In this document: piece after piece, positions 1-64,000 of the stretch
How the letters are laid out: the number at the start of each line of letters is the position of its first letter
Numbering within the stretch: the stretch's first letter is position 1
DNA from: Pyrinomonadaceae bacterium
Lineage (GTDB): Bacteria; Acidobacteriota; Blastocatellia; Pyrinomonadales; Pyrinomonadaceae
NCBI GenBank assembly: GCA_039933315.1
Contig: JBDTOI010000002.1
Coordinates: 992 to 64,991, forward strand
Reading direction: 5' to 3'
Length of the DNA: 64,000 bases
Notes under the pieces: model-generated
Told to the model about the DNA's origin: nothing
What the model saw: the letters and a program-made list of their open reading frames with translations, nothing else
Database searches by the model: none
Made by a program: the position numbers and the translations under genes

Positions 1-341
1 ATAGTCCTCTGCTTGTCCGTTAGCGCGATGCCCATCTTCTCGAGCGTTGCCCGATTCAGCGTGCCGGTGACTTTGATCGTCTCGGCTGTCTGGTATTTCT
101 TCAGGCCCGTGCGTGTGTCTGTATCAAGCTTGCCGCTTTGCTCGCCTGCGTAAAAGCCACGGTCCTTGAGAATCCCCTGAGCTTGCTTCACCTGATCCTT
201 GTTAGCGCGGAAAACTGGACCACGTTTCTTCTTTGTTGCAGCAGCAGTAGTGCTGCCGGAAGAAGAGTTTGTGTTCTGCGTGGCTGATACCAGCGAAGAA
301 GCGAAGAGGAGCGAAAGTACTACCGTAAGGAATTTTTTCAT
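1..341 (-). CDS. secreted protein with peptidoglycan-binding-like repeat (N-terminal part; gene continues past window start)
   Basis: Not in the ORF track because it is open at the window edge. Manual minus-strand translation from the ATG at 339-341 gives MKKFLTVVLSLLFASSLVSA (signal peptide), then ...VKQAQGILKDRGFYAGEQSGKLDTDTRTGLKKYQ..., resembling PG_binding_1 repeats. Confidence 0.5.
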   Translation of the reverse strand, partial: MKKFLTVVLSLLFASSLVSATQNTNSSSGSTTAAATKKKRGPVFRANKDQVKQAQGILKDRGFYAGEQSGKLDTDTRTGLKKYQTAETIKVTGTLNRATLEKMGIALTDKQRT

Positions 342-804
342 TGTCTTGTCCTTTGTTGGTGAGGCGCGGGTGTGCGCCGGTTTAAGTTACTAAGACTCTA
401 CTGATTGTAGAGCGGGCGTATCTTAAGGAGCGGATGTGAGATTTCAAAGGCGAAGCCGATCAACCGCGGTGCTGGCTTGCTGCCAACCTTTTTGCAAGGA
501 CTATAGCCGGCGGTACCCCATCCAGAAGCATTGATGGCTCCCTTCGCTTAGCGTTTGACCAAGGTAGAAATTGCCTGGTTTGACGGGTCGAAAAATCTCT
601 CCAAGCCCAACCTGCACAACACTTCCCTAGAGAACACGCACTGTATTAACCATGTTGCGACTGGTTGAACATCGTGGTACTATCACTGGGCTCGAGAAGA
701 GCTTCTTGTTCTTGCCCAAATTCCTCGGACCCGAACTCCTGTACAGCCTGCTGAGCGTTTCGACACGAGTTTTCTCAACGAATCTGCCAGTTTGAAGGAA
801 CCTG

Positions 805-1617
805 ATGACAAAAAGTTTTTGGATAACAGTTCTCACCTTACTGGTCGCTGTTCCTGCCGCAGCGCAAAGTAGTGGCTATCGATATGATAATTTTGACACC
901 CGGAACGGTGTCAGAGTTCAAATGCAGCCAGTCACCGTGCGTCCCCGTTCTATCAAGGGCCGGCCGCAGCCCCGTCGCGCCGCCATTCAGAACGAGAATC
1001 TGGTGCGGCTCAATTCGATGGTCTACTCATCGCCCAGCGTGAGCACCGCGAGCACTAGTAAATCGCTGGATGGTTTCACAACCGGGGACTCTACCGTTGA
1101 TAGCTTCATAGTTGATTCGGGAACTCGCAACGGAGTTGACCCGGTGTTGCTGTATGCCATCATGCATCAGGAATCTACTTTCAAGCAGCGCGCGCTCTCA
1201 CCCAAAGGTGCAAGTGGACTGATGCAGTTAATGCCTCCTACCGCACGGCGTTTCGGAGTTACAAAGATATGGGATCCCCGGCAGAACATCGAAGGCGGTG
1301 CGCGCTATGTACGGTTTTTGCTGAACTACTTTGGCGATGTGCGGCTGGCCCTGGCCGGATACAATGCCGGAGAGGGCGCAGTGGAAAAATACGGACGCCA
1401 GATTCCCCCTTATCAGGAAACCCAGGAATATGTTCGCCGGATTTATCGGCGCTACTCTTTGATGCGTGATCCACAGGCACTGGAGGACGCGCGCAGAGTT
1501 ACGCCAATGCAAATGGCTTCGGTACGATCCCAGGCTCCGGTAGCTCTCAATGTGTATGAGCGCTCCGTTTTTGCCGTGAAGTTGCCTGATGGGCGTCTGC
1601 AGCTGGTTAGCCAGTAG
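805..1617 (+). CDS. lytic transglycosylase (SLT/GH23 domain), secreted
   Basis: Signal peptide MTKSFWITVLTLLVAVPAAAQ. SLT core 'LLYAIMHQESTFKQRALSPKGASGLMQLMPPTARRFG' with catalytic Glu-Ser, plus 'AGYNAGEGAV'. Confidence 0.85.
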   Translation: MTKSFWITVLTLLVAVPAAAQSSGYRYDNFDTRNGVRVQMQPVTVRPRSIKGRPQPRRAAIQNENLVRLNSMVYSSPSVSTASTSKSLDGFTTGDSTVDSFIVDSGTRNGVDPVLLYAIMHQESTFKQRALSPKGASGLMQLMPPTARRFGVTKIWDPRQNIEGGARYVRFLLNYFGDVRLALAGYNAGEGAVEKYGRQIPPYQETQEYVRRIYRRYSLMRDPQALEDARRVTPMQMASVRSQAPVALNVYERSVFAVKLPDGRLQLVSQ

Positions 1618-1758
1618 CGGCTTACTCAAAGCTCTTTACCCACGAGGCGGATCTTGTAATCAAGGTCCGCCTCGCTTTGTGTTTCGGCCCGACTGGTATT
1701 TCTGTATGATTACTGGCTCGTCGCATTGTCCTGTAGGTGAGGTAAGAACCCACAACAC

Positions 1759-3213
1759 TTGTCCAATAACAACGTCATTTCTGAAACAGGCGAAGAGCTC
1801 GACGAGTTGGTCGCGCGCCGAGTTTTGATTGTTACGAACTACGCGAGAGCTGCTTTTCAAACCCAACTGGCTTCTGCCGGTTACGAGACGTTGGCAACAA
1901 CGACCGGGATGGCGCTAACGGCGTCGGCAGAGTTTGAGCCGGACATCCTGTTGCTGGAATTGGGCAATGAGGAAGGCGCTGAAGAAAGTGATCAGTTTAC
2001 CCTCGTGCGACAACTTCGGGCGAAGGCCGCAACGCACGCGCTACCCATAGTTTTGGTCTTTGATCAGGACGGATCTGCTCTGCGGCAAACTGCCTTAAAT
2101 TTTGGAGTGGACGACTACTTTGGGACTGCCACTCCCTTTCCCGAAGTGAAGGCAAGGTTGGAAGGGCTGTTCTGGCGCGTCGAGGCCGGCCGTCGCGCTG
2201 CAGCCGTGGCGGGTAATCGACGCCTGGAGATTGAGAACTTCCTGCTGTTACTCGACGCAGTCCGTGAGGACAGTAGTGCAGGCCTACAGGGATCGCTGGC
2301 TGTACTCAGGATCTCTAATCGAGGCTGGGTGTCCCCACCCGCACGCGGAGCAGCGACCAGAGGGGGAATACTTAAGAAGCTTTTCGGGTTCTTGAAACTT
2401 CATCTGCGACGTCTGGACTCGGTTGCGTTCTATGGACCCGATGCGCTTATCACTTACTTGCCGGGTCTGAATGCCGCGGCCGCGGCGGAGGCGCTTTCCA
2501 CAATCCGGAAAATATTTGTGCAAGACTACGAGGGAACTGACATCACCATTGGCCTGGCATCTTTTCCCGCTGATTCAGTAGATGTTGAAAAGTTGCTCGA
2601 GCGGTGCGAAGCCGAAGCACAAGGAGCACCGCCAAAGTCAGTGACTAATCCACGGGCACACTCGGTTGAGTCTGAACACCTTGAGCTTGTCGTTTCGGAA
2701 GATAAAAACGCGCCGGCGCCGCAAGAACAAATTGGAAGTTCACCGCTGCATGAGGGCGCGTCGGACCTACAGGACAAGCGGGAGACTTCTACCCGGCGTT
2801 TTGTTCCCGGCCGAATAGACCGGGCTGAGCAGCCGAACCTGTCCCGCCGTGTGTTGCTGGTCGTATCAGATGCGCAGCGTATGGCTAAACTTAACTCGCA
2901 ACTGCGCTCGGCTGGGTACGAGGTGCGCGCCGCCTTTGATGGGGAACAGGCACTAAATCTCTTAAGAATAGAACGGCCTGGTTTAGTTGTGTTGGATTCC
3001 GACTTGCATAAACTCGACGGCGTGGAGATTGTGCGTCGCCTATGGAAACAGGGCGGCGGCACACTGGCCACTCCCGTGCTCTTTCTGAACTCGCTGGGGG
3101 ATCAGGGCGTATCTGAAGAGGCGAGGGCCTTCGGCGTGCGCAAGATCCTCGTGGCTCCTTTCGATTCCGGTGAGTTGCTGGCGAGCGTGGAGAATTTGGT
3201 AAACAATCGATGA
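1759..3213 (+). CDS. signalling protein: pseudo-receiver + degenerate GGDEF-like domain + C-terminal receiver
   Basis: TTG start in the track; the true start is uncertain. The N-terminal REC-like region lacks the acidic pocket and has Glu at the acceptor position ('PDILLLELG'). The central segment reads 'VAFYGPDALITYLPG' where GGDEF is expected. C-terminal REC: 'RVLLVVSDAQ...GLVVLDSDLHKLDGVEI'. Confidence 0.7.
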   Translation: MSNNNVISETGEELDELVARRVLIVTNYARAAFQTQLASAGYETLATTTGMALTASAEFEPDILLLELGNEEGAEESDQFTLVRQLRAKAATHALPIVLVFDQDGSALRQTALNFGVDDYFGTATPFPEVKARLEGLFWRVEAGRRAAAVAGNRRLEIENFLLLLDAVREDSSAGLQGSLAVLRISNRGWVSPPARGAATRGGILKKLFGFLKLHLRRLDSVAFYGPDALITYLPGLNAAAAAEALSTIRKIFVQDYEGTDITIGLASFPADSVDVEKLLERCEAEAQGAPPKSVTNPRAHSVESEHLELVVSEDKNAPAPQEQIGSSPLHEGASDLQDKRETSTRRFVPGRIDRAEQPNLSRRVLLVVSDAQRMAKLNSQLRSAGYEVRAAFDGEQALNLLRIERPGLVVLDSDLHKLDGVEIVRRLWKQGGGTLATPVLFLNSLGDQGVSEEARAFGVRKILVAPFDSGELLASVENLVNNR

Positions 3214-3214
3214 G

Positions 3215-3817
3215 GTGAAGCTGATGCATTGCACCAACTGCGGTTCCCACATTCCTGCCGGAGTTCGCTTCTGTGCTAATTGCGGATCGGCGGCACCTGA
3301 TCCCGAGGAGACCCGCATTGCGCGGTCGCAGTCGGGCGTCCCAGAGCGTCAACCCATTGATGATGACCTGGAACACGTTATCTTCACGACCCGACCAACG
3401 CTTATTTTTGTGAAGTTGGGTTATGCCGCAGCCGTGATCGGCGCAATCCTATTAACCGTGCTCCTGGCGATGATCCCCGGAATCGAAGTTCCCTTTTACG
3501 TATCGCTGCCGCTAGCCCTGTCGCTGCTGTTGATTCCAGCCTACTACCATCTAAAGCGAAACATGTTGCGGTACACACTGACGGATTCGAAGATTGAGAT
3601 TGATTACGGGCTCATTGCCAGGACCACACGCAACATTCCTCTGAGCAAAATCCAGGATGTCACGGTTTCGGCAAGTATGGTCCAACGTCTCTTAGGATTT
3701 GGTGATGTGATAGTTGATAATGCCAGCGAGGAGGGCGGGACAACTGTTCTAAGGAACATCAATAAACCCCGTCATTATGCCGATTTGCTCCTGCGCGAGC
3801 TTCGCCGCTGGCAGTAA
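3215..3817 (+). CDS. zinc-ribbon + bacterial PH (bPH_2/YdbT-like) membrane protein
   Basis: 'CTNCGSHIPAGVRFCANCG' double CxxC, two hydrophobic helices, and C-terminal 'IPLSKIQDVTVSASMVQRLLGFGDVIVDN' typical of bPH_2 domains. GTG start in the track; ATG at 3224 is an alternative. Confidence 0.7.
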   Translation: MKLMHCTNCGSHIPAGVRFCANCGSAAPDPEETRIARSQSGVPERQPIDDDLEHVIFTTRPTLIFVKLGYAAAVIGAILLTVLLAMIPGIEVPFYVSLPLALSLLLIPAYYHLKRNMLRYTLTDSKIEIDYGLIARTTRNIPLSKIQDVTVSASMVQRLLGFGDVIVDNASEEGGTTVLRNINKPRHYADLLLRELRRWQ

Positions 3818-3920
3818 GGCGGATCCTTTAAGGTGTGCGGCAGATTCCCCACGGAACATTCAGGCTCTCCCGGGTTCTAATAGTAATTGTGGCGGTCTGT
3901 TTTCGTGAAAGGCTTTTCAT

Positions 3921-5084
3921 TTGCGGACTTTTTTTTCAATAGCGTGTCTCTTCTTGATGGGCGCAGTCGTGTTGCCCGTGGGGGCCAAGGTTGGAATCCC
4001 CAACAATGAGGCGGTTAAGACCTTACCTGATCAAATTGAGGGCTTTCGCGCGCGGGGACCGGCGGTAGTACCCGACGACGGCGGTTTCGAAGCCCGGTTG
4101 GTGGATTTCGGTGTACAGGCCAGGGCTGTGCGGGTCTATGCCTCCCAGAGCGGCGATCTATTTCAGGTTGAAGTCATTAAAACTATCAATGACTCTGGTG
4201 CATATTCTCTTCTAACTGCGCACCGAACGAATTCCCAGGAGATTAAGCTTGGATCTGTGGGCACAGCGGGTTTTGTTGAGGCAGCGCGAATCGCCTTCTT
4301 CAAGGGCACAAACTTTGTAACGGTTACTCGCACCGGCAAAGAAAGCCCGAACGCTGATAAACTCATTGTGCTGGCGCGAAGTTTGGCCCAGGGTCTCGAT
4401 GCTTCCGAGGATGACATCCCTGTTCTGGTGAGGCACCTTCCCTACTGGCAAACATCGCAGCCCTGGGCGCGGTACGCAGTAAGTTCCAATGGCCTGAAGC
4501 AGGATGTGCAGGGGCAACCGATCCTGAATGAAGTGAGTTTTGAAGGTGGTTCAGAGGCGGTCGCTGCCCGCTACGAGGCTTCAAACCTTGTAATTGTCGA
4601 ATTCACAACTCCACAGCTCGCGGGAGACAACGACCGGCGAATCACGGCAAAGATACCGGAGTTGCGTCAGACAGGACAGCCTGTTCCTTCCGCCTATCGG
4701 CGCGTAGGTAACTATTCGGTTTTCGTTTTCAACGCAACGGATGAAAAGACCGCAGCACGGCTAATAGACCAGGTGAAATATGAACAGGTAGTGCAGTGGC
4801 TGGGCGAGAATCCGTACTGGTTTGAAAAAGCGCAAAGACTCTATGCCGGCACAACGGCCGGGGTACTAATCGCGGTTTTGCAGAGTTCCGGCCTTTCAAT
4901 CCTGATTTGCCTGGCGATTGGTGGGGCCTTGGGAGGCATCCTTTTCCAGCAACGGCGAAAGAGTCAGAGTTCCACGGGGTACTCTGATGCTGGGGGGATG
5001 GTGCGGCTCAATATCGATGACATGACCGCGGAAAGCGATCCTGGAAAATTGCTGGGTGAGGCTTCGCCCCGATCCGTAAAATAA
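3921..5084 (+). CDS. hypothetical exported protein with C-terminal membrane anchor
   Basis: TTG start. N-terminal signal-like 'FFSIACLFLMGAVVLPVGA'. C-terminal TM 'AGVLIAVLQSSGLSILICLAIGGALGGILF'. No motif recognised. Confidence 0.55.
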   Translation: MRTFFSIACLFLMGAVVLPVGAKVGIPNNEAVKTLPDQIEGFRARGPAVVPDDGGFEARLVDFGVQARAVRVYASQSGDLFQVEVIKTINDSGAYSLLTAHRTNSQEIKLGSVGTAGFVEAARIAFFKGTNFVTVTRTGKESPNADKLIVLARSLAQGLDASEDDIPVLVRHLPYWQTSQPWARYAVSSNGLKQDVQGQPILNEVSFEGGSEAVAARYEASNLVIVEFTTPQLAGDNDRRITAKIPELRQTGQPVPSAYRRVGNYSVFVFNATDEKTAARLIDQVKYEQVVQWLGENPYWFEKAQRLYAGTTAGVLIAVLQSSGLSILICLAIGGALGGILFQQRRKSQSSTGYSDAGGMVRLNIDDMTAESDPGKLLGEASPRSVK

Positions 5085-5106
5085 GAGACGCCAGGCAGGA
5101 AAGCAA

Positions 5107-5139
5107 AAACGCGGCTCGAGAAGTATCTCGGCCGCGTTT
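5107..5139. terminator. bidirectional Rho-independent terminator hairpin
   Basis: 9-bp stem AAACGCGGC (5107-5115) / GCCGCGTTT (5131-5139) with an inner CGAG/CTCG extension. It is flanked by an A-run upstream and a T-rich tract downstream, so a U-tract follows on both strands (TTTTTGCTTT on the minus strand). Confidence 0.6.
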
Positions 5140-5623
5140 CTCTACCTGTAACCCGTGTTCTTTTAGCTTTGCGGGCTGCCGATCTTCCTGAGGAGGCTCC
5201 CCCAAGCCTCTGACAGGCGCAACCGGCAGCCCAGCAACGAATGCCCTTCGACCTATTCACCGACGACAACCCCGTTCCCCCGAAAGGGCCGCCGCCTGCT
5301 CCTGTTAACAAGAGGACGCCTCCCCCAAAGCCTCCACTTATTTGGTCTCCGAGCCTGACCCGATTTACCCTTTTGTACCCTTCTTCGTTTAACTGAAATC
5401 TCTTTTAGCAATGAGTGTGCCAATACCAAAATAAGATTCGTCAACATTCGACGCTGGCCTCAAACCCTCGAAAAATTACGGAAAACATGGGTCTCGGTTT
5501 AATGGTCCCCATCCAGACAGGGGCGGAGCGCACGAGAGTCTGTAAATCTTCAATACAGTCCACAAGAACCGCTGCACGAAAATCAATCGTCCAACACCTT
5601 GGTAGCTTGAGTGGGGGTTGCTT

Positions 5624-6178
5624 TTAGAAGTTCTCGGGTCGAAAGGGTCGTCCATAAAACTCCTGGTAGAGCCAACCGAGCACGCGCACTTCTGCGGTGC
5701 AAAGAGTTTCCAACCAGCAGTTCATAAGAAAATTGGTGCGGGCATTGGCGGCGGGAATCTTTTCTGACTCTGTCACTATTGAGGACTGAGCAGCTATGTC
5801 GAGTTGATACGCTGCGGTTATGTCCTCCGTTGCTTTGGTCGCAGTATCCAGCGCGTTCAGCAGTTGGCACATCCACTGATGGAGTTCGTGTTCACTGCTA
5901 TGTTCGGAGAGTGCCTGCAGTATGCCAATGGCCACCCGGTCTTCGGCTCGATTGAAAACGAACACATTTTCGCCTGTCTGGCGGCTCTGTTCCTGTTTCC
6001 ACTGGAACAGTTCTTCAACCTTTGGGTTGCGGACCACGCCCACACGTTGGTCGAAGTTGAGAAACCACTCGATAACATCGGGTAAAGAATCAACGTCAAT
6101 CGCCCCACGATCATTGCGGCCCAAAGGAGGTTGGGTAACTACGGGCCCCGCGCTTTGACCAGGTTTTGATTCCGACAT
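5624..6178 (-). CDS. hypothetical protein, translationally coupled to the asparaginase-II-like gene
   Basis: Long ORF. The ATG at 6178 (MSESKPGQ...) lies 1 nt after the upstream TAA (6180-6182). No recognised motif. Confidence 0.5.
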   Translation of the reverse strand: MSESKPGQSAGPVVTQPPLGRNDRGAIDVDSLPDVIEWFLNFDQRVGVVRNPKVEELFQWKQEQSRQTGENVFVFNRAEDRVAIGILQALSEHSSEHELHQWMCQLLNALDTATKATEDITAAYQLDIAAQSSIVTESEKIPAANARTNFLMNCWLETLCTAEVRVLGWLYQEFYGRPFRPENF

Positions 6179-6179
6179 G

Positions 6180-7268
6180 TTAGCTCTGAACAACCTGTTG
6201 CCCGGGAGTTTGATCCAGCTCGAATGAGGCCCGCACCTCGCCGACTATGTCTCCGCGACGGTTTGTTACAGGAAAGAAGGCATAGGAACCAACTGCTTCA
6301 AGCGATGCATCTTTCAGCACTCCCAGCTGACGAAGCGCCTCGATGACTACCGTAGGACGTGCCCGGCGATCTTCCCCATCTTCAATTTTCAGCGCCAGAC
6401 CCATCCCGCGTGGCCAATCCGGACAGGGCAGCACACCCACCGTGTAAACACCTTCCGCTCCGACTTTTGAGATCAAGCGGCCACCGGCGGCTTTTATCAT
6501 TTCTGTATCCAGGCGCTCGGTTGTCCCGCCCACCATCTCTGGATGATTAACCATCGCTCCCACGACTCGCCGGCATGCTTCTCGTGTATCCGGATCAAAA
6601 TCGGATGGTGGATTAACGAGACGAGCGTACATTTGCGCCATGGCCCGGACAGTTATGCCAAAGACCGGGACACCGCACCCATCCACCGCTACCGACATAT
6701 CCTCCGTCTTATTCCCGGAAAACTGGGCTACCGTGCGTCCGATGAGCAGCTGCACGGGATTCTCGGGTTGGTCGTAGCTTTCCGTAGGTGCGTTTAGATG
6801 ACGCGCCAGCGCCAGCATGCCCGCGTGTTTCCCGGAGCAATTGTTTTGCAGGACATTTGGCTCAGTTGCTGACTCGCGCAGTTGACGCGCAACTTCCGGA
6901 CTGAAAGGCTCGTGGATCCCGCACTTCAAAGCGCCCTGATCAAGTCCAATCTTGTCCAGCATGGAACGCACAGCATCAGTGTGAATAGACTCGCCGCTGT
7001 GTGAGCCGCAGGCCACGGCAATTTCCTTTTCGGTAAAGCCAAACCGGTCCGCCGCACCCGAGGCGACCAGGGGCAACGCCTGGTGCGGTTTGCATGACGA
7101 GCGCAGGAAAGTGACGGTGTTAGGCGATCCTATTTGGGCCAGCAATTCGCCCTCGGGATCAACAGCAACGATATGCCCCCGGTGACGTGATTCGGTTATT
7201 GCGCCGCGACGAACCTCGACGAGAGGCGCAGGCGGCGGAATATCGTCGTTCATACGATTCTTGTTCAT
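6180..7268 (-). CDS. L-asparaginase II family (Rhizobium-type) protein
   Basis: 'VEVRRGAITESRHRGH', 'GSHSGESIHTDAVRSML', 'NNCSGKHAGMLALARHL' and 'VDGCGVPVF' match the asparaginase_II family. The track ORF starts at 7355, but the ATGs at 7268 or 7253 fit family N-termini better. Confidence 0.8.
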   Translation of the reverse strand: MNKNRMNDDIPPPAPLVEVRRGAITESRHRGHIVAVDPEGELLAQIGSPNTVTFLRSSCKPHQALPLVASGAADRFGFTEKEIAVACGSHSGESIHTDAVRSMLDKIGLDQGALKCGIHEPFSPEVARQLRESATEPNVLQNNCSGKHAGMLALARHLNAPTESYDQPENPVQLLIGRTVAQFSGNKTEDMSVAVDGCGVPVFGITVRAMAQMYARLVNPPSDFDPDTREACRRVVGAMVNHPEMVGGTTERLDTEMIKAAGGRLISKVGAEGVYTVGVLPCPDWPRGMGLALKIEDGEDRRARPTVVIEALRQLGVLKDASLEAVGSYAFFPVTNRRGDIVGEVRASFELDQTPGQQVVQS

Positions 7269-7397
7269 TTGTGTATTTGAGTTTGCGGCCTGATTGTAAC
7301 GTGGCAGAGTCGCTGTAGCTAGACCGGGAAACAAAAACGAGAGTGAAACTGGCAATCAGCTTCACTCTCGTTTTCTATTGCAAATCTGCGGTGCTGG

Positions 7398-8006
7398 TCA
7401 GCTGCGCGCTTTAACTCTTCGCGGACGGTGCCTGACCCCGTAGCTGAGCACGGTAACCTTAATCTTACGCCGGCCAAAACGCATGGCGTCCCTTGTACTC
7501 GGCGTCCAGATGTCTACGTGGCGACCGCGGATGAGGCCGCCCGTGTCAGCGACCAGATACTCGCCGCTGTAAGGGCCGGCGTCCAAACGAACACGGCTTC
7601 CCAGCGGTAATACCCTGGGATCGGCCGCAATCAGGCCGTTGGCGACCATTTTGCCACTGGCTGTTCGACCACGAAGGCTATAGCAAGTAGCAACATACGT
7701 CTCTGCCGGACTTGTGATTAGGACCGAGCCAGTTTCGGCGGGGACTGAACTGGCCAAGGCTTCCGTCGCTATTGCTTTACTATTGCGGGTCGACGCACTC
7801 GCGATGGGCTCTGCAGCCGCGGGGATACCTGCCAGGACCGGTTGCGTCCCGGTACCAGTGTTGGCTTCTTCCCGTTTTTGCTGCTGAATCGAGGGTTGCT
7901 GGAGAGAATTGGTTTCGGCGACCAGGGGTCGGGCGTAGATAAACAGGGTGCCGGCAATTAACGCAACGGCGGTAACTGCACTTCCACTAGAAAGGGATTT
8001 CATCAA
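7398..8006 (-). CDS. 3D-domain (MltA/RlpA-like barrel) cell-wall protein, secreted
   Basis: Signal peptide, then 'ATCYSLRGRTASGKMVANGLIAADPRVLPLGSRVRL...YLVADTGGLIRGRHVDIW', typical of 3D domains. Confidence 0.75.
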   Translation of the reverse strand: MMKSLSSGSAVTAVALIAGTLFIYARPLVAETNSLQQPSIQQQKREEANTGTGTQPVLAGIPAAAEPIASASTRNSKAIATEALASSVPAETGSVLITSPAETYVATCYSLRGRTASGKMVANGLIAADPRVLPLGSRVRLDAGPYSGEYLVADTGGLIRGRHVDIWTPSTRDAMRFGRRKIKVTVLSYGVRHRPRRVKARS

Positions 8007-8187
8007 ATCGGTTCTCCTGTCCGAGGTTGTGGTCAGCTTTCAGCTGCCGACGCGCGAGTCCGTTCTTTCCTATGACTCGACCTCCGGCCCTAGGAGTCAA
8101 ATGACAGTCGGCCGGAGTTGGGGGCTTGCATCCTTGATGCGGTTGCGCTGAAAGACTATTTGAAATAAAGGCCTAATCAAGCCCTAA

Positions 8188-8216
8188 AAGCAAAAAAGCG
8201 AACGGGCTTGTCCGCT
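8188..8216 (-). terminator. Rho-independent terminator downstream of the GATase gene
   Basis: Minus-strand AGCGGAC-AAGCCC-GTTCGCT (7-bp stem with one G-U pair) followed by TTTTTTG. Confidence 0.5.
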
Positions 8217-8326
8217 TGTTACGAGAGGCAAAGGCTATCACAGGCCCGTTGGCAATGTCCAACCGGAGAACCCCGCCGCCGGGGCCGTAGCAATCCCCCG
8301 ATCCGGCCCTAAATCGCGAAAAAGCC

Positions 8327-8959
8327 CTATAAATCGAGGAAATTCTCGATGATGCGGCGGCCGTCAGGTTGTTCGCTATCGAAGAGCTCCGGATGGAACT
8401 GCACTCCGAATAGGGGCCGGTCGGCGTGCTCCATGGCCTGAATCGGGCAGGTCTCGTTGGTGGCGGTGCGACGGAAGTCTGGCGGCAGGTTTTTGACCTC
8501 ATCGCAGTGGGAATGCCAGACCGTAATGGATGTAGGCAGGTCCCGGAAGATGCCGCTCGGACTCCCGTTCGGTACCAACTGAACGGGGTAATAGCCTCGC
8601 TCGCGGAAAGCCCCCTCGTAACCCTCGCCGGGCGCGGTCCTTTTCATCAGATCCACGCGAGCCCCGTAGGCAAGGGCAATCTGCTGATGGCCCCCGCAAA
8701 CACCGAGGATTGGCTGGGACGCGTCTCGGATTACAGCAAAGACTCCGGCTAGCGATTCGGGCCGGTAATCGTCCCAGGGATTGCTCTGGCCGCTGAGGAT
8801 TATGTGGCTGGGACGGAGTTGCTGGACGCGTTGAGGGGAAACATTCGCGAAGGCCTCCAGGCTGATCTCGAGGCCCGGTCTGATGCGGTGAAGCGTGGCG
8901 CGCAACTCCCTCGGGCTCGCCCCCTGGCCGTCAATCGTGTTGTCTACTAACAGGATCAT
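8327..8959 (-). CDS. class I glutamine amidotransferase domain protein
   Basis: Cys-His-Glu triad context 'GVCGGHQQIALAYGA' and 'VQFHPE'. Confidence 0.8.
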   Translation of the reverse strand: MILLVDNTIDGQGASPRELRATLHRIRPGLEISLEAFANVSPQRVQQLRPSHIILSGQSNPWDDYRPESLAGVFAVIRDASQPILGVCGGHQQIALAYGARVDLMKRTAPGEGYEGAFRERGYYPVQLVPNGSPSGIFRDLPTSITVWHSHCDEVKNLPPDFRRTATNETCPIQAMEHADRPLFGVQFHPELFDSEQPDGRRIIENFLDL

Positions 8960-9001
8960 GAATCAGCAGTCGCAAACAGAAGTCTGATTTGCCGGTTACC
9001 T

Positions 9002-10291
9002 CTACTCGTTCTTCGCGACCTGCGGCGGCGCTGCGCTTTCATTGCCGAGGCAGTAGAGCTTTCCATTGAACGCCCCGATGTAAATGCGCCCATTGAGAAT
9101 GGCCGGGGTCGCATTAATGTTTTCACCGATCTTTAGTTCCCACAGACGGCGTCCGTCTTCGGCCGCGAGCATGTACATCCAGCCGGCCTTATCACCAAAT
9201 ACGACGCGTCCTTCGACCACTGGGGAAGTTCCCCAAATGGGGGCCCGCATTAATTGCTGCCAGATAACTTCGCCCTTGTCAGTAGACAGGCAATACATAT
9301 AGCCATTGTTTGAACCGATGTAGACACGATTCCTGACAACGATTGGGCTGGCCCAAAACCCGCTGCGCTCTTTGTAATTCCTACTCAAGCCGCCTTCAGC
9401 CTTGAACTTCCAAACCAGCTCGCCGTTTGCTTGCTGCAGGCAATAGACGTAGCCGTTTTCCGCGGCTGTGTAAATAAACCCGTTCGCCACCGCGGGTGTG
9501 GAATCGGAATCCGCGCCGATGTCAGTTTTCCAGAGAGTAGCGCCATCGATCATTTGCAGGCAGTAGATATTGCCCTGCTCAGTGCCGATATAGATTCGCC
9601 CATCCTTCACGGAAAAACTGCCTTCCATCGATCCGAGCCGTTCTGTCTTGTAAACCAGCGAGCCGTCTTCCAGCCTGAGACAGTAAAAGAAACCATCTTC
9701 ACTGCCAAAATAAACCCGGCCCTCGATGACGGCGGCTGAGCAATCGACTTCAAACCCAGTCTTGTACTTCCAGATTAACGATCCATCGTTGGCGTTCAGA
9801 CAGTAAACGTAATGATCCAGGCCGCTCGCGATCAGCCGGTCTCCAACGATCGTGGGCGCTGCTTTCAGACTGTCTTCAGTCTTGAAGCTCCAGATCAAAC
9901 TGCCGTCTCGGGCGTTGAGGCAGTAGAGGTAACTATCGGCCGAGCCGAAATAAATACGCTCACCTACGAGGGACGGCTGCCCCGGCCAGCTGGAACCGCC
10001 CCATGGGTCTTTGTGCAGGCGACCCTTAGTCCAGTCTGTTTCAAACGCCCAGACGACAGTCAAAGGCTTTTCCGACCAGGGACCTGTGCCGTAGAAATTG
10101 CGCGAGGCGTTTCCCAACCACATGGGAACGCTGGCTTCGATTTTGACGGCCCTGGTCTCGGCCTGAGTTTCTTTTACTACCCTGGCTCCGCAGCCGCTGA
10201 ATGCAATCAGGAATAAGCCAGCCAGGGCCAGCTGAACGGGCAGCCAGCCGGCCACGGAACCATATTGGTGCTTAAAATTGAGAGATTTCAT
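9002..10291 (-). CDS. PQQ-like beta-propeller repeat lipoprotein (BamB family-like)
   Basis: Lipobox 'AFSGC'. About 8 repeats of the pattern 'G.(I/V)Y.G(S/T)..G..YCL...DG...W'. Confidence 0.75.
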   Translation of the reverse strand: MKSLNFKHQYGSVAGWLPVQLALAGLFLIAFSGCGARVVKETQAETRAVKIEASVPMWLGNASRNFYGTGPWSEKPLTVVWAFETDWTKGRLHKDPWGGSSWPGQPSLVGERIYFGSADSYLYCLNARDGSLIWSFKTEDSLKAAPTIVGDRLIASGLDHYVYCLNANDGSLIWKYKTGFEVDCSAAVIEGRVYFGSEDGFFYCLRLEDGSLVYKTERLGSMEGSFSVKDGRIYIGTEQGNIYCLQMIDGATLWKTDIGADSDSTPAVANGFIYTAAENGYVYCLQQANGELVWKFKAEGGLSRNYKERSGFWASPIVVRNRVYIGSNNGYMYCLSTDKGEVIWQQLMRAPIWGTSPVVEGRVVFGDKAGWMYMLAAEDGRRLWELKIGENINATPAILNGRIYIGAFNGKLYCLGNESAAPPQVAKNE

Positions 10292-10461
10292 GGGGGAATA
10301 AAGCTCGCTGACTAACCGGAATGGCTTCCCTACTGAATAGATTTAGTCTCGGGCCTGCACAAACTAGTAGCAAAAACCAAGGCGGTCAACCAAAAGCGGT
10401 GCTTACTGAAGGGAAGAATACATCTAGTGCCGGGTTACTTCAATAAAAGGGGCAGGGCAAA

Positions 10462-11319
10462 CTACCCTGCCAGCCACTCTCCACTATAGACGATTTCGGC
10501 GTGCCCCGTCAGGACAACCTCGTTGTCTTCACGCCACTCGATGTCTACGTCGCCGCCCTGCATGGAAGCTTTCACGCGCCTGCCGGTGCGGCCTGTTATG
10601 GCCGCGGCCACCACTGAAGCGCAGGAGCAAGTCCCTGAGGCTGAGGTTTCGCCGACGCCGCGTTCCCAGAAGCGCAGCTCAACGTGATCGGGATCCTGCA
10701 CTCGAACGAAGTTAACGTTAGTTCGCTCGGGGAACTGGTGATGGTTTTCAATCAGGGGGCCGAGACGTCGCCAGTCGATTGCAGCAAAATCATCGACAAA
10801 GAGGCAACAATTCGGGTTCCCCATTTGCAGCGCCGTAACCAGGTACGTCTCACCGGCCACGTTCAGGGGATAATCAATTACGCGCTCGAGCGGAACGTCC
10901 GTCCGCATCGGGATCGACGCGCCGTCAAATTTAGGTTGGCCCAGTTCAGACTCGAAGACGTAATCTCCCACTCCCAACTGTTCGCGCAAAAGATAACGCT
11001 TGATCCCGGAGCGAGTCTTCAATCGCAACTCCGGAAGCGACCAGAGTTCACGGTAGTAAAGATAAGCTGCGGCGCAACGCGTGCCGTTGCCCGAAAGATT
11101 CGCTTCACTGCCGTCAACATTGAATATGCGCACCACAAAATCCGCGCTCGGATCTTCTGAACGCGTGACGACGTCAATCCCATCTGCTCCGGCGCCGTAG
11201 TGTCGATCACAAATGCGCCGGGCAAATTCATTGAGGTCGGTAACGGCAGAAAGCTGCTCGGCTTCAAAGACGATGTAATCGTTACCGAAGCCATGAAACT
11301 TGATGAAGCTGAAGGGCAT
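10462..11319 (-). CDS. dapF: diaminopimelate epimerase
   Basis: 'FIKFHGFGNDYIVFE', 'GNGTRCAAAYL' and 'SGTCSCA' (the two catalytic Cys motifs). Confidence 0.9.
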   Translation of the reverse strand: MPFSFIKFHGFGNDYIVFEAEQLSAVTDLNEFARRICDRHYGAGADGIDVVTRSEDPSADFVVRIFNVDGSEANLSGNGTRCAAAYLYYRELWSLPELRLKTRSGIKRYLLREQLGVGDYVFESELGQPKFDGASIPMRTDVPLERVIDYPLNVAGETYLVTALQMGNPNCCLFVDDFAAIDWRRLGPLIENHHQFPERTNVNFVRVQDPDHVELRFWERGVGETSASGTCSCASVVAAAITGRTGRRVKASMQGGDVDIEWREDNEVVLTGHAEIVYSGEWLAG

Positions 11320-11324
11320 ATCGA

Positions 11325-11843
11325 TCAGGCGCTGGCCTTCTGCGGCTCGAAAATCTTGCGGAGGCGTTTGGTTAACACGGGCTCGATGCCGAGCAGGCGC
11401 AGGTAAACCGTGAACTGGCCGCGATGATACATCTCATGCGCGAGGGCAGACGCCAGGAAGTCATACTTCGCGATTTCCTTGCCGTCAAACCGTTTCATGT
11501 CGCTCTGTAGTTCGTTACCGGCTTCGCGCAAGCGGCTTTCCGTGTCGTCCATGGACTGGCGAAGCAAATCGATCAAACGTTCTTTATCGTGGATGTCGCT
11601 AACGCCAGGGGCATAGGTCTTAATCTGATCCGGGAACGATTGCCGAAACAGGTTCGTATCCGCGCGGCAAACCTCGCCGATCAGCGTCTTCTGCGCCTCT
11701 ACGACGTGTTGCAGGATGCCGGCGACAGAACGCATGTCGGGCGTCGCCTTAAACGTAAATTGATCGGCGGGAATGGTTTCCGCTTCATCAATCAATCCGG
11801 CACGTACTTCTTGCCAACTGCTGATTAAAACATCAAGTGACAT
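11325..11843 (-). CDS. DinB family protein
   Basis: Four-helix DinB-like pattern with His motifs 'GILQHVVEAQ' and 'LAHEMYHRGQ'. Confidence 0.75.
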   Translation of the reverse strand: MSLDVLISSWQEVRAGLIDEAETIPADQFTFKATPDMRSVAGILQHVVEAQKTLIGEVCRADTNLFRQSFPDQIKTYAPGVSDIHDKERLIDLLRQSMDDTESRLREAGNELQSDMKRFDGKEIAKYDFLASALAHEMYHRGQFTVYLRLLGIEPVLTKRLRKIFEPQKASA

Positions 11844-11904
11844 AAACGTCCTCCTCGCGGTTAAATATGAAGCCAGGGATGGTTTTAGCGAAGCGGGATA
11901 TTGT

Positions 11905-12180
11905 CTACATTTTTCGCGACATGTGGATGATACTCACGACTTCGATGCGGCGGGGTTGAATATGGTAAATGATTCGATAGGGAGGCTCCAACAGCTCGCG
12001 GATATGGTCTACCTTAAACTCGGGAACCACACGGCCTGAAAGCGGAAAGGCAGCAATTTGCTCAGTTCGGCTGATTAGCCGATCAGCCATACGCTTTGCG
12101 TATACTGGCGAGCTTTGGGCTATATAGTGGTGAATGGTGCGAAGGTTGTTCCGGGCTGTGAATGTCCAAACAACCTTCAC
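11905..12180 (-). CDS. parE: type II toxin, ParE/RelE family
   Basis: 91 aa. 'VVWTFTARNNLRTIHHYI...FPLSGRVVPEF...IRELLEPPYRIIY' is a ParE-like pattern. There is a 4-nt overlap with the upstream small ORF. Confidence 0.75.
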   Translation of the reverse strand: MKVVWTFTARNNLRTIHHYIAQSSPVYAKRMADRLISRTEQIAAFPLSGRVVPEFKVDHIRELLEPPYRIIYHIQPRRIEVVSIIHMSRKM

Positions 12181-12365
12181 GTCGGCAACCCGAATTCTTC
12201 TCGTACTTTCTCAATCTCGATGACGCGCTCCGCCTCGCCATCAGCTAGTCCTGACTCCACGCTTTCGCGAACGTAGATCTCGTACATTAGATCTTCCCAA
12301 GTTGAGTCTTCGGGTAGTGCGTCAACCAGTCGGCGAGCGGCTTCTTTGATACTTGTAGCGCCCAT
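12177..12365 (-). CDS. putative antitoxin (addiction-module component) for ParE
   Basis: 62-aa acidic protein 'LPEDSTWEDLMYEIYVRESVESG', overlapping parE by 4 nt in a typical TA operon layout. Confidence 0.6.
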   Translation of the reverse strand: MGATSIKEAARRLVDALPEDSTWEDLMYEIYVRESVESGLADGEAERVIEIEKVREEFGLPT

Positions 12366-12481
12366 AAGCTCGTCTTCGATCCTTCCTTATGAAGCGAATA
12401 TAGTCAGTTCCCTTTAAGGGGTCAATCCTGTTTCGCCAAGGGAGCGTAGAGACTCCAAGCCAGAAATGTTGCACGCAAAAT

Positions 12482-14128
12482 CTACTGCGACCGGCCCGCA
12501 AACGATGCCAGTAGCACCGCAATTGCATCGATCGAATCCTTGCGCACCGTGCTGACGTCGGCGTAATTGTTCAGCATCATCGAGAAGACCAGGCGTTCGC
12601 CGGCCGCGGTGGTGACATAGCCCGACAACGAAGCCACCGAGCTGAGCGTGCCCGTTTTGGCGCGCACGTTGCCCATTGCCGGCGTGTTTTTCATGCGATT
12701 GCTCAATGTGCCGTCCACTCCGGCGATAGGCAAAGCCTCGCGAAAAACATCCGCGTAGCGATGGCGGCTCATGTAGGTCAGCAATTGCAAAGACGCGCTG
12801 GCTGTAATCATGTCGTTTCGCGATAGCCCGGAGCCGTCACTGAGTACGAGTTCATCGGAATTGACCCCTGCCTGCTGCAGAAAGCCTTTGACAACTTCCA
12901 ACCCCGCCTGCTCGCTCGTCTGTTTGGGATTGGCACCAGGCCCCTTTCCGAGCGTCCGCAGGATTAACTCGGTGTACAGGTTCTGACTGGGTTTAAGAGT
13001 CTGTGCGGCAATGATGTTAAGCGGTGGCGACTGCAGACTTGCGATTTCCAGCAACGGCTGGCTTGAACTTGCCTTCGCATCGGCAGGTTGGGCAGCGAGG
13101 TTGTTTTGCGTCTGCACCAGACTCGGGGTTGAACGCCCATTAACCGTGCGCGTGCGTCCGGTAAATGCGACCCCGCGCTGCGCCAGTGAAGCGCGCAACA
13201 TTGACGCGAAGACCAGCGCCGGGTCGGGGACCGCCACAAACCCGGCGTAGCCTTTGTTATCAAGCGGCAGGTTGCCGCCAATCTCCAATACATTGCTGCC
13301 GAGTGCGCGATAGACAGTAAGTTCGCTCTTTCCTCCCGCCGGAGAGGTCCTGGTGCGATTTGAGATAGAAACAAAGGGCGCCGGCGGCCCGGTGGTAATC
13401 AAGCAGGGCGCGCCCACCTTTGACCCCGGCTTAACAAAAAGATCGAGCGCATTATCGTTAATAGTCAGAGCGCTTACTTCCGCGCCATACCACCACTGTA
13501 GATCTTCCCATTCCCATCCACCGCCCAGCGGCGGCCCGTTGAAATAGCTTTCGTCACCCACCAGGTCACCCTTAACGCGTTTCACACCGGCGGCCACAAT
13601 CCGGTCGGCAAGGTCATTGATGCCTTTGGTATAATCGCCGTTATTGAAGCGCGCCGCGATCGAAGGATCGCCGCGTCCGTAAATGATCAGGTTCCCTTTG
13701 ATCGTTCCACTCTTATCAGGTTTCTCCCCAGCGTAAACGGAAGTGACGAAGCGATAGTCCGTAGTCAGACGATCAAGAGCGGCGGCGACCGTATAAATCT
13801 TCATATTCGAAGCGGGCCGCAAAAGCTTGTCAGCATTCTCGCTGAAGAGGATTTGTCCCGTATCCAACGATGCAACCTTCACGGCGAACATTCCGGGCGC
13901 CAGCTCGGGCCGCCGCATCACTTCTTCGATACGCGCACGCAACTCCGCCAGGGTCTTCGGCGCGTTGGTGGATTGTCCGGCGGCGGTTGCCGGGGGCGAA
14001 AGGGAAAACTGGCGCTGCGATGGTTGAAGCCGATGCTGAGCAGACGTGGGCGCGATGGCGCCCCCGGTCACAGCCAGTAAGAGGGTAATGAATGTCAGGC
14101 GCGAATATGCGCTATGGATTTTTGTCAT
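12482..14128 (-). CDS. dacB: D-alanyl-D-alanine carboxypeptidase/endopeptidase (PBP4, peptidase S13)
   Basis: SxxK 'ASNMK', SxN 'SGLSRN' and KTG 'KTGTL'. ATG at 14128 (MTKIHSAY..., signal peptide) is preferred over the track start at 14185. Confidence 0.85.
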   Translation of the reverse strand: MTKIHSAYSRLTFITLLLAVTGGAIAPTSAQHRLQPSQRQFSLSPPATAAGQSTNAPKTLAELRARIEEVMRRPELAPGMFAVKVASLDTGQILFSENADKLLRPASNMKIYTVAAALDRLTTDYRFVTSVYAGEKPDKSGTIKGNLIIYGRGDPSIAARFNNGDYTKGINDLADRIVAAGVKRVKGDLVGDESYFNGPPLGGGWEWEDLQWWYGAEVSALTINDNALDLFVKPGSKVGAPCLITTGPPAPFVSISNRTRTSPAGGKSELTVYRALGSNVLEIGGNLPLDNKGYAGFVAVPDPALVFASMLRASLAQRGVAFTGRTRTVNGRSTPSLVQTQNNLAAQPADAKASSSQPLLEIASLQSPPLNIIAAQTLKPSQNLYTELILRTLGKGPGANPKQTSEQAGLEVVKGFLQQAGVNSDELVLSDGSGLSRNDMITASASLQLLTYMSRHRYADVFREALPIAGVDGTLSNRMKNTPAMGNVRAKTGTLSSVASLSGYVTTAAGERLVFSMMLNNYADVSTVRKDSIDAIAVLLASFAGRSQ

Positions 14129-14204
14129 TTGCGTTCGAATTTGATTCCTGAAGGTAGAGCGAGCGCGCAGCATGCGCGCAACCAAAGTGCGTTACCGTAC
14201 GGTG

Positions 14205-15647
14205 TCAGGCCTTCCGGGGCACACTTTCCTCGCCGATGGTGTAGAGCGAGACGGAAGTCGATAGTCCCAGGCCCGACAACCTTCCTGCCATAATTACAAT
14301 CATCTCGCCCTGATCGACTACACGTGCCTCAATCAAGACTCGCTCTCCATCACGTAACATGTTTTCAGTGTTTTCGTAGCGCGAGATTATCAATGGTTCG
14401 ACTCCCCAGATCAGAGCCAGCTCATTCAGCACGTCGCGGGAATGCGTGAGGGCCACGATGCGTTGGGCCGGTCGCAAAGCCGACAGACGGCGCGCCATCA
14501 ACCCTGATTCGGTGAAGACTGCCGTCGTCCTGGTCCCCATCTCATTGGCAGCGAACGCGGCTGCCTCGCAGAGGGCGCGACTGACCCGGCCTGATTGTTT
14601 ACCGATCAGCCTGGTAATGTCTTCCGGAATACTGTCCCCTCCGCTTTCCGCCGAATCGATGATACGGGCCATGGTGGCCACGGCGGCCACGGGATAATTG
14701 CCACTGGCGGTTTCGTTGGAAAGCATAACGCAATCGGATCCGTCCCACACGGCGTTGGCCACGTCGGAGGCTTCGGCGCGAGTAGGGCGCGGACTAGTGA
14801 CCATCGACTGCAACATCTGGGTTGCCGTAATCACGAGTTTGCCGGCGGCGTTCGTTTTTTCAATAATACGTTTTTGATAGACGGGTACGAGCTCGACGCT
14901 GGTTTCTACTCCCAGATCACCGCGGGCCACCATAATGCCATCGGCGGCGGAGATAATTTCTTCCAGATGATCGATGGCTTCGGCTTTTTCTATCTTTGCT
15001 ATCAGTGGGGCCGAGCCTCCCAACGACTTGATTAATGCCTTGGCCTCCGCGCAATCCTCCGCCCGACGCACAAATGACAGCGCAATGTAATCTGCGCGCT
15101 GCTGCACCGCCCACGCCAGGTCACTTCGATCTTTGTCGGTCAGCGACGGAATGGGCAGGCTGATACCGGGCAGGTTAATTCCCTTACGCTCGCCCAGCAC
15201 GCCGCCATTGATGACGCGGCAAATAACGTCCGTGGCGGTAGTTGATTCAACTATCAACTCGATCGCGCCATCATCCAGAAGCAAACGCGCGCCGGGCTTA
15301 ACGTCGCGCGCCATGCCGGCGTAGTTGGTTGAAACTTCGTGACTGTTGCCTGCGACCGGCCGGGTGGTAATGATGAACTCCGAATTGGTTTCCAGAGTTA
15401 CGGGTTTGTGGTCATTCAAACCATCGGTGCGAATCTTTGGTCCCGACAGATCCACCAGCACGGCTAGTGGGCGCTTCATGGTTTGCGCTGCCTGGCGGGC
15501 GACGCTAATGTCTTCCGCTTTTTCGTCCTGCGTGCCGTGCGACATGTTTATGCGCACGCCATTCACCCCGGCGGCCAGCATGGCCTCCAGGATCCCTGGT
15601 TCGCGGGTTGCGGGCCCGAGCGTCGCCAGTATCTTTGCTTGTCTCAA
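14205..15647 (-). CDS. pyk: pyruvate kinase
   Basis: 'KILATLGPA', 'GVNGVRINMSHG', 'IAKIEKAEAI', 'MVARGDLGVE' and 'ATQMLQSM'. Confidence 0.93.
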   Translation of the reverse strand: MRQAKILATLGPATREPGILEAMLAAGVNGVRINMSHGTQDEKAEDISVARQAAQTMKRPLAVLVDLSGPKIRTDGLNDHKPVTLETNSEFIITTRPVAGNSHEVSTNYAGMARDVKPGARLLLDDGAIELIVESTTATDVICRVINGGVLGERKGINLPGISLPIPSLTDKDRSDLAWAVQQRADYIALSFVRRAEDCAEAKALIKSLGGSAPLIAKIEKAEAIDHLEEIISAADGIMVARGDLGVETSVELVPVYQKRIIEKTNAAGKLVITATQMLQSMVTSPRPTRAEASDVANAVWDGSDCVMLSNETASGNYPVAAVATMARIIDSAESGGDSIPEDITRLIGKQSGRVSRALCEAAAFAANEMGTRTTAVFTESGLMARRLSALRPAQRIVALTHSRDVLNELALIWGVEPLIISRYENTENMLRDGERVLIEARVVDQGEMIVIMAGRLSGLGLSTSVSLYTIGEESVPRKA

Positions 15648-15754
15648 AAAGAATTCCTCAAAATGCTTTTGCTTTTCGAATCAATGGGCCCAGGGGCCGA
15701 CCTTCAGAATAGAACCAAAACGGTTAGGCGCGTTACGACGGCCGACCTCCGCTG

Positions 15755-16396
15755 CTACTCTGTTCCCGAAGCGAGCGCCGATTGCACCACGCGCTCGAGT
15801 TCTACGGGGATTGTCTCGTCGTAACCGATAAACCTCTTCGCCAGATGTCCTCGCCGATCGAACACGAAAGCCTGTGGAATGCTGTCGTCACCTCCGAGTT
15901 GCGCATCGGCGAACTCCGGATCAGGGAACCCCAGCGGGTATTGAATGCCGAATTCACGCGCGAACCCGGGAACATCGTTGCGATCTTCGGGGCCGCCCAC
16001 GTTTAGCCCGACGATTTGCAAACCTTGCGCGCCTAGACGCTTCTGCATCGCCACCAGGTGCGGCGCCGCCTCGCGACAGGGCTGGCACCAGGTCGCATAA
16101 AAATCCAAGACGACCACCTTGCCCTGATAGTCGGAGAGCTTCACGCGCCGATCGTCTGTCAAAGTCCAGTCAAAGGCAGCGTGACTCTCGCCGGTAAGAT
16201 TACTGATTGGCGTTGGCTGCTGGGCGGCTGGACTCGCTGCAGTGTTTATCTGTGAGGTTTCAGAGGGCCGGCTGTGGCACCCGGCCGGCAAGAGCAGACA
16301 AAGTGCGGCTAGCGCGAAGGCGAGTCTCGTTCTCGCTACCCCGCCCGGCTTGCGTAAAGCGCAAGGCATCTGCAGAAGATTCCTAAGCTCCGACAT
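15755..16396 (-). CDS. TlpA-family thiol:disulfide oxidoreductase lipoprotein
   Basis: Lipobox 'LLPAGC'. Thioredoxin motif 'FYATWCQPCREAAP'. Confidence 0.8.
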   Translation of the reverse strand: MSELRNLLQMPCALRKPGGVARTRLAFALAALCLLLPAGCHSRPSETSQINTAASPAAQQPTPISNLTGESHAAFDWTLTDDRRVKLSDYQGKVVVLDFYATWCQPCREAAPHLVAMQKRLGAQGLQIVGLNVGGPEDRNDVPGFAREFGIQYPLGFPDPEFADAQLGGDDSIPQAFVFDRRGHLAKRFIGYDETIPVELERVVQSALASGTE

Positions 16397-16473
16397 AATT
16401 GCGTCAGGAATATTCTATACGACGCACAGTGATGGCAAAAGGTGAGCGCGGAAGTGGACAAGTTTCCCCGCAG

Positions 16474-16671
16474 CTATTGGCTTGTCAGCTCGTCGTCGGG
16501 GGCGGTTGGTTGGGATGATTCATCGACGTGACGCTCGGACGGTGGTCCGGGCACGCGAAACTCTTCATTGGCCCAGCGGCCAAAGTCTATGAGCTTGCAA
16601 CGTTCAGAACAGAAGGGCCGATCCGGATTGTCATTCCACTCAATGGGTTTGCCGCAGGTTGGACACTTCAT
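16474..16671 (-). CDS. yacG: DNA gyrase inhibitor YacG (zinc finger)
   Basis: '[12 protein letters not shown]...[20 protein letters not shown]'. Confidence 0.85.
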
Positions 16672-16727
16672 AAGAGGGAATAGAGCGACTGCAAAGTGAA
16701 CTGCGCCACGCGAGTTTTCGGGCTGCT

Positions 16728-16746
16728 CGCAAACTAATAGTTTGCG
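16728..16746. repeat. family-G palindrome CGCAAACT-AAT-AGTTTGCG
   Basis: Perfect 8+8 inverted repeat abutting the crp/fnr stop codon. Related copies lie at 20917-20938, 37012-37029 and 51469-51487. Confidence 0.85.
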
Positions 16747-17463
16747 TTACATGGTCAGGCTCAGACACTCACGACGCTTGACCAGGATCTTTCGCTTAAC
16801 AAAGTCGATAGTACCGGCGCGGCGCATTGCATTCAATCGCACGGTTACGCTCTCGCGAGTTGAGCCCAGCAGCGAGGCAATTTCCCGGTGGGGCAGCGGA
16901 ATGTCAATCAGCACTCCATCGCTTTCATTTATCCCGTAACGGTCGGAAAACTCCGCCAGCAATTTACCCAGCCGGGCGGGAATGGCATCCAGGGCAAAGT
17001 CGGCAATGCGACGTTCGGCCTGTTCCCTGCGTTGACCGATCAGCCGGAAGGTGTAATCATAAAGTTCCCGATCCTCAACCATCGCATCGCGAAAATCCCC
17101 CGCAGGAAACTTGAGTAGGCGAGCATTCTCGTAGGCCAGAGCGCAGTTTTCCCGCGTTGCCGCCTGAGAATAAAGGGCCGATTCCCCGAAGAGCGCTCCG
17201 GTGGGTAGAATGTCTATGACGGCTTCGCGGGCAGTTTCCGAGTCTCGCCGCGAGAGTTTTATGCGTCCCGCGGAGATGGCGTAAAGGCAATCGGCCTGGT
17301 CACCGGGCCGATAGATTGTTCGCCGGCGCGGGAAGTCGTTAACCGTGGCGCCGGCCGCGAGCCGGAGTAGTAGTGAATGATTCAGGTTGGCCGCGAATTC
17401 CAACTGGGAAACCAGGGCGGCTCGTTCGCCGATTGAAAAATCACGGTCACGTTTTTTCTGCAT
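16747..17463 (-). CDS. Crp/Fnr family transcriptional regulator
   Basis: cNMP-binding barrel ('IYRPGDQADCLYAISAGRIKL') plus C-terminal HTH ('REIASLLGSTRESVTVRLNAMRRAG'). Confidence 0.85.
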   Translation of the reverse strand: MQKKRDRDFSIGERAALVSQLEFAANLNHSLLLRLAAGATVNDFPRRRTIYRPGDQADCLYAISAGRIKLSRRDSETAREAVIDILPTGALFGESALYSQAATRENCALAYENARLLKFPAGDFRDAMVEDRELYDYTFRLIGQRREQAERRIADFALDAIPARLGKLLAEFSDRYGINESDGVLIDIPLPHREIASLLGSTRESVTVRLNAMRRAGTIDFVKRKILVKRRECLSLTM

Positions 17464-17766
17464 GGCGTTGGAATCCCCTGTCTGCCCCGGCTGCGGGACG
17501 AAGGAATTTTGAGGTGCGTTCGGTAAAGACTATGTTCTGTTGAACGAAACCCTGGCTCGAAGGTTTGGAAAGCGCTGGGTGATCTTAAAGGTGGTATCCG
17601 CGGATCCAAGCGGGGAGGATTCCGAGGTTACTTCAGGCCGCTACCAACTTCTGTTCTGGTCGGATTCGATGAGGCTTTAAGTTCAAACGAACGCGAACAA
17701 TAAACGGAAGACGCGCACTCTAGCACGGCGTAAAAAACTGCGCAAGATTCTTTTTGCATCAAACTT

Positions 17767-18717
17767 TTGAACATGATTGGTAAACCCCACGTTCTGGTAG
17801 TTGATGACGAGCCTGACAAGCGCAGGCTCTTGCAAGTAGCTTTGCAAATGGCCGGCTATGCCGTTGAGACAGCGGAAGATGGCGCCGCGGCGTTGGCCGC
17901 AATTGAATCTAATCCGCCGGACTTAATTGTCACCGACGTCATGATGCCGGTGATGGATGGTTTCGAATTGGCACGGCGAGTGCGCGCCAACGCGCAGACT
18001 AGATTCATTCCCGTGATCATTCAAACGGCGGCCCGGGACGCGGCCGCAGACCTGCGGCTCGGGGCAGAGGCGGGGGCGCTGGGATACATCACTGATCCTA
18101 CGGACCTGGATTTATTGCTGGCACGCGCGCGCACTCTCCTCGACTTCAAGAACTATCTGGACACGTGCGAGGAAGCCGCATTTACCGATCACCTGACCGG
18201 ACTGGCAAACCGGCGCCGGTTTGAACGGAAGATGGAGCGGGAGATCGATCGCACGCGTCGCTACGGCCGGCCTTTCTGCCTGCTGATTCTCGACATCGAT
18301 CATTTCAAGGTGGTGAACGACAATTATGGCCACGAGGCCGGAGACGAAGTACTGCGACGTCTCGCGAAAATCCTGCAAGCCGGAACACGCGGCATAGATC
18401 TGGCGGCTCGCGTCGGCGGCGAAGAATTTGCGATTCTCCTGACCGAAACAAACCTGCAGGCCGGAGAAGAAGTTGCCGAGCGATTGCGGGCGGCGGTTGA
18501 GGGGGCGGACGTACATGAGACCGCCCGCATTACAGCGAGCCTGGGGATCGCCGAATTCCCCAGGTCAGCTACTACTGCCCAGGAATTATTTGGCGCCGCC
18601 GACGCGGCCATGTACGAGGCAAAACACGAAGGCAGGAACCTTGTGAAACGCGCGGCCGAATTGCCGAACTCTGACCAACCGGTGGACGTACAGCAAATGC
18701 GTAGGCGAGAGTCCTGA
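17767..18717 (+). CDS. response regulator-diguanylate cyclase (REC + GGDEF, PleD-like)
   Basis: REC 'VLVVDDEPD...DLIVTDVMMPVMDG'. Active-site 'GGEEF' preceded by the I-site 'RGID' five residues upstream. Confidence 0.88.
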   Translation: MNMIGKPHVLVVDDEPDKRRLLQVALQMAGYAVETAEDGAAALAAIESNPPDLIVTDVMMPVMDGFELARRVRANAQTRFIPVIIQTAARDAAADLRLGAEAGALGYITDPTDLDLLLARARTLLDFKNYLDTCEEAAFTDHLTGLANRRRFERKMEREIDRTRRYGRPFCLLILDIDHFKVVNDNYGHEAGDEVLRRLAKILQAGTRGIDLAARVGGEEFAILLTETNLQAGEEVAERLRAAVEGADVHETARITASLGIAEFPRSATTAQELFGAADAAMYEAKHEGRNLVKRAAELPNSDQPVDVQQMRRRES

Positions 18718-18744
18718 GGGTTTTGAAAGAGAGGCCAGCAAGAA

Positions 18745-19710
18745 ATGGCTGATTACAAAGGGAAACTTGATGACTGGCAAAAAGCTGCCCGTCGCAAGGC
18801 GCGCGAGTTAGATGAAAAGCTGGATCTAAAAGGCATCGTCGAAGACGGGGCTCGGGCTGCCGGCGAGGCCGCTCGTCGCGGTGCTGAGACCGTCGCCAGC
18901 GGCGCCGATCGGCTGCGTTCCGAAGCAGAGCGTTTGGATCAGGATCAGCAGATCCGCGATAAGGCGCGTCGCGCGGGGGGCGCGGCATCACGCCACGCGA
19001 AAGAAGCCGGAGAAGTCCTGCGCGGCGCCACCGGCGATGCGGGAAAGAAAGCCGGCGAAGTTTTCCAGGGTGCCAAGAAACAGTATCAGCGGGCAACAAA
19101 AGTTTATGACACAGGCGCGCGCATGACGCGTGCATCCTCAGCTGCCACCACCGCTGCCTTTAAGGCAAAGGATTGGGTCAAACAGAATCCGGGCAAAGCG
19201 GCTGCAGTGTCATTCTCATTGATTCTGGGTGTCCGGATGGGCGCGTCCTTTCCCGGCATCGATGCTGTCCTGCTGGGATCACATCCACACTGGCTCACGC
19301 ACTCGGCGCTCCCCGTTTGGGGTTTGAAAAAGGCGAGTGAGAAGTTTGACGCTTATTTGCGCAAGCAGGAGGAACTGATTACAGCCGGAAAGTTAACTGA
19401 GGCTGAACGCGAGCGGGTACAGTTTCAACGGAAGATGGCGAAGTACGTGGGCGCGCCTTTGCTGGGGGCCTTCAGCTGCGCGGCGGGCGCGGCGATGTTT
19501 GCGCAGATTGCGCAGCCCGGGCGGATTGCCGGGTCACCAATCAGCTGGTTGTTGGGTGGCAATCCCTTTCTCGACGGCGTCTGGCTGTTTGCCAATGGCG
19601 TGATCTGTTTCCACCAGGGCTACAAGTTCTTCATGATTGCGCTGGCTGACCAGAAGGAAGTGAATCAGGTGGTGCGAGAGATAAAAGGTTTGTTGCCTGC
19701 CGGTGTCTAA
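18745..19710 (+). CDS. hypothetical protein: charged helical N-terminus + hydrophobic C-terminal half
   Basis: The ORF starts 28 nt after the DGC gene. The N-terminal 130 aa are rich in A/R/K/E/G, and there are C-terminal predicted TM segments. No motif recognised. Confidence 0.55.
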   Translation: MADYKGKLDDWQKAARRKARELDEKLDLKGIVEDGARAAGEAARRGAETVASGADRLRSEAERLDQDQQIRDKARRAGGAASRHAKEAGEVLRGATGDAGKKAGEVFQGAKKQYQRATKVYDTGARMTRASSAATTAAFKAKDWVKQNPGKAAAVSFSLILGVRMGASFPGIDAVLLGSHPHWLTHSALPVWGLKKASEKFDAYLRKQEELITAGKLTEAERERVQFQRKMAKYVGAPLLGAFSCAAGAAMFAQIAQPGRIAGSPISWLLGGNPFLDGVWLFANGVICFHQGYKFFMIALADQKEVNQVVREIKGLLPAGV

Positions 19711-19741
19711 CCTTAGTGCAGTTCAAGTTGAGGTTTCACGC

Positions 19742-19795
19742 GAAGGCGCAAAGAAAAACACTCAACCCTTTGCGCCTTCTGCTTTTCTTTTCTTA
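19742..19795 (+). terminator. Rho-independent terminator embedded in a family-F repeat (19721-19815)
   Basis: 12-bp stem GAAGGCGCAAAG (19742-19753) / CTTTGCGCCTTC (19768-19779) followed by TGCTTTTCTTTTCTT. Outer inverted repeat 19730-19753 / 19792-19815 has 2 mismatches in 24. Confidence 0.65.
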
Positions 19796-19849
19796 GCGCC
19801 TTTGCGTGAAACCTCCTCTAACCCAACCAGCGTCTTTGATTTCAAGAGG

Positions 19850-20896
19850 CTACTTACCCACCGAGACGATCCGTTGAATTATCTTTGGATCATCCGGCAA
19901 CAATCCCGACTTCGGCAGCCGGGGTGTTAACTCTAACCAATTGCGGTCCATGGCAAAGACGCGTTTGAAGAGTGGCAGCGATTCGTCCACGCGGCCCATG
20001 TTCACCAGGGCCACCGCGTGCCAATAGATCATCTCCGCATTGTCAGGGACCAGTTTCTCGGCTGCTCCGTATTCCCTTAACGCCCCTTCATTGTCTTTCT
20101 TCTCCACTGCCAGATCGCCGGCGTTCATGTGATTGTAGGCGCGCTGCAACTTAACCAGGCGGCGCAGCTCCTGCAAAGGCTCCGGACTATCATCGACCCG
20201 GAGGTCGAACAGGCGGTCCTTCCACGACTGACCGGTCGGCTTCCCCGTCACGACGATTAAGGCTGCGGACTGCCGCCCGCGTATATCGCCGCCCGCCGCC
20301 TGGGCTGCATCGAGGGCGGCCAACATGCGTTCCGCCAAATCGCCTTTCGTCGCTTCAAAGGCTGCCGCCATCGCGGGCCACACTTTATCGTTCAACATCA
20401 GGTTTGCCTGAACCGAATAATCTTTGCCGACGTGATGTCCGGCCGCCTGGATGTCATTTTTGCCGGTCCAGGCATCGACCCGTCCCTGCGCATCGATCAT
20501 GGCCACCTGGCGCACTTCGCGACCTTCGTCCGCAGCCAACAAACCCTTCAAGGCCTCGGGGCCACTGCGTCCGCTGCGCATGAGATCGAGGCCCAACTTG
20601 CCATAAGACGGATCGACGAAAGATTGCGTGGCCACTGCGCCTACTCCGGCTTCCGCCCAGGGCACAATGGGGCCAACCGAAAACCAGTGGGACTGCACGG
20701 CCACGCCGAGTTCACCGGTTGCCGGATCGCGCGCCACAATTGAATAGGTATGCACTGGTCGCAAAGGCCGCCGCAACCCGACGGGCTCTTGCTCCACGGC
20801 TGGGGTAACCTGCGGCGTTCTGTTTTGCGCACTCGAGCTCATGGCAGCGCCGATACATGCTGAGGCTATGAATAGAACAACAATCAGTTGACGCAT
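19850..20896 (-). CDS. DUF1028 (Ntn-hydrolase-like) protein with C-terminal TPR-like region, secreted
   Basis: 'TYSIVARDPATGELGVAVQSHWFSVG' is the DUF1028 N-terminal signature. ATG at 20896 (MRQLIVVLFIASAC, preceded by GAGGTG) is preferred over the TTG at 20923. Confidence 0.75.
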   Translation of the reverse strand: MRQLIVVLFIASACIGAAMSSSAQNRTPQVTPAVEQEPVGLRRPLRPVHTYSIVARDPATGELGVAVQSHWFSVGPIVPWAEAGVGAVATQSFVDPSYGKLGLDLMRSGRSGPEALKGLLAADEGREVRQVAMIDAQGRVDAWTGKNDIQAAGHHVGKDYSVQANLMLNDKVWPAMAAAFEATKGDLAERMLAALDAAQAAGGDIRGRQSAALIVVTGKPTGQSWKDRLFDLRVDDSPEPLQELRRLVKLQRAYNHMNAGDLAVEKKDNEGALREYGAAEKLVPDNAEMIYWHAVALVNMGRVDESLPLFKRVFAMDRNWLELTPRLPKSGLLPDDPKIIQRIVSVGK

Positions 20897-20916
20897 GTCT
20901 TCACCTCTTTTCTGTA

Positions 20917-20938
20917 AACGCAAACTTTTAGGTTGCGC
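20917..20938. repeat. family-G palindrome (imperfect copy)
   Basis: The minus strand reads GCGCAACCTAAAAGTTTGCGTT, 21 nt upstream of the 20896 ATG. Confidence 0.6.
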
Positions 20939-20962
20939 CGCAAGCTAACGTCTTGCGTTGCA

Positions 20963-21382
20963 TCAGGAGACAAATGGATAGAGTGGTGTGTTACGAAAGA
21001 TCCAGAAGCAGACCACCACAATGAGGAACGTCCAGATATATCTTGCGGGAATGAAAAGCCGCGGTTGCGGACGCCCGGTTAGTGCACGTCTGGTGCTCAG
21101 AAAAAGCACGAGCAGCAGAAACGGCAGCGTCATTACCATCAAGGGATTGAGTTTGAAAGCAACCAGGGGATGCCCGTGAAGCAATTGATGCAGACCGCGC
21201 AAGGTGCCACAGCCGGGACATTGAAAGCCGGTTACCATGCGAAAGGGACACGCAGGATAACCGGTTCCATTAGCGGGATTGAAAAGATAGAGGTACGTCG
21301 ATCCCAGGGTCAGCACGCACCAGACGGCGGACACCTTCAGACGCTGGTGGAATGTCTCCTCGAAAACCACTGAGAAAAACAA
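20963..21382 (-). CDS. DUF2752 membrane protein
   Basis: 'CPFRMVTGFQCPGCGTLRGL' is the signature of DUF2752, plus TM helices. Confidence 0.75.
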   Translation of the reverse strand: MFFSVVFEETFHQRLKVSAVWCVLTLGSTYLYLFNPANGTGYPACPFRMVTGFQCPGCGTLRGLHQLLHGHPLVAFKLNPLMVMTLPFLLLVLFLSTRRALTGRPQPRLFIPARYIWTFLIVVVCFWIFRNTPLYPFVS

Positions 21383-21401
21383 TCTGCGGGAGGCGCAATC
21401 T

Positions 21402-21707
21402 CTAGCGAGTGCCGCTCATTGCACCCAAACCGCCGAGAATTACCATAAAGATGATGTAAATGGCTATTCCCGCAATGCCGACGCCGGCGGAAATCATCGC
21501 CCACAATTTGGCATTCTTCGATGCCGCCATGGCGCCGGCAATATCTCCCGCCTGAATTTTGCCGTTTACCTGGGCGGCGTAAACGATTGAGACCACCCCG
21601 GCCGGCAAGCAGCAAAACACGGTAGTCAGAATTGCAAAGACCAGGTAGTTTGGAATATTTGCCGGTGCGCTGTTAGGGGGCGGCGGCGGGGTCCAGTTTT
21701 GCGACAT
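21402..21707 (-). CDS. CD225/dispanin family membrane protein
   Basis: Pro-rich N-terminus, then 'NYLVFAILTTVFCCLPAGVVSIVYAAQV', characteristic of CD225. Confidence 0.75.
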   Translation of the reverse strand: MSQNWTPPPPPNSAPANIPNYLVFAILTTVFCCLPAGVVSIVYAAQVNGKIQAGDIAGAMAASKNAKLWAMISAGVGIAGIAIYIIFMVILGGLGAMSGTR

Positions 21708-21769
21708 GCGATTCTCCTGTTGTTAGAGTTTGGAAAAACCACCAAGTTAACTGTTGGTCTTTTGGGAAA

Positions 21770-22258
21770 TTAAAGTCCGGCGCCGAAACTGCCCGGCTGT
21801 CCGGCGTCAAAGGCCGGTGGTGGCGGGGGCGGTGCATCAGGGCCGCCCTTTCGTTTTTCAAACAGCGGCACTGCTATCAGACCACCCAGGGTCGAAAGAC
21901 CGATAGCAAACACAGCACCGAGTAAAGTGCCGATTATTATCAGCATCATGCCGGTAACGGGAAGCTTCATGTTCATCCGCTCAAGTTGTTCCTCGAGCCC
22001 CATGTTTGCGGCCAGGGCGAAACTTAGCGGTATGCCGATGACGATCCGCACTGCAGCCTGCACCACTCCCGCCATGGCGCCAAGTATTGCGCCCTCACCA
22101 ACCGTTACGGGCACCGGCGCCTTGGGAATGTAAAGAAAACCCGCTAGCACTCCACCACCGATAGACCAGAGGCAACTGCAGGTAGCAACAATGGGAATAA
22201 CCGAAAGGATGCCAGCCACAAGCCCACCGATTAACGCCGGCTTTAGTTTCTCGTTCAT
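21770..22258 (-). CDS. hypothetical multi-pass membrane protein with Pro-rich tail
   Basis: 4 predicted TM helices and a C-terminal 'GGPDAPPPPPPAFDAG' tail. Same strand and tight spacing with the two upstream genes. Confidence 0.55.
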   Translation of the reverse strand: MNEKLKPALIGGLVAGILSVIPIVATCSCLWSIGGGVLAGFLYIPKAPVPVTVGEGAILGAMAGVVQAAVRIVIGIPLSFALAANMGLEEQLERMNMKLPVTGMMLIIIGTLLGAVFAIGLSTLGGLIAVPLFEKRKGGPDAPPPPPPAFDAGQPGSFGAGL

Positions 22259-22426
22259 CTGTTTTTACGCGTTCCCAGAAAAATGACAGGACTCAACAAG
22301 CAGTTGCGAACTGACTGCGGATAGCGGTGCATAACTAACAAAGCAGCACGAAATTGTCAATAAGATTAATCAATTTAACGGGTTGCGTGCGTGTTCCATT
22401 CGCTCCGTAACCATTACAGCCAGTGC

Positions 22427-24361
22427 TTATGGTGATTGATAGCGGCGAATGATCTGTGCCGTCGTCCTGATCAGCCAGTAGAGGGTCACGGCAACCAACA
22501 CAAAAAGCACCGACTGAATGACCAGCACATACCGGTATTCGGTATGTAAAAAGGATTGCGCACTTAAGTAGTAGAGGGGAATAGCCAGCAGAACAACTAT
22601 GGTACGGGCGCCGCCTCGCGCCGTCAGCAAGACGGCGCCAATAACAGCGAGGGGGATCATCCAGGCAGTGATAAAAAACATCTGCAAGCCGTTAAGGAAT
22701 ATGCGCACGTACTTCGTCCAAAGCGCCGAGGCGGGTCCCAGGCGGAAAAGCTCGGTCCGGCCAATTTCTACCACGGTCGGCGCCGGTCGCCGGTCTTCAT
22801 TGCTTACTACCAGGCGCACGCTGCCGGTGTCGCGGCTAACAAAAGGAATTCGCACTGTAGCTGTCTGGCGGTTAGACCCCGGAATTAGTTCCAGCGGGTG
22901 AAATACCGGCGTTGATCCGAACACCTGTGTCTGGTCCAGACTGGTAATGCGGAAGACGATACTTCCCTGTTCCACTTTAATCGGGATACGGAATAAATAA
23001 TCGCTATGTTTCTCAACGCGGATGGGAAGTGAAACGATTTGATTGCCGGCTTGAAGGTTGGGTGCCTCTATCAGCAGGGACTGCCCGTCGACCGCCAGGG
23101 AGATTTTTGCGGTTGTTTGTGGGCCCGTTACCACCGCCATGAAATCGGATGGCTTGTTTGCCCAAACCAGCTGCTTCTGGCCGGTAAGATTCAGTGGGTG
23201 AGTAACGGCCGGCGCCGTAGAGAGAATGTGCACCCTCTCCAACTTCAACATGGAAAAGGCACGTCGTATAACCACGCCGGCGAACCAGACTGGGTGTGAG
23301 CGAATTACTGAGAGTCCGCGCCTGGTCCGATCATGATCGCGCTCCGCCCCGTTTCCTCCAAAAAGCGAGCTGCCGTAATCAGGACGGTTGTAGAGCTGGG
23401 CCTCGGTAGATACGGTTTCGATGTCGGTCGTGGGCAGGCCGAATCGTTTTTCCCGGTCATAGTCACTGATGCCGACGTTTAGCATTTGCCCTGTCCCCAG
23501 CGAGAGGGGAATAAAATGATGAAACACAACCAGGTTGCGAATGGTGATGGGGGAGATCACGATAATGGTTGCGCCGACCAGGGCGGCGGCGAAACTCCAG
23601 CGCTTGCCGCGATCCAGGATGACCAGCAGCAACAGCGCCAGAAAGGGCGCCAGCAGGAGTGCGTTCGATCTAATCCAGCATGAAACTCCGATACACACAC
23701 CGACGGCTACCGCCGCGCGAAAGCTACCTTTCTTTGCCGTTCGAATAAGGAAAAAGAGCGCGAGCAAAATGGGAAGGGTCGCTAGCGAATCCGGTATCAG
23801 CAGGAGAGAATAGTAAGCGAGCTGGGGTGACAGAGCGGCGAGCACGCCTGCGATAGCCGCCGCCTTTACCGGCAACAACTCGGCCGCAATAAAGAAGAGC
23901 AGGATAGCTCCCGCCGCGTCGCAAATTATCTGAAACAGCCGCATAGATGTGTCTGACTCGCTAAACAACCCAAAGACTGCGGCCATAGTGATGGGATAAC
24001 CCGGAGGGTATGTCAGAATATTTGCGTCACCTGGCGGCGCGGGACCTTTGACGAAGGTGGCGAGATCTCCCTGGAGCAAGTAAGCGGCGTTAGACTTGTG
24101 GTGCTCGACCATGCCCGCAAAAACCCTGGAGAAAACCGGGCGATTGTCTTGCCAGTGTAAAAGTCTGACACCAATCGACAGGATCAGGATCCCCAGACAA
24201 ATCAGGATCGTGCGGTGGCGCAACCTTCTGGATTTTAAGGCTTCCGATTGACGGTCAAGGCCTAAAGAAATTCCTATGGGCCAAAGCTGTCTTAGAGTTT
24301 GACTAGATAAGGGCAAGAAGGTAGTTTCCACTCTTTCCGGCGGATCAATTGCACCTGACAT
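22427..24361 (-). CDS. GT-C fold membrane glycosyltransferase (ArnT/GT39-like) with extra-cytoplasmic domain
   Basis: More than 10 TM helices, 'YPPGYPITMAAVFGLF', a ~170-aa soluble insert and C-terminal TMs. ATG at 24361; the track start at 24376 is TTG. Confidence 0.55.
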   Translation of the reverse strand: MSGAIDPPERVETTFLPLSSQTLRQLWPIGISLGLDRQSEALKSRRLRHRTILICLGILILSIGVRLLHWQDNRPVFSRVFAGMVEHHKSNAAYLLQGDLATFVKGPAPPGDANILTYPPGYPITMAAVFGLFSESDTSMRLFQIICDAAGAILLFFIAAELLPVKAAAIAGVLAALSPQLAYYSLLLIPDSLATLPILLALFFLIRTAKKGSFRAAVAVGVCIGVSCWIRSNALLLAPFLALLLLVILDRGKRWSFAAALVGATIIVISPITIRNLVVFHHFIPLSLGTGQMLNVGISDYDREKRFGLPTTDIETVSTEAQLYNRPDYGSSLFGGNGAERDHDRTRRGLSVIRSHPVWFAGVVIRRAFSMLKLERVHILSTAPAVTHPLNLTGQKQLVWANKPSDFMAVVTGPQTTAKISLAVDGQSLLIEAPNLQAGNQIVSLPIRVEKHSDYLFRIPIKVEQGSIVFRITSLDQTQVFGSTPVFHPLELIPGSNRQTATVRIPFVSRDTGSVRLVVSNEDRRPAPTVVEIGRTELFRLGPASALWTKYVRIFLNGLQMFFITAWMIPLAVIGAVLLTARGGARTIVVLLAIPLYYLSAQSFLHTEYRYVLVIQSVLFVLVAVTLYWLIRTTAQIIRRYQSP

Positions 24362-24445
24362 CAGGCGCGGGTGCAAATGGATTGTCGAGTCGGCATGCTA
24401 ACAAAACCAAGTTTGAGTTGCACGCTAATGACGAAGCAGTGACCG

Positions 24446-24608
24446 ATCTCATTAACACCCGGTTTCAACCGGGTGTCGGTGGTTACATTTTGAGTTTGAA
24501 CCGTTTCAACGGTTTCTAATTCGCCGGGCAGCGGGTAAACCGTTGAAACGGTTTCAGGTATCAGGATAGGTTGCGCATCACCCGGTTGAAACCGGGTGTT
24601 AATGAGAT
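24446..24608. repeat. family-A MITE/REP-like palindromic element (copy A1)
   Basis: Perfect 30-bp terminal inverted repeat ATCTCATTAACACCCGGTTTCAACCGGGTG (24446-24475 vs 24579-24608). Four internal hairpins at 24456-24475, 24499-24514, 24538-24553 and 24579-24598. Confidence 0.9.
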
Positions 24609-24646
24609 TAAGAGCTGTTAGCATTCATGGCGAGTACTAGATAAAT

Positions 24647-26803
24647 ATGAAACAGGTGATCCAGGATCTCCGGACCCACGACTTAAGAGTCGCAGACGTG
24701 CCCCCGCCGGTAGCGCAAAGAGGGCGCGTGCTGGTGCGTACAGCCGCGTCGCTGATCAGCGCGGGCACCGAGCGCATGACCGTAGAGATGGGAAATCGCA
24801 GCCTTCTGGGCAAAGCGCGAGAGCGCCCCGATCTGGTCAAGCAGGTGATTCATAAAGCCCAGACCGAAGGAGTACTCAATACTTTGAATGCGGTGCGGGC
24901 GAAACTCGATTCCGTCACGCCGCTTGGCTACAGCGCGTCAGGAATAGTTATCGGCGCCGGCGAGGATGTGACGGAGTTTCGCCCCGGCGATCGAGTAGCT
25001 TGCGCGGGTGCGGGCTACGCCTCGCATGCGGAAGTGCTTTCCGTTCCCAGAAACCTGTGCGTACGTTTGCCAGAGAATGTTGATTTTGCCCGCGGAGCTT
25101 TCGGCACGCTGGGGGCGATTGCTTTGCAGGGTTTACGGCTCGCAAGTCCCACCCTGGGAGAATCTTGCGTGGTCATCGGGTTAGGCCTGGTGGGACAGTT
25201 GACAGTGCAACTATTGAAAGCCAACGGCTGCCGCGTTTTTGGGATTGATCTCGACAAACAGAGAATCGAGCTGGCGCGACAGCTGGGGGCGGACGACGGA
25301 TGCGCGCCCGACAACGATGCTGAACGACGAGCGCTGGAGTGGTCGCGCGGGCGCGGCGCCGATGCCGTGCTGATAACCGCAGCCACTTCTTCGAATCAAC
25401 CGGTTGAGCTGGCAGGCGCAGTGTCTCGTCTCAAAGGACGGGTCGTCGCCGTTGGTTTGGTTGGTCTCGATATACCGCGCGACATCTACTATCACAAAGA
25501 ACTTACGTTGAACATCTCCATGTCGTACGGGCCCGGACGTTATGACGCGGAATACGAAGAGCGCGGTCACGACTATCCCTTTGCCTACGTGCGCTGGACG
25601 GAAGGGCGCAACCTCGAAGCGTTTCTTGATCTGGTGGCGGCCGGCAATATTAGGGTTGAGAGTTTGATCACCCACCGCTTTTCCATTGCCGACGCCGAGC
25701 GCGCCTACCAGTTGATTACCGGTGAAGTAAAAGAGCCTTACCTGGGCGTGTTGCTTGAATACGATACCGAACGTGCACTTGAGACACGACTGAGCCTGCC
25801 CGACGGCCAGAAGAACTCCGCAGCAGGGGAGCAGGGCGTCACCATTGGTCTGATTGGGGCGGGGAGTTATGCAAAGAAATTCCTGCTTCCGAATTTCAAA
25901 GCGGCGGGCGCGCGATTTCAAACCATCGCCACTGCCTCTGGTCTTTCGGCGCGCGAAGTCGGCGAGAAATACGGATTTCGTTTCTGTGTCTCAGGCGCTG
26001 CTGAAGTGCTGGACGATGAAGACGTGAATTTGATCGTCATCGCCACGCGGCACGACACTCATGCAGAGCTGGCCCGGCGCGCACTCGAACGGGGGCGACA
26101 TGTCTTCGTAGAGAAACCCCTCGCGCTAAACGATGAAGAGCTGGAGAGCGTGCTGGCTGCCGCCGCGCAATCAGATCGGCGCCTGATGGCGGGATTCAAT
26201 CGCCGGTTTTCACCATTGGCCCGCGCAGCTAAAGACTTTTTCCAGGACGCGGGCGCGCCCCTTTCAATTAACTACCGCGTCAATGCGGGCCGCATTCCCC
26301 ACGAGCATTGGATACAGGATCCGCGCGAAGGTGGCGGCCGCATCATAGGCGAAGTGTGTCACTTCATTGACCTGATGCAGTTCCTTACCGGAGCGGTTAC
26401 TACACGAGTCTATGCGGAAGCGATCGCCGGCCGCAACCACGAAATGGTTAACGAAGACTCAGTTTTTATCACGCTGCGTTTCGCTGACGGATCGAATGGC
26501 TCGATCGCTTACCTGGCCGAAGGCGACAAAACACTTCCCAAGGAGCGGATAGAAGTCTTCGGCGCGGGCAAGTCGTTCGTGATCGATGACTTTCGCAGCG
26601 CCACCTTACACAGCAGTGGGAAAGAGAAAACTGTAAAGCTGCGGGGTCAGGACAAGGGACAGGCCAATGAAGTGCGCGAGGTCTGCCGGGTTGTTCTGAA
26701 AGGTGGATCGGCGCCGATTGCTTTGGACGATCTAGCCGCGACTACCCGCGCTACGTTTCGAATTCTGGAATCCCTGCGTACTAGTTTGCCAGTCGAGGTA
26801 TGA
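24647..26803 (+). CDS. bi-domain oxidoreductase (MDR/zinc-ADH-like + Gfo/Idh/MocA)
   Basis: N-terminal MDR with 'VIGLGLVGQL'. C-terminal Rossmann 'IGLIGAGSYAKKFLLPNF' and 'VFVEKPLAL', typical of Gfo/Idh/MocA. Confidence 0.8.
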   Translation: MKQVIQDLRTHDLRVADVPPPVAQRGRVLVRTAASLISAGTERMTVEMGNRSLLGKARERPDLVKQVIHKAQTEGVLNTLNAVRAKLDSVTPLGYSASGIVIGAGEDVTEFRPGDRVACAGAGYASHAEVLSVPRNLCVRLPENVDFARGAFGTLGAIALQGLRLASPTLGESCVVIGLGLVGQLTVQLLKANGCRVFGIDLDKQRIELARQLGADDGCAPDNDAERRALEWSRGRGADAVLITAATSSNQPVELAGAVSRLKGRVVAVGLVGLDIPRDIYYHKELTLNISMSYGPGRYDAEYEERGHDYPFAYVRWTEGRNLEAFLDLVAAGNIRVESLITHRFSIADAERAYQLITGEVKEPYLGVLLEYDTERALETRLSLPDGQKNSAAGEQGVTIGLIGAGSYAKKFLLPNFKAAGARFQTIATASGLSAREVGEKYGFRFCVSGAAEVLDDEDVNLIVIATRHDTHAELARRALERGRHVFVEKPLALNDEELESVLAAAAQSDRRLMAGFNRRFSPLARAAKDFFQDAGAPLSINYRVNAGRIPHEHWIQDPREGGGRIIGEVCHFIDLMQFLTGAVTTRVYAEAIAGRNHEMVNEDSVFITLRFADGSNGSIAYLAEGDKTLPKERIEVFGAGKSFVIDDFRSATLHSSGKEKTVKLRGQDKGQANEVREVCRVVLKGGSAPIALDDLAATTRATFRILESLRTSLPVEV

Positions 26804-26854
26804 CCTGGTCGCAGCTCTGCGGTCCAGGCGCGGTTTTATTCTGACTGAAGCCGG

Positions 26855-27085
26855 GAACCGCAAAGCGGTTCTGCCCTCCAGCCCAGGGTTGCCGCTTCGG
26901 CTACCCTGGGTACACGTTTGAAATGCCTAATCAACCCCAACCGGGTTGTGTCAATTTCATAATGGGCATTCCATCCAACGAACGTCGACACAACCCCCTT
27001 GGGGTTGAAAACGTTTGCGTGCATCGTTTCCCAGGGTAGCCGAAGCGGCAACCCTGGGCTGGAGGGCACAACCCCGTTGGGGTTG
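26855..27085. repeat. family-B MITE/REP-like palindromic element (copy B1)
   Basis: Perfect 38-bp inverted repeat GCCCTCCAGCCCAGGGTTGCCGCTTCGGCTACCCTGGG (26873-26910 vs 27030-27067), plus flanking and internal hairpins. Confidence 0.9.
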
Positions 27086-27090
27086 GATCC

Positions 27091-29052
27091 TCAACTTGAA
27101 CCCCCACTCAGCTTGTCCATGAATTCCCGCTGCCACAACTCTAACGTCAGCAGTTGAAAAACTTGCAAAGGAAAGTCCTCACGTCCCGAAAGATTTGCGT
27201 CAATAATCTGCCGCACTGCAGCCGGGCGGAACAATCCACGTCTTCTGACAGTTTCCTCGGATAGTAGATCTTCCACCAGAGGCTTCAGCGGACCGCGCAG
27301 CCAGGCGCGTATCGGAGCGCCAAACCCCGCCTTCTTGCGCCAGACAACGTCTTTGGGCAAAAGCTTCTCCGCCGCGCGCTTCAGAATGTATTTACGTTTC
27401 AATCCCCGCAGTTTAAGGTTCGGTGGCATCCGCGCCGCAAGGTCCATTAATTCGTGGTTAAGAAAGGGCACGCGCACTTCAAGGTTCGCGGCCATCGAAG
27501 TCTTGTCCGTATAGGCAAGATTAAGACACGGCAGAAACGTTTTCAGGTCAACATATAGAAGCTGATTGAGCGGGTCGGCGTTTTTTACACGGGCAAAATA
27601 GCGGCGGTGCTCGCGATAAGCATCCATGCCGCTCGTGGCCTGCTGCGTCTCTTCAGTGAAGATCTGTTGCTTCATCTCCGGCGTGAAATAAGTGCCGAAA
27701 CCAAGGTAGCGGTCTTCAAAATCAAGGGCCGCACTTCGCGCAAATTTCTTGGCGTTGCGCAAAGGGCCGGTCAGTTTTCCCGGCCGCCCGCCCGGTAGAG
27801 TATCGGCGATTACATTCATCAAAGGCCGGCGCAAGAAGCCGGGAGCGGGATCGAGCGCGCCGGCAATCCGCATCGCCATATGCCGCGGGTAGCCGGCAAA
27901 CACTTCGTCACCACCCATTCCGGAAAGCATGACTTTTAATGTTTCACGCGCGGCTTGCGAGATTAAGAAACTTGAAAGCATGGCCGGATCGGCGAGGGGT
28001 TCATCCGCATGGTAGATGAGCTTTGGTAACAGCGTGGCCACATCCGCTTGCAACATGATCTCGTGATAATCAGTTTGCAGCAGGTCACTGACCCGACGGG
28101 CCCAGACCACGTCGTCAGGCACAATATCGTAGTGCAGGTCCTCGGCCGCCATGCCGACGGTGTAGGTCGAGACGCTCTTCCCATTACTATGACGCTTCAT
28201 CAACGCGACAATCGATGACGAGTCAACGCCGCCGGAAAGAAACGATCCCAGGGGAACATCCGCCACCATCTCAAGCTTTACCACGCGATCGAGAGTCTCG
28301 AGCACACGATCGCGCCACCAGCTTTCGCTCCTGCCCTCCGCGATCTCGTCAAACGAAATGTCCCACCATTCGATTAGGTTGATGCGACCGTCCTGCACCG
28401 TCAGGAAGTGGCCGGGCGGTAATTTCCAGATGTTTTCAAAGAGCGTGTGGGGATCCGGCGTCCAAAGGAAAGTCAGGTATTGATTGAGCGCCTCGAAGTT
28501 CAGGCTGGCTCGAACGAGACCGGTAGCGAGGATGGCCTTTACCTCAGAAGCGAAGGCAAACGAATCAGTGGCGCCGCTTGTGCCCTTGATCGACGAATAG
28601 TAAAGCGGTTTGATTCCGACGCGGTCGCGGGCGAGCGTGAGGGTCCTCTTCTCGTTGTCCCAAACAGCGAACGCGAACATTCCGTTGAGGCGCTGCAGGC
28701 AATTGGTGCCCCATTCGGCAAACGCGGTCAGCAGGACTTCCGTGTCCGTTTCAGTGTGAAACGGATAGCCCTTTGATCTGAGTTCCTCTCGCAGCTCCCG
28801 GTAGTTATAAATCTCGCCGCCGAAAGTGATGACATAGCGGCCGTCAGCGGAAAACATCGGCTGATGACCGGCGCTGCTGGTATCGATGATGGCCAGCCGG
28901 CGATGTCCCAGGGTCACCCGCGCCCCCTGGTCGTCTATTACTTCCGAAGTCCAAACCCCTTCGTCGTCGCGTCCGCGGTGCTCAATGCTCTGAAGCATCG
29001 CGCCCACCTGTGGTTCCGGATTTAAGCTGATGAGTCCCGCAATGCCGCACAT
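27091..29052 (-). CDS. asnB: asparagine synthase (glutamine-hydrolysing) family amidotransferase
   Basis: N-terminal nucleophile 'MCGIAGL'. PP-loop 'SFLSGGVDSSSI'. Its location in a glycan locus suggests a sugar or uronate amidotransferase role (inference). Confidence 0.85.
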   Translation of the reverse strand: MCGIAGLISLNPEPQVGAMLQSIEHRGRDDEGVWTSEVIDDQGARVTLGHRRLAIIDTSSAGHQPMFSADGRYVITFGGEIYNYRELREELRSKGYPFHTETDTEVLLTAFAEWGTNCLQRLNGMFAFAVWDNEKRTLTLARDRVGIKPLYYSSIKGTSGATDSFAFASEVKAILATGLVRASLNFEALNQYLTFLWTPDPHTLFENIWKLPPGHFLTVQDGRINLIEWWDISFDEIAEGRSESWWRDRVLETLDRVVKLEMVADVPLGSFLSGGVDSSSIVALMKRHSNGKSVSTYTVGMAAEDLHYDIVPDDVVWARRVSDLLQTDYHEIMLQADVATLLPKLIYHADEPLADPAMLSSFLISQAARETLKVMLSGMGGDEVFAGYPRHMAMRIAGALDPAPGFLRRPLMNVIADTLPGGRPGKLTGPLRNAKKFARSAALDFEDRYLGFGTYFTPEMKQQIFTEETQQATSGMDAYREHRRYFARVKNADPLNQLLYVDLKTFLPCLNLAYTDKTSMAANLEVRVPFLNHELMDLAARMPPNLKLRGLKRKYILKRAAEKLLPKDVVWRKKAGFGAPIRAWLRGPLKPLVEDLLSEETVRRRGLFRPAAVRQIIDANLSGREDFPLQVFQLLTLELWQREFMDKLSGGSS

Positions 29053-29079
29053 AAAAGTAATGTCTGAATAGAATCGGGC

Positions 29080-29272
29080 TCGACGCGCAGCGTCGACATG
29101 AATTTAGCCCGGCCTTTCAAGGCCGGGAAAGCTCAAGCCATGAATTTGCGTCGCTTAGCGACGCCTGAAAGTGGCGCTCAGTTCAATCGTCGCTACGCGA
29201 CGCTAGTAGCGAATGCTCTTTGAACCCGGCCTTGAAAGGCCGGGCTAAATTCATACCGACGCTACGCGTCGA
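29080..29272. repeat. family-C MITE/REP-like palindromic element
   Basis: 48-bp terminal inverted repeat with 3 mismatches (29080-29127 vs 29225-29272). It contains hairpins CCCGGCCT-TTCA-AGGCCGGG and CCCGGCCT-TGAA-AGGCCGGG. Confidence 0.9.
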
Positions 29273-29291
29273 AACACCCTTGTACGAGAAG

Positions 29292-30200
29292 TTAAGCCTT
29301 TTTCTTCGCATAAATCCAAAGGTGCCACCCCCAGCGCGCCGCCAGCCGCGATTCAAATGAACGCGGGAGAACACTTCCTAACAGCGGCAACCAGCGCTTA
29401 TTAAAAAAGTGGGCCTGCAACTTCACGTCAGCAAAGTCCGCGAAAAGCGCGCGTGCCTCCGCTCGCGAATAGGCTCTCGCCAGTGGATTGCCCACCCCGT
29501 CAGTGTTCTGGCTGAGAAACTCATCCGCTTTCAAATAAGACTGCTTCTCTGTCTGCAGAAGTTTGGCATGCTCGCGCAGCGACTCCAGCGGTTCCCCCGT
29601 CAGGCGGTGGACCAGCTTGATTCCTGATTCCCAGTTTAGTAACTGCGCTCCAGCTCTTCGCAGAATAGAGATGTTAATGCGGTAATTATAAGAATCGCGA
29701 TGATAGAGCATGACTATCGCGCGGCCGCCTGGACGGAGCACTCGATGGACTTCGTTGATGGCCTTTTGCGTGTCCGGGGTGTGATGCAGCACGCCGTGAG
29801 AGTAAACCAGATCGAAACTTTCATCCTTGAAATCGAGGTTCTCAGCGTCGGCCGTGGCGAATGTTCCATTAAGATTGAACAGCTCAAACCGTTTGCGGGC
29901 CAACTCAACAGCCGCGTCGGTAAGATCGACTCCGGTGTAATCCGCGCCTGCTTCGGCAAACTGCGCCCCGTCAGTTCCCAGTCCACAGCCGATTTCCAGG
30001 ACCTTCAGCCCCCGCGCACCGGCAAAACCGGCCGCCATGGGAATGTGCCACTCTGTTGTGTAGCGATGCGCCTCGACCAATTCGTAGAAACGGCGCGTCC
30101 CCGGTTCAGCGTCGGCAAACTTGATCCCGCAGGGATTCGCTTGCCAGAAAGCCCGGACCCGTTCCTTGAGAGTAGCGTTTTGTTGCGACATCAACAGCAA
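29292..30200 (-). CDS. class I SAM-dependent methyltransferase
   Basis: Motif I 'VLEIGCGLGTDG', then 'LRPGGRAIV'. Confidence 0.8.
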   Translation of the reverse strand: MLLMSQQNATLKERVRAFWQANPCGIKFADAEPGTRRFYELVEAHRYTTEWHIPMAAGFAGARGLKVLEIGCGLGTDGAQFAEAGADYTGVDLTDAAVELARKRFELFNLNGTFATADAENLDFKDESFDLVYSHGVLHHTPDTQKAINEVHRVLRPGGRAIVMLYHRDSYNYRINISILRRAGAQLLNWESGIKLVHRLTGEPLESLREHAKLLQTEKQSYLKADEFLSQNTDGVGNPLARAYSRAEARALFADFADVKLQAHFFNKRWLPLLGSVLPRSFESRLAARWGWHLWIYAKKKA

Positions 30201-30215
30201 GACCTGGGGGTGCGA

Positions 30216-31328
30216 CTACGCGGCTGGTTCCGCCTTTGCGGCGATGAGTTCGCGATAAATAGATAGATATTCCGGGGCTACAATTTCTGCCGTGAACTGT
30301 TGCGCCAATTTGCGATTCTGCAATGCCATGGCTGATCGAAGGTCGGGATCCCCCACCAATTGTTGTATCTGCCGGGCAAGCATTTCGGGGTTCTTCGGCT
30401 CGACCCAGAAACAATTTTCGGGTTCACGCAAGTAATCCGCAGCCGCGCGTATCCTGGTGGTGACAATCGGCAAACCATTGGCAGCGGCATTGAAGATAAC
30501 CATGGGAAAGCCTTCGATATGATAGGTCGGAAAGAGCAACAGGTCGCTATTCGCGTAAAACTGTCGTGTGTCTTCTTCCGGGATGTAGCCAAAAAAGCGA
30601 ACCCACGGTTGCAGCTGGTGCTTTGCCACCAGGGCTTCCGCTTCAGCGCGCTGCGGCCCATCGCCCACACACAATAATAGAAAGTTCTGGCCGGCGTCGC
30701 GGCAAAGGCCGCACGCCAGAATCACATCCAGTAATCCCTTCGCCGGAATGAAGCGACCTATGAACAGCAACAACGGCCGGTCAACGGGCAAATTCCACTG
30801 CCGCAGGAATTCCGGGTTGCGCTGGGCTGTGTTTACCTCAACAACATTCTTTACGACAAAGACCTTGTTTTCCGGAACACCTGCGCGCAGGAAGTTTTCT
30901 CGTTCCTCGGATGACAGCACGCCGATGCCGTCAGCGCGAGATAACACGCGGCGAATCAAGACTGCCAGCGCGGGATTACTCCTCTCCAACAGGCTGCCAT
31001 CAGAACCATGAAACTTGAGGAACACCTTTGTCCGTTTGACACGAAGGCGGGGAACAATCGCGGCATCGCGCAACAGTGCCCTGGTGTCGAAGGAAGTGTT
31101 TATGTGAACCAGATCGAAATCGCTTTGGCGCAGGCGATTGCGAAAAACGCGCGCAGTCTTTAGCACTCGCTCGGCCCTGGAACCGAACCCCACGTTTACT
31201 TTCGCGTAAACATAGACTTCTTCTTCGACCTCATGGCCCAATCGTCGCAGCTCATCAATGAACGGGGGCTCACAGGCAGCGGGACCGCCCTGAGCTCCCT
31301 GTTCCGGCATGCCAACTAATATCCGCAC
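30216..31328 (-). CDS. glycosyltransferase family 4 (GT-B)
   Basis: GTG start 'MRILVG'. C-terminal 'SDLLLFPTYHIEGFPMVIFNAAANGLPIV' (EX7E-like region). Confidence 0.8.
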   Translation of the reverse strand: MRILVGMPEQGAQGGPAACEPPFIDELRRLGHEVEEEVYVYAKVNVGFGSRAERVLKTARVFRNRLRQSDFDLVHINTSFDTRALLRDAAIVPRLRVKRTKVFLKFHGSDGSLLERSNPALAVLIRRVLSRADGIGVLSSEERENFLRAGVPENKVFVVKNVVEVNTAQRNPEFLRQWNLPVDRPLLLFIGRFIPAKGLLDVILACGLCRDAGQNFLLLCVGDGPQRAEAEALVAKHQLQPWVRFFGYIPEEDTRQFYANSDLLLFPTYHIEGFPMVIFNAAANGLPIVTTRIRAAADYLREPENCFWVEPKNPEMLARQIQQLVGDPDLRSAMALQNRKLAQQFTAEIVAPEYLSIYRELIAAKAEPAA

Positions 31329-31342
31329 GAGATCGTCTCTCC

Positions 31343-31412
31343 AGAGATCAGAGGTCAGAGATCGGAGGTCAGAGGTCGGAGGTCAGAGATCAGAAGTCAG
31401 AGATCAGAAAGT
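31343..31412. repeat. degenerate heptanucleotide tandem array (AGAGRTC)x10
   Basis: Ten consecutive 7-nt units: AGAGATC AGAGGTC AGAGATC GGAGGTC AGAGGTC GGAGGTC AGAGATC AGAAGTC AGAGATC AGAAAGT. 31439-31453 is the exact reverse complement of 31371-31385. Confidence 0.9.
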
Positions 31413-31451
31413 GACGCGCTTTGGAGTTGTCTTTTCACTGACCTCCGACCT

Positions 31452-32165
31452 CTATTCGGCGAGCACCAGCAAAGAATATCCGCCCAGCGCGCGCGCCACG
31501 AAATCCTGGTTGATTTTGGCAAGCACTCTTCGCGGCAGGCTGGCCAGCTTCGCCTTAACACTGCGCGGATGATCAAGGGCGCCATCAGTGTAAACCGTAT
31601 CCAACACCGTATAGCCCGTATCGCGCAGCGTGGCGAGGGCTGTCTCTTTCATAAAGTAATGAAGGTGCCCCGCCTGGTCCCTCTCCTTCAGAATGGGCCG
31701 TCCGCGCAATACCCACTGAGCTGACATGTCCAAAGGAATATGAAAAATCTTATGACGTGCTTTGTCTCGCATGGCTGCCAGGAAACTCATGTAGTTTTGC
31801 ACATGCTCAAACACGTCAATGCAAAGCAATAGATCGAAGTGCGGGGCAACGGCCGTAAGCAGGTCTTCGCAGTAGAAGTGAAGCCGCTCATTGGCCCTTG
31901 GCTGGCAGAGCGAAAATGCCTGTGGCGAAATCTCGTATCCATGGAACTCGGTATCGGCCGGCAGCTGGGATTGAAGCTGGCGCAGAATTTCGCCGGCCCC
32001 GCAGCCGACTTCACAGATCGTTTTTGGCTCAAGCCCATGCCTTTCAATCAGTTTGAGAATCTGCTGTGCCTTCCACGACGAATCTTCGACGTGGTAAGTG
32101 GGGTTCTTGTCCACATATTCGCCGGTTTGATAGATGCTCTGGTTGTTAGTCGCCACTTGATTCAC
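31452..32165 (-). CDS. class I SAM-dependent methyltransferase
   Basis: Motif I 'ICEVGCGAGEIL'. 4-nt overlap with the upstream methyltransferase gene. Confidence 0.78.
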   Translation of the reverse strand: MNQVATNNQSIYQTGEYVDKNPTYHVEDSSWKAQQILKLIERHGLEPKTICEVGCGAGEILRQLQSQLPADTEFHGYEISPQAFSLCQPRANERLHFYCEDLLTAVAPHFDLLLCIDVFEHVQNYMSFLAAMRDKARHKIFHIPLDMSAQWVLRGRPILKERDQAGHLHYFMKETALATLRDTGYTVLDTVYTDGALDHPRSVKAKLASLPRRVLAKINQDFVARALGGYSLLVLAE

Positions 32166-32992
32166 TTTGTTCCCACAAGCTTTATACCCAGGATCAATTT
32201 CAATGGTAACCCGCGCGCGATTGTTCTTCCCAGTCGCCGCGGCACCTTCGCCAGGATCGATTCCAATGCGCCGACGAACTGAACCGGGATCGTTAAATGA
32301 AGGCCCCTGGCGCCGGCCAGCACTTCTACTTTGCGAAATCCGGCTGTGCGGAACAACTGCGAGAGTTCCCGGGCCGAATACTCCCTGAGGTGAAAACCGG
32401 TAGGAACGTCGTCGAAATAGCTCGAAACGTCATGCGGTCCGGAAAGCCGGTTTGGAGTAATACAGATGTAGACGCCCCCCGGCGCCAGGGCGCGATAAAC
32501 GTTTTGCAGTTGGTCCGCGGCGTCGTCCGGATGCAGGTGCTCCATGAGTTGATCGCTGTAGGCGATATTGACACTGTTATCGGGAACGGGAACACTGGAT
32601 CCATCAGAGATAATGAGTTCCAAATTCTGGGGTAGTTCAATCGCCCTAGTGATCTCTCCGGACACATCAACAACAGAGACTTTTCGCACATGCTTAGCCA
32701 CCTCGATTGCCAGCGAACAAGCGCCAGGGCCTAATTCAAGGTAGGTCGAAGTTGGCGTGAGATAACCTTGTAATAGAGCGAGCCGTTCGCTGACCTCCTG
32801 CGCTCGTTCTTCCGGTTGTATTGCCAGCTGCGGATGATCGGGAACTCTGCGAAACAGTTCGTCATAGACTTCAGTGTAGAGGTTTCTCCGTTCTTCTTTG
32901 GTTGCTGTGCGCAAGCGCGCGGCGAGTTCCTTTTCGATGAGGTAATGCTGGGTGATTGCGTCGGAGGATCGGGCTTTATTTGTCTTGGGCAT
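32162..32992 (-). CDS. class I SAM-dependent methyltransferase
   Basis: Motif I 'YLELGPGACSLAIEV', then 'LAPGGVYICITP'. ATG at 32992 (MPKTNK) is preferred; the track start at 33004 is a TTG inside repeat D1. Confidence 0.78.
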   Translation of the reverse strand: MPKTNKARSSDAITQHYLIEKELAARLRTATKEERRNLYTEVYDELFRRVPDHPQLAIQPEERAQEVSERLALLQGYLTPTSTYLELGPGACSLAIEVAKHVRKVSVVDVSGEITRAIELPQNLELIISDGSSVPVPDNSVNIAYSDQLMEHLHPDDAADQLQNVYRALAPGGVYICITPNRLSGPHDVSSYFDDVPTGFHLREYSARELSQLFRTAGFRKVEVLAGARGLHLTIPVQFVGALESILAKVPRRLGRTIARGLPLKLILGIKLVGTK

Positions 32993-33000
32993 TGCTTTGG

Positions 33001-33245
33001 ACAAAAAGTCAGACTCAAACGAGTCCGCGAAGCGGACGGACGAAAATAGCCCAGCAGTTCACTGCTGGGGCTCAGGTTAAAGGGCGATTGCAAGTCCGTG
33101 AAACGGACGGCTGAAATCTCATAATTAAAGCCATAGTGACCAAGTCAGCCGTCCGTTTCACGGACTGCATCTGCGTAAGCTCGTCTTCTTCCCAGCGATG
33201 AATCGCTGGGCTATTGTCTTTCGTCCGCTATCGCGGACTTTTTGT
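33001..33245. repeat. family-D MITE/REP-like palindromic element (copy D1)
   Basis: Arms ACAAAAAGTC..CGCGAAGCGGAC..AATAGCCCAGCAGTTCACTGCTGGG and the inverse copy at 33191-33245. Inner hairpins GTCCGTGAAACGGAC / GTCCGTTTCACGGAC. Confidence 0.88.
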
Positions 33246-33300
33246 GCAAAGCCCTTGGGCACAGTACGTTTTTGAGGCCTCCCTGACGGCCGGGCTTCTG

Positions 33301-34497
33301 TTAGCGTCGGCGCAGGCCGAGAATGCTGAGAAAGAAGCTGGAGAACAGGGTCTGACAGCCAACCGTCAGCGAGGTTACGGCGGGTATGACAATACGCATC
33401 GTCCGCGCCGGGTCGAGGTTGCCAAATGATAGCTGGTCCCAGAACCAGTATGCATAAACAGAGCCAGCCAGGCCGGCGAGTATCAAAATAATTGCCACCA
33501 CCACACCGACCTCCAGGGTCACGTAGCGATATGCCCGCTCGAGCCGCTGGTCCCTGGGCAGCAGTCCTTCACTGATCGCGAACACCTTTGTGAATACGGC
33601 AAAGAGGATCGACTGGAACCCTATGACGATCGCGACGGCTGCGTAAAGCAGTGTGTGCACATCAAAGGTCACGCCGCCCACGACGAACGGCCCTGGCACC
33701 AACCAGAGCATCGCGACCAATCCGATCATCATGAGCAGGGTCCCCGGGTAGAGAAAGAGCCAGCGCGGGCTGTAAAGCAGAAGGAAGCGCAAATGACGCC
33801 AACCGTCTCGCCAACTTCGCAGATGTGGCGGACGGCTGCGCCCGTCCGGCGAAAGCGTGGTTGGCACTTCCGAGATTTTCAATCCCTGCAAAGTCGCTTT
33901 CACCACCATTTCACTCGCGAACTCCATCCCGGTCGTTTGGAGATCGAGTTTCATCACAGCGGCTTTGCTGAACCCGCGCAGGCCGCAATGAAAGTCCCCA
34001 CAGGGACTATGGAAGAACAGCCGTCCAATTGTCGTCAGGACTGGATTCCCGAGATAGCGATGCAGTGGCGGCATGGCGCCTCGTCTTATTCCACCCAGGA
34101 AACGGTTCCCCATCACAAGATCATGACCGTCACGTAATTTCGCAATGAATGGCCCGAGCGCACTGAAGTCGTAGCTGTCATCAGCGTCGCCCATGATCAC
34201 GTATTTGCCACTAGCCGCGGTGATACCGGCCATCAAAGCGCTGCCGTAACCTTTGGTTGGCACGTTGACCACACGGGCGCCAAGCTGCCTCGCAATGTCC
34301 TGCGAGCCATCAGTGCTGCCATTGTCGGCAATAATGATCTCGCCCGCTACATGGTTTTCCGCTAGTGAGTCTTTCGCCTTCTGAATGCAGGCGGCCAGCG
34401 TCTCTGCTTCATTCAGGCAGGGCATGACTATGGAAAGCTCCACAGTGGTGTGGTTATCTCCCGGAATGGCCTGGGCTGCGCTTGTGTCCATGGTCAA
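33301..34497 (-). CDS. GT2 polyprenyl-phosphate glycosyltransferase-like (ArnC/GtrB/DPM1-type) with 4 C-terminal TM helices
   Basis: 'LSIVMPCLNEAETL', 'IIADNGSTDGS' and 'GDADDSYD' (DxD), followed by hydrophobic helices. Confidence 0.8.
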   Translation of the reverse strand: MTMDTSAAQAIPGDNHTTVELSIVMPCLNEAETLAACIQKAKDSLAENHVAGEIIIADNGSTDGSQDIARQLGARVVNVPTKGYGSALMAGITAASGKYVIMGDADDSYDFSALGPFIAKLRDGHDLVMGNRFLGGIRRGAMPPLHRYLGNPVLTTIGRLFFHSPCGDFHCGLRGFSKAAVMKLDLQTTGMEFASEMVVKATLQGLKISEVPTTLSPDGRSRPPHLRSWRDGWRHLRFLLLYSPRWLFLYPGTLLMMIGLVAMLWLVPGPFVVGGVTFDVHTLLYAAVAIVIGFQSILFAVFTKVFAISEGLLPRDQRLERAYRYVTLEVGVVVAIILILAGLAGSVYAYWFWDQLSFGNLDPARTMRIVIPAVTSLTVGCQTLFSSFFLSILGLRRR

Positions 34498-34556
34498 AAT
34501 GCACGTGGGCTTTGCACAAGAATTCTTATTTCATGTTCCTTCGTGTAGCTTAATCC

Positions 34557-34607
34557 GATTTCGTGGATCGTATGGCTCCGAGTCCTAAGCACACGATCCA
34601 CGAAATC
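34557..34607. repeat. long intergenic hairpin (15-bp perfect stem)
   Basis: GATTTCGTGGATCGT (34557-34571) / ACGATCCACGAAATC (34593-34607). Weaker extension TTCGTGT/ACACGAA at 34539-34616. Confidence 0.85.
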
Positions 34608-34649
34608 ACACGAAGCAACACGAACCGAAATACTTTTAACCTGGGTCGG

Positions 34650-35657
34650 CTAACGCTCTTGTAAAACCACCTCGCGAAAAATGTCAGCCAGTTTCGGCGC
34701 GCTGGCGCTTACGGAGTAATGCTGTTCGACTACCTGCCTGCCGGCGCTTCCCATTCGCGGGCCCAGTTCGCGCTCGCTGAACAACCGTTTGAGGGCAGCA
34801 TACCAATCATCGCTGGCAGCGGCCGCGAATCCCACCTTACCGTGGTCCAGGATCGCTTCATTGACGCCAACTGGACTGACCACCACCGGAAGGCCGGCTG
34901 ACATGTAGGAAAGCATCTTAAAGCCACACTTCCCGCGCGCCTGCTCTGAATCTTCCAGCGGCATTAGCCCAACATCCATTTGCTGGACCAGGCCCACCTC
35001 ATTGGCCGGGGACCATTGCTCAAATCGCCATTTGTCGTCCGGCAGGTTCTGGAACGAAGGCGCGCGATCGCAGATTACCAACAAGCGTGTCCCGGAGTGC
35101 TCCGCTAAGAACTGGGCCAAAGGCTTTTCGATCTCAGCGAGAAACTTAAGATTAGACCACGATCCGATCCAACCTATGGTCCAGTCCTGATGTACACGTT
35201 GCGCCGGCGGCCTCCATACCTCAGTGTCCACCGAGGTGGGTACCAGCCAAACCCTTGCGCCGGCTCGTTCGTAGTGGTCCGCCAGAAAACGATTACCGGC
35301 GATTACGCCGTCACAATGCCGGGCAATCTCAATTGAGAAGTCGGATTTGTAAGGCAACCAGATGGCATCATCAACATCGAAGACCCGTCTCTTTCCGGCC
35401 GCGGCCTCAAGCGTAAACTTTCCCGAAACCAACTCCCGTCCCAGCCAGGTCACATCGCTAAACCTGGAGGCCAACAGACCCGGAATCCGCAGCGCCTTTG
35501 CCAGTAAAGGCAGGGGCTCGATCTTGTACCGATTGATCAAAGGCCTGTGTTCACCAACTTCTACCCCCAGGCGACTCAGCGGTTCAATGAACTGCCGGAT
35601 ACGAAACCTGCTGGAAGGGTCGACTTTGCTCGCCGTCAGGGCAGTCACCTTGATCAT
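34650..35657 (-). CDS. glycosyltransferase, GT-B fold (GT4/GT1-like)
   Basis: C-terminal 'DVGLMPLEDSEQARGKCGFKMLSYMSAGLPVVVSPVG', a GT-B nucleotide-sugar binding region. Confidence 0.7.
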   Translation of the reverse strand: MIKVTALTASKVDPSSRFRIRQFIEPLSRLGVEVGEHRPLINRYKIEPLPLLAKALRIPGLLASRFSDVTWLGRELVSGKFTLEAAAGKRRVFDVDDAIWLPYKSDFSIEIARHCDGVIAGNRFLADHYERAGARVWLVPTSVDTEVWRPPAQRVHQDWTIGWIGSWSNLKFLAEIEKPLAQFLAEHSGTRLLVICDRAPSFQNLPDDKWRFEQWSPANEVGLVQQMDVGLMPLEDSEQARGKCGFKMLSYMSAGLPVVVSPVGVNEAILDHGKVGFAAAASDDWYAALKRLFSERELGPRMGSAGRQVVEQHYSVSASAPKLADIFREVVLQER

Positions 35658-35725
35658 GGTAGCTGTTGCGCGATCACTGTAGGGGCGTCACTCCGTGGGC
35701 GCCCCTCCGTTTCTTCGTGACACCC

Positions 35726-37000
35726 CTACAATCCTTTCTGGCGCCGGGGAATCACCCAACCTTCGAGTAAGAGAATCTGGATTATCAGGTTAACAAACAG
35801 ATAGATGCTGGTCACAACTGCCAGGCCCATCAGGCCATACTGCATGAACGCTATGACCTTCGCCGGCACATAGAGCGTAAAGGTAATGATCGACATGCGG
35901 GTCGGAGTTGAGGTATCTCCCATGGCATAAAATGTCGTGGATGTAATCTGGCCCATAGCGCCACCAATGAAAAAACCGACCAGCGCGACCATAATCAGCC
36001 ATAGCAAATGAACGTTGTCTGCGGTGACTCCGCCGTGGCCAATTAGTAAATTGAGTATTCGCTCGCCGGCCAGCAGAAGGATCACGTAGCCCGCCGCAGC
36101 CAACCCGCCAATCATCAACAAGCGCCTTTGATAGATACGTTTGAAAGTGGACCACCTCCCGGCGGCCGCTTCGATCGCCAGCTGCGGCACCATCGGAGCG
36201 GCGATGGCCTTTTCGGCGATCACGTTGGCGACCCCGTAAATTTGCTGGCCAATGTAAAGCAATGACAGTCCGCCCGCCGGCGCCATCGATGCCAGATAGC
36301 GATCAACCAGCGGGTCGGTTCGGTAGTATGCCGTTCCTATTAGCAACGGCCGGATGCGTCGCCTTGCTTCTCGCATTGCCTCCGAGTCCCATCGCGGCCA
36401 CTGCCAGCGCCCCAGGCCGGGCAGCAACCAAAGCACTTGCATTAGAGTTCGAAGAACAATGATGAAAGCGGCGGCCGCGATTCCATAAATCGCGAGCAGT
36501 TTGATAATCAGTCCCAGTGCCACGAGATTGGACAAAAGCGTAGATAGCTCAACCCATATGAATTGCTTGCGCGCATGGTATACGGACCAGAGCACCGAAA
36601 CTGAGGCGGTTAAGATCATACTAACGAGTTGAATCTTGGTCAGACTAACGGTCAACAATTTTGCCGGAACGGAGAATCCCGGAACCAGCCACGGCACCCA
36701 GTAGCCGGCAGTGACAAACAGGGCCAGGGCCAGGATCGTAAAGAGCGCGCTCACGCCGAGAAAGAAGCCCCACGCGTTTTGGCGAAAAGTGATTTCATTC
36801 TCGGTGGCCAGCAAGGGCACCAGTACGTGCGTCAGCGAGGAGCTAACTACGCTCAGGATTAAGGTCGGCAAAGCCATGGCCGCGAACAGTGCGTCTGTTT
36901 CAATTCCTACGCCGAGTTGTGTTATGACGTACCACTGGAACAGCAGTGAGAGAAGAATATTGGCGCCGGCAAGAACTGCAAGAGTCAGGGTCTGCTTCAT
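35726..37000 (-). CDS. MurJ/MviN-like MOP-superfamily flippase
   Basis: About 12 TM helices. The N-terminal 'GVGIETDALFAAMALPTLILSVVSSSLTHVLVPLL' parallels the MurJ N-terminal motif. At 424 aa it is shorter than housekeeping MurJ. Confidence 0.65.
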   Translation of the reverse strand: MKQTLTLAVLAGANILLSLLFQWYVITQLGVGIETDALFAAMALPTLILSVVSSSLTHVLVPLLATENEITFRQNAWGFFLGVSALFTILALALFVTAGYWVPWLVPGFSVPAKLLTVSLTKIQLVSMILTASVSVLWSVYHARKQFIWVELSTLLSNLVALGLIIKLLAIYGIAAAAFIIVLRTLMQVLWLLPGLGRWQWPRWDSEAMREARRRIRPLLIGTAYYRTDPLVDRYLASMAPAGGLSLLYIGQQIYGVANVIAEKAIAAPMVPQLAIEAAAGRWSTFKRIYQRRLLMIGGLAAAGYVILLLAGERILNLLIGHGGVTADNVHLLWLIMVALVGFFIGGAMGQITSTTFYAMGDTSTPTRMSIITFTLYVPAKVIAFMQYGLMGLAVVTSIYLFVNLIIQILLLEGWVIPRRQKGL

Positions 37001-37011
37001 TAAGTGTGTAA

Positions 37012-37029
37012 CGCAAACTTTAGTTTGCG
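37012..37029. repeat. family-G palindrome CGCAAACT-TT-AGTTTGCG
   Basis: Perfect 8+8 inverted repeat, 11 nt upstream of the flippase ATG (37000). Confidence 0.85.
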
Positions 37030-37093
37030 ACTAATCAAAGTCCACGTGAACGAAGGAAGAGCTTATATTTGATCACCAGCATTATTTCAAACA

Positions 37094-37285
37094 GTGTCAC
37101 AGACTTCAGTCTGTGATTCCCGATCGCAGACACAAGTTTTGACCTTCATGCTTTTCCAGCGAGCAGATGGCCACTTGCAATCACAGACTGAAGTCTGTGC
37201 CACATTGAAGACACAAGTTTTGACCTTCATGCTTTCCACGTTGAGCAGATGGCCACTTGCAATCACAGACTGAAGTCTGTGCCAC
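37094..37285. repeat. family-E hairpin element (copy E1) with ~81-bp-period tandem duplication
   Basis: GTGTCACAGACTTCAGTCTGTGAT (37094-37117) is inverted relative to ATCACAGACTGAAGTCTGTGCCAC (37180-37203 and 37262-37285). Direct repeat units at 37129-37203 and 37210-37285 are near-identical. Confidence 0.9.
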
Positions 37286-37289
37286 TAAT

Positions 37290-38423
37290 TTGATTAAAGT
37301 CCTGCACATTCTGGATTCGTTAAATCGCGGTGGCGCTGAGACCATGATGCTGGACGTTTGTCGTAACGCGCGTGCTAATGGTCTGGATTTGACGTTCGTG
37401 GCGACCGGAGGCGGCGATCTCGAGAATGAGTTTCGCGACTCCGGCGTTGAGTTTATCCGGCTGAAAAGAAAACTACCTGTCGATCTGGCCCTGGCTTTAG
37501 AGCTGCGGCGGATTATCGCCGAGCACGGCATTCGGGTGGTGCATAGCCATCAACCAGTCGAAGCCCTGCACCTGTACCTGGCCACTCGCGGCAGTGACAC
37601 TAAAAAAGCACTGACACTGCATGGGGTTTACCCGGGAACTAAAAACGAGCTGGCCCTCAGATTTGTCCTGCCTCGCATCGACGCTAAGATCGCCGTCAGT
37701 CAGAATCTTTTACAAGAGCTGCAGGCGAATAAGACTATTGCGGGTGAAAACTGTTTTCTCATCAATAACGGCGTCGACCCGGCGCGACTGCAGTCTGCGG
37801 GGCGAAAACTGCGCACCGAATTGGGCCTGCAGGATGACGCATTACTCCTGGGCATGGTCGGCAACTTCCAACCTGTGGCGCTGAAGGATCAGTTAACAGT
37901 GTGCCGGGCGCTACCGGATATCTTCGCTCGAGTTCCCCAGGCGCAATTCATCTTTGCCGGCGCGCGCTCTGCAGCAGCGCCGGAGCTTTTTGATGAATGC
38001 GTAGAGCTTTGCCGTCGAGAAGGTATTGATCATCGAGTCCACTTCCTCGGAAAGCGCACTGACATTGCGGACGTGTTGAGTTCGCTCGATGTATTCGTAC
38101 TTTCCAGTCTACGTGAAGGCTCGCCGATTTCCGTGATCGAAGCCATGATGGCCGGTGTGCCCACGGTGCTATCCGATATTCCGGCGCTACGCGAGGTCTC
38201 GAATGAAGGAGAGCAGGCGGTTTTGTTTCGAACGGGAGATCGGGATGATCTGGCAGCAAAACTTGCCGCCCTTGTTAACGACTCAGAGGAGCGTCAACGT
38301 CTTGCTTCCAACGCCAGACAATGGGCCCGGGAAAGTTTTGGTATCGATCGGCACATCGCGGATTTGGTGAGACTTTATGATTCGTTGGTATCATCGGATG
38401 CCCTACCACTCGCGAACGTATGA
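37290..38423 (+). CDS. glycosyltransferase family 4
   Basis: 'IKVLHILDSLNRGGAE' is a typical GT4 N-terminus, with 'SLREGSPISVIEAMMAGVPTV'. The track start at 37257 (TTG) lies inside repeat E1, so the in-frame TTG at 37290 is proposed. Confidence 0.8.
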   Translation: MIKVLHILDSLNRGGAETMMLDVCRNARANGLDLTFVATGGGDLENEFRDSGVEFIRLKRKLPVDLALALELRRIIAEHGIRVVHSHQPVEALHLYLATRGSDTKKALTLHGVYPGTKNELALRFVLPRIDAKIAVSQNLLQELQANKTIAGENCFLINNGVDPARLQSAGRKLRTELGLQDDALLLGMVGNFQPVALKDQLTVCRALPDIFARVPQAQFIFAGARSAAAPELFDECVELCRREGIDHRVHFLGKRTDIADVLSSLDVFVLSSLREGSPISVIEAMMAGVPTVLSDIPALREVSNEGEQAVLFRTGDRDDLAAKLAALVNDSEERQRLASNARQWARESFGIDRHIADLVRLYDSLVSSDALPLANV

Positions 38424-38483
38424 CCCGCGCTGCTATACTCAAATTTGAAATACAGTCGCCGGTCCGCACAAAAGGCAACCGAA

Positions 38484-38735
38484 ATGAAAGAAATATTCAC
38501 TGCTACTATATGGCAAGAGGGGAAGTGGTACATAGCTCAGTGCAGGGAGTTTGAGATTGCCAGTCAGGGCAGTACCAAAGAGGAGGCGCTGGAGAATCTG
38601 ACTGAGGCTATTGAGGCCCACTTCGCGCCTCCGGTCGCGACCCTTGTTCCAGAAGTGATAGCCTTCGAAGCCGAGGTCGAACCGTGGGCCCTGGTAGATG
38701 CCGACGCGCGCGCCAGCGGTGACCGGGTTGACTAA
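38484..38735 (+). CDS. hicB: HicB-family antitoxin (N-terminal HicB fold only)
   Basis: 'FTATIWQEGKWYIAQCREFEIASQGSTKEEALENLTEAIEAHF'. ATG at 38484; the track start at 38445 is TTG. Its stop overlaps the hicA ATG (TAATG). Confidence 0.75.
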   Translation: MKEIFTATIWQEGKWYIAQCREFEIASQGSTKEEALENLTEAIEAHFAPPVATLVPEVIAFEAEVEPWALVDADARASGDRVD

Positions 38736-38959
38736 TGGCGTTGCTTAGATCTCTCCCTTACCGTGTCGTGAAGCGCAAACTCGAGACAGCTGGATTCGAA
38801 GAGAGACCCGGCAGAGGGAGTCATCGTAAGTTTGTGAAGTTCACTCGAGAGGGTGTAGTTACCGCCATCGTTCCTCAGCACCGCGAGATTGCCCTCGGCA
38901 CACTGCGGAGTATCTTACGCCAGGCAATGTTGACTCCTGACGAATTCGACGCGTTATGA
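38735..38959 (+). CDS. hicA: HicA-family mRNA interferase toxin
   Basis: 74 aa. 'VVKRKLETAGFEERPGRGSHRKFVK...VTAIVPQH.EIALGTLRSILRQA' with the catalytic His context GSHRKF. Confidence 0.8.
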   Translation: MALLRSLPYRVVKRKLETAGFEERPGRGSHRKFVKFTREGVVTAIVPQHREIALGTLRSILRQAMLTPDEFDAL

Positions 38960-39026
38960 GGCCGTCGAAAGACAAACGGATTATCTAAAACCCACCTTCT
39001 CACGAGGCTCAGAATGAGAAAGCAGT

Positions 39027-40019
39027 ATGGCTCATAAGAAAAAGCTTCAAGTATTTGTTTCCTCAACCTACACCGACCTGCACGAAGAGCGACAAGCCGC
39101 CGTCGAAGCTATCCTAACCGCAGGACACATACCTGCCGGCATGGAACTCTTCGCCGCCGGAGATCAATCGCAGATGAGCGTCATCAGGCGGTGGATAGAT
39201 GAATCCGATGTTTACTTGCTGATTCTGGGAGGACGTTACGGCAGCATCGAACCGGAGAGTGGCAAGAGTTATATCGAACTGGAGTATGAGTATGCAGTCG
39301 CGCAAAACAAACCATTCTTCGCGGTTGTGATTGAGGAAGATCATCTTGAGAAAAAGGTAAAGAGTGCAGGTACCAAGGTGATCGAGCGGGATAATCCTCA
39401 AAAACTCAAGGACTTTAAGGCGCAGGTCCTGGGCAAGTTGGTGAAGTTCTGGCGTGATCCCCGTGACATAAAACTCGCCATTCTGGAAACGATGTCTGAA
39501 TTCAGTCGGCGTGATGATCTCACTGGTTGGATTCCGGGTAGCGAGGCGATGAACGCGGGCGCGGTAGCGGAGGAGATGGCCCGACTGGCCAAGGAAAATG
39601 CCGAGTTGCGTCAACAAGTCGCAAACATGTCACCGGATCCCGCATCCTATAACGGCCTAACATTCGATGGGATGTATAAGATCCTGTTAGAGGAAGAGGC
39701 AAATATTTCCGAATTCTCGCCAGAATCTATTGAAGTATTTAACCAGGTTGCTGAAATCTTCGGAGATTCAAAACCAGGTCTTATTCACCTGTTCTGGTTG
39801 AGCGGCAACCTGTTTCGACAGCGGCATTATTTGAACTTTTACCTGGGCCAACCGCCGCATGGGATAATGTTAAGATTAGCCGAATTCGGTCTCGTCGTTG
39901 ACGAAGGATCCTTCAGCTTCATTCTAACGGAAACTGGCAGGCAATTACTCCTGCGGTTAAGACTGGAGCGCGACACCAGAAAGGCAGAGGAACTTGTCAG
40001 ATACAACATGCCCTTCTAA
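39027..40019 (+). CDS. DUF4062-domain protein (TIR/nucleoside deoxyribosyltransferase-like N-domain + coiled coil + unknown C-domain)
   Basis: 'KLQVFVSSTYTDLHEERQAAVEAILTAGHIPAGMELFAAGDQS...SDVYLLILGGRYGS...YIELEYEYA' matches my memory of the DUF4062 signature. Central 'AEEMARLAKENAELRQQVANM'. The C-terminal ~125 aa are unassigned. Confidence 0.7.
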   Translation: MAHKKKLQVFVSSTYTDLHEERQAAVEAILTAGHIPAGMELFAAGDQSQMSVIRRWIDESDVYLLILGGRYGSIEPESGKSYIELEYEYAVAQNKPFFAVVIEEDHLEKKVKSAGTKVIERDNPQKLKDFKAQVLGKLVKFWRDPRDIKLAILETMSEFSRRDDLTGWIPGSEAMNAGAVAEEMARLAKENAELRQQVANMSPDPASYNGLTFDGMYKILLEEEANISEFSPESIEVFNQVAEIFGDSKPGLIHLFWLSGNLFRQRHYLNFYLGQPPHGIMLRLAEFGLVVDEGSFSFILTETGRQLLLRLRLERDTRKAEELVRYNMPF

Positions 40020-40116
40020 TGACTGGATTTGCAGGTTGAGGTGAAAAAACTCATCGTTCTCCGTAAACGTGGAAACAGTTGATCGACACGTGCCGTCTAA
40101 TTCTTGAACCCCCTCT

Positions 40117-41691
40117 TTAGCGTGGGTTGATGTTTCCCAGATAGATTGATCCATCCTTGGCTGTGGAGATCGCTGTTAACGATAGGCGTATCCTTAGCTC
40201 ACTTTCCGCTGGCTGGTACCAGCGTTCCGGCAGCGTGTTGAAGTAAACCAGCACGCTTTTCTTTTCCCTCAGAGTCTTTCTCATTTTTTCCAACTCAGCT
40301 TCGTAGTTCTGATTGGCCCTCCCGGTAACGAAAACAGTCTTTTCGGGGATGAACTGTCCCGGCCGGCCGGTAAGGTAATAGATACCGTCGTAACCGTTGG
40401 AATAAATGAAAACCTCGGGCGGCAGATTCCTGAGGTACGCGATCGTTTGCGAGTCTTTCCATATTCTGCTGGCATAAATCTGACCATCCTGCCGCGTGCG
40501 ATTGAACCAGTTTACCGCCCGCAGCGAGTAAGAGCCGAGCAGGTTCACTGCCACCAGTACCAAAGCCATCCGGATTACGCGACGTCCGTCAAAATGCGGC
40601 CAGAATTTCCATACTACACACAAGAACAGAATGATTGAGACCGCGTGGACGGGAACCATGGCGCGGTCATCGAAAATCACGACATCGAATAGCGTCGCCG
40701 TGATAACTAAAAAACCAACGTAGCAAACAACAAAAATCAAAATCACGAGAGGTAATTTCGCCAAGCCGTAATGGGGGCTGGGTGTTCCGCCGGACCTTAC
40801 CCGCGTGGATGACGACTGTCTGACCTGCTTCCAGAGATAAAGAATGAAGATACTCGCCACAATGACTTCCGCGACAAAGAACGCGGCTCGCAAGTCAGTG
40901 CGCACCTTACCCAGGAGCAACCAGGAAGAGAACGTCGAAAATACCAGTACGACTTGCTTCAGACCGGGTAAGTGAAAATCCAGCTGCCGATCAGTTGCTG
41001 CTCCGCTAAGCCGGGCGTTGCGCAGCATCCACACCAACATCGGGATCGACGCTATGGCGCCAAAGGCTATCGCGGAAGTGAAACGTTTACGCCAATCCGG
41101 TTTACCCGCGAGCAGCAACGCAATCACGCCGGTGCTGATTACGGCTCCACCGACGTACCGGGTAAGCACGGCCAGCGCTGCCAGCAAAGCTGCTACGATC
41201 AAATACCACCACCGCTCTGTTTCGAGAAATCTCGCCAGCGTTACCAGACAACTCACTGTCAGGAGAATGAACAACGGCTCCGTTAGGGCAAAGGTGTGCA
41301 CCGAGGCTAAGTCGGGCGCTGTAAGTGTCAGTAGCGCGCCAATGATGGGAAGCCAAAACGATTCGCGTGCATAGCGGGCAATTGCCAGTCCCACGATCCA
41401 CACATTCGCGCCAAAGAGCGCGGCCTGCAGCCAGCGAGCCGCAGTCTCGCCCGAGACATGAGTAGCGCTGAGCAACGCCAGCAAGGAAGGATAGAGGGGC
41501 GGATAATGGGTCAGCGGCCGGACCTCACCCTTTGCCAGCGCCATCAAACCATGGCCATCAACCAGGTTACGAGCGGCCTCCAGGTACACGGTCGAATCGG
41601 GAGTGATTCCAATTCCAAAAGGCGTAGCCAGAATGACGATCAAAACGGCTAGTAAGGCGAAGACGGCAATGAGAACGCGGGTGCTTATCAA
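40117..41691 (-). CDS. GT-C fold membrane glycosyltransferase (ArnT/GT39-like)
   Basis: About 11 TM helices. First loop 'ITPDSTVYLEAARNLVDGHG', and 'HYPPLYPSLLALL'. C-terminal ~140-aa soluble domain. Confidence 0.55.
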   Translation of the reverse strand: MISTRVLIAVFALLAVLIVILATPFGIGITPDSTVYLEAARNLVDGHGLMALAKGEVRPLTHYPPLYPSLLALLSATHVSGETAARWLQAALFGANVWIVGLAIARYARESFWLPIIGALLTLTAPDLASVHTFALTEPLFILLTVSCLVTLARFLETERWWYLIVAALLAALAVLTRYVGGAVISTGVIALLLAGKPDWRKRFTSAIAFGAIASIPMLVWMLRNARLSGAATDRQLDFHLPGLKQVVLVFSTFSSWLLLGKVRTDLRAAFFVAEVIVASIFILYLWKQVRQSSSTRVRSGGTPSPHYGLAKLPLVILIFVVCYVGFLVITATLFDVVIFDDRAMVPVHAVSIILFLCVVWKFWPHFDGRRVIRMALVLVAVNLLGSYSLRAVNWFNRTRQDGQIYASRIWKDSQTIAYLRNLPPEVFIYSNGYDGIYYLTGRPGQFIPEKTVFVTGRANQNYEAELEKMRKTLREKKSVLVYFNTLPERWYQPAESELRIRLSLTAISTAKDGSIYLGNINPR

Positions 41692-41744
41692 TTCAGTGAT
41701 TCAGTCTGCAGAAAGTGTCACCATCATCGAGCAGTAGGGTAGTG

Positions 41745-41993
41745 GTGCAGTTTGAACTTAACGGCGAAGGCGTTGGCTAATTCCAGCCCAGGGTTTGCTT
41801 TGAAACCCTGGGGATAAGATGCCTGTTGGTCTTGTCGCAACTCTGAAGGAGTTGCGACAGTTTGCTGTTACCGCGCCGCAACCCTTTCAGGGTTTGCGTC
41901 CTCTGGAAATGTGGCGCTTCTTTCCCAGGGTTGCCAAAGCGCAACCCTGGGCTGAAACTAGCCAACGCTTTCAGCGTTAAATTCAAACTGCAC
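41745..41993. repeat. family-B-related MITE/REP-like element (copy B2)
   Basis: Outer inverted repeat GTGCAGTTTGAACTTAACGGCGAAGGCGTTGGCTA / TAGCCAACGCTTTCAGCGTTAAATTCAAACTGCAC. It shares the CAGCCCAGGGTT(T)GC...CCCTGGG(CTG) modules with B1. Confidence 0.85.
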
Positions 41994-42099
41994 TAGCACG
42001 AGCAGTAGGCTAACGCTGAGCTAATTCGTTGGAGGTGATATATTACTCCACTTTCTGAACACTTCGGCACGCGCTGATCCAAAGCGCCTCTGACATGAA

Positions 42100-43806
42100 A
42101 TGGCAATTCGTTTCGCTCCCGTGTCATGGCTATTCGCGCTGGCGCTCTTGTTTACCTTGCTGAACGCCTTTAAGCCGCTTTGCATTGACGATACCCTTTA
42201 CCATTATCACGCCGAACAGATTGCGCAACATCCGCTCGACCCTTACGGTTTCAGAATATTTCAGAACGACCGGCCGGAGCCGGCGATTCAAGCCCTGGCG
42301 CCGGTGCTGATGCAGTACTGGTGGGCCGTCGCCATCAGAGTTTTTGGCCCGCACCCGTTCTGGTGGAAGCTCTGGCTGTTTCCCTATGCCTTGCTGCTGG
42401 TCTTTTCTTTGCACTCGCTGCTGCGGAGATTTGCCGGGCGCTACGAAATGATTCTGACGGGCATGGTTATTCTCTCGCCGGTATTCCTGCCGAGTTTCAA
42501 TCTCATGCTTGACGTCCCGGCGGCCGCACTGATTCTCTCCGCGATTGTAATTTTCCTTCGGGCGTCGGAACGCGGATCCTTGCCGCTGGCTGCCGCCGCC
42601 GGGCTAGTGATCGGGATTGCGGCGCAGACGAAATACAACGGCCTGTTGGCCGTGGGCGTCGTCTTATTTCACTCGTTTCTATTTAAAAGATATCGCGTGG
42701 GTATGCTTGCGGCAGTAACCGCCGCAGCTTTCTTTCTTTCCTGGGAAGCTTTCATCTACCTCAGCGCCGGCCGGTCACACTTTTTGGCGCAATCGCAAAC
42801 CTACGGCTCAGTGAATTTAATGGCTAAGTACGCCTACCTGGCATGGCCCATTGTCACCAGCATGGGAGCTGCGGCGCCCTTTTTCATGCTGCTGTCGTTA
42901 GTTGCACTTGGAGTGAAGCGGAGGGTTATTGCCATTGCGGCGATCGGCGTTACTCTCGGCTTTCTGCTGATTGCCTTTGTCCCGGAACGATTTCAATCGT
43001 GGGGTGGTAATAAAAATCTCGCTCTTGCTCACGTTGTCTTCAGTGTGTTCGGCATTAGCTTTTTTGCCAGCTTCCTCTTCGTCATCAGTCGCCTGACGAA
43101 GATTTTCCGCAACGTGAAAGACTATTTGCCAGTCTGGCCGGAATACAAAGTCGAATGGTTTCTGGTGGGCTGGTGGCTGATGGAGGTAGTGGGCTATTTC
43201 GTGCTCTCGCCAATTCCAGCCGTGCGCCGGGTTTTGTTACTGCTGGTTGTTAGCACGCTGTTGGTGGGAAGGTTGTTGGCCCAATCCACGCCAGCGCGAG
43301 CGGCTTTGGTTAGATGGACCGCGTGGGGCGGTATCGCGCTCGGCCTGCTGTTTTATGCGACTGATTTCAACGATGCGTATGCGGAGAAGGCCGCGATTGA
43401 GCAAGCAAGGCAAACAATTTCGACTACGCCTCCGGGCCAGAGTACCTGGTACCTGGGACGTTGGGGTCTTCAGTTCTACGGCGAACAGGCCGGCATGAAG
43501 CCAGTGCTGCCTGACGAATCTGATTTGCATTCCGGCGACTGGCTGGTAACTACCGACAGTGTCTATGCTCCAGAGCCGGTGCTGGCCCATCTGCGGCGCT
43601 ACCGTCTAAAGCCGGTGGCTGAATTTGCTATTGGTGATCGGCTGCCGCTCTCGACGATGCTTGGGTATTACAATTCCGGCATTCCGCTCCATCATCAGGA
43701 GGGCCCGCGCCGCCGTGTGAAAATCTACCGCATTGAAGGACCCGTTCAAGCGGGTGAGAGTATGTCGGACGCTAACCGGTCCTTGCCGAGTGCTTCATCT
43801 CATTAA
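42100..43806 (+). CDS. GT-C fold membrane glycosyltransferase (ArnT/GT39-like)
   Basis: About 12 TM helices. First loop 'CIDDTLYHYHAEQIAQHPLDPYGF'. C-terminal soluble domain. The last three codons and the TAA lie inside repeat A2. Confidence 0.55.
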   Translation: MAIRFAPVSWLFALALLFTLLNAFKPLCIDDTLYHYHAEQIAQHPLDPYGFRIFQNDRPEPAIQALAPVLMQYWWAVAIRVFGPHPFWWKLWLFPYALLLVFSLHSLLRRFAGRYEMILTGMVILSPVFLPSFNLMLDVPAAALILSAIVIFLRASERGSLPLAAAAGLVIGIAAQTKYNGLLAVGVVLFHSFLFKRYRVGMLAAVTAAAFFLSWEAFIYLSAGRSHFLAQSQTYGSVNLMAKYAYLAWPIVTSMGAAAPFFMLLSLVALGVKRRVIAIAAIGVTLGFLLIAFVPERFQSWGGNKNLALAHVVFSVFGISFFASFLFVISRLTKIFRNVKDYLPVWPEYKVEWFLVGWWLMEVVGYFVLSPIPAVRRVLLLLVVSTLLVGRLLAQSTPARAALVRWTAWGGIALGLLFYATDFNDAYAEKAAIEQARQTISTTPPGQSTWYLGRWGLQFYGEQAGMKPVLPDESDLHSGDWLVTTDSVYAPEPVLAHLRRYRLKPVAEFAIGDRLPLSTMLGYYNSGIPLHHQEGPRRRVKIYRIEGPVQAGESMSDANRSLPSASSH

Positions 43807-43957
43807 CACCCGGTTTTAACCGGGTGATCAGTGGCCAATCTGGGTTCGCACAACCGTTTCAACGGTTTATCTTCCGGCTAATTAGAAACCGTTGAAACGG
43901 TTGGCCCATCATGAGGCAGACTGGCATCACCCGGTTGCAACCGGGTGTGAATGAGAT
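43797..43957. repeat. family-A MITE/REP-like element (copy A2)
   Basis: Same architecture as A1, with 30-bp arms at 43797-43826 and 43928-43957. Loop positions are mutated (TTTA, TGCA). Inner AACCGT-TTCA/TGAA-ACGGTT hairpins are conserved. Confidence 0.9.
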
Positions 43958-44005
43958 GGAATACTTTCTGTCGGGAGTGGCGAAGTCAATCCGCTGTTTG
44001 TGGCT

Positions 44006-44060
44006 TTCAAGTTGAGGTTTCACGCAAAGGCGCTAAGAAAGGAGACGTAAGGCGCAAAGG
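44006..44060. repeat. family-F repeat fragment (half element)
   Basis: TTCAAGTTGAGGTTTCACGCAAAGGCGCTAAG... matches the arms of F1 (19721-19815) and F3 (56559-56615). No complete partner arm. Confidence 0.7.
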
Positions 44061-44069
44061 CCTCCTCCT

Positions 44070-45710
44070 TCAACGCGTAATCAATGCCTGAAACTTCTCC
44101 GTCTTAATCAACTCGTCTTTCACGGCATGGGCAATGATTTTGTACCCTTCAGCGTTGGTATGAAACCCGTCGGCCTGTAGATATAGTTTCCCAAACGTCT
44201 CGATCGGCCGGTAAGTTGCGCCCCCAGAAGAGGGGACAACAAAGTTACGCACCTTCGGTAGATCGAGGTTCTCCCACTTTCCCTCTGCGCCACTGTTTGT
44301 GTACATGTAAAAAATCTTCTGGCCGGGTGAAAACGTCGCGGTGAATGACCAGATGCTATCCCCGCCTTTTTGATCGCCATGCGTGCCGTCGTCAAACATG
44401 AACACTTTGTTCGGCACGTTGTCACCCAGTTGGGTATAAGGCCCGACAATAGACAATGCCTTTGGAACCGCAGCTCGATCCATCTGCACCCGAAAGACAA
44501 CTTCAACTGGGCCGCTCCCTGCAACAGGAGTCCATTGCAGACCTAACTTCTGCTCCATCTCAGCTTCGATTCGCTGCCGCTCATCGCCGATCAATTGGCA
44601 GCTATCAATCAGGGGGACCACTTCTTCTCGAGAAATCTTTTGCAGCGCTGTCTGGTAGGGACTGCCGGGGCGCAGCTCGTTATGCAGCAGGATGGGCGTT
44701 GCGCCGTATTCTCTTACCACCCGAATCATTTCGCGAATGTTCTGCTCGTAATCAGCGGGTGGCACCCTTACTCTTGCCTCAAGTTTCTGGTAATCGGCAG
44801 CTTCGAGCGCGTCGGCGCTGACCCACGACTCATAAATAAACTTGTCGTTGGGATCGCTGACAGCCTTGATGGTGTCGCCCATCGTTACCGACTGAAACTT
44901 CTTGAGCTGGCCCAGGTACATAGCCAACTTGTACAACTCGGAGTTCTGAGTAATGAACCGTCGCAAACTAAACCGCTTCTGCTTTGGCACAAAGACGTCA
45001 TTGTCATGCCAGCCTGAGATTGAAGCGTCATTCATTGAATAGCCGATTAGCACAATGTCCGGTTGCAATCCCAGAGCTTTTTGCCGCAAAAGCTTCAGGC
45101 CTTCGTGAGACGTGTAGGCCAACATCCCCAGGTTGAGCACTTCGAGGTTCCTGCCGGGAAGGTCGCGCCGGAGTAGTGCGCGCAATTGATTGGGATAAGT
45201 TTGATCGGACTCGACGTTGTGTCCGAAGGTCCAGGAATCGCCCAGCGCAATTATGCGAATCGTGTCCGCGGATTTGGTGGTCTGAAACTCGTTGTCTCTA
45301 AACCCGTCCGCGTTCAGCGAGATGGACCAGACCGGCTTATTTTTGAACTCTTCGGGGATTCCAGGACTGAACCGGCCCAGCAGCGCTTTGCGCTCCTCGT
45401 CCGACGGCATGGGACAAAACAGGTCCAGGTAAGTGCGCCGCGTATGCGGTCTGCCCCGGTGCATTAACTCATCGTCAAGATCCAGTATCCGCAAGCCGTC
45501 GGCCCACGGAGGCACCGCGCCGAAGTTCCGCACCATGTAAGGCAGCATCACATATTGGACGCGAGAATTTCTGATGCGATAAGCGACTCTGATCCCCACT
45601 TCCAACAGCAGGATGCAGATCAACGTGACGAGCGTCACGGGAAGAATTTTCCTGGTAACGATCCTCTGCAGTCGCTTTGGGAGCGATGGTTGGGAGTCAG
45701 GTGTAGGCAA
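44070..45710 (-). CDS. SGNH/GDSL hydrolase family protein with inserted beta-sandwich (CBM-like) module
   Basis: N-terminal TM. Block I 'IIALGDSWTFG'. Block V 'DGFHTNAEGY' near the C-terminus. In between, 'VEVVFRVQMD...LSIVGPYTQLGDN...IWSFTATFSPGQKIFYMY' resembles starch/glycan-binding modules. Confidence 0.7.
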   Translation of the reverse strand: MPTPDSQPSLPKRLQRIVTRKILPVTLVTLICILLLEVGIRVAYRIRNSRVQYVMLPYMVRNFGAVPPWADGLRILDLDDELMHRGRPHTRRTYLDLFCPMPSDEERKALLGRFSPGIPEEFKNKPVWSISLNADGFRDNEFQTTKSADTIRIIALGDSWTFGHNVESDQTYPNQLRALLRRDLPGRNLEVLNLGMLAYTSHEGLKLLRQKALGLQPDIVLIGYSMNDASISGWHDNDVFVPKQKRFSLRRFITQNSELYKLAMYLGQLKKFQSVTMGDTIKAVSDPNDKFIYESWVSADALEAADYQKLEARVRVPPADYEQNIREMIRVVREYGATPILLHNELRPGSPYQTALQKISREEVVPLIDSCQLIGDERQRIEAEMEQKLGLQWTPVAGSGPVEVVFRVQMDRAAVPKALSIVGPYTQLGDNVPNKVFMFDDGTHGDQKGGDSIWSFTATFSPGQKIFYMYTNSGAEGKWENLDLPKVRNFVVPSSGGATYRPIETFGKLYLQADGFHTNAEGYKIIAHAVKDELIKTEKFQALITR

Positions 45711-45807
45711 CTAAGCGGCGCTTCCAAAAACGATACATCTACTAAATCACACGAACCAGGCACGAGAGTTGGACTGCGGGTACTCCATCAAGCTCTACGT
45801 TCAAACT

Positions 45808-46902
45808 CTAGGCATTCGCTAAAGCGTCGAGAATGCGATCCGCGGTGTGTCCGTCCCACAGGGCCGGAATCTTGTACTCGCGAGTTCCCGATCCATCGAG
45901 CGCGGCAATCGCCGCCGCCAAAATCTTTTGCGGGTCAGTGCCCACCACCGTGTTCGTTCCGCTCTCGACAGTGATCGGTCGCTCGGTATTCTCGCGCAAC
46001 GTCAGGCAGGGAATGCCCAGCACCGTGGTTTCCTCCTGAATGCCGCCGGAATCCGTCAGTACCAGGCGCGCTCCGCTATAGAGACCAAGGAAGTCCAGAT
46101 AACCGAGCGGCTCAATGAAGTGCAGACCGCTACGTTCCACGCGCGCGGCAAAGCCAAACTCATCCAACATCTTCTTCGTCCGCGGGTGAACGGGAAAAAC
46201 GATTGGCAGGCGCCGGGCTATCTCTTCCAGCGCCCCGAGGATGCGCGCAAACGAGTCCGGGTTATCAACATTGGACGGCCGGTGCAGAGTTATAACGGCA
46301 TAATCCTTTCCGGCGACTTCAAGTTTTTCCCGGATGGTCGAGCCCTTCGCCTTAGCCAGATGTTTCAAGAGCGAGTCGATCATCACATTGCCAACCAGGC
46401 GGATTCGTTCCAATGGAATCCCTTCAGCCCGCAGGTTATCAACCGCATCCGATGAAGGCGCAAGCAAGAGGTCAGCGACCTGGTCTGTCAATATACGATT
46501 GATCTCTTCGGGCATCGAGCGGTCTCGACTGCGCAGGCCCGCTTCCACGTGCGCCACCTTCACTCCGAGCTTATTGGCTACCAGCGCGCAGGCTAGCGTG
46601 GAGTTCACGTCCCCGACAACCACCACCCAGTCTGGCTTCTCCCGAATCACGACGGGCTCAAAACGCTCCATCACCGCAGCTGTTTGGGCGGTAGGCGAGG
46701 CGGAGCCAACCTCCAGATGAATGTCCGGCGCCGCCAATTCGAGATCGCGGAAAAAGACGTCGGACATCAGCTCGTCGTAATGCTGGCCCGTATGAACAAC
46801 AAGCGGCGTGAACTCTCGCTCGCGCCGCTTCATGGCTTCGACGATGGGGGCCACCTTCATGACATTAGGCCGCGCCCCGACGACATTGATTACTTTGAGC
46901 AT
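45808..46902 (-). CDS. wecB: UDP-N-acetylglucosamine 2-epimerase (non-hydrolysing)
   Basis: 'MLKVINVVGARPNVMKVAPI', 'VHTGQHYD', 'VVVGDVNSTLA' and 'DSGGIQEE'. ATG at 46902 is preferred over the track start at 46935. Confidence 0.9.
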   Translation of the reverse strand: MLKVINVVGARPNVMKVAPIVEAMKRREREFTPLVVHTGQHYDELMSDVFFRDLELAAPDIHLEVGSASPTAQTAAVMERFEPVVIREKPDWVVVVGDVNSTLACALVANKLGVKVAHVEAGLRSRDRSMPEEINRILTDQVADLLLAPSSDAVDNLRAEGIPLERIRLVGNVMIDSLLKHLAKAKGSTIREKLEVAGKDYAVITLHRPSNVDNPDSFARILGALEEIARRLPIVFPVHPRTKKMLDEFGFAARVERSGLHFIEPLGYLDFLGLYSGARLVLTDSGGIQEETTVLGIPCLTLRENTERPITVESGTNTVVGTDPQKILAAAIAALDGSGTREYKIPALWDGHTADRILDALANA

Positions 46903-47087
46903 CGAACAAAGTGAAGGCGGATGATCTTGGGGCACTGACCCTGATTAAAATGGCAGTGCACAGCGTCTCTCACCTGTTCCCGCAGGTCAGCAAGACGATC
47001 AGCTTCAGTAAAGATTGAGACTCCAAGCGCGCGCGCAACGTAGCCTCCTTCGGGTGATTCTTCCACGTTAAAAATTAACTCATCCAT
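46890..47087 (-). CDS. small HicB-like fold protein (family often mis-annotated as 2-oxoisovalerate dehydrogenase E1)
   Basis: 'LIFNVEESPEGGYVARALGVSIFTEADRLADLREQVRDAVHCHF...PKIIRLHF' matches a widespread ~65-aa family as I recall it. It overlaps the wecB start by 13 nt. Confidence 0.55.
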   Translation of the reverse strand: MDELIFNVEESPEGGYVARALGVSIFTEADRLADLREQVRDAVHCHFNQGQCPKIIRLHFVRCSK

Positions 47088-47158
47088 GACGTTCTCACAG
47101 CATCTGACCTCAACCCATTCGCTTTGTACCTCGATGAAGGCGATCCGTTCTTAGCCAG

Positions 47159-48496
47159 CTACAATCGAATTATCCGCGCCCGGCTCTGGCGCCTCAGATC
47201 ACCGTTCAGAGCGTTGCGAGTATCCACCACCAGCGGCGCCAACTCCGTAATGCGTTGGTAATCAATCTGGCTGTGATTAGTAACGATGACGATACAGTCG
47301 GCGCTCTTAATCTCATCCTCAGTTAGTTCAACTGATCGCAAGGGCTCGCCGGGAGCTTCCGTGTGCGCCTCGTCAAACCTCACTTCATCGACAAACGGAT
47401 CATGGTAACGAACTTCAGCTCCCTTGCTGCGCAGGCGATCAATAATTGAAAGCGCCGGACTCTCGCGCACGTCATTGATGTCCTGCTTGTAGGCAACGCC
47501 CAGGAGCAAAACTCGCGAACCCTTCATCGCTTTCCGTTCGTCGTTCAATCCGTCCGAGATGAGCTGGATCACATGATCGGGCATACGCGAGTTAACTTCT
47601 TCCGCCAGGCTGATAAAGCGGGAATCAAAGCCGTGTTGCCGTGCTTTCCAGGAGAGATAATGTGGATCCAGCGGAATACAGTGACCGCCGATTCCCGGTC
47701 CCGGATAAAACGGCATGAAGCCAAAAGGTTTGGTAGCCGCCGCCCGTATGACTTCCCACGTATCGATGTTCAGCGCGTAACAGAGGCGCGCCATCTCATT
47801 CGCCATCCCGATATTCACGGCGCGAAAAGTGTTTTCCAGCAGTTTGGCCGTCTCGGCCACGCGCGCCGAACTTACGGCGTGAACGCTGTCAACAATTTGC
47901 GAGTAGAGATGCGCCGCCGCCGCCGTCGAATCATCCGTCACACCGCCCACGACTTTGGGAATGTTGTGCGTCTGGAATTGAGGATTGCCCGGATCAACTC
48001 GTTCCGGCGAGAAAGCCAGCAGGAAATCTTCGTCGAGTTTTAAACCCGTGTCAGCGAACATGGGCAGCAACACTTCATCCGTCGTGCCGGGGTAAGTAGT
48101 CGACTCCAGAATAATCAACTGCCCACGATGAAGACGTTTCGTAATCTCTTCCGCTGCGGCCAGAATGTATGAAACATCCGGCTCTTTGGTTTTTCGCAGA
48201 GGGGTGGGGACGCAGATAATGACCGCATCACACTCTTGCAGATGATCGAAATCCGTGGTCGCGCGTAGTCGTCCCGCTTCAACCAGTTCCTTTATCACTG
48301 CAGACGAAATGTCCCCGATGTAGGAATCGCCCGCGTTAATCCGGGCGGCCTTTTTGTCGTCAACTTCAAAACCGGTGCAGCTAAACCCGCTGCGCCCGAA
48401 TTCGGCCAGCAGCGGCAAGCCCACATAGCCCAGACCGATGACTCCGACATGGGCGCGTTTCTCAGTGATCAGCGAAATGATTTTGTCCTTGACCAT
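47159..48496 (-). CDS. wecC: nucleotide-sugar 6-dehydrogenase (UDP-ManNAc/UDP-GlcNAc dehydrogenase, WecC/WbpA-like)
   Basis: 'VGVIGLGYVGLPLL', catalytic 'GGHCIPLDP', and the UDPG_MGDP_dh C-terminal domain. Adjacent to wecB. Confidence 0.8.
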   Translation of the reverse strand: MVKDKIISLITEKRAHVGVIGLGYVGLPLLAEFGRSGFSCTGFEVDDKKAARINAGDSYIGDISSAVIKELVEAGRLRATTDFDHLQECDAVIICVPTPLRKTKEPDVSYILAAAEEITKRLHRGQLIILESTTYPGTTDEVLLPMFADTGLKLDEDFLLAFSPERVDPGNPQFQTHNIPKVVGGVTDDSTAAAAHLYSQIVDSVHAVSSARVAETAKLLENTFRAVNIGMANEMARLCYALNIDTWEVIRAAATKPFGFMPFYPGPGIGGHCIPLDPHYLSWKARQHGFDSRFISLAEEVNSRMPDHVIQLISDGLNDERKAMKGSRVLLLGVAYKQDINDVRESPALSIIDRLRSKGAEVRYHDPFVDEVRFDEAHTEAPGEPLRSVELTEDEIKSADCIVIVTNHSQIDYQRITELAPLVVDTRNALNGDLRRQSRARIIRL

Positions 48497-48517
48497 CTAA
48501 TCAGGTTTCCTCCGACA

Positions 48518-48877
48518 CTACTTCGCGGCTGGTTCGCACAGGTGAAAGAGATCTGCGCACGCGGTGAAAACTCTCATGTCAGGATTTTTCCGCACCCCGC
48601 CGCCCGGGTAATCCACATCGAATTGCGTGCCTGTCTGGTTATTAACGAGAAGAATGAAGTCCGAGCCATAGAAAGAATTTGACTGTGTTGCTTGCGGTAG
48701 CTCTACCGGCGGGAATACCGCGATTATCAAAGCATTTGGTTCGAGCAAGACTATTTGAGCGCGGCACGCACTGTCAAGGAGGCCTTTCCGCTGCCTTTCT
48801 TTGACCGCGAAGTATTGCCGGGCCCTATTTGCCGCCCGCTGTGAATTGATAGTCGAATAGCCCGCAGCAAAACTCAT
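48518..48877 (-). CDS. hypothetical protein
   Basis: 119-aa ORF ending 21 nt upstream of wecC on the same strand. No motif recognised, and coding status is uncertain. Confidence 0.35.
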   Translation of the reverse strand: MSFAAGYSTINSQRAANRARQYFAVKERQRKGLLDSACRAQIVLLEPNALIIAVFPPVELPQATQSNSFYGSDFILLVNNQTGTQFDVDYPGGGVRKNPDMRVFTACADLFHLCEPAAK

Positions 48878-49029
48878 TTGCCGCCAGGCCAGTTCGCCAG
48901 GTGCTCGACGTCAATGGATTGATTGCTGGGGAGGCGCGCGCGTCCGTTACGAGATGACGCGCGCGCATTAGCTGGTGCTTTTTACAGGAAAGGACTGATA
49001 TGCAGGCGAAATTGATGATCCGCGAGATA

Positions 49030-49695
49030 TCACGAACCTTCAGGCCGAGGGGCTGATCCGGGTGCGCGTCCCGGGGGAGGAGGACCGTCAGGCCCATGTC
49101 CAGGCCTTCCCCCAGGGCCATGGTCCGGGCCCCGACCTGGTTCGCCATCCGGATGTGGCGCCCATCTAATCGCCTGTAGTTTCTGCTGCTGCTCCAGCGT
49201 CAACTTATTCTTGATGCGAATAGCCATTCCGATGTGCAGCCGTTTGATTTCGCGTTCAGCATCGAGCACCTTTTCCAGTTGCGCCAATGCGGCCTGCTCA
49301 TTTATCGAATTGCTTTTCATGATCTCATGCATTGCTTCAACCGCGTCCTGCAACTGCCACTGCAGCTCGTTGAAGCGCGTAGTGGTCCTTTGAATCTCGC
49401 TGCGCATGAATATCTTTTGCTCGTCCGTCAGCCCGAGCTCGCGCGTGTGCTGCATGATCATCTCCGGCGGAAATATCGCTTCGCCCAGCGGATCCCGGGG
49501 CGGATGTGGCGCTTGAGCAGGTTGCGGCTGAGGCGCTGGTGCTGGCTGTTGTGCCGGTTGCATGGGTTCACCCGGCTGCGGGTGATGCGCCGGTTGCAGC
49601 TGCTGCGCGGATACCACCTGCAGACTCAGGAATGCTACGGCGATCAGGACTCCGAATAACGATTCAAACCTGTTCTTCATTTGATTCCTCCTCAA
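49030..49695 (-). CDS. periplasmic Spy/CpxP-family (LTXXQ motif) protein with P/Q-rich tails
   Basis: Signal peptide. 'LGLTDEQKIFM' and 'KLTLEQQQKLQ' LTXXQ motifs. 4-nt overlap with the anti-sigma ORF. Confidence 0.7.
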   Translation of the reverse strand: MRRNQMKNRFESLFGVLIAVAFLSLQVVSAQQLQPAHHPQPGEPMQPAQQPAPAPQPQPAQAPHPPRDPLGEAIFPPEMIMQHTRELGLTDEQKIFMRSEIQRTTTRFNELQWQLQDAVEAMHEIMKSNSINEQAALAQLEKVLDAEREIKRLHIGMAIRIKNKLTLEQQQKLQAIRWAPHPDGEPGRGPDHGPGGRPGHGPDGPPPPGRAPGSAPRPEGS

Positions 49696-50240
49696 TAGTT
49701 ATCGCGACTTGGCAGAAATGATCTTAGTTTGTTTACGCTTTCGTTTAGTTGCGGCAGCGAGCTAAGCACTTCATCCCCAGGTGACCGCAGGAACGTTATG
49801 GTCGGTGATTGCCAGTTTGAAATCGCCGCGGCATTTTGAATCTCAACTCGTCTGGCAGGCAGGATCGATGCCTTGCGGCGCGTGGGGAATCCGACCAGAC
49901 GCGGGCTGACTGGATGGTGCTGCCCAATCGTTGACAGGGGATTCGGTTGTTCGTGTTTCGTGGTTTGCGACGACCCGAGATTGGAATTCGCCGGCCCGGT
50001 AACGCCTGCCAGGATTAGCTGGTTTTGCTGCCGCCGGATCGACCATAGAGTCAGAGAGAAAAGGGTTACCAGCAGCACCGCCGATGCTACCAACCAGAGT
50101 TTGAATGCATTACGCGGTCCTGGAGTTCTCGACTCGGCACGGATCCACACGCTGGTGAATCGTGGAGTGATCTGCTGGTCTGCGAGCTTTAAGTCACAAA
50201 ACAGCGCCTGGATTTTCTTTTCTTCGCCAACCAATTCCAT
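49692..50240 (-). CDS. putative anti-sigma factor (single-pass membrane protein)
   Basis: Positioned immediately after the ECF sigma gene. One TM, 'FKLWLVASAVLLVTLFSLTLWSI'. The ATG at 50240 overlaps the sigma 3' end by 47 nt, so the start is uncertain. Confidence 0.5.
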   Translation of the reverse strand: MELVGEEKKIQALFCDLKLADQQITPRFTSVWIRAESRTPGPRNAFKLWLVASAVLLVTLFSLTLWSIRRQQNQLILAGVTGPANSNLGSSQTTKHEQPNPLSTIGQHHPVSPRLVGFPTRRKASILPARRVEIQNAAAISNWQSPTITFLRSPGDEVLSSLPQLNESVNKLRSFLPSRDNY

Positions 50241-50772
50241 AAGCAACTTCCGTCTGTGCCAGGGATTGCCGCAGGTGTTTCTTCCCGCGTTCGTAATGCT
50301 GCCGCACGCTGCCAATCGAGATGTGCATTACGTCGGCGGCTTCCCGCAAGCTCAGGTCTTCGTAAAAGACCAAATGCAGAACTTCACGCTGCCGCGCGGG
50401 CAATTGCTCCAGCGCGCTCTGAAACCGCAACTGCGCTTCGGATCTTTCAAAGGCCTTCGCGGGTTCCTCTGCAAAAGCGCTGCGCATGATCGTGGGATCC
50501 GGCACGGTGCTCAGTCTCAAGCCGCACAGCAGGCTCTTGCGGTGTTCACCTATGGCCGTCTTGCGAATCACCGCAAACAGCCACGTCTTGACGCTGGCTT
50601 CACCGCGGTAACGCGCTTTACCTTCCAGGATCTTCAAGTAGACCATCTGCAAAACCTCTTCGGCGGCTGCTCGATCCCACCGGCAACAACTCAGCGCCCA
50701 GCCGAAACTGGAGCCATGAAGCCTTTCCAGCTCGTCCTTCAGCTCCGAAATGTCCATCAGGTCTACGCTCAC
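50194..50772 (-). CDS. ECF-type RNA polymerase sigma-70 family factor
   Basis: Region 2 'VLQMVYLKILEG...VKTWLFAVIRKTAI'. Region 4 'LPARQREVLHLVFYEDLSLREAADVMHISIGSVRQHYERGKKHL'. Confidence 0.85.
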   Translation of the reverse strand: MSVDLMDISELKDELERLHGSSFGWALSCCRWDRAAAEEVLQMVYLKILEGKARYRGEASVKTWLFAVIRKTAIGEHRKSLLCGLRLSTVPDPTIMRSAFAEEPAKAFERSEAQLRFQSALEQLPARQREVLHLVFYEDLSLREAADVMHISIGSVRQHYERGKKHLRQSLAQTEVAYGIGWRRKENPGAVL

Positions 50773-50879
50773 GGATTTGCTCCGTGTTCAGAGTATTAGT
50801 CGTTTGAGAAAGCAATTCATATGACCCGGGAATCGGAAATGTTCGCCAAACTCCTTAAATGAACGCCGATCAATTTCCC

Positions 50880-51455
50880 TCAAGTAACAGATTCTGGATT
50901 GTGGCGGACACTCTGCCTGATCGCCCTTAGCATCAGGAGCCGAATAAGTCCGCTGAACGGGCGCACGAGCAGCCAGTAAGCGCGAAACTTGCGCCGGCTG
51001 GCAGCATCGCCACAAACAATACGCGTTTCGGTGGTAAGGATGCTGTGTGCCCCGGCAGTCTCTGCCACGGAAAAGTTCCAAACGGCGCGAGCTACACCCG
51101 GACGCACGGCCCCCTTAAAATCTTCTGCATTGAAAGGCAAGACATTTCCCACCAGGCGCCAGAATGGCCCGGTCACTCCGAGGACGATTTCGCGCGGTGG
51201 TTCTTCAGCCAGGATACCGAAACCGGCATTGACGAGGGTTCTAAGGGTTATCGCCGTATTGGCTCGTGGTTGGCGCGGGCCCCGCTGCAAAAAGAACTGC
51301 GGAAGCGAGCGTAGCAGCAGCAGGCCTTTGACGATCGCTGAGCCCCCGAGGTCGGCGGTCCGAACAGCCTGATAGACAGTCTCCTGATTCGCTCTGATCT
51401 TAATACTGTGCTTCTCGGCAAAGTGGGGAACGGGAAGGAATGAATCGATCAGCAT
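50880..51455 (-). CDS. SRPBCC/DUF2867-like hypothetical protein
   Basis: 'LPVPHFAEKHSIKIRANQETVYQAVRTADL' resembles the N-termini of SRPBCC-fold proteins. Weak assignment. Confidence 0.4.
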   Translation of the reverse strand: MLIDSFLPVPHFAEKHSIKIRANQETVYQAVRTADLGGSAIVKGLLLLRSLPQFFLQRGPRQPRANTAITLRTLVNAGFGILAEEPPREIVLGVTGPFWRLVGNVLPFNAEDFKGAVRPGVARAVWNFSVAETAGAHSILTTETRIVCGDAASRRKFRAYWLLVRPFSGLIRLLMLRAIRQSVRHNPESVT

Positions 51456-51468
51456 TAGAATCTCGAAC

Positions 51469-51487
51469 GCAAACTGTTAGTTTGCGG
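51469..51487. repeat. family-G palindrome CGCAAACT-GTT-AGTTTGCG
   Basis: Perfect 8+8 inverted repeat, 13 nt upstream of the ATG at 51455 and abutting repeat D2. Confidence 0.85.
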
Positions 51488-51490
51488 CTT

Positions 51491-51711
51491 TAGTCCGCGA
51501 AGCGGCCGAGTGAAAATAGCCCAGCACTTGAGTGCTGGGGTGTTTCGCAGAGTGGTGGCCACAGTCCGTGAAACGGACGGCTGCATTGCGATTCTTCGGT
51601 TCAACGACCAATGTTGTTCAGTCGTCCGTTTCACGGACTATCTACCAGACGGCTTGGCGAATCCCAGCACTGAAGTGCTGGGCTATTTTCATACGTCCAC
51701 TACGCGGACTA
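51491..51711. repeat. family-D MITE/REP-like element (copy D2)
   Basis: Arms at 51491-51539 and 51663-51711 with the same module order as D1. The stem of the CCCAGC.. hairpin differs from D1 by compensatory changes. Confidence 0.9.
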
Positions 51712-51773
51712 TTGAATTGCCTCTTGGGTAATGCCGCGACGGATCTTTGCCGGTAATTGAAACGAAACAGACC

Positions 51774-53549
51774 CTACTTTACCCACTCGTCGGCTATTTC
51801 TATTTCAACTTTTATCGGCACCACCGTGACATACTCTTCCCCCGCGGCACACATCGCCCGTTCCACCCGGCGAGCCACTTCATCAGCGTCGTTCGCCTCA
51901 GCCTCAACCACAATCTCATCATGAATGATGTTTACGATCCGGCCGGAGGTCTCTTTTAGCTCATCTCGCAGCAGGCGTAACGCTCTTTTCAAGATGTCCG
52001 CGCTGGTCCCTTGAATAGGGGTGTTTTTGCCGTTCCGCCTGGTCATCGAGATTTGTTGGCGATCCTGGTCGTCATAGCGAAAGCGCACCAGCCGGCCGGA
52101 TCCGGTCCGGGCCTGACGATCGCGAACGGCGCGGTTTGCCGCTTCGTGGAGGTAGGTATCCAACTGGCGATAGGTGGCGAAATACTTGCGCAGAACATTC
52201 TCCGCTTCGGTGACACTTAACCCGGTCATCATCGAGAAGCGCTGCGCGCCAATGCCGTAAACCACGCCGAAGTTCAAGCGCTTGGCAAAGTCGCGCTGTT
52301 CTTTGCTGACTTGATCCAGAGATACATTAAAGACTTCAGCGGCAGTAACGCGATGAAGATCTGCCCCGGAATTGAACGCCTTAATGAAGGCCTGATCGCC
52401 GGAGAACTGGGCCAGGATGCGCAGCTCGATCTGCGAATAATCGGCAATGATTAGTTTGCGGCCGTCGGGGTGACCGCTGAAGCAGCGACGATACTCCAGG
52501 GCGTGCGGTACTTGTTGGATGTTTGGATTCGTGCAGGAAAACCTTCCTGTCGGAGCGCCAATCTGGCGAAAGTCTGCATGCAGGCGGCCAGTGGCGGGAT
52601 TGATCAGCTCGATCATGTTCCGGCCATAACTTGTCAGCGCCTTTTGCACCGTGCGGTACTCGAGCAGTTGGGCCACGACCGGATACTGGACGGCCAGGGG
52701 CTGCAATTTCCAGTTGCGGGTAGAATCAGGCACTGGAATGCCCAGGCGTTGGAGCGCTTGCGTCAATTGTTGATGCGAATCGAGATTGATGTCGTCGCGT
52801 TGAGGGCCGCCGAAAAGTGTTCCCTGAGACGACTCTTCCGCCAAAATTTCCTGCAGCTCTTCAGCCAGTTCGCCGCGTCGTTTTTCAACGATTGTCAGCT
52901 GCTCGAGCCAGCGATCCTTACGCATGTAGAAGCCCGTCAGCTCGATGTCGGCGACCGGCATCACGCATTCAAATTCGAGCTGCGCGCATTTGATCAGCGA
53001 ATCTGACTTCAATCGCTCGATCAGTTTTTCGCGCAGAGGCAAAAGAATCGCCGCATCGCGCGCCGCATATTCCAGCTGCGCTTCCGACAGTTCAAAGTTC
53101 CAATTGCTCAGGCGCTCCGACTTGTCCACTGATTCGTTCAGATAGCGGGCGGCGACCGTGTCCAGCCCGTGCCGTTCCTCGATGTCACCGGCGCCGATCA
53201 GCTGGCTGGCTAACAACGTGTCGAATAAACCGCCGATGTCGGCGCCGAGGTTGTGTTTGATGAATTTCGCGTCAAACTTTGCGTTGTGCGCGATCTTTAT
53301 TGGGCGCGGCGCTTCCAGCAACCGTTTCAGCGAGGCGAAGGTCTCATTTTGGGAAAAATCGCCATTGGCAAACGCATCCATGTCGATGACGCGGACACCG
53401 TCGGGGGCAGCCAGTTGGATCAGGCGCAGGCGAGCATTGTAAGGATCGAGGTCGGTGGTTTCCGTATCGAGGCCGATAGCACCTTGTTTTTCAAGTGATT
53501 CGACTGCGGCGCGAAGCTCTGCTTCCGTTTTTATTACCTGGTACTTCAT
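51774..53549 (-). CDS. family-A DNA polymerase with 3'-5' exonuclease domain, lacking the 5'-3' exonuclease domain (Klenow-like)
   Basis: Exo motifs 'GLDTETTDL', 'HNAKFD' and 'YAARDA'. Pol motif A 'DYSQIELR', motif B 'RDFAKRLNFGVVYG', motif C 'IHDEI'. ATG at 53549 (MKYQVIK); the track extension to 53606 runs into repeat E2. Confidence 0.88.
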   Translation of the reverse strand: MKYQVIKTEAELRAAVESLEKQGAIGLDTETTDLDPYNARLRLIQLAAPDGVRVIDMDAFANGDFSQNETFASLKRLLEAPRPIKIAHNAKFDAKFIKHNLGADIGGLFDTLLASQLIGAGDIEERHGLDTVAARYLNESVDKSERLSNWNFELSEAQLEYAARDAAILLPLREKLIERLKSDSLIKCAQLEFECVMPVADIELTGFYMRKDRWLEQLTIVEKRRGELAEELQEILAEESSQGTLFGGPQRDDINLDSHQQLTQALQRLGIPVPDSTRNWKLQPLAVQYPVVAQLLEYRTVQKALTSYGRNMIELINPATGRLHADFRQIGAPTGRFSCTNPNIQQVPHALEYRRCFSGHPDGRKLIIADYSQIELRILAQFSGDQAFIKAFNSGADLHRVTAAEVFNVSLDQVSKEQRDFAKRLNFGVVYGIGAQRFSMMTGLSVTEAENVLRKYFATYRQLDTYLHEAANRAVRDRQARTGSGRLVRFRYDDQDRQQISMTRRNGKNTPIQGTSADILKRALRLLRDELKETSGRIVNIIHDEIVVEAEANDADEVARRVERAMCAAGEEYVTVVPIKVEIEIADEWVK

Positions 53550-53556
53550 TTTCCTG

Positions 53557-53655
53557 GTGGCACAGACTTCAGTCTGTGAAAAACTACGCCCTGGTGGCCA
53601 CTTCAATCTCTGATGAATCTACCGCGCTATATTCACAGACTGAAGTCTGTGCCAC
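53557..53655. repeat. family-E hairpin element (copy E2)
   Basis: GTGGCACAGACTTCAGTCTGTGAA (53557-53580) is inverted relative to TTCACAGACTGAAGTCTGTGCCAC (53632-53655). The right arm overlaps the last 7 codons plus stop of the MFS gene. Confidence 0.9.
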
Positions 53656-54949
53656 TTGAAGGCACGCGCGTCTTTACCAGGGTCAGCAGCAACAAAGCAG
53701 CAACGGTTCCCAGAGCAGCACTAACCAGAAACGCCGTGGCTGGCCCCCGCCAACTCCAGAGCGCGCCCATCAATAAAGACGCTGGTAACACTGTTATGCC
53801 GAACGCAAGATTATACAACCCGTACGCAGTGCCGCGCTGTTCCGGACGAACCAGATCGGCGACCAGGGCTTTCTCAGCGCCTTCAGCAAGCCCGAAGTAG
53901 ATTCCGTAAATCAGGAACAGGGCCCAGACGGAAATCGCCGACGAGACGAAAGCAAACCCGGCATAAACCGCCGCGTACAGAATCCAGCCTGAGACGATTA
54001 AACGTTTTCGCCCCAAACGATCGGAGAGGTCGCCGCCAAAGATTGAGCTCAGCACCTTACTAACATGTAGCGCCGCCCAGAGCAGCGGAATAGCGGTGAT
54101 AGAAACTCCGGCATCCTGGGCCCGCAGCAGCAGAAACGCATCCGACGAGTTCGACAGCGTGAAGAGCGCAACGATAGGCAGAAAGCGCTTGAAGTTACCT
54201 TCAAAACCGCGCAGCGAAAGACGTGGCGGCGCCGCAGTTTCAAGCTCTGCCGGACTTCGTATGCGCTTCGTTTCGCGCACAAAAAAGGAGACCACCAGCA
54301 CGGCGGCCAGCGCCGGGATGGAGGCCAAAAGAAATATCCTGGTGAAGTCGCCTGCCGTTGGTGCGTTGCGGTTCGCCGCAAATATCATCACCAGCAGGTA
54401 ACCAATCAAAGGGCCGATCACGGCTCCCGTGTGGTCCATCGCCCGATGAAAGCCGAACGCCAGACCGCGCTCTTCCACCGCTACCGTGTCGGCAATCATT
54501 GCATCGCGGGGCGCGCTGCGTATGCCCTTGCCGACCCGATCGGTCAGGCGAATCGCGAGCACCTGATGCCAACTGGTGGCAAAGGCAAGCAGCGGGCGGA
54601 CCACGTTGGCCAGTGAGTAGCCAAGTACGACAAAGACTTTGCGTTTGCCGCGCCGGTCGCTGAAGTAGCCGGAAAAGAGTTTGAGCAGGCTCGAGAGAGA
54701 TTCGGCGGCGCCTTCGATCACACCAACGATGGCTGGAGAGGCGCCCAGGGTAAGTGACAGAAAAATCGGCAGGAACGGATAGATGATTTCGCTGGAGATG
54801 TCATTTAGCAGGCTGACCAGGCTGATGGCAAAGACATTGCGCGGCAGGCGCCGATAACGCTGCCATAAGCCGGGAGTTCTTTCGTTGAGTTTTTCCGGAC
54901 TGATGCGCGCGTCAAACTGATCGGCGGCGTCGGTATCGGTCTCGGACAT
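53633..54949 (-). CDS. MFS transporter
   Basis: 12 predicted TM helices. MFS loop motifs 'GYFSDRRGKRKV' and 'LTDRVGKGIRSAPRDA'. Confidence 0.85.
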   Translation of the reverse strand: MSETDTDAADQFDARISPEKLNERTPGLWQRYRRLPRNVFAISLVSLLNDISSEIIYPFLPIFLSLTLGASPAIVGVIEGAAESLSSLLKLFSGYFSDRRGKRKVFVVLGYSLANVVRPLLAFATSWHQVLAIRLTDRVGKGIRSAPRDAMIADTVAVEERGLAFGFHRAMDHTGAVIGPLIGYLLVMIFAANRNAPTAGDFTRIFLLASIPALAAVLVVSFFVRETKRIRSPAELETAAPPRLSLRGFEGNFKRFLPIVALFTLSNSSDAFLLLRAQDAGVSITAIPLLWAALHVSKVLSSIFGGDLSDRLGRKRLIVSGWILYAAVYAGFAFVSSAISVWALFLIYGIYFGLAEGAEKALVADLVRPEQRGTAYGLYNLAFGITVLPASLLMGALWSWRGPATAFLVSAALGTVAALLLLTLVKTRVPSSGTDFSL

Positions 54950-54964
54950 GGTTTGCAGGTCGGA

Positions 54965-55177
54965 TTAACGAGCGGGCGCGCGCCGCGCGGGCGCCGGGCG
55001 TTCTGTATTGGTTGCTGAAGAGTTGAACCAGCCCATGGCCGCAGCGACCAGCAACGCGATTACGATCACACCAACGAAGACCATTTTGATGGCCATACGA
55101 AGCATTCGCCGGGCAATGAAGATAAACAAAAATAGCGCGACGAGGCCGATAACGACGGCAATGGGTGTTGAGTCCAT
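54965..55177 (-). CDS. small two-TM membrane protein
   Basis: 70 aa with two hydrophobic helices and an Arg/Pro-rich tail. 15 nt upstream of the MFS gene. Confidence 0.45.
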   Translation of the reverse strand: MDSTPIAVVIGLVALFLFIFIARRMLRMAIKMVFVGVIVIALLVAAAMGWFNSSATNTERPAPARRAPAR

Positions 55178-55182
55178 ACTTC

Positions 55183-55605
55183 CTATTGTTTCTTATAGCT
55201 TGCCCTGACTACAGTCTTAATGTTTCCCCTCACATGAAAGTCGCCTTCAATCTCGACGCTGAGGGGATCGCAGGCGCTGACAAAGTCTTCCAGGATCACG
55301 TTGATCACGTGTTCGTGGAATATCTTCACCTGCCGAAACGAATTGATGTAGAGCTTGAGACTCTTCAATTCGATGCAGAGTTCATTCGGCACATATTCCA
55401 GGCGGATAGTGGCAAAGTCGGGGAAATCAGAGAAGGGGCAGATGGCCGTAAATTCAGTCATCTCGAAATTGATCTTTATTTCGCGCCCGGGAAACTCGTA
55501 GCGAAAAGTGTCCAGCGGGTAGAGACCCATCTCTTCGCGCGGTGTCGGGCGAATGTCGAGACCTTGCTGGCTCACCGCAGTGGGCGACGTTTCAGTTGAA
55601 GGCAT
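55183..55605 (-). CDS. queF: NADPH-dependent 7-cyano-7-deazaguanine reductase (type I QueF)
   Basis: '[23 protein letters not shown]' (catalytic Cys) and '[13 protein letters not shown]'. ATG at 55605. Confidence 0.88.
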
Positions 55606-55727
55606 GATAATCCTCGCCGAATATAGTGATCTTAACCGAGTCCCGACTAATACGGCAATCAAGCATCCCGCAAAAAATGAATGAGCGGCACCGGAGCACC
55701 GCTCATCGTTTTTACCCGGAATTCATA

Positions 55728-56486
55728 TCAGGCCGGAGAGTTTGCCGTCCGGCCAATGGTAAAGAACTTGACCAGCACGAGCCCGGCGATGAAACCGCCG
55801 ATGTGAGCGGCATAGGCCACCCCACCCTGTTGCGATCCACCACCCAACATGCCAAGTCCGCTGATTAACTGGAAGACGAACCACATGCCAATCGCGACAT
55901 AAGCTGGAACCTGAGTGAGCATACGAAACAGGAACACCGTTACCCGACGATGTGGGTGAAGCAGAATGTAGCCACCCAGCACTCCCGAGATCGCGCCGGA
56001 AGCGCCCAGACTGGGGATCAGGAGGCCGCTTTGATCAGTGGCCAGCATAGCGGTGGTAAATACGTGGGCCAGTGAGGCAAGTATTCCGCAGACCAGATAG
56101 AAAATGGCATACCTGGCGTGCCCCATTGAATGCTCGAGGTTGTCGCCGAAAATCCACAGGAAAAGCATGTTGCCAAAGATGTGCGCAATGCCGCCGTGCA
56201 TGAACATCGAAGTGATTAACGTGAGGTAAACGGTAAACGGCGTGGGCTGGAGTCCGGGATATAAGACCTCCTGGCCAGTGGGTGTCGTCCGCACGGCATC
56301 CTGAGTGGTTATATCCCGGCCGGTGACAATCTCCTGCGGTACGGTCGAATACGCGTAGGTGAACCGGTCGTTGGAGCCGAGCTGTTGCAGAAAAACAAAG
56401 ACCAAAATGTTAATGGCGATCAGAATGTAATTAACAATTGGCGCTGTGGTCCGATCACTGTTGTCATCGGCGATGGGAAAAATCAT
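55728..56486 (-). CDS. rhomboid family intramembrane serine protease
   Basis: 'HGGIAHIFGNMLFLWIFG' and the catalytic 'GASGAISGVLG' motif, with His in 'AHIGGFIAG'. Confidence 0.85.
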   Translation of the reverse strand: MIFPIADDNSDRTTAPIVNYILIAINILVFVFLQQLGSNDRFTYAYSTVPQEIVTGRDITTQDAVRTTPTGQEVLYPGLQPTPFTVYLTLITSMFMHGGIAHIFGNMLFLWIFGDNLEHSMGHARYAIFYLVCGILASLAHVFTTAMLATDQSGLLIPSLGASGAISGVLGGYILLHPHRRVTVFLFRMLTQVPAYVAIGMWFVFQLISGLGMLGGGSQQGGVAYAAHIGGFIAGLVLVKFFTIGRTANSPA

Positions 56487-56549
56487 CCGTTGTACTCCTT
56501 GTGCTCTAAAATGTTAGCCAGCAGGTTCGCGCAAATGACGCTGAGAACT

Positions 56550-56595
56550 GAAAACCAAAAGGCGCAAAGGTGTGGAGTGCTTCTTCTTTGCGCCT
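56550..56595 (-). terminator. Rho-independent terminator formed by a family-F repeat (F3, extends to 56615)
   Basis: 10-bp stem AGGCGCAAAG (56560-56569) / CTTTGCGCCT (56586-56595), followed on the minus strand by TTTTGGTTTT. Downstream of the DAACS gene. Confidence 0.6.
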
Positions 56596-56664
56596 GTGCG
56601 TGAAACCTCAACTTTGTTCAGATCCAAAATGATTAATGATATATGGAAATGGACCCTATAAGTT

Positions 56665-58140
56665 TCAAAGAGCTCCACCGCCAACTCCCGCGCGCACAAT
56701 GGCCGGTTCGTGCGGTTTCAAAAGCTCGTAGCCTTCCGAGCGCGCAACATAAGTGGCGGCCGTGATATCGCCCACCACATTCAAGGTGGTGCGGCACATG
56801 TCGAGTATGCGATCCACTCCCAGGATGATCGCAATCAGCGCGGGATTCACACCAATCGTGACCAACACACCGATGATGAAGGGAATGGAACCCGACGGCA
56901 CTCCGGCCGTGCCGATCCCGCCCAGGATTGCCAAATAAACAACCATCAACTGCTGACCCAGAGAAAGATCAATGCCCGCCAGTTGCGCCAGAAACAGCAC
57001 GGTGACGCCTTCGTACAAAGCCGTCCCGTTCTGATTTGCTGTCGCGCCGACGGTTAACACGAAGCTGTTAATCTCCTGTGGCACCCCCAGGTTCTGCTCT
57101 GAGACGCGCAAGGCAGTCGGCAACGTCGCGTTCGATGAAGACGTGGAAAAGGCCGTGAGGATGACGGTCTTGATGCGGCGAAAGAAATCGAGCGGCGACA
57201 GTTTTGAGAGAAAATAGATAGAGAGCGAATAGACGCCAAACATGTGCAGCGACAGTCCCAGCAACACGGTCACGATGAACCAGCCTAAAGCCTGTAACAG
57301 ATCGAGCCCGAACCGCGCCGTATTGTTAAAGAGCAAACAGGCCACGGCATAGGGCGCAAACTTCATAATTATCTCGATGATCTTCGCCGTGATTTCGTAG
57401 AGAGCCTGGAGCCCGCGCAACAGCGGCGCAGTCGCTTTGACGGGAATAAGCGTTATGGCGATCCCAACCACCAGGGCAAAGAACATTAGGTGAAGCATGT
57501 TGGGCGATCCGCCCGAGGTCGCTGTGCTCGGATTTGAGGGCACGCCGGCCATGGCGGCAAACGGGTTTGAAGGCACGATTGTATCGACCACTTGCATTAG
57601 CGGCGTTGCAACGGCGCCAGACTTTTTCGCCGCATCCACTTGCTTCGTAGCGTCAGTGCTGTAGCGCTGTTCGAGCGCCGCCTTGGTCGCGGGATCGATG
57701 CGCGTGCCCGGCTTGATGGTGTTAGCCAGGGTCAGTCCGATCACCACGGAGATGGCTGACAAGACAAGGCAGTAGGCAAACGATTTCACCCCCACGCGTC
57801 CCAGCTTGCGTATGTCCCCGATGCCGGCCACGCCCACCACCAGCGAAGAAAAGACCAGCGGTACCACAATCATCAGCAACAGACGCAGGAAGAGTTGGCC
57901 CACCGGATTAGTGACATGATCAACAATCCGTACCACCCACACGTTGTCGCCGCCCACCAGGCGATTAACCATGACCCCGGCAATGACGCCGACAGCGAGG
58001 CCAATCAGGATGCGGGTGTGGAGCGCGAGACCCTTTGGTTTATCCGGCGTCTCATCATCCAGGTCTGTAGTTATCTCACGCTCGAATGCGTCTTCATCAA
58101 GGCGCGGGACGCTTCGGTTCTGGTCGTCTTTTTGCGGCAT
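56665..58140 (-). CDS. dicarboxylate/amino acid:cation symporter (DAACS family)
   Basis: 'FSTSSSNATLPTAL' signature and 'VGATANQNGTALYEG'. Confidence 0.88.
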   Translation of the reverse strand: MPQKDDQNRSVPRLDEDAFEREITTDLDDETPDKPKGLALHTRILIGLAVGVIAGVMVNRLVGGDNVWVVRIVDHVTNPVGQLFLRLLLMIVVPLVFSSLVVGVAGIGDIRKLGRVGVKSFAYCLVLSAISVVIGLTLANTIKPGTRIDPATKAALEQRYSTDATKQVDAAKKSGAVATPLMQVVDTIVPSNPFAAMAGVPSNPSTATSGGSPNMLHLMFFALVVGIAITLIPVKATAPLLRGLQALYEITAKIIEIIMKFAPYAVACLLFNNTARFGLDLLQALGWFIVTVLLGLSLHMFGVYSLSIYFLSKLSPLDFFRRIKTVILTAFSTSSSNATLPTALRVSEQNLGVPQEINSFVLTVGATANQNGTALYEGVTVLFLAQLAGIDLSLGQQLMVVYLAILGGIGTAGVPSGSIPFIIGVLVTIGVNPALIAIILGVDRILDMCRTTLNVVGDITAATYVARSEGYELLKPHEPAIVRAGVGGGAL

Positions 58141-58221
58141 GGTGTTTTAGTTACCTGTTCCTCGTTGTAGATCGTTAACTGCAACTCGAAACCTTAAACT
58201 CGAAACCCGAAACTTAGCCCC

Positions 58222-59106
58222 TTATCTGCCCCAGCGCAGTTTGTCGCGCAGCACCTCAAAATAGTTTCGGTTCATTGGCTGCACCAGATTAAACGTCGTG
58301 CGGCTCTTGCGAATAATTACCCGGTCTTCGACTTTTAAAGGAAAGCCTACCTGTCCATCGAGTGTCAGCGCCACGTCTTCTTCCGGCGTTTTTAAGCGCA
58401 GTTCTATCTCGGCGTCGTCCGGCACGACAATTGGTCGGTTGGACAAAGTGAAGGGGCAAATGGGTGTGATTACAATGGCATTCATCGAAGGATAGATTAC
58501 CGGGCCGCCGGCGGAGAGATTGTAAGCGGTCGAGCCCGTCGGAGTGGAAACTATCAGACCATCGGCGCGAAAAGAATTCACAAACTGCTGGTTGAGGTAG
58601 GCTTCAATTTCAATTATGCGGGCCAATGCTGATTTGTTAATGACCACGTCATTGAGGACACGGTTACCGCTAACATGATCGTTGCCGCGGAACAACTCTA
58701 CCGCCAGCATCACTCGCTTTTCGAGTTTGAATTCTCCTTTGAGGATCGATTCCAGGGCCTCGAACAGTTCTTCAATGCGAAACTCCGCGAGATAGCCCAG
58801 TCCGCCGTAGTTAACCCCGATGACCGGAACGTCAGTATCGCCAACCATGCGCGCGGTTGCGATCATGGTGCCGTCACCGCCCAGCACCAAGATCAGATCG
58901 ACGCTGGCCGCCAGTTTGTCCTGCGCAACGATCTCAACCGAGCAGCCGGTTTCATGTTGAATTCGCTCGCGTTCGATCTCAGGGCTGCCCAGCAGGGAGA
59001 TTCCCCGCGCGTTTAACCACTCGGTCAAACGACACAGCGTTTGCAGGGCATCCGGTTGGTGCCGCTTAACCACGACACCCACGCGCTTGATTGGAGAAAC
59101 GGTCAT
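58222..59106 (-). CDS. nadK: NAD(+) kinase
   Basis: 'DLILVLGGDGTMI', 'GVNYGGLGYL' and 'STPTGSTAYNLSAGGP'. Confidence 0.9.
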   Translation of the reverse strand: MTVSPIKRVGVVVKRHQPDALQTLCRLTEWLNARGISLLGSPEIERERIQHETGCSVEIVAQDKLAASVDLILVLGGDGTMIATARMVGDTDVPVIGVNYGGLGYLAEFRIEELFEALESILKGEFKLEKRVMLAVELFRGNDHVSGNRVLNDVVINKSALARIIEIEAYLNQQFVNSFRADGLIVSTPTGSTAYNLSAGGPVIYPSMNAIVITPICPFTLSNRPIVVPDDAEIELRLKTPEEDVALTLDGQVGFPLKVEDRVIIRKSRTTFNLVQPMNRNYFEVLRDKLRWGR

Positions 59107-59149
59107 CTATGAACGTCTAAGGTTAACAAAGGCCAGACAGGTTACGCCA

Positions 59150-59899
59150 TTAGTCTGTCGTGCGTTCGTAAACAGCCAGATATTCCTGATTGCCTTCGGC
59201 GCCCCGGATGGGCGATTCAATTACGCTGCGCGCTTTTAATCCCAACCCCCGCGCTGCCTCATTCACTTCTTCGATCACGCGCGCGTGTTGCTTCGGGTCG
59301 GTAACGATGCCTCCGCGCCCTACCTCGCCACGCCCCACTTCAAACTGCGGTTTGATAAGCGTAATCACCAGCGCGCTGGCAGTCAACAAACTGACCACTG
59401 CCGGCAGAACTTTGGTGGCGGAAATAAAGGAGACATCAATCGTCGCCAGGTCGAACTGAGCTGCGAAGTCGTCGGGTTTCAGATAACGGGCGTTAACGCC
59501 CTCGCGAGATTCGACCCGGGGGTCAGTGCGCAAGCGCCAATCCAATTGATTGTGGCCGACATCAATCGCCATGACTTTGGCGGCGCCGTGTTGCAGCAGG
59601 CAATCGGTGAAGCCACCAGTCGAGGCCCCTACGTCCAGGCAGAGCAAATCCTGCACATCGATGGCAAACTCGCGGAGGGCCGCTTCCAGCTTTACGCCGC
59701 CGCGTCCCACATAACGGGCGGCGGGATCGTTTGCGCCCTTAAGACGAACCTGGGCATCGAGTGAGATTAACTCGGAAGGCTTTTCCACGCGCTGGTCTTC
59801 AACCAGCACGGCCCCGGCCATCACCATCGCCTGTGCCTTTGTGCGCGATGATGCCAGGCCGCGTTCTACCAGCAGCTTGTCTATACGTTCGCGCTTCAT
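59150..59899 (-). CDS. tlyA: TlyA-family rRNA (cytidine-2'-O)-methyltransferase
   Basis: S4-like 'RIDKLLVERGLASSRTKAQAMVMAGAV'. FtsJ-type 'CLDVGASTGGFTDCLLQHGA'. Confidence 0.88.
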   Translation of the reverse strand: MKRERIDKLLVERGLASSRTKAQAMVMAGAVLVEDQRVEKPSELISLDAQVRLKGANDPAARYVGRGGVKLEAALREFAIDVQDLLCLDVGASTGGFTDCLLQHGAAKVMAIDVGHNQLDWRLRTDPRVESREGVNARYLKPDDFAAQFDLATIDVSFISATKVLPAVVSLLTASALVITLIKPQFEVGRGEVGRGGIVTDPKQHARVIEEVNEAARGLGLKARSVIESPIRGAEGNQEYLAVYERTTD

Positions 59900-59971
59900 G
59901 CCGTGACACTTTACAGCACAAACGGCCCGAACGCCGAGATATGAAGTTTAGATTTTGCCGCCGGGCTGCGA

Positions 59972-60241
59972 CTATCTGCGAGCGCTGTGCACCAGGGCGC
60001 GGGGGGCCTCATTAAGGTGCAACTCGGCGGCGCATTCGTCACAGAGCCACACCAGAATCTGCGGCGCATCCATCCAGTAAAAAGGAGTTATCCGGCCCGC
60101 GATCTTTAAGGCGTGATCAGCTGACAAACGCTGAATTGCCTGTACGAAGAACACACCATTATAGAAATCGCCTTCGGCCCCCGCTTCGCGGTGAAGACAC
60201 TCGCGCTCACGAAAAGTTTGCTTCATCATCGAGGTTACCAC
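59972..60241 (-). CDS. hypothetical protein
   Basis: 89-aa ORF (GTG start; ATG two to three codons in). 'WLCDECAAELH' is the only Cys-containing patch. No family recognised. Confidence 0.4.
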   Translation of the reverse strand: MVTSMMKQTFRERECLHREAGAEGDFYNGVFFVQAIQRLSADHALKIAGRITPFYWMDAPQILVWLCDECAAELHLNEAPRALVHSARR

Positions 60242-60428
60242 CCTCCCTCGCGCCGCACCGCGCGAGAATAATTTGAAAAGTCGGAGAGACTTTTGTCGGG
60301 CGTTTTCTGATGTGAGAGCTGAGGGGCTGGGCGAATCCTAAGCCTAAAGGGGGGTAACTCTGGTGCGCCTTGATTTGCATGATGCCACGCTAGCCCGGAC
60401 GTGGTCAACGTGCTTGAAAAGACTATCT

Positions 60429-61091
60429 TTAAAAAGGACTCGGGCCTTCGAATATCTCCCGGATGCGTCCAGCGTCGCGCGGTCGCTCTACAACTGGATC
60501 GGAATCATTAGGGCGTCGAACTTTTGCAGCCTGGTGGCGCTGAGCTGGTCGGTCGGACCGCTTCATTACAACTTTTTGTTGGCTAGCGGCAGCTTCATCG
60601 TCCGCAGACCTCTGCTTGCTTCGCTCCCGGCCATTCAACGGCGTGATTTCTTTGGCCGGAATGGGTGCGATGTCGCTCAGGTCACTCTCATCCTCTGTTG
60701 AAGTTGGCTTGGTTGTTGACGCTGAAGCCACGGTCTCATCCGACTGCCGCGCGATAGGCTTCGAAGTATTCTCCGAATCTACCACCAGGGTGGGCGGCGC
60801 GGGGAACTCTGCCACCGCAGTCGCTGGCGCTGCTCGCCGGTTCTGCAAAAAGACGACGGATACAGCTACGCCCGCCCCGAGTAGCGCGGCCGCCAGGATA
60901 ATGCCTGCCTTAAACAAGTAACCACGCGTCGTTTCCGGTGCCGCGGCAATGTCGATCGGCACCACAGGCCTTGCCGTTAGCAACGTGGCTTCGTCATCGA
61001 AGTGCGGCAACGGTGGTGTCGGAGCCTCTGGTTGAGGTTCCATCGGAATAGTAATTCTGGTTAGGTTCTTCATTGCAACAAAGCTGGCCAT
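60429..61091 (-). CDS. hypothetical single-pass membrane protein
   Basis: Pro-rich N-terminus, one TM 'AGIILAAALLGAGVAVSVVFL', and a low-complexity S/T/A/R-rich C-terminal region. Confidence 0.5.
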   Translation of the reverse strand: MASFVAMKNLTRITIPMEPQPEAPTPPLPHFDDEATLLTARPVVPIDIAAAPETTRGYLFKAGIILAAALLGAGVAVSVVFLQNRRAAPATAVAEFPAPPTLVVDSENTSKPIARQSDETVASASTTKPTSTEDESDLSDIAPIPAKEITPLNGRERSKQRSADDEAAASQQKVVMKRSDRPAQRHQAAKVRRPNDSDPVVERPRDAGRIREIFEGPSPF

Positions 61092-61217
61092 GCTCGCCTG
61101 GTTGCAAGATCAGGGCCAGAGTGAACTAAGTCGGCTTTAGGGTGTTGGGATTCAAAGGCGGGTTTTAGAGCGGTACGAGTTCGTTATGCGACCTACCCAT
61201 ATCGTGCACTAACCGAT

Positions 61218-61309
61218 GTGGCACAGACTTCAGTCTGTGATGGAAGATGCGGAATTTCTGGGATAGGGGTGAGTTTTAAAGTCGGATCACAGACTGAAGT
61301 CTGTGCCAC
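61218..61309. repeat. family-E hairpin element (copy E3)
   Basis: GTGGCACAGACTTCAGTCTGTGAT (61218-61241) is inverted relative to ATCACAGACTGAAGTCTGTGCCAC (61286-61309). It ends 4 nt from the dxs stop codon. Confidence 0.9.
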
Positions 61310-61313
61310 TTGA

Positions 61314-63224
61314 TCAAACCTTCTGTCGCTTGGTGCGACGTTGATCAAGGACTTCCACAGACTCTTTTACGCGGGTGTAGATCCCATCAACGTCCAGGCC
61401 GTATTTGGCCAGCAGCAGTTTCGGATCGCCATGAGTTACCAACCGGTCCGGGATTCCCATACGCACCACGGAAACCTTGTCCTGCAGGCCGTTCTCTTCG
61501 AGCAGCTCCATTATCGCTGAGCCAAAGCCGCCGGCCAGGTAGGCTTCTTCGACGGTGACGATAAGACGTTTTGTGCGCGCCAGGGCCAGCAGCAAAGAGG
61601 CGTCGAGTGGTTTGACGAAACGGGCATTCACCACCGTCGCTTCAATCCCGTCCCTGGCCAGATTCTCCGCCGCTTTCAACGACGGATGTACCATTGAGCC
61701 GTAGGCTACGATTGCTACCTCGCCCCCATCCCGCAGAATTTCCCCTTTGCCGATCTCCAGCACCTGCGGCTCGGCCACCGGCACGCCAATGCCGTTGCCG
61801 CGCGGGTAACGCATCGCCGCCGGCCCCACGTGTTCGACCATGGTCAGCAGCATGTCGCGCATTTCCCCCTCGTCCTTGGGGGCCATCACAACGATATTGG
61901 GAACGCCACGCAAATAGGCAATATCCAGCAAGCCATGATGCGTCGGTCCGTCGCCGCCGGCGATGCCACCGCGATCCAGGCAAAACTTTACGTTCAAATT
62001 CTGGATACAAACATCGTGTACCAACTGATCGAAACCTCTTTGCAAAAACGTGGAATAAATTGCGCAGACGGGTTTCAGACCTTCGCAGGAAAGACCCGCG
62101 GCGAAGGTGACGCAATGCTGTTCCGCAATACCCACGTCGAAGGAGCGCTCGGGAAACTTTTCCAGCGCCATAGCTATACCCGTGCCGTCCGGCATCGCGG
62201 CGGTCAGGGCGACAATCTTCTCGTCTTTCTCCATCAACTCGCACAGGGAATTGCCAAAGACGGATGTGTAGGTAGGAGTTTTAGCCGAAGACTTCGGGGC
62301 CTGACCGGTCGCGAGATCAAATGGCCCGGTTGCGTGCCATTTGTAGTAGTCCTTTTCCGCCGTGGGATAACCTTTGCCTTTCGTCGTCAGGGCGTGCACG
62401 ATCACGGGCCCATCCTTGACCTGTTGCGCCTCCCGCAAGGCCGCCACCAGCGCGCGCGGGTTGTGCCCGTCGACGTAGCCGATGTATTTGAACCCGAGCT
62501 CGTTCACCAACGCGCCGGGTAGCACCGCAGCCGCCAGCGCGTCCTTCATGGTTTTCGCCGCATGATGCAGGCGCTCGCCCAACGAAGGAATCGAAAGTAA
62601 CGTCTCTCCCACTTCATCCTTGAAGCGATGATATGGTTGCGCCTCGCGCAAGCGATTGAGATAGCCCGTGAGCGCGCCTACTGCCGGGGCGATCGACATC
62701 TCGTTATCATTCAGCAACACGATCAGACGCGTCTTTAAGTGGCCGGCCTGATTTATCGCTTCCATCGCCATGCCGCCAGCCAGCGAAGCGTCACCGATCA
62801 GTGCCACGACGTGATGATCTTCGCCTTTACGATCCCGCGCGATGGCCATGCCCAGCGCGGCGGAAAGTGACGTGGATGCGTGGCCCGCGCCGAAGGTGTC
62901 GTACTCGGATTCGTCCCGGCGGAGAAAGCCGCTCAGGCCGCCGTACTGTTTAATGGAAGGAAGTTGATCGCGCCGGCCGGTGAGAATCTTGTGGGCATAG
63001 GCCTGATGGCCCACATCCCAGACCAGGCGGTCGCGCGGAGTCTCAAAAGCGTAATGAAGAGCCACTGCCAACTCGACAGCGCCCAGCGAGGCCCCAGTGT
63101 GCCCGCCCACGCGCGACATTGTTTCCAGAATGTATTGGCGAATCTCGTCCGCCACTTCCTGTAACTGCTCGGGTCGCAGCTGGCGCAGGTCGGCAGGAGA
63201 GTTGATATTCATTAGGAGTTTCAT
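61314..63224 (-). CDS. dxs: 1-deoxy-D-xylulose-5-phosphate synthase
   Basis: 'GGHTGASLGAVELAVALHY', 'GDASLAGGMAMEA' (ThDP motif) and 'GGDGPTHHG'. ATG at 63224 (MKLLMNINSPADLRQL) is preferred over the TTG at 63293. Confidence 0.93.
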   Translation of the reverse strand: MKLLMNINSPADLRQLRPEQLQEVADEIRQYILETMSRVGGHTGASLGAVELAVALHYAFETPRDRLVWDVGHQAYAHKILTGRRDQLPSIKQYGGLSGFLRRDESEYDTFGAGHASTSLSAALGMAIARDRKGEDHHVVALIGDASLAGGMAMEAINQAGHLKTRLIVLLNDNEMSIAPAVGALTGYLNRLREAQPYHRFKDEVGETLLSIPSLGERLHHAAKTMKDALAAAVLPGALVNELGFKYIGYVDGHNPRALVAALREAQQVKDGPVIVHALTTKGKGYPTAEKDYYKWHATGPFDLATGQAPKSSAKTPTYTSVFGNSLCELMEKDEKIVALTAAMPDGTGIAMALEKFPERSFDVGIAEQHCVTFAAGLSCEGLKPVCAIYSTFLQRGFDQLVHDVCIQNLNVKFCLDRGGIAGGDGPTHHGLLDIAYLRGVPNIVVMAPKDEGEMRDMLLTMVEHVGPAAMRYPRGNGIGVPVAEPQVLEIGKGEILRDGGEVAIVAYGSMVHPSLKAAENLARDGIEATVVNARFVKPLDASLLLALARTKRLIVTVEEAYLAGGFGSAIMELLEENGLQDKVSVVRMGIPDRLVTHGDPKLLLAKYGLDVDGIYTRVKESVEVLDQRRTKRQKV

Positions 63225-63408
63225 TGCGGGCGTATTGTAACTTGTGATTCTGGCTTTTGCTATCTTAAGACTTTTACACCAGACAGCCTCCAATAGACCT
63301 GCGAAGCCTTAACCCTTAGCCTTTTCCGGGCGGTGTCTTTGTTCCGCAAAGTTCTTTCTACCATTAAGCCAGCGGACTGTCAATGCTGCCGGAGTCCCGG
63401 CCAGCCAT

Positions 63409-63433
63409 TGAACTTCGGCCAAACCGCGCCGTC
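63409..63433 (+). promoter_or_regulatory. candidate ECF-type promoter (TGAAC-N16-CGTC)
   Basis: TGAACTT at 63409-63415 and CGTC at 63430-63433, exactly 16 nt after GAAC. It lies ~110 nt upstream of the CpxP-like gene. Motif match only. Confidence 0.3.
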
Positions 63434-63544
63434 GCGCGTCTAAACTTGCGAACGCTCATTAACTGACGTTTCACCGCGAGCAGTTTCCCCGCCGCGACTC
63501 AAATAATCTTTAATAAGTGTTACAGAAAGGAAGTACAGAAAAAT

Positions 63545-64000
63545 ATGTCCTTACGCAACAAATTGATGGGAGCAGCAATAACTACCGCCCTGGTGTCCGT
63601 CCTGGGGGTTAACGCTGTGGCGCAGGAACCGCAGGGTCCGTCCCCGGATCGCAATCGGCCTGACCGCGTTGGTCGCAGGGATGGGATAGAAGGTCGGGAA
63701 AGATTGCGTGGCCGTGAAATGGGAAAGAGGCGCTTGCTGCGCCAGCTTGACCTGACCGACGCTCAAAGAGAACAGGTACGCGCCGCGGCGGAGAGAAACC
63801 GCGAGGCCACAAAGACGCAGAGGGAAGAGTTGCGCCAGTTGGCTGGTAAACGCCGGGAGGGAACACTGACGACTGCCGAAGAGGCAAGGGTACGGGCCTT
63901 ACGCGATGAGATCCGTAGTTCGATGCAGAGTAACCACGGAAACCTGCTCGGTATTCTGACGCCTGAGCAGAAGGCCAGACTCGAGCAGATCAAAAATGAG
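63545..64000 (+). CDS. periplasmic Spy/CpxP-family (LTXXQ) protein, 5' part (runs off window end)
   Basis: Not in the ORF track because it is open-ended. Manual translation gives MSLRNKLMGAAITTALVSVLGVNAVAQ (signal peptide), then ...'LDLTDAQREQVRAA' and 'ILTPEQKARLEQI' LTXXQ motifs. Confidence 0.7.
   Translation, partial: MSLRNKLMGAAITTALVSVLGVNAVAQEPQGPSPDRNRPDRVGRRDGIEGRERLRGREMGKRRLLRQLDLTDAQREQVRAAAERNREATKTQREELRQLAGKRREGTLTTAEEARVRALRDEIRSSMQSNHGNLLGILTPEQKARLEQIKNE

Follow-up and report, generated by a model that had tools for sequence, protein, structure and literature searches.

Tagged hairpins with a TTNA loop in a soil Acidobacteriota genome: probable REP-type repeats read by a RAYT transposase

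REP and REPIN elements are short palindromic DNA sequences that are spread through a genome by a RAYT. This tyrosine transposase recognises them by a 5' tag and a TTNA loop. For the group-3 TnpA(REP) of Marinomonas, SELEX selected T12, T13 and A15 of the TTTA loop and left the third position free; the REP was bound, its complement (iREP) was not, and the choice of the cleavage site was guided by the tag (PMC8266576). The E. coli enzyme did not require the loop sequence in vitro (PMC8266576), so that families may have a loop in common without any protein contacting it. A 2013 survey (PMC3733652) had already described GTAG-tagged REP superfamilies and, in acidobacteria, RAYT-like genes with repeated TIRs on their flanks. 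For Acidobacteriota, it reports no GTAG REPs, only RAYT-like genes with TIRs. It notes the TIRs of aba_1552 as a repeated family (Di Nocera et al. 2013, PMC3733652) and treats them as unrelated to REPs. The Acido-Lenti-1 motif was described as an RNA, which its authors inferred from covariation (Weinberg et al. 2010, PMC2864571).

The window analysed here is a stretch of 64,000 nucleotides (64 kb) from a soil Acidobacteriota genome. A mechanical census of perfect hairpins (4-nt loop, stem of 6 bp or more) gave 41, of which 18 were capped by TGAA or TTCA, on five distinct stems (CACCCGGT, AACCGT, CCCGGCCT, CCCAGCnn and CACAGAC). In 100 dinucleotide-preserving shuffles of the window, the mean number of such hairpins was 0.16 and the maximum two, so that the hairpins noticed by an earlier sequence-only reading are real and well beyond chance. 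Copies within the window are not independent, and p was computed over distinct stems: p = 2/256 for a random 4-nt loop to be TGAA or TTCA, and about 4e-9 for four further independent stems to match by chance. The terminal T and A of the loop are able to pair with each other, which leaves a truly unpaired centre of only 2 nt (GA/TC).

All 18 hairpins lie in intergenic inverted-repeat elements. On the + strand of every element, TTCA is found in the left arm and TGAA in the right arm; as the arms are inverted copies, the two are one oriented loop seen on two strands. Read along the tag strand, each unit follows the same grammar: a short 5' tag, a stem, TT(C/T)A and the complementary stem, the tag being GTGG in family E, ATAG or TTAG in D/C and ATCTCATTAA in A. 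The regularity across families noticed by the sequence-only reading was thus borne out for the loop, while the tag, which belongs to it, had been overlooked. Among its three exception loops, which all keep T1 and A4, TTTA and TTGA fit TTNA on the tag strand, and TGCA of the A2 right arm alone does not. Every hairpin position that it cited was found, two of those in family E after a shift by one nucleotide (correct positions 53634-53651 and 61288-61305).

With a probability of roughly 0.7, we consider the window hairpins to be REP-type repeats that form inverted dimers, like REPINs or gene-less REPtrons/TIRtrons, and that are read by a RAYT as ssDNA. They look like elements of an established type, here in a phylum that has received little study. 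Family E is listed below, together with the hairpins of another family.

37094..37285, no strand: E1, three 24-nt REP units (direct-repeat comparison and hairpin census)
37094-37117, tag strand +: E1 unit GTGT-CACAGAC-TTCA-GTCTGTG
37179-37203 and 37261-37285, tag strand -: E1 units CACAGAC-TGAA-GTCTGTG-CCAC
53557..53655, no strand: E2, inverted dimer of REP units
53557-53580, +: E2 unit GTGG-CACAGAC-TTCA-GTCTGTG
53632-53655, -: E2 unit CACAGAC-TGAA-GTCTGTG-CCAC
61218..61307, no strand: E3, inverted dimer of REP units (61218-61241, +; 61284-61307, -)
37008..37029, +: lone hairpin from another family, GTAA-CGCAAAC-TTTA-GTTTGCG
16726-16746, 20917-20937 and 51466-51486: relatives of the latter, with T..A loops

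Judged by its sequence, family E belongs to the classic REPs with a GT[AG]G tag, the 5'-GT[AG]G being followed by the palindrome, in inverted dimers. It is spread across the phylum: E-type REPs were present in about 100 Acidobacteriota contigs, and a search with the E stem that allowed any loop gave 116 loci, nearly all from Acidobacteriota. Loop statistics were drawn from 128 units in which one side had a GT[AG]G tag. On the tag strand the loop was TTCA in 78 and TTTA in 36 (together 114), and only 3 showed the reverse reading. Variant stems (CACAGGC, CACAAAC, CACCGAC, GCCCGCC, CCCGCCTC and others) had an unchanged loop and CTAC/CCAC tail. The window elements as a whole are dispersed and multicopy: in soil metagenomes holding this genome, unit depth was 3-40x that of the flanking unique sequence, with many unlike flanks, and contig comparison showed spacers to be unlike between dimers of one family. 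At E1, the unit 37261-37285 arose by an 82-nt tandem duplication, and 18 to 21 contigs, whose flanks are unlike, break off at 37286. An orthologous E3 dimer, partly decayed, occupies the syntenic position in a Pyrinomonadaceae MAG.

Family A has two copies, with two hairpins per arm.

24446..24608, no strand: A1, inverted dimer with 30-nt arms, 100% complementary
24446-24475, tag strand +: A1 outer REP-like unit ATCTCATTAA-CACCCGGT-TTCA-ACCGGGTG
24579-24608, tag strand -: second A1 outer REP-like unit
24499-24514 and 24537-24554: A1 inner hairpins AACCGT-TTCA/TGAA-ACGGTT
43789..43965, no strand: A2, second copy (repeat comparison and hairpin census)
43807-43826 and 43928-43947: A2 outer hairpins, with loops TTTA and TGCA (the latter a perfect palindrome)
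43852-43867 and 43887-43902: A2 inner hairpins

Each arm consists of the outer hairpin, about 22 nt (22 and 24 nt) and the inner hairpin, and the tag ATCTCATTAA is not GTAG-like. In soil metagenomes the 31-nt outer A1 unit (24577-24608) reached a depth of 158-197x, versus 6-8x for unique sequence, with many different flanks; the A1 spacer and inner parts were at single-copy depth.

Families C and D have the following parts.

29080..29272, no strand: element C, inverted arms 94% complementary; each arm, from outside to inside, has an outer hairpin, a linker ending in the TTAG tag, and the main hairpin
C left arm: outer hairpin TCGACGC-GCA-GCGTCGA
29108-29127 (tag strand +) and 29225-29244 (tag strand -): C main hairpin CCCGGCCT-TTCA-AGGCCGGG
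29148-29164 and 29188-29202: C inner hairpins
33022..33239, no strand: D1, Acido-Lenti-1 arms (RF01687 match, both arms 42.5 bits)
33050-33069, +: D1 main hairpin ATAG-CCCAGCAG-TTCA-CTGCTGGG
33191-33210, -: D1 main hairpin CCCAGCGA-TGAA-TCGCTGGG-CTAT
33023-33037 and 33223-33238: D1 outer hairpins
33094-33108 and 33151-33165: D1 inner hairpins GTCCGT-GAA/TTC-ACGGAC
51491..51711, no strand: D2, Acido-Lenti-1 arms (RF01687, 39.3 and 43.5 bits)
51520-51539 (TTGA, +) and 51663-51682 (TGAA, -): D2 main hairpins, stem CCCAGCAC/GTGCTGGG

Scored against the RF01687 model, whose gathering score is 37, the D arms pass with 39-43.5 bits and the C arms stay just short with 34-35 bits (E about 2e-4). On these matches C and D, whose homology is also seen in the window repeat comparison, are one known family, Rfam Acido-Lenti-1 (RF01687), with the C arms borderline. 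Of the families described as unrelated-looking, A, C/D and E are dissimilar, and C and D have to be merged. A copy of element C, 71% identical, was found in a Pyrinomonadaceae MAG, and position 33022, the D1 edge, is the end point of many contigs with unlike flanks. In the RF01687 seed, copies from soil, whale-fall, Rhodopirellula and Geobacter have the UGAA loop and the CCCAGCGA stem. Many Lentisphaera copies of the seed have an A.C mismatch on the modelled strand (CCUAGC/GCCAGG). Read from the other strand this is a G.T wobble, which suggests that the strand modelled in Rfam is not the one that folds.

RAYT genes with similar flanks were found in other organisms, on soil metagenome contigs that are Acidobacteriota-like but of unknown taxonomy. 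The sole criterion for picking 80 loci was that they encode a relative of aba_1552, an acidobacterial RAYT (Y1 transposase, PF01797). These loci contained 137 perfect hairpins with a 4-nt loop, versus 21.6 in shuffles, and 68 of the TGAA or TAAA class, versus 0.17. Loops upstream of the RAYT ORFs were TTCA (11), TTTA (8) and TGAA (1); downstream they were TAAA (9) and TGAA (8), with three in the opposite orientation. The tags were of the form NNAG (TCAG, TAAG, GAAG, GTAG, ATAG, TTAG). At L142, L149, L164 and L202 a tag is followed by an outer hairpin, 17-22 nt and an inner hairpin, which is the layout of the family A arm, and the L142 stem CACCCGGC resembles the family A stem CACCCGGT. At L123, L125 and L128 a single RAYT gene is flanked by hairpins with differing stems, so that stem sequence is tolerated. 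The stems of RAYT-flanking hairpins covary, and those of family D differ by the compensatory pairs AG/CT, GA/TC and AC/GT, as had been claimed, but the collection required perfect stems and covariation is partly built into the sampling. In E. coli, REPs of the form GTAG-GACGGATAAGGCG-TTCA/TTTA-CGCCGCATCCGGC lie on the flanks of rayT.

These flanks, the REP signature of E and the arm layout of A make a RAYT/IS200-type ssDNA hairpin, one of the possibilities named by the sequence-only reading, the best fit, as do the E. coli REPs and the Marinomonas SELEX (PMC8266576). Strand-specific non-Watson-Crick pairs also speak for it, with 14 G.T versus 4 A.C on the tag strand and a conserved A.G mismatch. 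RAYT genes, for which it had suggested a genome search, were found in the metagenome contigs and not in the window; regex and phmmer searches of the 64 kb and of 850 kb of E-bearing loci detected no Y1/RAYT gene. No RAYT flanked by E-, D- or C-type hairpins was found, and among the 80 loci the two-hairpin Acido-Lenti-1 arm never lay beside a RAYT.

It is unlikely that the elements are mainly RNA, that is, UGAA/UUCA-capped stem-loops for mRNA 3'-end stability, termination or an RNA-binding protein, with the loop kept accordingly. The D arms do match an RNA family, inferred by covariation; co-directional or convergent gene pairs flank most elements of the window, which would thus be transcribed; and REPs elsewhere in bacteria are reported to influence mRNA stability and termination (PMC3733652). 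However, loop polarity follows the DNA tag and not the flanking genes, and both orientations occur in each dimer, so that any transcript would have one UUCA and one UGAA hairpin. No T-run follows the stems at the elements inspected in the window, and the wobble in the RF01687 seed also speaks for the opposite strand. A1 and E1 are located between divergent gene starts, and insertion into any intergenic DNA fits such promoter regions better than a purely 3'-end RNA role. An RNA role could be a secondary, exapted function.

Two other explanations leave out a reader of the hairpin. That the elements are ordinary MITEs, with a DDE-type transposase binding terminal inverted repeats as dsDNA and the hairpins and loops incidental, is very improbable. 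They are intergenic, multicopy and 90-220 nt long, with terminal inverted repeats of 24-50 nt, but the ends of A1, A2 and E1-E3 show no target-site duplication, and the window contains no transposase gene of any type. Moreover, the repeated unit is a single 24-31 nt tag and hairpin rather than the entire element, as seen from the single-copy A1 spacer and the differing spacers of dimers of one family, and the polar loop common to unrelated stems would be left unexplained. Hardly credible is the absence of any specific reader, the loop being due to common descent of all families or to a thermodynamic or mutational preference for T-GA-A-centred palindromes. Homology is demonstrable for C and D, and pairing of the T/A loop ends leaves less information in the match. 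Against this, A, C/D and E are dissimilar in stems and flanks, yet loop and tag polarity are kept (114 versus 3). The window families B, F and H do not use the TGAA/TTCA loop; they and the GNA-type triloops have other loops, which argues against a genome-wide bias, and RAYT genes are flanked by the identical loop in fixed orientation.

The unit is polar and made of a short 5' tag that stays unpaired (GT[AG]G for E, [AT]TAG for C/D, ATCTCATTAA for A), a perfect 7-8 bp stem of nearly any sequence and a TTNA loop, mostly TTCA. Under the REP-type reading, the tag strand would fold when single-stranded, and a HUH Y1 transposase of the RAYT/TnpA(REP) family, presumably encoded elsewhere in the genome, would bind the hairpins of all four families as ssDNA through their shape, loop positions T1, T2 and A4, and the tag, which probably also directs where the DNA is cut. 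Cutting and rejoining of DNA by the enzyme would spread and maintain the units. With a protein that recognises shape, loop and tag and not the stem sequence, the loop would stay fixed while stems drift by compensatory changes and split into families.

Compared with known systems, the units are close to the GTAG REPs, REPINs and BIMEs that accompany RAYT/TnpA(REP) transposases (E. coli rayT; Pseudomonas, Stenotrophomonas and Marinomonas group 3). These are likewise extragenic palindromes of 24-31 nt with an unpaired GT[AG]G-like 5' tag, in high-copy inverted dimers 30-110 nt apart, and group-3 REPs have the same perfect short stems. The TTCA/TTTA loop is that of E. coli z-type REPs beside rayT, and TTNA is what the Marinomonas enzyme requires. 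The host phylum differs, being here Acidobacteriota (Blastocatellia/Pyrinomonadaceae-like), and in families A and C/D the tags are not of the GTAG type and each arm has additional hairpins. The subterminal hairpins of IS200/IS605 elements (IS608, ISDra2) are similar as ssDNA hairpins whose loop T residues are contacted by an HUH Y1 transposase, and cleavage is guided by a tetranucleotide on their 5' side (PMC8266576). In contrast, they are imperfect palindromes bounding an autonomous IS with tnpA, with or without tnpB, and not hundreds of gene-less units. RF01687 shares with the D and C arms two hairpins, a GGCUA-containing linker and strongly covarying first stems, whereas the loop of its Lentisphaera and Koribacter seed copies is mostly UNAC instead of UGAA. 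Rfam classes it as an sRNA of unknown function; the window arms are always inverted pairs within palindromic repeats of about 200 nt and follow the grammar of RAYT-flanking REPs in tag and loop, which speaks for a DNA repeat. Finally, metagenome relatives of the acidobacterial TIRtrons/TIRYT (Koribacter aba_1552) are flanked by inverted arms of about 50 nt with two hairpins and TT(C/T)A loops, the same arms as in family A, which is without the gene. The TIRs of these metagenome relatives have the grammar of tag, stem and TTNA in common with GTAG-type REPs, the published TIRs being compared by description.

A mechanical census of the window (stem of at least 6 bp, loop of 4 nt) returned 41 perfect hairpins, 18 of which carried a TGAA or TTCA loop. 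In 100 dinucleotide-preserving shuffles of the window, hairpins of this loop class numbered 0.16 on average and 2 at most, so that the recurrent loop singled out by the sequence-only reading does stand above shuffled expectation. All 18 hairpins were located where that reading had named them, two coordinates being off by one. As these hairpins are repeat copies, the fair tally is that of distinct stems, and five were found under the TGAA/TTCA loop (CACCCGGT, AACCGT, CCCGGCCT, CCCAGCnn and CACAGAC). The probability that a random loop belongs to this reverse-complement class is p = 2/256, which makes chance agreement across the stems negligible. The stem changes within family D were compensatory, as had been described. 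All of the hairpins sit inside intergenic palindromic composite elements, listed here.

Composite elements holding the TGAA/TTCA hairpins, read on the + strand
24446-24608, + strand reading, element A1 (family A)
29080-29272, + strand reading, element C (family C)
33022-33239, + strand reading, element D1 (family D)
37094-37285, + strand reading, element E1 (family E)
43789-43965, + strand reading, element A2 (family A)
51491-51711, + strand reading, element D2 (family D)
53557-53655, + strand reading, element E2 (family E)
61218-61307, + strand reading, element E3 (family E)

On the + strand, TTCA stands in the left arm of every element and TGAA in the right one. Since the two arms are inverted copies, these are a single oriented loop, and all eight elements are inverted pairs with their tags facing outward. 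On the tag strand, where a short unpaired 5' tag precedes the stem, the loops are TTCA, TTTA (left arm of A2 and a hairpin at 37012) and TTGA (left arm of D2), all of which match TTNA; the sole breaker among them is the right arm of A2, whose TGCA loop gives a perfect 20-bp palindrome. Thus, of the exceptions to a shared loop that had been noted, TTTA and TTGA stay within a TTNA rule and TGCA does not. The units are short and all intergenic: 24 nt for family E, with 7 units in 64 kb, and 31 nt for the outer unit of family A. The E tag is GTGG in 6 of 7 units, the C and D tags (TTAG, ATAG) bear a partial likeness to GT[AG]G, and the A tag, ATCTCATTAA, is not of this type.

A small hairpin family, AACGCAAACT-N-AGTTTGCG, lies near gene ends (16726-16746, 20917-20937, 37008-37029 and 51466-51486) with loops of the form T..A (TTTA, TAATA, TGTTA), and it may follow this loop rule too, as a fifth family. 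A match of E3 to Rfam mir-11 was set aside as a chance hairpin match (28 bits for a threshold of 45). RNA folds of the whole elements just recover the long palindrome and are uninformative on function.

The hairpins had been assigned to four unrelated-looking families. Three remain (A, C/D and E), because C and D align directly with each other and both score near or above the gathering score (37 bits) of the Rfam family Acido-Lenti-1 (RF01687): the four D arms at 39.3-43.5 bits, above it, and the two C arms at 34.3-35.1 bits, below it. Families A and E gave no match to RF01687. In both C and D, the main hairpin is followed by a small hairpin 20-24 nt further inward. The combination of a variable stem and a fixed loop was already visible in the RF01687 seed, whose first stem is highly variable (CGUGUGGC, CCUAGCUC, CCCACCAC, CCUAGGGC, CAGUGGGC, CCCAGCGA) and adjoins a conserved loop and a GGCUA tail (PMC2864571, supplementary alignment); the UGAA loop occurs in seed copies from soil, a whale-fall sample, Rhodopirellula and Geobacter (PMC2864571). 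The authors of Acido-Lenti-1 assigned no function to it and noted only an occasional closeness to group II introns (PMC2864571). Many Lentisphaera seed copies read CCUAGC..GCCAGG, with an A.C mismatch on the modelled strand (PMC2864571, supplementary file 183). On the complement, this mismatch becomes a G.T wobble and the tail becomes a TCAG or TTAG placed 5' of the stem, so the orientation in which RF01687 is modelled may be that of the wrong strand, as judged from the alignment.

The E stem was sought with its loop left free (CACAGACNNNNGTCTGTG) in one genome per species, and at least 116 loci were found, with about 2,000 chance matches expected for a collection of this size. Even so, the loci listed came overwhelmingly from Acidobacteriota metagenome-assembled genomes (MAGs) of Pyrinomonadaceae, Blastocatellia, Bryobacterales, Terriglobia and Acidoferrales, with a minority from a few Verrucomicrobiia, Cytophagales and Ignavibacteria; a handful of the listed matches fell in unrelated taxa, with odd loops and without a tag. 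E units were present in at least about 100 Acidobacteriota contigs. The unit reads CACAGAC-T[GA]AA-GTCTGTG-C[CT]AC on the TGAA strand, hence 5'-GT[AG]G-CACAGAC-TT[CT]A-GTCTGTG on the opposite one. Among the listed units tagged on one side (n=128), the tag-strand loop was TTCA in 78 and TTTA in 36, and the reverse reading occurred in 3. The E stem being a perfect palindrome, the linkage between tag and loop polarity adds independent information. The 3' tail of the TGAA- or TAAA-looped hairpins, in the listed loci and the window together, was CCAC in 70 and CTAC in 61.

Inverted pairs 30-110 nt apart were common among the listed E loci. This arrangement matches the published definition of the GTAG REP superfamily (PMC3733652), namely a GT[AG]G tag plus a short palindrome, with inverted dimers spaced by 20-100 nt. 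Other stems at the listed E loci also bore this loop and tail (CACAGGC, CACAAAC, CACCGAC, GACAGGC, GCCCGCC, CCCGCCTC, GTCGCGGC, CTACGGAC and others). At two of the listed loci (L105 and L014) there were units resembling those of family A on different stems, with TTAATGAGA or AGAATGAGA following them, and a Pyrinomonadaceae MAG locus (L006) held a C-like element. A second Pyrinomonadaceae MAG locus, L102, is syntenic with 58.4-63.3 kb of the window at 69-76% identity, and its positions 5740-6070 carry a partly decayed E dimer at the intergenic site orthologous to window 61092-61316 (left stem CACAAGC/GCCTGTG, right loop TAAC). The window therefore derives from a Pyrinomonadaceae-like acidobacterium, and units of this kind are able to persist for long; comparison of the two sequences suggests long-term retention and decay of this dimer, not a recent insertion.

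No transposase gene was found in the window, which encodes a polysaccharide-synthesis cluster, and a search by regular expression and phmmer for RAYT, the Y1 transposase tied to REPs, found none in the window or in 850 kb of listed E-bearing loci. Relatives of RAYT were then fetched by protein alone, using the alignment of acidobacterial RAYT-like sequences from Additional file 5 of PMC3733652, which gave 80 metagenome loci. These held 137 perfect hairpins with a 4-nt loop versus 21.6 in shuffles, and 68 of the TGAA/TAAA class versus 0.17. Within 200 nt upstream of the RAYT open reading frame (ORF) the loops were TTCA (11) and TTTA (8), versus a single TGAA; downstream they were TAAA (9) and TGAA (8), versus 3 oppositely oriented. 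The tags face outward and have the form NNAG (TCAG, TAAG, GAAG, GTAG, ATAG, TTAG), a range that takes in the C and D tags; the stems vary by locus, and even between the flanks of a single gene (GGCACGAC, GGCATGGC, GGCGCGAG, GGCTTGGC, GCCCGGAC, CACCCGGC). At four of these loci (L142, L149, L164, L202) each flank is built from a tag, an outer hairpin of 8 bp, a stretch of 17-22 nt and, innermost, a smaller hairpin whose loop is also TTYA. The family A arm has exactly this layout, with 22 and 24 nt between outer and inner hairpins, and merely 22 nt at the place that the gene takes in the RAYT loci. Two-hairpin arms of the Acido-Lenti-1 type were found beside none of the RAYT genes in the 80 loci.

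Imperfect units had 14 G.T pairs versus 4 A.C pairs on the tag strand, as expected if this strand folds, and one subfamily had a conserved A.G mismatch. The latter, CAAG-GGCACGGC-TT[CT]A-GCCGGGCC, comes from peat and soil RAYT loci (L131-L139), and its mismatch is invariant, at the fifth pair from the loop and always on the tag strand (23 cases); it recalls the bulge needed by the E. coli RAYT. The 3' end of the transposase ORF runs into the inner downstream hairpin at three loci (L149 3380-3414, L202 10448-10465, L120 3027-3052); in L149 the hairpin encodes the C-terminal PAAAEAAE, so that the repeat supplies coding sequence. Not every acidobacterial RAYT uses TTNA loops, since the one Terriglobia-type context examined (L120) is flanked by CCCACGTCTC-GYTTCT-GAGACGTGGG. 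Matches listed for a profile of acidobacterial RAYT-like proteins were mostly of this type, that of aba_3477, and, with E. coli RayT as the query, the best 120 homologues listed were all enterobacterial.

The source genome was present in two soil metagenome runs, X1 and X2 (0.93 and 0.77 of sampled words, respectively). Contig depth on the window was 5-9x over genes and 13-285x over bins holding elements. In the metagenomes holding the genome, unit depth was 3-40x that of unique sequence and the flanks were many and dissimilar, and numerous contigs with unlike flanks stopped exactly at unit edges (33022, 29273, 37286). In A1, the repeated part was the 31-nt tag-plus-hairpin unit at 24577-24608 only (158-197x) and the interior was single-copy; the mobile or maintained unit is thus the REP, not the whole element. 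Clean empty sites were not seen when metagenome contigs were compared with the window, which gave repeat assembly breaks and copies with other spacers.

We consider it probable (about 0.7) that the repeats are of the REP/REPIN type, their tag-strand hairpins being putative single-stranded DNA substrates of at least one RAYT-family Y1 transposase encoded elsewhere in the genome. The enzyme would read the hairpin shape, the TTNA loop and the tag, leaving the stem sequence free to vary, which would account for covarying stems beneath a fixed loop. This assignment is strongest for family E and good for family A; for C/D it is proposed by analogy. By analogy with the metagenome RAYT genes, which share the hairpin grammar, this genome may also carry a RAYT gene with the same REPs (a REPtron). 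The predicted strand-specific action of RAYT on the folded strand gains indirect support from the polarity of loop and tag (114 versus 3) and from the excess of G.T over A.C.

A primary role of the hairpins in RNA, with which a role in DNA could coexist, appears improbable: loop polarity tracks the tag, not the neighbouring genes, and the A.C mismatches of the RF01687 seed would be G.T wobbles on the strand that was not modelled. Also, both A1 and E1 are flanked by divergent gene starts, a position which, with the lack of a T-run after the hairpins, speaks against intrinsic terminators as well. An ordinary MITE dependent on a DDE transposase appears very improbable, since the element ends have no visible target-site duplications, only units of 24-31 nt are repeated, and in A1 repetition is confined to the REP.

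Under the REP/RAYT reading, the TTNA loop with its 5' tag could be a code common to the RAYT clade from Proteobacteria to Acidobacteriota, one genome being able to host several REP families that have free stems and distinct tags; the tags would act as guides that set different cleavage sites, and Acido-Lenti-1 would be the arm of such a DNA repeat, not an RNA gene. We hold this joint reading tentatively, at slightly below even odds. If it is true, the near-identical 22-nt E unit, found among the matches listed in several Acidobacteriota classes and in a few MAGs of Verrucomicrobiia, Cytophagales and Ignavibacteria, would be due either to very ancient vertical co-inheritance of RAYT and REP or to horizontal transfer of the pair. 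The suggestion that Acido-Lenti-1, a curated Rfam "sRNA", is a REP-like DNA element matters for the annotation of non-coding RNA in these phyla.

The surface-polysaccharide cluster (22427-38423 and 40117-48496) is large and has a repeat element in almost all of its intergenic gaps; these repeats now have a concrete, testable identity. Its genes encode PMT_2-type glycosyltransferases, GT1/GT2/GT4 enzymes, several SAM methyltransferases, a MurJ-like flippase, asparagine synthase, UDP-GlcNAc 2-epimerase, UDP-glucose/GDP-mannose dehydrogenase and a GDSL lipase. One ORF (39027-40019), with an N-terminal DUF4062 domain (E 5e-31), stands alone within it. Other repeats were also observed. Family B (26856-27084 and 41745-41993) is a palindromic element of about 230-250 nt with CCCAGGGTT...AACCCTGGG stems and CTTC and GCTTTG loops; it also has small hairpins with AAA, GTT or TTC loops and, at 41833-41859, an 11-bp hairpin with a TGAAG loop. 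The bin of its first copy reached 285x in X1, versus about 7x, the highest depth within the compared stretch. Family F (GAGGTTTCACGCGAAGGCGCAAAGAAA and its inverse, at 19713-19815, 43997-44043 and 56534-56614) is unrelated to the TTNA grammar; its bin had a depth of about 141x in that run, with many contigs stopping at 19812-19815. An 85-nt palindromic element at 34540-34624 (core CACGATCCACGAAATC), without an Rfam match, reached about 1000x at 34582 in X1 and is the window's most abundant repeat in those metagenomes. Between two genes of the glycosyltransferase/methyltransferase cluster, a 14-nt unit, CAGAGATCAGAGGT, is repeated in tandem about 5 times (31342-31411; bin depth about 48x in the metagenomes).

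For Acidobacteria, the 2013 survey reports RAYT-like genes with terminal inverted repeats only (PMC3733652). In the literature searched, three things appear to be undescribed: REPs with a GT[AG]G tag in Acidobacteriota, the code of TT(C/T)A loops flanking RAYT genes of the aba_1552 (Koribacter) type, and the interpretation of Acido-Lenti-1 as REP-like repeat DNA. GTAG-type REPs are hereby extended to soil Acidobacteriota, where they were previously uncatalogued. Families that share a loop and differ in tag and stem within one genome make a natural experiment on which REP features a RAYT reads, features that bear on how REPs spread.

REPs, REPINs, RAYTs and loop-specific recognition were already known, so that a known grammar was here rediscovered from raw sequence. 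Of the two strands, TnpA(REP) binds only that of the REP, and the tag helps to select the cleavage site (Corneloup et al. 2021, PMC8266576). In group 3, where the REPs are short and perfectly palindromic, the enzymes require specific loop bases; for the Marinomonas REP, with a TTTA loop, SELEX picked T12, T13 and A15, the third base being free, which gives TTNA (PMC8266576). For the E. coli enzyme, the role of the loop is structural only (PMC8266576). The flanks of E. coli rayT read GTAG-GACGGATAAGGCG-TTCA/TTTA-CGCCGCATCCGGC, and the loops on their GTAG strand, TTCA and TTTA, are the same two as those found here.

What the first reader, a model, noticed from the sequence alone, without database searches (positions are those of the whole stretch)
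38445..40019. hicB-hicA plus a DUF4062 (TIR/deoxyribosyltransferase-like) gene: lower-GC insertion in the glycan locus, a candidate undescribed defence-type module
Seen: three co-directional genes. The hicB stop overlaps the hicA ATG (TAATG at 38733-38737), and a 67-nt gap separates hicA from the 330-aa gene. The module is wedged between a GT4 gene and a convergent GT-C gene of an otherwise purely biosynthetic locus. Hand counts of several 60-nt lines in 39.3-39.8 kb give about 40-45% GC, against about 55-60% in neighbouring genes. That is consistent with horizontal acquisition. Established: HicA (GSHRKF context present) is a ribosome-independent mRNA interferase neutralised by HicB. TA modules and TIR-like/NAD- or nucleotide-processing effectors are recurrent components of defence islands. 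Inference: the three genes may act together, for example as a TA-gated or TA-stabilised abortive-infection module. I know of no characterised system with this composition.
Basis: partly seen in the sequence, partly recalled or inferred. Interest (0 to 1): 0.8.

Follow-up and report, generated by a model that had tools for sequence, protein, structure and literature searches.

The report
Swarozyc-like NADase gene beside unrelated hicBA
The 330-aa gene is a new acidobacterial member of the recently described one-gene DUF4062 (TIR-like NAD+-destroying) anti-phage family, and the hicB-hicA toxin-antitoxin pair next to it looks like an unrelated later insertion, not part of a new three-gene system.

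Summary
The three ORFs, the TAATG overlap, the 67-nt gap and the HicA and DUF4062 calls are all real. The GC claim is overstated. The DUF4062 gene is 49.5% GC, the lowest of 48 genes, but not 40-45%. hicB and hicA are 54-57%, like the flanks.

The 330-aa protein matches the solved Swarozyc protein KpSwz (profile E 1e-35, nearly end to end). It keeps the catalytic Glu (E86) and the other family motifs. Its layout is a TIR-like domain, a helical stalk and a C-terminal winged-helix domain.

Three 2026 preprints show that such DUF4062 proteins are single-gene NADase abortive-infection systems, so the gene class is no longer undescribed.

The three-gene module is not supported:
- Two syntenic relatives carry the DUF4062 gene at the same place in the same glycan locus without hicBA.
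- None of 80 other genomic loci has hicA or hicB nearby, and no neighbour family recurs.
- Close hicBA relatives sit in unrelated contexts without DUF4062.

The DUF4062 gene has diverged about as much as its flanks, so it is an old resident. hicBA is the newcomer.

Verdict: a new member of a known kind next to an ordinary toxin-antitoxin pair. Function is inferred by homology only, and the trigger is unknown.

The parts
38484..38735 (+). hicB-like antitoxin gene. It encodes 83 aa from the ATG at 38484; the mechanical ORF starts at a TTG at 38445. The protein is short and single-domain, with no C-terminal DNA-binding domain detected.
   Evidence: ORF and sequence. Pfam PF24113 (DUF7387) at 31.1 bits, above its 27.9 cut-off, with no Pfam HicB model hit. 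The identical 83-aa protein is named 'HicB family antitoxin' by NCBI, and relatives are named 'RNase H-like HicB family' by JGI. A homologue lies directly upstream of hicA in 14 of 17 related loci.
38735..38959 (+). hicA toxin gene (74 aa). Its ATG overlaps the hicB stop (TAATG at 38733-38737). The Gly-Ser-His motif is at aa 28-30.
   Evidence: PF07927, E 5.2e-14. PDB HicA-family matches 1whz (E 1.5e-6) and 9svk (E 2.9e-4). Sequence.
39027..40019 (+). Gene for a 330-aa single-protein DUF4062 (NIR/TIR-like) NADase defence protein with the Swarozyc-like layout.
   Evidence: PF13271, E 4.8e-31. KpSwz (PDB 10wc), phmmer E 8.9e-29 and profile E 1.3e-35 over positions 4-317 against 3-322 of 326. AF2 model with pLDDT 85.
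39039..39536 (+). TIR-like DUF4062 catalytic domain (about aa 5-170). Family motifs present: F10, Q49/W56/E59, E86-Y87 and G167-W168.
   Evidence: These residues are invariant in 41 homologues. The motifs are named in the Evangelion paper (F11, E87-Y88, Q/W/E, W162). The top Foldseek hits are TIR domains (SARM1, RPP1, RUN1, SPARTA TIR-APAZ, AbTir).
39282..39284 (+). GAG codon of E86, the predicted catalytic glutamate. It is equivalent to KpSwz E97 and Eva01 E87.
   Evidence: E86 is invariant. It aligns with index 84 of the PDB chain, which is Ala in the E97A construct. The offset of 13 was checked with W238/Y239, which fall at indices 225/226. It aligns with Eva01 E87. Codon read.
39555..39626 (+). 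Helical stalk / coiled-coil segment (aa 177-200, AEEMARLAKENAELRQQV).
   Evidence: Predicted helix 177-200. It aligns with the KpSwz stalk sequence LFELNELRKRNEELSEKV. L187, E190, N191 and L194 are invariant.
39639..40016 (+). C-terminal auxiliary (AUX) domain (aa 205-330), a predicted winged helix-turn-helix fold. It is the presumed sensor of a phage-derived trigger.
   Evidence: AF2 of this part alone: pLDDT 92.9, pTM 0.87. The best PDB fold matches are all MarR-type winged-helix proteins, but they are weak (E 0.02-0.4, TM 0.4-0.48). There is a weak ScoC/Hpr sequence hit. Only the last 32 columns align with the KpSwz AUX (probability 12.6%). The KpSwz AUX is described as an HTH/winged fold.

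Best explanation
Two independent elements lie side by side.

(A) The DUF4062 gene, 39027-40019.
- It encodes a single-protein abortive-infection system of the DUF4062 (NIR, TIR-like) NADase class. Its layout is closest to Swarozyc: an N-terminal TIR-like NADase domain with catalytic Glu E86, then a helical stalk, then a C-terminal winged-helix AUX domain.
- The following steps are inferred by homology to KpSwz and Eva01. The protein rests as an autoinhibited oligomer. The AUX domain binds a phage-made component: the portal protein in KpSwz, replication-associated functions for Eva01, and an unknown trigger here. That binding re-arranges the TIR-like domains. [quoted passage not shown]
- The gene is an old resident at the end of a surface-glycan operon in this Pyrinomonadaceae/Blastocatellia lineage.

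(B) hicB-hicA, 38484-38959.
- This is an ordinary type II toxin-antitoxin pair: the HicA mRNA interferase and a short HicB-like antitoxin.
- It most probably inserted later into the GT4/DUF4062 junction.
- It may read through into the DUF4062 gene, but it is not a conserved functional partner.

Shown here: homology, motifs, fold, synteny and the lack of co-occurrence. Inferred: NADase activity, phage triggering, abortive infection and the order of events (insertion rather than loss).
For: Family and fold:
- PF13271, E 4.8e-31.
- KpSwz (PDB 10wc/11cq/11cv), E 8.9e-29 with the single sequence and 1.3e-35 with the profile, aligned over 4-317 against 3-322 of 326. Identity is 34% over 203 aa.
- Eva01 of pMW2, 41-43% identity over the core.
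- Invariant F10, Q49/W56/E59, E86-Y87 and G167-W168 in 41 homologues. These match the motifs and catalytic Glu reported for Eva01 and KpSwz.
- AF2 model: TIR domains are the top structural hits. The AUX model resembles MarR-type winged-helix proteins, as described for the KpSwz AUX.

Published function: NADase, abortive infection, need for AUX, phage triggers and enrichment near defence genes.

Single-gene nature:
- In 80 genome loci no neighbour family occurs in more than 4 loci.
- Among 149 immediate neighbours no Pfam family has more than 3 members.

Independence from hicBA:
- Orthologues in the same glycan locus lack hicBA. In L001/L002 the GT4 stop overlaps the DUF4062 start. L083/L084 have a different small antitoxin-like gene upstream.
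- There is no HicA or HicB hit in the 80 loci.
- 17 metagenomic hicA loci have hicB upstream in 14 cases and DUF4062 in none.
- hicB homologues of 77-78% identity sit next to peptidase S9/ATP-grasp or MutL/HAD genes.

Old residency: the DUF4062 protein is 75-78% identical to its syntenic orthologues, while the flanking proteins are 46-83% identical.
Against: - No experiment exists on this protein or its close clade.
- The AUX domain shows only marginal sequence similarity to the KpSwz AUX (32 columns, probability 12.6%). Its fold matches are weak (E at least 0.02). So the trigger, and even the sensing mode, may differ.
- The KpSwz structures are not in the Foldseek library used (entries up to April 2026), so no direct structure-to-structure comparison was made.
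- The locus is not a defence island. PADLOC hits elsewhere in the window are generic housekeeping look-alikes.
- In L001 the gene is translationally coupled to a glycosyltransferase gene, which is unusual for a defence gene.
- hicBA and the DUF4062 gene are co-directional, with no predicted terminator in the 67-nt gap, so transcriptional coupling here is possible.
- Most hicA metagenome contigs are short. Only about 10 of 17 have at least 300 nt downstream.
Confidence: 0.78

Rival explanations
1. One reading: hicB, hicA and the DUF4062 gene form one three-gene, TA-gated or TA-stabilised abortive-infection module that works as a unit.
For: - The genes are co-directional and tightly spaced. The hicB and hicA genes overlap, the gap to the DUF4062 gene is 67 nt, and no terminator-like site lies in that gap.
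- The only promoter-like site lies upstream of hicB.
- Eva01-like genes on plasmids are often near TA modules. pMW2 has an Fst toxin gene just upstream of Eva01.
Against: - The two closest orthologues, in the same syntenic locus, lack hicBA.
- None of 80 genome loci has a HicA or HicB relative within 10 kb by phmmer.
- HicA is not among the recurrent Pfam families of 149 immediate neighbours.
- None of 17 close hicA loci, and none of the hicB contexts on long contigs, has DUF4062.
- KpSwz, Eva01 and Vulcan defend as single genes.
Confidence: 0.05
2. The DUF4062 protein is an accessory enzyme or regulator of the surface-glycan pathway, for example acting on a nucleotide or nucleotide-sugar, rather than an immune protein. 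Its place in the operon would reflect that function.
For: - It holds the same position at the end of the GT4 operon in three genomes, and its start overlaps the GT4 stop in L001.
- It has diverged like its flanks.
- The window has no defence island.
- DUF4062 is distantly related to nucleoside 2-deoxyribosyltransferases.
- One distant homologue (L003) also has a glycosyltransferase as neighbour.
Against: - Homologues at 53-63% full-length identity occur in Bacteroidota, Gemmatimonadota, Chloroflexota and other phyla, with unrelated and non-recurring neighbours.
- All catalytic and family motifs of the NADase defence proteins are kept.
- The architecture (stalk plus variable winged-helix sensor) is that of Swarozyc.
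- The C-terminal region is the variable part of the family, as expected for a sensor under diversifying pressure.
Confidence: 0.07
3. The DUF4062 gene is a recent horizontally acquired lower-GC island, acquired with or without hicBA.
For: - It has the lowest GC (49.5%, z -2.75) and the lowest GC3 (z -1.84) of 48 genes in the window.
- The family is patchy across phyla at high identity, which implies horizontal transfer at some time.
- The literature reports spread by horizontal transfer.
Against: - The gene occupies the same site in three genomes, with 75-78% protein identity. That lies within the 46-83% range of the flanking genes.
- Its GC3 is about equal to that of the neighbouring GT4 gene. 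Much of the low GC sits at codon position 2 (35%), which reflects amino-acid composition.
- No tRNA, integrase or flanking direct repeats were seen near it.
- hicBA has host-like GC.
Confidence: 0.1

Closest known systems
Swarozyc (KpSwz, Klebsiella pneumoniae; PDB 10wc/11cq/11cv; Osinski et al., bioRxiv 10.64898/2026.05.01.722283)
   Same: - It is a single protein of nearly the same length (326-aa construct against 330 aa).
- It has an N-terminal DUF4062/TIR-like domain with the catalytic Glu (E97 there, E86 here).
- A GW motif is followed by a helical stalk.
- The C-terminal AUX domain has an HTH/winged fold.
- The profile alignment runs almost end to end, E 1.3e-35.
   Different: - Identity is only 34% over the first 203 aa.
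- The AUX domains are barely alignable: 32 columns, probability 12.6%.
- The portal-binding W238/Y239 hairpin has no conserved counterpart in the variable region of this family.
- The host is a soil Acidobacteriota MAG, and the gene sits in a glycan operon rather than a defence island.
- The trigger is unknown.
Evangelion Eva01 (S. aureus plasmid pMW2, WP_000072390.1, 324 aa; Ibarra-Chavez et al., bioRxiv 10.64898/2026.06.25.731849)
   Same: - It is a single-gene DUF4062 core plus AUX, of similar length.
- The core is 41-43% identical, slightly closer than the KpSwz core.
- The F11, Q/W/E, E87-Y88 and W162 motifs are all present here as F10, Q49/W56/E59, E86-Y87 and W168.
   Different: - There is no alignment beyond aa 171. 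Eva01's AUX is unrelated in sequence.
- Eva01 is plasmid-borne in Staphylococcus, while this gene is chromosomal.
Other NIR/DUF4062 systems: Avs2-NIR, Vulcan (NIR + HEAT repeats) and Vesta (NIR protein + alkaline phosphatase) (Le Mouellic et al., bioRxiv 10.64898/2026.09.04.749371)
   Same: They share the same effector domain and catalytic Glu. They act by NAD+ depletion and abortive infection.
   Different: This protein has no STAND NTPase, no HEAT repeats and no alkaline-phosphatase partner gene.
Canonical TIR-domain NADases (SARM1, plant TIR-NLRs, SPARTA TIR-APAZ, AbTir)
   Same: The flavodoxin-like TIR fold gives the best structural matches to the model. The catalytic Glu is shared.
   Different: Sequence identity is 10-17%. 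DUF4062 forms a separate family and uses a different dimer interface in KpSwz.
HicAB type II toxin-antitoxin systems
   Same: - HicA is PF07927 with the Gly-Ser-His motif.
- The antitoxin gene is upstream, with stop/start overlap.
- The pair is conserved in 14 of 17 related loci.
   Different: - The antitoxin is short (70-83 aa) and matches PF24113/DUF7387 rather than a Pfam HicB model.
- No RHH/HTH DNA-binding domain was detected.

Membership tests
Swarozyc-type single-gene DUF4062 NADase defence | N-terminal DUF4062 / TIR-like domain | tested here: met
   PF13271, E 4.8e-31. KpSwz, E 8.9e-29 and 1.3e-35. TIR domains are the top Foldseek hits.
Swarozyc-type single-gene DUF4062 NADase defence | Catalytic glutamate equivalent to KpSwz E97 | tested here: met
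   E86 is invariant in 41 homologues. It aligns with the Ala of the E97A PDB construct; the index offset of 13 was verified with W238/Y239. It also aligns with Eva01 E87.
Swarozyc-type single-gene DUF4062 NADase defence | Helical stalk after the TIR-like domain | tested here: met
   Predicted helix 177-200, aligned with the KpSwz stalk. Its heptad-like residues are conserved.
Swarozyc-type single-gene DUF4062 NADase defence | C-terminal AUX domain of HTH/winged fold, homologous to the KpSwz AUX | tested here: inconclusive
   The fold is winged-helix-like: AF2 pLDDT 92.9, with MarR-type proteins as top hits but weak E values of 0.02-0.4. Sequence similarity to the KpSwz AUX is marginal (probability 12.6%, 32 columns), although the whole-protein profile alignment runs to KpSwz residue 322. 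The KpSwz coordinates are not in the Foldseek library.
Swarozyc-type single-gene DUF4062 NADase defence | Works alone, with no conserved partner gene | tested here: met
   No neighbour cluster occurs in more than 4 of 80 loci. No Pfam family has more than 3 of 149 immediate neighbours.
Swarozyc-type single-gene DUF4062 NADase defence | Phage-triggered (portal) NAD+ hydrolysis and abortive infection | not testable with these tools
   This needs biochemistry and phage assays. It is known only for KpSwz and relatives.
Evangelion (Eva01 lineage) | DUF4062 core motifs F11, Q/W/E, E87-Y88 and W162 | tested here: met
   F10, Q49/W56/E59, E86-Y87 and W168 are invariant. hhalign probability is 99.8%, with 41% identity over 3-171.
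Evangelion (Eva01 lineage) | Eva01-type AUX region | tested here: not met
   There is no alignment beyond aa 171.
HicAB type II toxin-antitoxin | HicA toxin domain with conserved Gly-Ser-His | tested here: met
   PF07927, E 5.2e-14. PDB matches 1whz and 9svk. GSH at aa 28-30.
HicAB type II toxin-antitoxin | Cognate HicB antitoxin encoded directly upstream | tested here: met
   There is a stop/start overlap. The partner is conserved in 14 of 17 loci. Sources name it HicB family. However, only PF24113/DUF7387 is hit in Pfam.
HicAB type II toxin-antitoxin | HicB C-terminal DNA-binding (RHH/HTH) domain for autoregulation | tested here: not met
   The protein is 83 aa, and its relatives are 70 aa. 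No such domain appears in Pfam or PDB searches.
   hicBA is absent from both syntenic relatives, which were sampled as four contigs, and from 80 of 80 genome loci. None of 17 hicA loci, and none of the long hicB contigs, has DUF4062.
Multi-component NIR systems (Vesta, Avs2-NIR, pAgo-NIR) | Partner alkaline phosphatase, fused STAND NTPase or an Argonaute | tested here: not met
   No such domains occur in the protein or in adjacent genes of the window.

The most novel reading that the evidence does not exclude
In this one lineage the inserted hicBA cassette may have been co-opted as the expression switch of the Swarozyc-like gene. Insertion separated the gene from the GT4 operon that drives it in relatives. 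Its transcription would now read through from the TA promoter, which in type II systems is de-repressed when the labile antitoxin is degraded under stress or infection. The NADase sensor would then be induced just when HicA is freed, giving a two-layer abortive-infection unit. The evidence does not exclude this for this locus: the genes are co-directional, the gap is 67 nt, and no terminator is predicted. Nothing supports it beyond adjacency, and it is not conserved anywhere else that was sampled.
Probability: 0.06. Interest if true: 0.5.

Novelty: new member of a known kind. Interest (0 to 1): 0.25.

Why it matters
That is a good call, but the class is now described. Three points remain of modest value.

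1. This is a large soil-bacterial clade of Swarozyc-like proteins. More than 100 full-length relatives of 53-76% identity were listed, from Acidobacteriota, Bacteroidota, Gemmatimonadota and Chloroflexota. Their winged-helix sensor domain is barely alignable with the portal-sensing AUX of KpSwz, so the clade probably recognises a different trigger.

2. The defence-type gene is stably embedded at the end of a surface-glycan operon, and is even translationally coupled to a glycosyltransferase gene in one relative. It does not sit in a defence island.

3. The junction just upstream of the gene has independently received small TA-type genes in two lineages.

None of these changes how the systems are thought to work.

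Tried and rejected
- PADLOC v2 (2023) and NCBIfam gave no useful hit for the 330-aa protein. These libraries predate the 2026 descriptions.
- The HicB-like protein has no PDB sequence relative.
- I first took E84 as the catalytic Glu, from the raw alignment to the PDB chain. I rejected this because position 84 varies in the family, E86 is invariant, and the PDB chain carries the E97A mutation at the column aligned with E86.
- Foldseek could not test the match to KpSwz directly, because its PDB copy ends in April 2026 and lacks those entries.
- Looking up the window's own protein gave only a 3.2-kb contig, with no extra context.
- The P0011 context had no DNA available.
- The promoter/terminator scan is at chance level: 1 promoter-like site against 2.2 expected, and 4 terminator-like sites against 3.3. 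It is used only to say that no terminator-like site lies between hicA and the DUF4062 gene.
- PADLOC hits elsewhere in the window (mad2 x3, RTasPolA, BrxHI, DEDDh) coincide with generic methyltransferases, DNA polymerase A and similar housekeeping genes. I do not take them as a defence island.
- I made no rigorous defence-enrichment statistic of my own. I rely on the published figures: 20% against 3.9% expected, and about 20% in islands.
Full report
**1. What is in the sequence**

The window comes from a Pyrinomonadaceae (Acidobacteriota) MAG; an identical protein, P0001, is on record.
- The hicB-like ORF runs from 38445 (TTG) to 38735. The probable start is the ATG at 38484, which gives the 83-aa protein that NCBI annotates.
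- hicA runs from 38735 to 38959. Its ATG overlaps the hicB stop in TAATG at 38733-38737.
- The 330-aa ORF runs from 39027 to 40019, after a 67-nt gap.
- The flanks are a GT4 glycosyltransferase gene (+) and a convergent 524-aa PMT_2/GT-C gene (-). The wider locus holds GT2, GT1, MurJ-like flippase, methyltransferase, GDSL, epimerase and UDP-glucose dehydrogenase genes.

**2. Base composition**

The hand-counted 40-45% GC is too low.
- The DUF4062 gene is 49.5% GC, and its 400-nt windows run 47-51%.
- It is nevertheless the lowest of the 48 genes of at least 150 aa (mean 56.2%, sd 2.4, z = -2.75). Its GC3 is 55.6% (z = -1.84), about the same as the adjacent GT4 gene at 56.3%. Its GC at codon position 2 is only 35%, so part of the deficit is amino-acid composition.
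- hicB (56.6%) and hicA (53.8%) are host-like.
- The three genes are therefore not one compositional block.

**3. Identity of the 330-aa protein**

- Pfam DUF4062 matches aa 8-90 at E 4.8e-31. PADLOC v2 (2023) and NCBIfam give nothing useful.
- A full-text search found three 2026 preprints that characterise the domain.
  - Osinski et al. show that DUF4062 is a TIR-like NADase, and that single proteins made of DUF4062 plus an auxiliary domain form the Swarozyc defence system. KpSwz needs E97 and its AUX domain. It depletes NAD+ and causes abortive infection. It is switched on when its HTH/winged AUX domain binds the phage portal.
  - Le Mouellic et al. rename the domain NIR. They show NAD+ depletion in Avs2-NIR, Vulcan and Vesta, and enrichment of NIR genes near defence genes (20.0% against 3.9% expected).
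- The window protein hits the solved KpSwz chain (PDB 10wc/11cq/11cv, 326 aa) at E 8.9e-29 over aa 5-211. A profile of 41 homologues hits it at E 1.3e-35, aligned over positions 4-317 against 3-322 of 326. BLASTP identity is 34% over 203 aa.
- The core is 41-43% identical to Eva01 of pMW2, but that alignment stops at aa 171. KpSwz and Eva01 are 35% identical to each other in the core, so the three are roughly equidistant lineages.

**4. Catalytic residue and motifs**

- In the 41-sequence alignment F10, Q49, W56, E59, E86, Y87, G167 and W168 are invariant. These are the F11, Q/W/E, E87-Y88 and W162 motifs reported for Eva01.
- The raw alignment to the PDB chain places KpSwz 'TE' opposite E84 and an Ala opposite E86. 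The deposited construct, however, is the E97A mutant. Chain indices 225/226 are the W238/Y239 of the paper, so the offset is 13, and index 84 (Ala) is residue 97.
- Hence the invariant E86 (GAG at 39282-39284) is the catalytic Glu equivalent. E84 varies in the family.

**5. Architecture**

- The AF2 model of the whole protein (pLDDT 85) shows three parts: a beta-alpha domain over about aa 5-160, a long helix at 177-200, and a compact C-terminal domain.
- The best PDB fold matches of the whole model are TIR domains: SARM1, RPP1, RUN1, L6, SPARTA TIR-APAZ and AbTir.
- Modelled alone, aa 205-330 gives pLDDT 92.9 and pTM 0.87. The fold is helices plus a beta-hairpin wing. Its top matches are all MarR-type winged-helix proteins, with weak scores (E 0.02-0.4, TM 0.4-0.48). 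This agrees with the HTH/winged fold reported for the KpSwz AUX.
- At sequence level, only the last 32 columns of the AUX profile align with the KpSwz AUX (probability 12.6%). The region corresponding to the portal-binding hairpin is the most variable part of the family.
- I conclude that the layout is Swarozyc-like, but the sensor is divergent and the trigger is unknown.

**6. Is hicBA a partner?**

- hicA is a solid HicA: PF07927 at E 5e-14, PDB matches 1whz and 9svk, and the GSH motif.
- The upstream protein is a short HicB-like antitoxin. It hits PF24113/DUF7387, and the source databases name it HicB family.
- Three tests argue against a functional link with the DUF4062 gene.
  - (a) Synteny. 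A Blastocatellia genome (P0003; L001/L002) has the same locus order: GT2-GT1-MurJ, then GT4 followed by DUF4062, then the convergent 525-aa gene, a 546-aa gene and GDSL. There the DUF4062 start overlaps the GT4 stop and there is no hicBA. A second relative (P0002; L083/L084) has the same locus, with a different small antitoxin-like gene (PF09720, weak) on the other strand upstream and no hicBA. Protein identity of DUF4062 to these orthologues (75-78%) falls within the 46-83% range of the flanking genes. So the DUF4062 gene is an old resident, and hicBA is the difference between the genomes.
  - (b) Homologue contexts. In 80 genome loci from many phyla, phmmer with the window's HicA and HicB finds nothing within 10 kb. 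Clustering of 707 neighbours finds no family in more than 4 loci. Pfam scanning of 149 immediate neighbours finds no family with more than 3 members. PADLOC finds only scattered defence-type neighbours: pAgo/TIR-type, PDC candidates, SoFic and mad3.
  - (c) The reciprocal test. Of 17 metagenomic loci with hicA relatives of 41-89% identity, 14 have hicB directly upstream and none has DUF4062 or GT4. hicB relatives on long contigs lie between peptidase S9 and ATP-grasp genes, or between MutL and HAD genes, sometimes with a decayed hicA.
- hicBA is thus an autonomous small cassette that lands at operon ends.

**7. Residual doubts**

- The locus is not a defence island.
- No terminator-like site separates hicA from the DUF4062 gene, so read-through transcription in this genome is possible. 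I cannot exclude a locally co-opted regulatory link, which I give as the novel case at about 6%.
- The stable, even translationally coupled, position behind a glycosyltransferase gene keeps a small probability on a glycan-related role. The unrelated contexts of homologues in other phyla argue against it.

**8. Verdict**

The gene is a defence-type TIR-like effector, but it is not a three-gene system.
- The effector class is no longer undescribed.
- This is a new, divergent member of the Swarozyc/Evangelion class of single-gene DUF4062 NADase defence proteins, next to an ordinary hicBA pair.
- NADase activity, triggering and abortive infection are inferred by homology, not shown here.

Noticed in passing
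window 37098-37115, 37182-37199, 37264-37281, 53561-53578, 53634-53651, 61222-61239, 61288-61305: An 18-nt perfect palindrome, CACAGACTGAAGTCTGTG, occurs at 7 sites, against 0 expected in shuffles. Three copies sit in about 82-nt tandem units in the divergent MurJ/GT4 intergenic region, where GC dips to 45%. The others occur as pairs about 70 nt apart. It looks like a REP-type extragenic palindrome family.
   Followed up: partly
window 37257-37290: The mechanical TTG start of the GT4 ORF (37257) lies inside the palindromic repeat unit. The real start is more likely the TTG at 37290 (LIKVLHILDS...), which shortens the gene by 11 codons.
   Followed up: no
window 33022-33069 (-), 33191-33239 (+), 51492-51539 (-), 51663-51710 (+): There are four Rfam Acido-Lenti-1 RNA motifs above the gathering score (39-43.5 bits). 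They form two inverted pairs about 170 nt apart, in intergenic regions at the edges of the glycan locus. The paired, opposite-strand arrangement suggests a repeat element rather than single sRNA genes.
   Followed up: no
L083 9396-9635 (and L084 5591-5830): In the closest syntenic relative, the space just upstream of the DUF4062 gene holds a different small antitoxin-like gene (79 aa, PF09720 Unstab_antitox, weak) on the opposite strand, with no obvious toxin partner. The GT4/DUF4062 junction may therefore be a recurrent landing site for TA-type genes.
   Followed up: partly
L105-L110, L112, about 4200-4430 (downstream of hicB homologues): Several soil-metagenome contigs carry an intact 70-aa hicB homologue followed by only a 33-50-aa remnant, or nothing, where hicA should be. 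L111 keeps the full 74-aa hicA. This suggests toxin decay with antitoxin retention.
   Followed up: no
L001 10001-10011: In the Blastocatellia relative the DUF4062 start codon overlaps the end of the GT4 gene by 11 nt. The putative defence gene is therefore translationally coupled to a glycosyltransferase gene, which is unusual for immune genes.
   Followed up: partly
L115 2185-2277 (pMW2, NC_005011.1 3559-3651): On S. aureus pMW2 the characterised Eva01 DUF4062 gene is also preceded by a toxin-antitoxin element, a type I Fst-family toxin gene about 210 nt upstream. The Evangelion paper notes that TA modules are frequent neighbours on plasmids. This adjacency looks like a feature of mobile or variable DNA rather than a system.
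   Followed up: no
window 38684-38732 (HicB aa 68-83): The window's HicB-like protein has a 13-aa C-terminal extension (PWALVDADARASGDRVD) that is absent from most 70-aa relatives. Alignments to relatives stop at about aa 66.
   Followed up: no

Follow-up and report, generated by a model that had tools for sequence, protein, structure and literature searches.

A DUF4062 protein with a coiled-coil stalk and a winged-helix domain, encoded in a Pyrinomonadaceae polysaccharide cluster, as a probable distant relative of the Swarozyc anti-phage NADases

Within the 64,000 nucleotides of Pyrinomonadaceae DNA analysed here (the window), a complete ORF on the plus strand (39027..40019, ATG start, 330 amino acids plus stop) probably encodes a stand-alone Swarozyc-like abortive-infection protein. 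Judged by its sequence, the protein is a distant relative of the single-gene anti-phage systems described in 2026, Swarozyc and Evangelion, rather than a system of a new kind; the immune role that we infer for it comes from this homology. The ORF and the sequence quoted in the original prediction are present at this position, and the early reading of the product as a sensor, a coiled coil and an effector agrees with the layout of the Swarozyc founder KpSwz, to which homology extends from the head to the C-terminus. The whole-protein AlphaFold2 (AF2) model (pLDDT 88) consists of three modules: residues ~5-165 make up the head, 177-200 form a heptad helix and 205-330 fold into a compact C-terminal domain. 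Because over 100 full-length homologues, spread across several phyla and 50-76 % identical, keep the whole architecture, this three-part layout lies far beyond chance. A 100 % identical protein is carried by a Pyrinomonadaceae MAG.

KpSwz, from Klebsiella pneumoniae (PDB 10wc, 11cq, 11cv), is an NADase that is activated by a phage portal, causes abortive infection and works as a single gene (Osinski et al., bioRxiv 10.64898/2026.05.01.722283). A sequence search against structure 10wc matched residues 5-211 at E = 8.9e-29 (E = 5e-36 with the family profile), hhalign of the N-terminal parts against the Swarozyc (Swz) family gave E = 7e-44, and a full-length profile-profile comparison with the KpSwz family gave E = 4e-44 over 307 columns. 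The protein had zero matches in NCBIfam and was not recognised by PADLOC-DB 2.0.0 (2023), which is older than the discovery of the system.

The TIR-like (DUF4062/NIR) head (39039..39521, plus strand) is an alpha/beta domain that AF2 builds from five beta-alpha units, with strands at residues 8-13, 35-37, 62-67, 97-102 and 139-142, flanking helices and pLDDT mostly above 90. Pfam PF13271 (DUF4062) matches residues 8-90 (E = 4.8e-31; 107.2 bits against a cut-off of 24.7) and its model is covered in full (1-82). The domain originally named was thus the right one, but the extent given for it (~5-110) was too narrow for the head seen in the model. A Foldseek search of the predicted structure, which had been proposed as a check, returned a TIR-like fold: the best PDB matches are the TIR domains of SARM1 (6o0u, E = 3e-4, TM 0.68), RPP1, RUN1 and AbTir, together with DNPH1 and the CMP N-glycosidase BcmB. 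The PDB copy searched ends on 2026-04-08, before the KpSwz entries, and the full model drew generic TIR matches. The kinship of DUF4062 with TIR domains and nucleoside 2-deoxyribosyltransferases, stated in the original prediction, is borne out by these TIR and deoxyribosyltransferase-type matches and by three 2026 preprints that show it to be a TIR-like NADase; an effector role at the N-terminus of large NTPases, also stated there, is likewise found in Avs2, NLR-like proteins, TEP1 and NWD1.

The head keeps every residue known to matter (F10, R70 and E86-Y87). In the known members, the validated or mutated Glu is E97 in KpSwz, E87 in Eva01, E108 in PsAvs2, E98 in Vulcan and E1008 in TEP1, and in KpSwz, Eva01, PsAvs2, Vulcan and Vesta this Glu is required and NAD+ is depleted during infection (bioRxiv 10.64898/2026.05.01.722283; 10.64898/2026.06.25.731849; 10.64898/2026.09.04.749371). 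From alignments computed against KpSwz and Eva01, we predict that E86 is the catalytic Glu, because it is homologous to the validated E97 of KpSwz (E83 of P0121) and E87 of Eva01. In BLASTP, E86 meets the former with no gaps nearby, and the 'E-Y' motif E86-Y87 (39282..39287, plus strand) meets E87-Y88 of Eva01, also gap-free nearby; E86 and Y87 are each invariant in 101 of 101 homologues, and F10, R22, W168 and N191 are invariant as well. The candidate put forward at the outset was another residue, E40 of 'GMELF', and alignment of homologues had been suggested as a way to find invariant acidic positions. E40 (39144..39146, plus strand), in 'IPAGMELF' at the end of strand B and the start of the BB loop, is indeed such a position, being present in 101/101 homologues and in 101/102 members of the Swz family and standing opposite an Asp in human TEP1; it is not, however, the position homologous to the validated Glu, which maps to E86 of 'ELEYEY' and so fixes E86, not E40, as the residue to mutate. 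No mutational data for the E40 position were found in the KpSwz, Eva01 and NIR-system preprints. E84 was ruled out as the catalytic residue, since 95 % of the family have H or Q there. R70 of 'GGRYG' (39234..39236, plus strand) is a probable active-site, phosphate-binding Arg: it is conserved in 100 of 101 homologues and aligns with TEP1 R976 (residue 83 of chain 11gz_A), whose change to Ala reduces NADase activity.

The junction of head and stalk is marked by the invariant Trp of a 'GW' motif, W168 (39528..39530, plus strand), which is aligned with W176 of KpSwz (W162 of P0121), a residue of the dimer that intertwines below the TIR-like domains (bioRxiv 10.64898/2026.05.01.722283). The coiled-coil stalk helix that follows (39555..39626, plus strand), with the sequence AVAEEMARLAKENAELRQQVAN, is predicted by AF2 at residues 177-200 and has a heptad register in which hydrophobic residues fill 6 of the 7 a/d positions, so the heptad-like helix first read at ~175-205 is real in the model. 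L187, K189, the invariant, buried N191 and L194 line up with L180, K182, N184 and L187 of KpSwz (P0121 numbering), and designed coiled coils are weak profile matches to this helix.

The putative trigger sensor is the AUX domain (residues 205-330; 39639..40016, plus strand), which AF2 models confidently (pLDDT 92, pTM 0.87) as a helical bundle closing in a helix, a beta-hairpin wing and a helix, in keeping with the early guess of a winged-helix wing at this end. Taken as a whole, the domain is acidic, with a pI of 5.2 and a net charge of -5 (the median pI of the family is 5.5); in many family members the winged-helix end (residues 274-316; 39846..39974, plus strand) is mildly basic, with a median pI of 8.3. 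The last ~125 residues have no match in Pfam, NCBIfam or PADLOC, the C-terminal 139 residues have zero matches in Pfam, and Foldseek against BFVD gave nothing significant. The region had been called unassigned, which holds for these databases but not throughout, as the winged-helix end shares homology with the AUX of KpSwz: hhalign of the AUX alone against the Swz AUX profile matched the last 42 columns (91.7 % probability, E = 7.6e-7; reversed control, E = 0.056), and the direct BLAST links between the window-type and Swz families fall on the 274-316 stretch. When the window protein is compared with KpSwz or Eva01 by BLASTP, the C-terminal regions have no similarity, the shared end being visible only by profile-profile comparison, and the two AUX sets form separate clusters at BLAST E <= 1e-6. 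Since the match is limited to the last ~42 residues, we regard this AUX as a subtype different from that of KpSwz, and since its first ~70 residues have no similarity to KpSwz, the sensing step of KpSwz is not transferable. The window-type AUX is also fused to canonical TIR_2 (PF13676) heads in P0257, P0265 and P0245 (phmmer of the AUX against 1.84 billion sequences, E = 2e-6, 2e-5 and 1e-16, respectively), which fits a sensor coupled to interchangeable NAD+-consuming effectors. Three other matches of this search (P0252, P0274 and P0278) were dropped as short multi-stretch matches in unrelated secreted proteins.

By analogy with KpSwz, the resting protein would be a dimer or a higher oligomer intertwined through its stalks, and the BB loop, starting from the invariant 'PAGMELF', may block the active site there; our model of the monomer is silent on this autoinhibition. 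During infection, the AUX domains would bind a multimeric phage-derived trigger, and this binding could re-align the stalks and re-pack the heads into the active arrangement. Because the AUX is acidic and lacks the portal-anchor hairpin of KpSwz, the trigger is most likely a phage protein other than the Bas14-type portal, or one recognised differently from it. No partner gene is conserved among the 121 ORFs flanking 24 homologues, which fits a single-gene system.

In the window, the gene closes a chain formed by a GT4 glycosyltransferase gene, a hicB-like gene, hicA and the DUF4062 gene (gaps of 60, -1 and 67 nt), and it is probably co-transcribed with the GT4 gene. A promoter and terminator scan around it gave nothing above shuffled expectation, with no sigma-70-like promoter between hicA and the DUF4062 gene. 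The gene is syntenic downstream of GT4, inside a polysaccharide-synthesis cluster, in three related Acidobacteria genomes, and it has diverged like its neighbours (72-76 % identity vs 57-88 %). It is thus co-inherited within this cluster, a stability that is unusual for defence genes. Its GC content is 0.495 vs 0.54-0.59 in the neighbours. Another Pyrinomonadaceae copy (L050) is found without polysaccharide synteny. Of the other family members, L003 has a KAP NTPase as its neighbour within a prophage-like region, L004 lies next to an IS transposase and L036 directly upstream of a Gabija-type OLD ATPase. These settings of L003, L004 and L036 and the lower GC of the window gene count in favour of an immune role, its stable synteny and the surroundings in the window against one. 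The rest of the 64-kb window holds housekeeping and polysaccharide genes, and no known defence system was found in it; the PADLOC matches 'mad2', 'RTasPolA' and 'BrxHI', in the window and among the neighbours of the homologues, were rejected as generic methyltransferase, PolA and similar proteins. A tblastn search of phage genomes gave two weak matches only, and in PLSDB 0 of 225 matching plasmid records cover at least 80 % of the query, so that the full architecture is on no plasmid of that database.

This setting invites the reading that the gene is a non-immune resident of the polysaccharide locus, either a wHTH regulator or a nucleotide or nucleotide-sugar hydrolase that tunes exopolysaccharide/O-antigen synthesis. 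The same site after GT4 in all three genomes, where the gene and its flanks have diverged equally, the tight spacing both in the window and in L001 (where the gene overlaps the GT4 stop by 11 nt), a fold class that includes nucleoside 2-deoxyribosyltransferase, DNPH1 and CMP N-glycosidase, and a 64-kb surrounding in which defence systems were not found would all suit such a role. We nevertheless hold it to be quite improbable. Elsewhere the family stands in unrelated contexts (a prophage, an IS, a Gabija neighbour or miscellaneous metabolism) where no glycosyltransferase recurs as a partner, and the L050 copy has no synteny; the protein has lost neither its NADase residues nor its stalk or sensor; its AUX is acidic; and the site gathers toxin-antitoxin modules, as is typical of a small variable islet. 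One of these modules is the hicB-like (38484..38735) and hicA (38735..38959) pair just upstream on the plus strand (38484..38959), recognised through Pfam (HicA_toxin, E = 5e-14; DUF7387/UPF0150). That HicB, HicA and the DUF4062 protein form a three-gene module, in which the toxin-antitoxin pair regulates or triggers the NADase, is suggested by the common strand, the short gap of 67 nt and the lack of a sigma-70-like promoter after hicA. This is scarcely credible, however: HicBA is missing from the orthologous loci L001, where the site is empty, and L007, where an Unstab_antitox ORF on the opposite strand takes its place, and HicA/HicB do not recur beside the 24 homologues, while KpSwz and Eva01 act as single genes. 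Because of its absence from these two loci, we consider HicBA an incidental neighbour and not a part of the system.

The other two alternatives concern what the head makes and what the AUX detects. Many bacterial TIRs make signals, and the head could be a signal-generating TIR (Thoeris-like, with cADPR isomers or a similar messenger) rather than an NAD+ depleter; its fold is TIR-like, and its structural matches include producers of cADPR isomers, plant TIRs and AbTir. Against this very improbable reading, the only products of KpSwz and TEP1 are ADP-ribose and nicotinamide, and the neighbours of the 24 homologues include no conserved effector gene that would receive a signal. It also appears to us unlikely, if worth weighing, that the NADase effector is kept while its winged-helix AUX detects nucleic acid, in the form of phage replication or recombination intermediates, rather than a structural protein of the phage. 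Such sensing has been proposed for Eva01, which binds recombination-like DNA and whose escapers map to RecA/UvsX-like genes (bioRxiv 10.64898/2026.06.25.731849). The nearest structural neighbours of the AUX are MarR-family DNA-binding wHTH proteins, and the mildly basic winged-helix end would suit DNA; yet these Foldseek matches to the PDB are weak (E 0.02-0.4, TM 0.4-0.46), the AUX as a whole is acidic, that of Eva01 is unrelated in sequence, and the AUX of KpSwz, the sole homologous one of known function, binds a protein, the portal. We retain as the probable reading a stand-alone abortive-infection NADase with a protein trigger.

If this reading is right, the Swarozyc/Evangelion class extends to soil Acidobacteria and many other phyla. 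The conserved head-and-stalk chassis is a single one, and the winged-helix AUX domains on it fall into at least four related subtypes, one of which also occurs on canonical TIR domains. Such a natural effector swap (DUF4062/TIR) supports the AUX as the sensor and the head as an interchangeable NADase. For a gene presumed to act in defence, its stable stay among polysaccharide genes is slightly odd. A bolder proposal, which we put forward as rather doubtful, is that the AUX is a portable phage sensor swapped between DUF4062 and TIR heads, with a trigger other than the portal of KpSwz, and that the Pyrinomonadaceae gene is a long-term, vertically inherited passenger of the polysaccharide operon; if true, this would couple the expression of an abortive-infection NADase to the synthesis of the probable phage receptor, or would even point to a non-immune function linked to polysaccharide.

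Among the known proteins, human TEP1 (PDB 11gz) carries a domain of the same family (R976 = R70, Asp = E40; the match is marginal, E = 0.3 with a single sequence and 0.017 with a profile), but there it sits inside a 2,600-residue NACHT/WD40 vault protein and its BB loop is extended. The TIR-AUX fusions, all uncharacterised, share the AUX motifs GLTFEEM, F.DS.PGLLH.LW, GL and L.D.GK.FLL, whereas a classical TIR_2 head replaces DUF4062 and the long heptad stalk is missing; P0245 has two tandem AUX copies. The Avs2-NIR, Vulcan (NIR plus HEAT) and Vesta (NIR protein plus alkaline phosphatase) systems (Le Mouellic et al., bioRxiv 10.64898/2026.09.04.749371) have an effector domain of this family, with what appears to be the equivalent catalytic Glu, and all deplete NAD+ once they sense a phage cue; unlike them, the window protein has no STAND NTPase, HEAT repeats or alkaline-phosphatase partner gene (Pfam, AF2, neighbours), and its coiled-coil stalk bears the small wHTH domain that would serve as sensor.

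Evangelion Eva01, from the S. aureus plasmid pMW2, is a single gene that causes abortive infection with a drop in NAD+ (Ibarra-Chavez et al., bioRxiv 10.64898/2026.06.25.731849). Both proteins join a conserved DUF4062 core to a diversified AUX in one gene, and their heads are 43 % identical over residues 4-144 (F10 = F11, E86-Y87 = E87-Y88). Of the Q50-W51-E52 motif of Eva01, however, only Q is kept (Q49-M50-S51; M50 in 93/101, the next position variable), and BLASTP similarity ends at residue ~144: the AUX of Eva01 is a Lys/Asn/Tyr-rich helical segment with neither coiled-coil stalk nor winged helix. Eva01 is also plasmid-borne, and phage recombination proteins or DNA have been linked to its triggering. 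With KpSwz, BLASTP identity is only 34 %. KpSwz is enterobacterial and the window host acidobacterial, and the window gene lies inside a polysaccharide cluster and not in a defence island. [quoted passage not shown] In KpSwz, the wHTH cores pack side by side and the protein portal is bound (bioRxiv 10.64898/2026.05.01.722283). What the two proteins have in common is a single gene of ~325-330 residues with a DUF4062 TIR-like head (E86 = E97), the motifs 'IPAGMELF' and 'GGRYG', the Trp of 'GW' (W168 = W176), the stalk pattern L..K.N..L and an AUX that ends in a homologous winged-helix element.

A re-check of the coordinates located the predicted 330-aa ORF, with the sequence originally quoted for it, at 39027..40019 on the forward strand, with an ATG start. 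The whole Pfam model for DUF4062 (PF13271) is covered by residues 8-90 of its product (E = 4.8e-31); the C-terminal 139 residues have no match in Pfam, and the protein goes unrecognised by PADLOC-DB 2.0.0 (2023) and NCBIfam. A 100 % identical counterpart is recorded in a Pyrinomonadaceae MAG (Acidobacteriota, Blastocatellia), and more than 100 full-length homologues (320-350 aa, 50-76 % identity) are spread over Acidobacteriota, Bacteroidota, Chloroflexota, Gemmatimonadota, Planctomycetota, Verrucomicrobiota and Proteobacteria. Searching the PDB with the protein sequence returned entries named "KpSwz DUF4062" (10wc, 11cq, 11cv; E = 8.9e-29, residues 5-211), which the window-family profile matched at E = 5e-36. 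The preprint on this Klebsiella pneumoniae protein (Osinski et al., 10.64898/2026.05.01.722283) identifies DUF4062 as a TIR-like NADase and describes KpSwz ("Swarozyc") as a one-gene system acting by abortive infection, whose dimers and oligomers are autoinhibited, with intertwined helical stalks.

The recovery of KpSwz itself (P0121, 325 aa) allowed us to map the catalytic residues. The numbering of the paper equals that of P0121 plus 14, which fits R18, D71, W176 and W238/Y239 and agrees with the Ala found at the E97A position in the PDB chain. BLASTP aligns the window protein with KpSwz at 34 % identity over 220 residues (E = 2e-32), pairing KpSwz E97 with E86 and W176 with W168. For the Evangelion protein Eva01, encoded on a staphylococcal plasmid, identity to the window protein is 43 % across residues 4-144; its F11 aligns to F10 and its E87-Y88 to E86-Y87, and F11, E87 and W162 are given as essential by Ibarra-Chavez et al. 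(10.64898/2026.06.25.731849). All 101 family members keep E86, Y87, F10, R22, W168 and N191, and all but one keep R70, which aligns with R976 of human TEP1, a residue whose mutation lowers activity; at position 84, where the window protein has Glu, 95 % of the members carry His or Gln. The original prediction had proposed E40, in the motif GMELF, as the catalytic Glu and had called for an alignment in search of invariant acidic residues. Such an alignment finds E40 (Asp in TEP1) as invariant as E86. Because E86 aligns with both KpSwz E97 and Eva01 E87, and none of the three preprints (Osinski, Ibarra-Chavez and Le Mouellic et al.) reports a mutation at the E40-equivalent position, the predicted catalytic residue is E86, by homology to the validated position, in place of E40. 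E40 lies where strand B gives way to the regulatory BB loop and may be a second pocket residue or a BB-loop residue.

In an AlphaFold2 model built from 101 homologues (mean pLDDT 88.4), the alpha/beta head spans approximately residues 5-165, beyond the Pfam model, with strands at 8-13, 35-37, 62-67, 97-102 and 139-142. Foldseek matches it to TIR domains (SARM1 6o0u, E = 3e-4, TM 0.68; RPP1, RUN1, L6, AbTir and SPARTA TIR-APAZ) and also to NDT-type enzymes (DNPH1 and the CMP N-glycosidase BcmB), which bears out the TIR/NDT-like fold proposed from sequence. The invariant G167-W168 sit in a low-confidence linker, followed by one long helix (177-200) and a compact domain (208-327). The helix carries the invariant N191 and has six of its seven a/d positions hydrophobic in one heptad register, as expected of the heptad-like stalk originally described.

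The C-terminal AUX domain, the putative sensor, was modelled alone with pLDDT 92 and pTM 0.87 as a bundle of helices that closes with a helix, a beta-hairpin and a further helix. Among solved structures it comes nearest to MarR-family winged-helix proteins, though weakly (E 0.02-0.4, TM 0.40-0.46), in line with the winged-helix wing suspected at this end; viral predicted structures gave no significant match. Full-length profile-profile comparison of the window and Swz families aligned 307 columns (E = 4e-44). As the head alone could drive this score, both alignments were trimmed after the stalk, and the AUX-only comparison still gave 91.7 % probability and E = 7.6e-7 (reversed-profile control, E = 0.056) across the final 42 columns, which correspond to residues 274-316 of the window protein (LAEFGLV…LTETGRQLLLRLRLE versus FKALGLL…LSPKGMELMMQLRTV in Swz). 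A domain first left unassigned is thus partly assigned, its winged-helix end resembling the KpSwz AUX, while the approximately 70 AUX residues ahead of this stretch find no match in the Swz profile. The Trp that anchors KpSwz to the phage portal (W238 in the paper; P0121 positions 224-225) is I, N, S or P in close Swz homologues, so that portal recognition as described may be specific to KpSwz rather than a family trait. At BLAST E <= 1e-3 the 155 C-terminal tails connect into a single superfamily, linked solely via the common winged-helix end; at E <= 1e-6 they separate into at least four subtypes, of which two are the window and Swz families. Numerous genome loci agree with this, matching the window protein only up to residue ~200-230. 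In the best tblastn segments of loci L008-L087, head and stalk keep 45-75 % identity over a wide range of phyla, with a recombination boundary before the variable tails at about residue 200-230.

When AUX alone (128 residues) was compared by phmmer with 1.84 billion representatives, 41 proteins were returned, mostly fragments or family members. Two others, P0257 and P0265, carry a window-type AUX behind a canonical TIR_2 head (PF13676), and P0245 carries two AUX copies in tandem behind a TIR-like head. The same sensor-like module therefore appears on two different NAD+-consuming head types, a natural exchange of effectors in which classical TIR stands in for DUF4062, and these fusions are independent support for the sensor/effector reading. 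The KpSwz homology supports the sensor, oligomerisation and effector layout of the original prediction.

The window is chromosome of an ordinary kind, with genes such as those for pyruvate kinase, DXP synthase, DAP epimerase and DNA Pol A, and no genuine defence system was found in it; PADLOC matches were dismissed, their targets being generic methyltransferases, PolA and the like. The DUF4062 gene lies in a surface-polysaccharide cluster with asparagine synthase, methyltransferases, GT2, GT4, a MurJ-type flippase, a PMT_2-like membrane protein, a GDSL protein, UDP-GlcNAc 2-epimerase and a UDP-glucose dehydrogenase assigned via synteny with the related genome L001. Its two closest relatives (76 % and 72 % identity) occupy the identical site of the same cluster. 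Directly upstream, at 38484..38959 on the forward strand, a hicB-like gene (DUF7387/UPF0150, 83 aa) and hicA (74 aa), overlapping by 1 nt, are inserted between the GT4 and DUF4062 genes. In L001 nothing separates these two genes, which overlap by 11 nt, and in the second genome, L007, an Unstab_antitox ORF (9396-9635, opposite strand) lies between them; the site therefore behaves as a small variable islet gathering TA genes, with HicBA as incidental cargo. Flanking proteins are 57-88 % identical between these genomes and the DUF4062 protein 72-76 %, a matching divergence which argues that the gene was co-inherited with the cluster. Its GC (0.495 versus 0.54-0.59 in neighbours) and GC3 (0.556 versus mostly 0.62-0.68 in other cluster genes) are low, as is the GC3 of the GT4 and one methyltransferase gene (0.56-0.58); low GC but in-step divergence points to an old acquisition, not fully ameliorated. 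The REP-like palindrome TCACAGACTGAAGTCTGTG occupies seven intergenic sites in the window (chance expectation 0.01 matches), in twos or threes 73-84 nt apart (37097-37282, 53560-53652, 61221-61306), the copies at 37.1-37.3 kb belonging to a ~82-nt tandem unit in the divergent MurJ/GT4 promoter region. A 51-nt inverted repeat (41745-41795 / 41943-41993; 88 % complementary, 147 nt apart) lies between divergent genes for the 524-aa PMT_2-like and a 568-aa membrane protein.

Elsewhere, one family member lies within a prophage-like region of Spirosoma humi (L003 1-21056), recognised by terminase and S49 peptidase, where it immediately follows the gene for a KAP-type NTPase; another, in Ferruginibacter sp. 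(L036 8001-13045), has a Gabija-type pair of OLD ATPase and helicase genes immediately downstream. Others are found beside an IS transposase, near an nSTAND/WD40 giant, and amid unrelated metabolic genes. Of the families represented by 121 ORFs around 24 homologues, none was seen at more than three loci. The DUF4062 gene stands alone.

The best-supported account of the window protein, for which domains, motifs and homology are observed and from which we infer the rest, is the Swarozyc mechanism. By extension from KpSwz, stalk-mediated oligomers would be autoinhibited; AUX would bind a multimeric phage-derived trigger, upon which the heads would re-pack, and E86-dependent NAD+ depletion would abort the infection. 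We favour a protein ligand as trigger because AUX is acidic and KpSwz provides a precedent, although the portal specifically is doubtful, since the recognition elements differ from those of KpSwz. It is unlikely that AUX senses nucleic acid, as in Eva01, whose triggers Ibarra-Chavez et al. tie to phage recombination: the acidity of the window AUX (pI 5.2, net charge -5; family median pI 5.5) counts against classical DNA binding. The conserved synteny in the polysaccharide cluster would suit a non-immune role linked to polysaccharide, which we consider improbable, and it is more improbable still that the head is a signal-generating TIR. Dependence on HicBA is hardly credible, as the pair is missing at the orthologous sites of L001 and L007.

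The class to which the window protein belongs is already established by three 2026 preprints. The Evangelion design combines a conserved DUF4062 core with a diversified AUX region (Ibarra-Chavez et al.), and Le Mouellic et al. (10.64898/2026.09.04.749371), who give the domain the new name NIR, show it as the effector in Avs2, Vulcan (NIR + HEAT) and Vesta (NIR + alkaline phosphatase); AUX-TIR fusions are not mentioned in the parts of the three preprints consulted. New here are the division of AUX into subtypes, these fusions and the gene's unusually stable place within a polysaccharide operon. The window protein falls outside the Eva01, Vulcan, Vesta and Avs lineages; it resembles Swarozyc in head, stalk and winged-helix end, and adds to the class a distinct AUX subtype.
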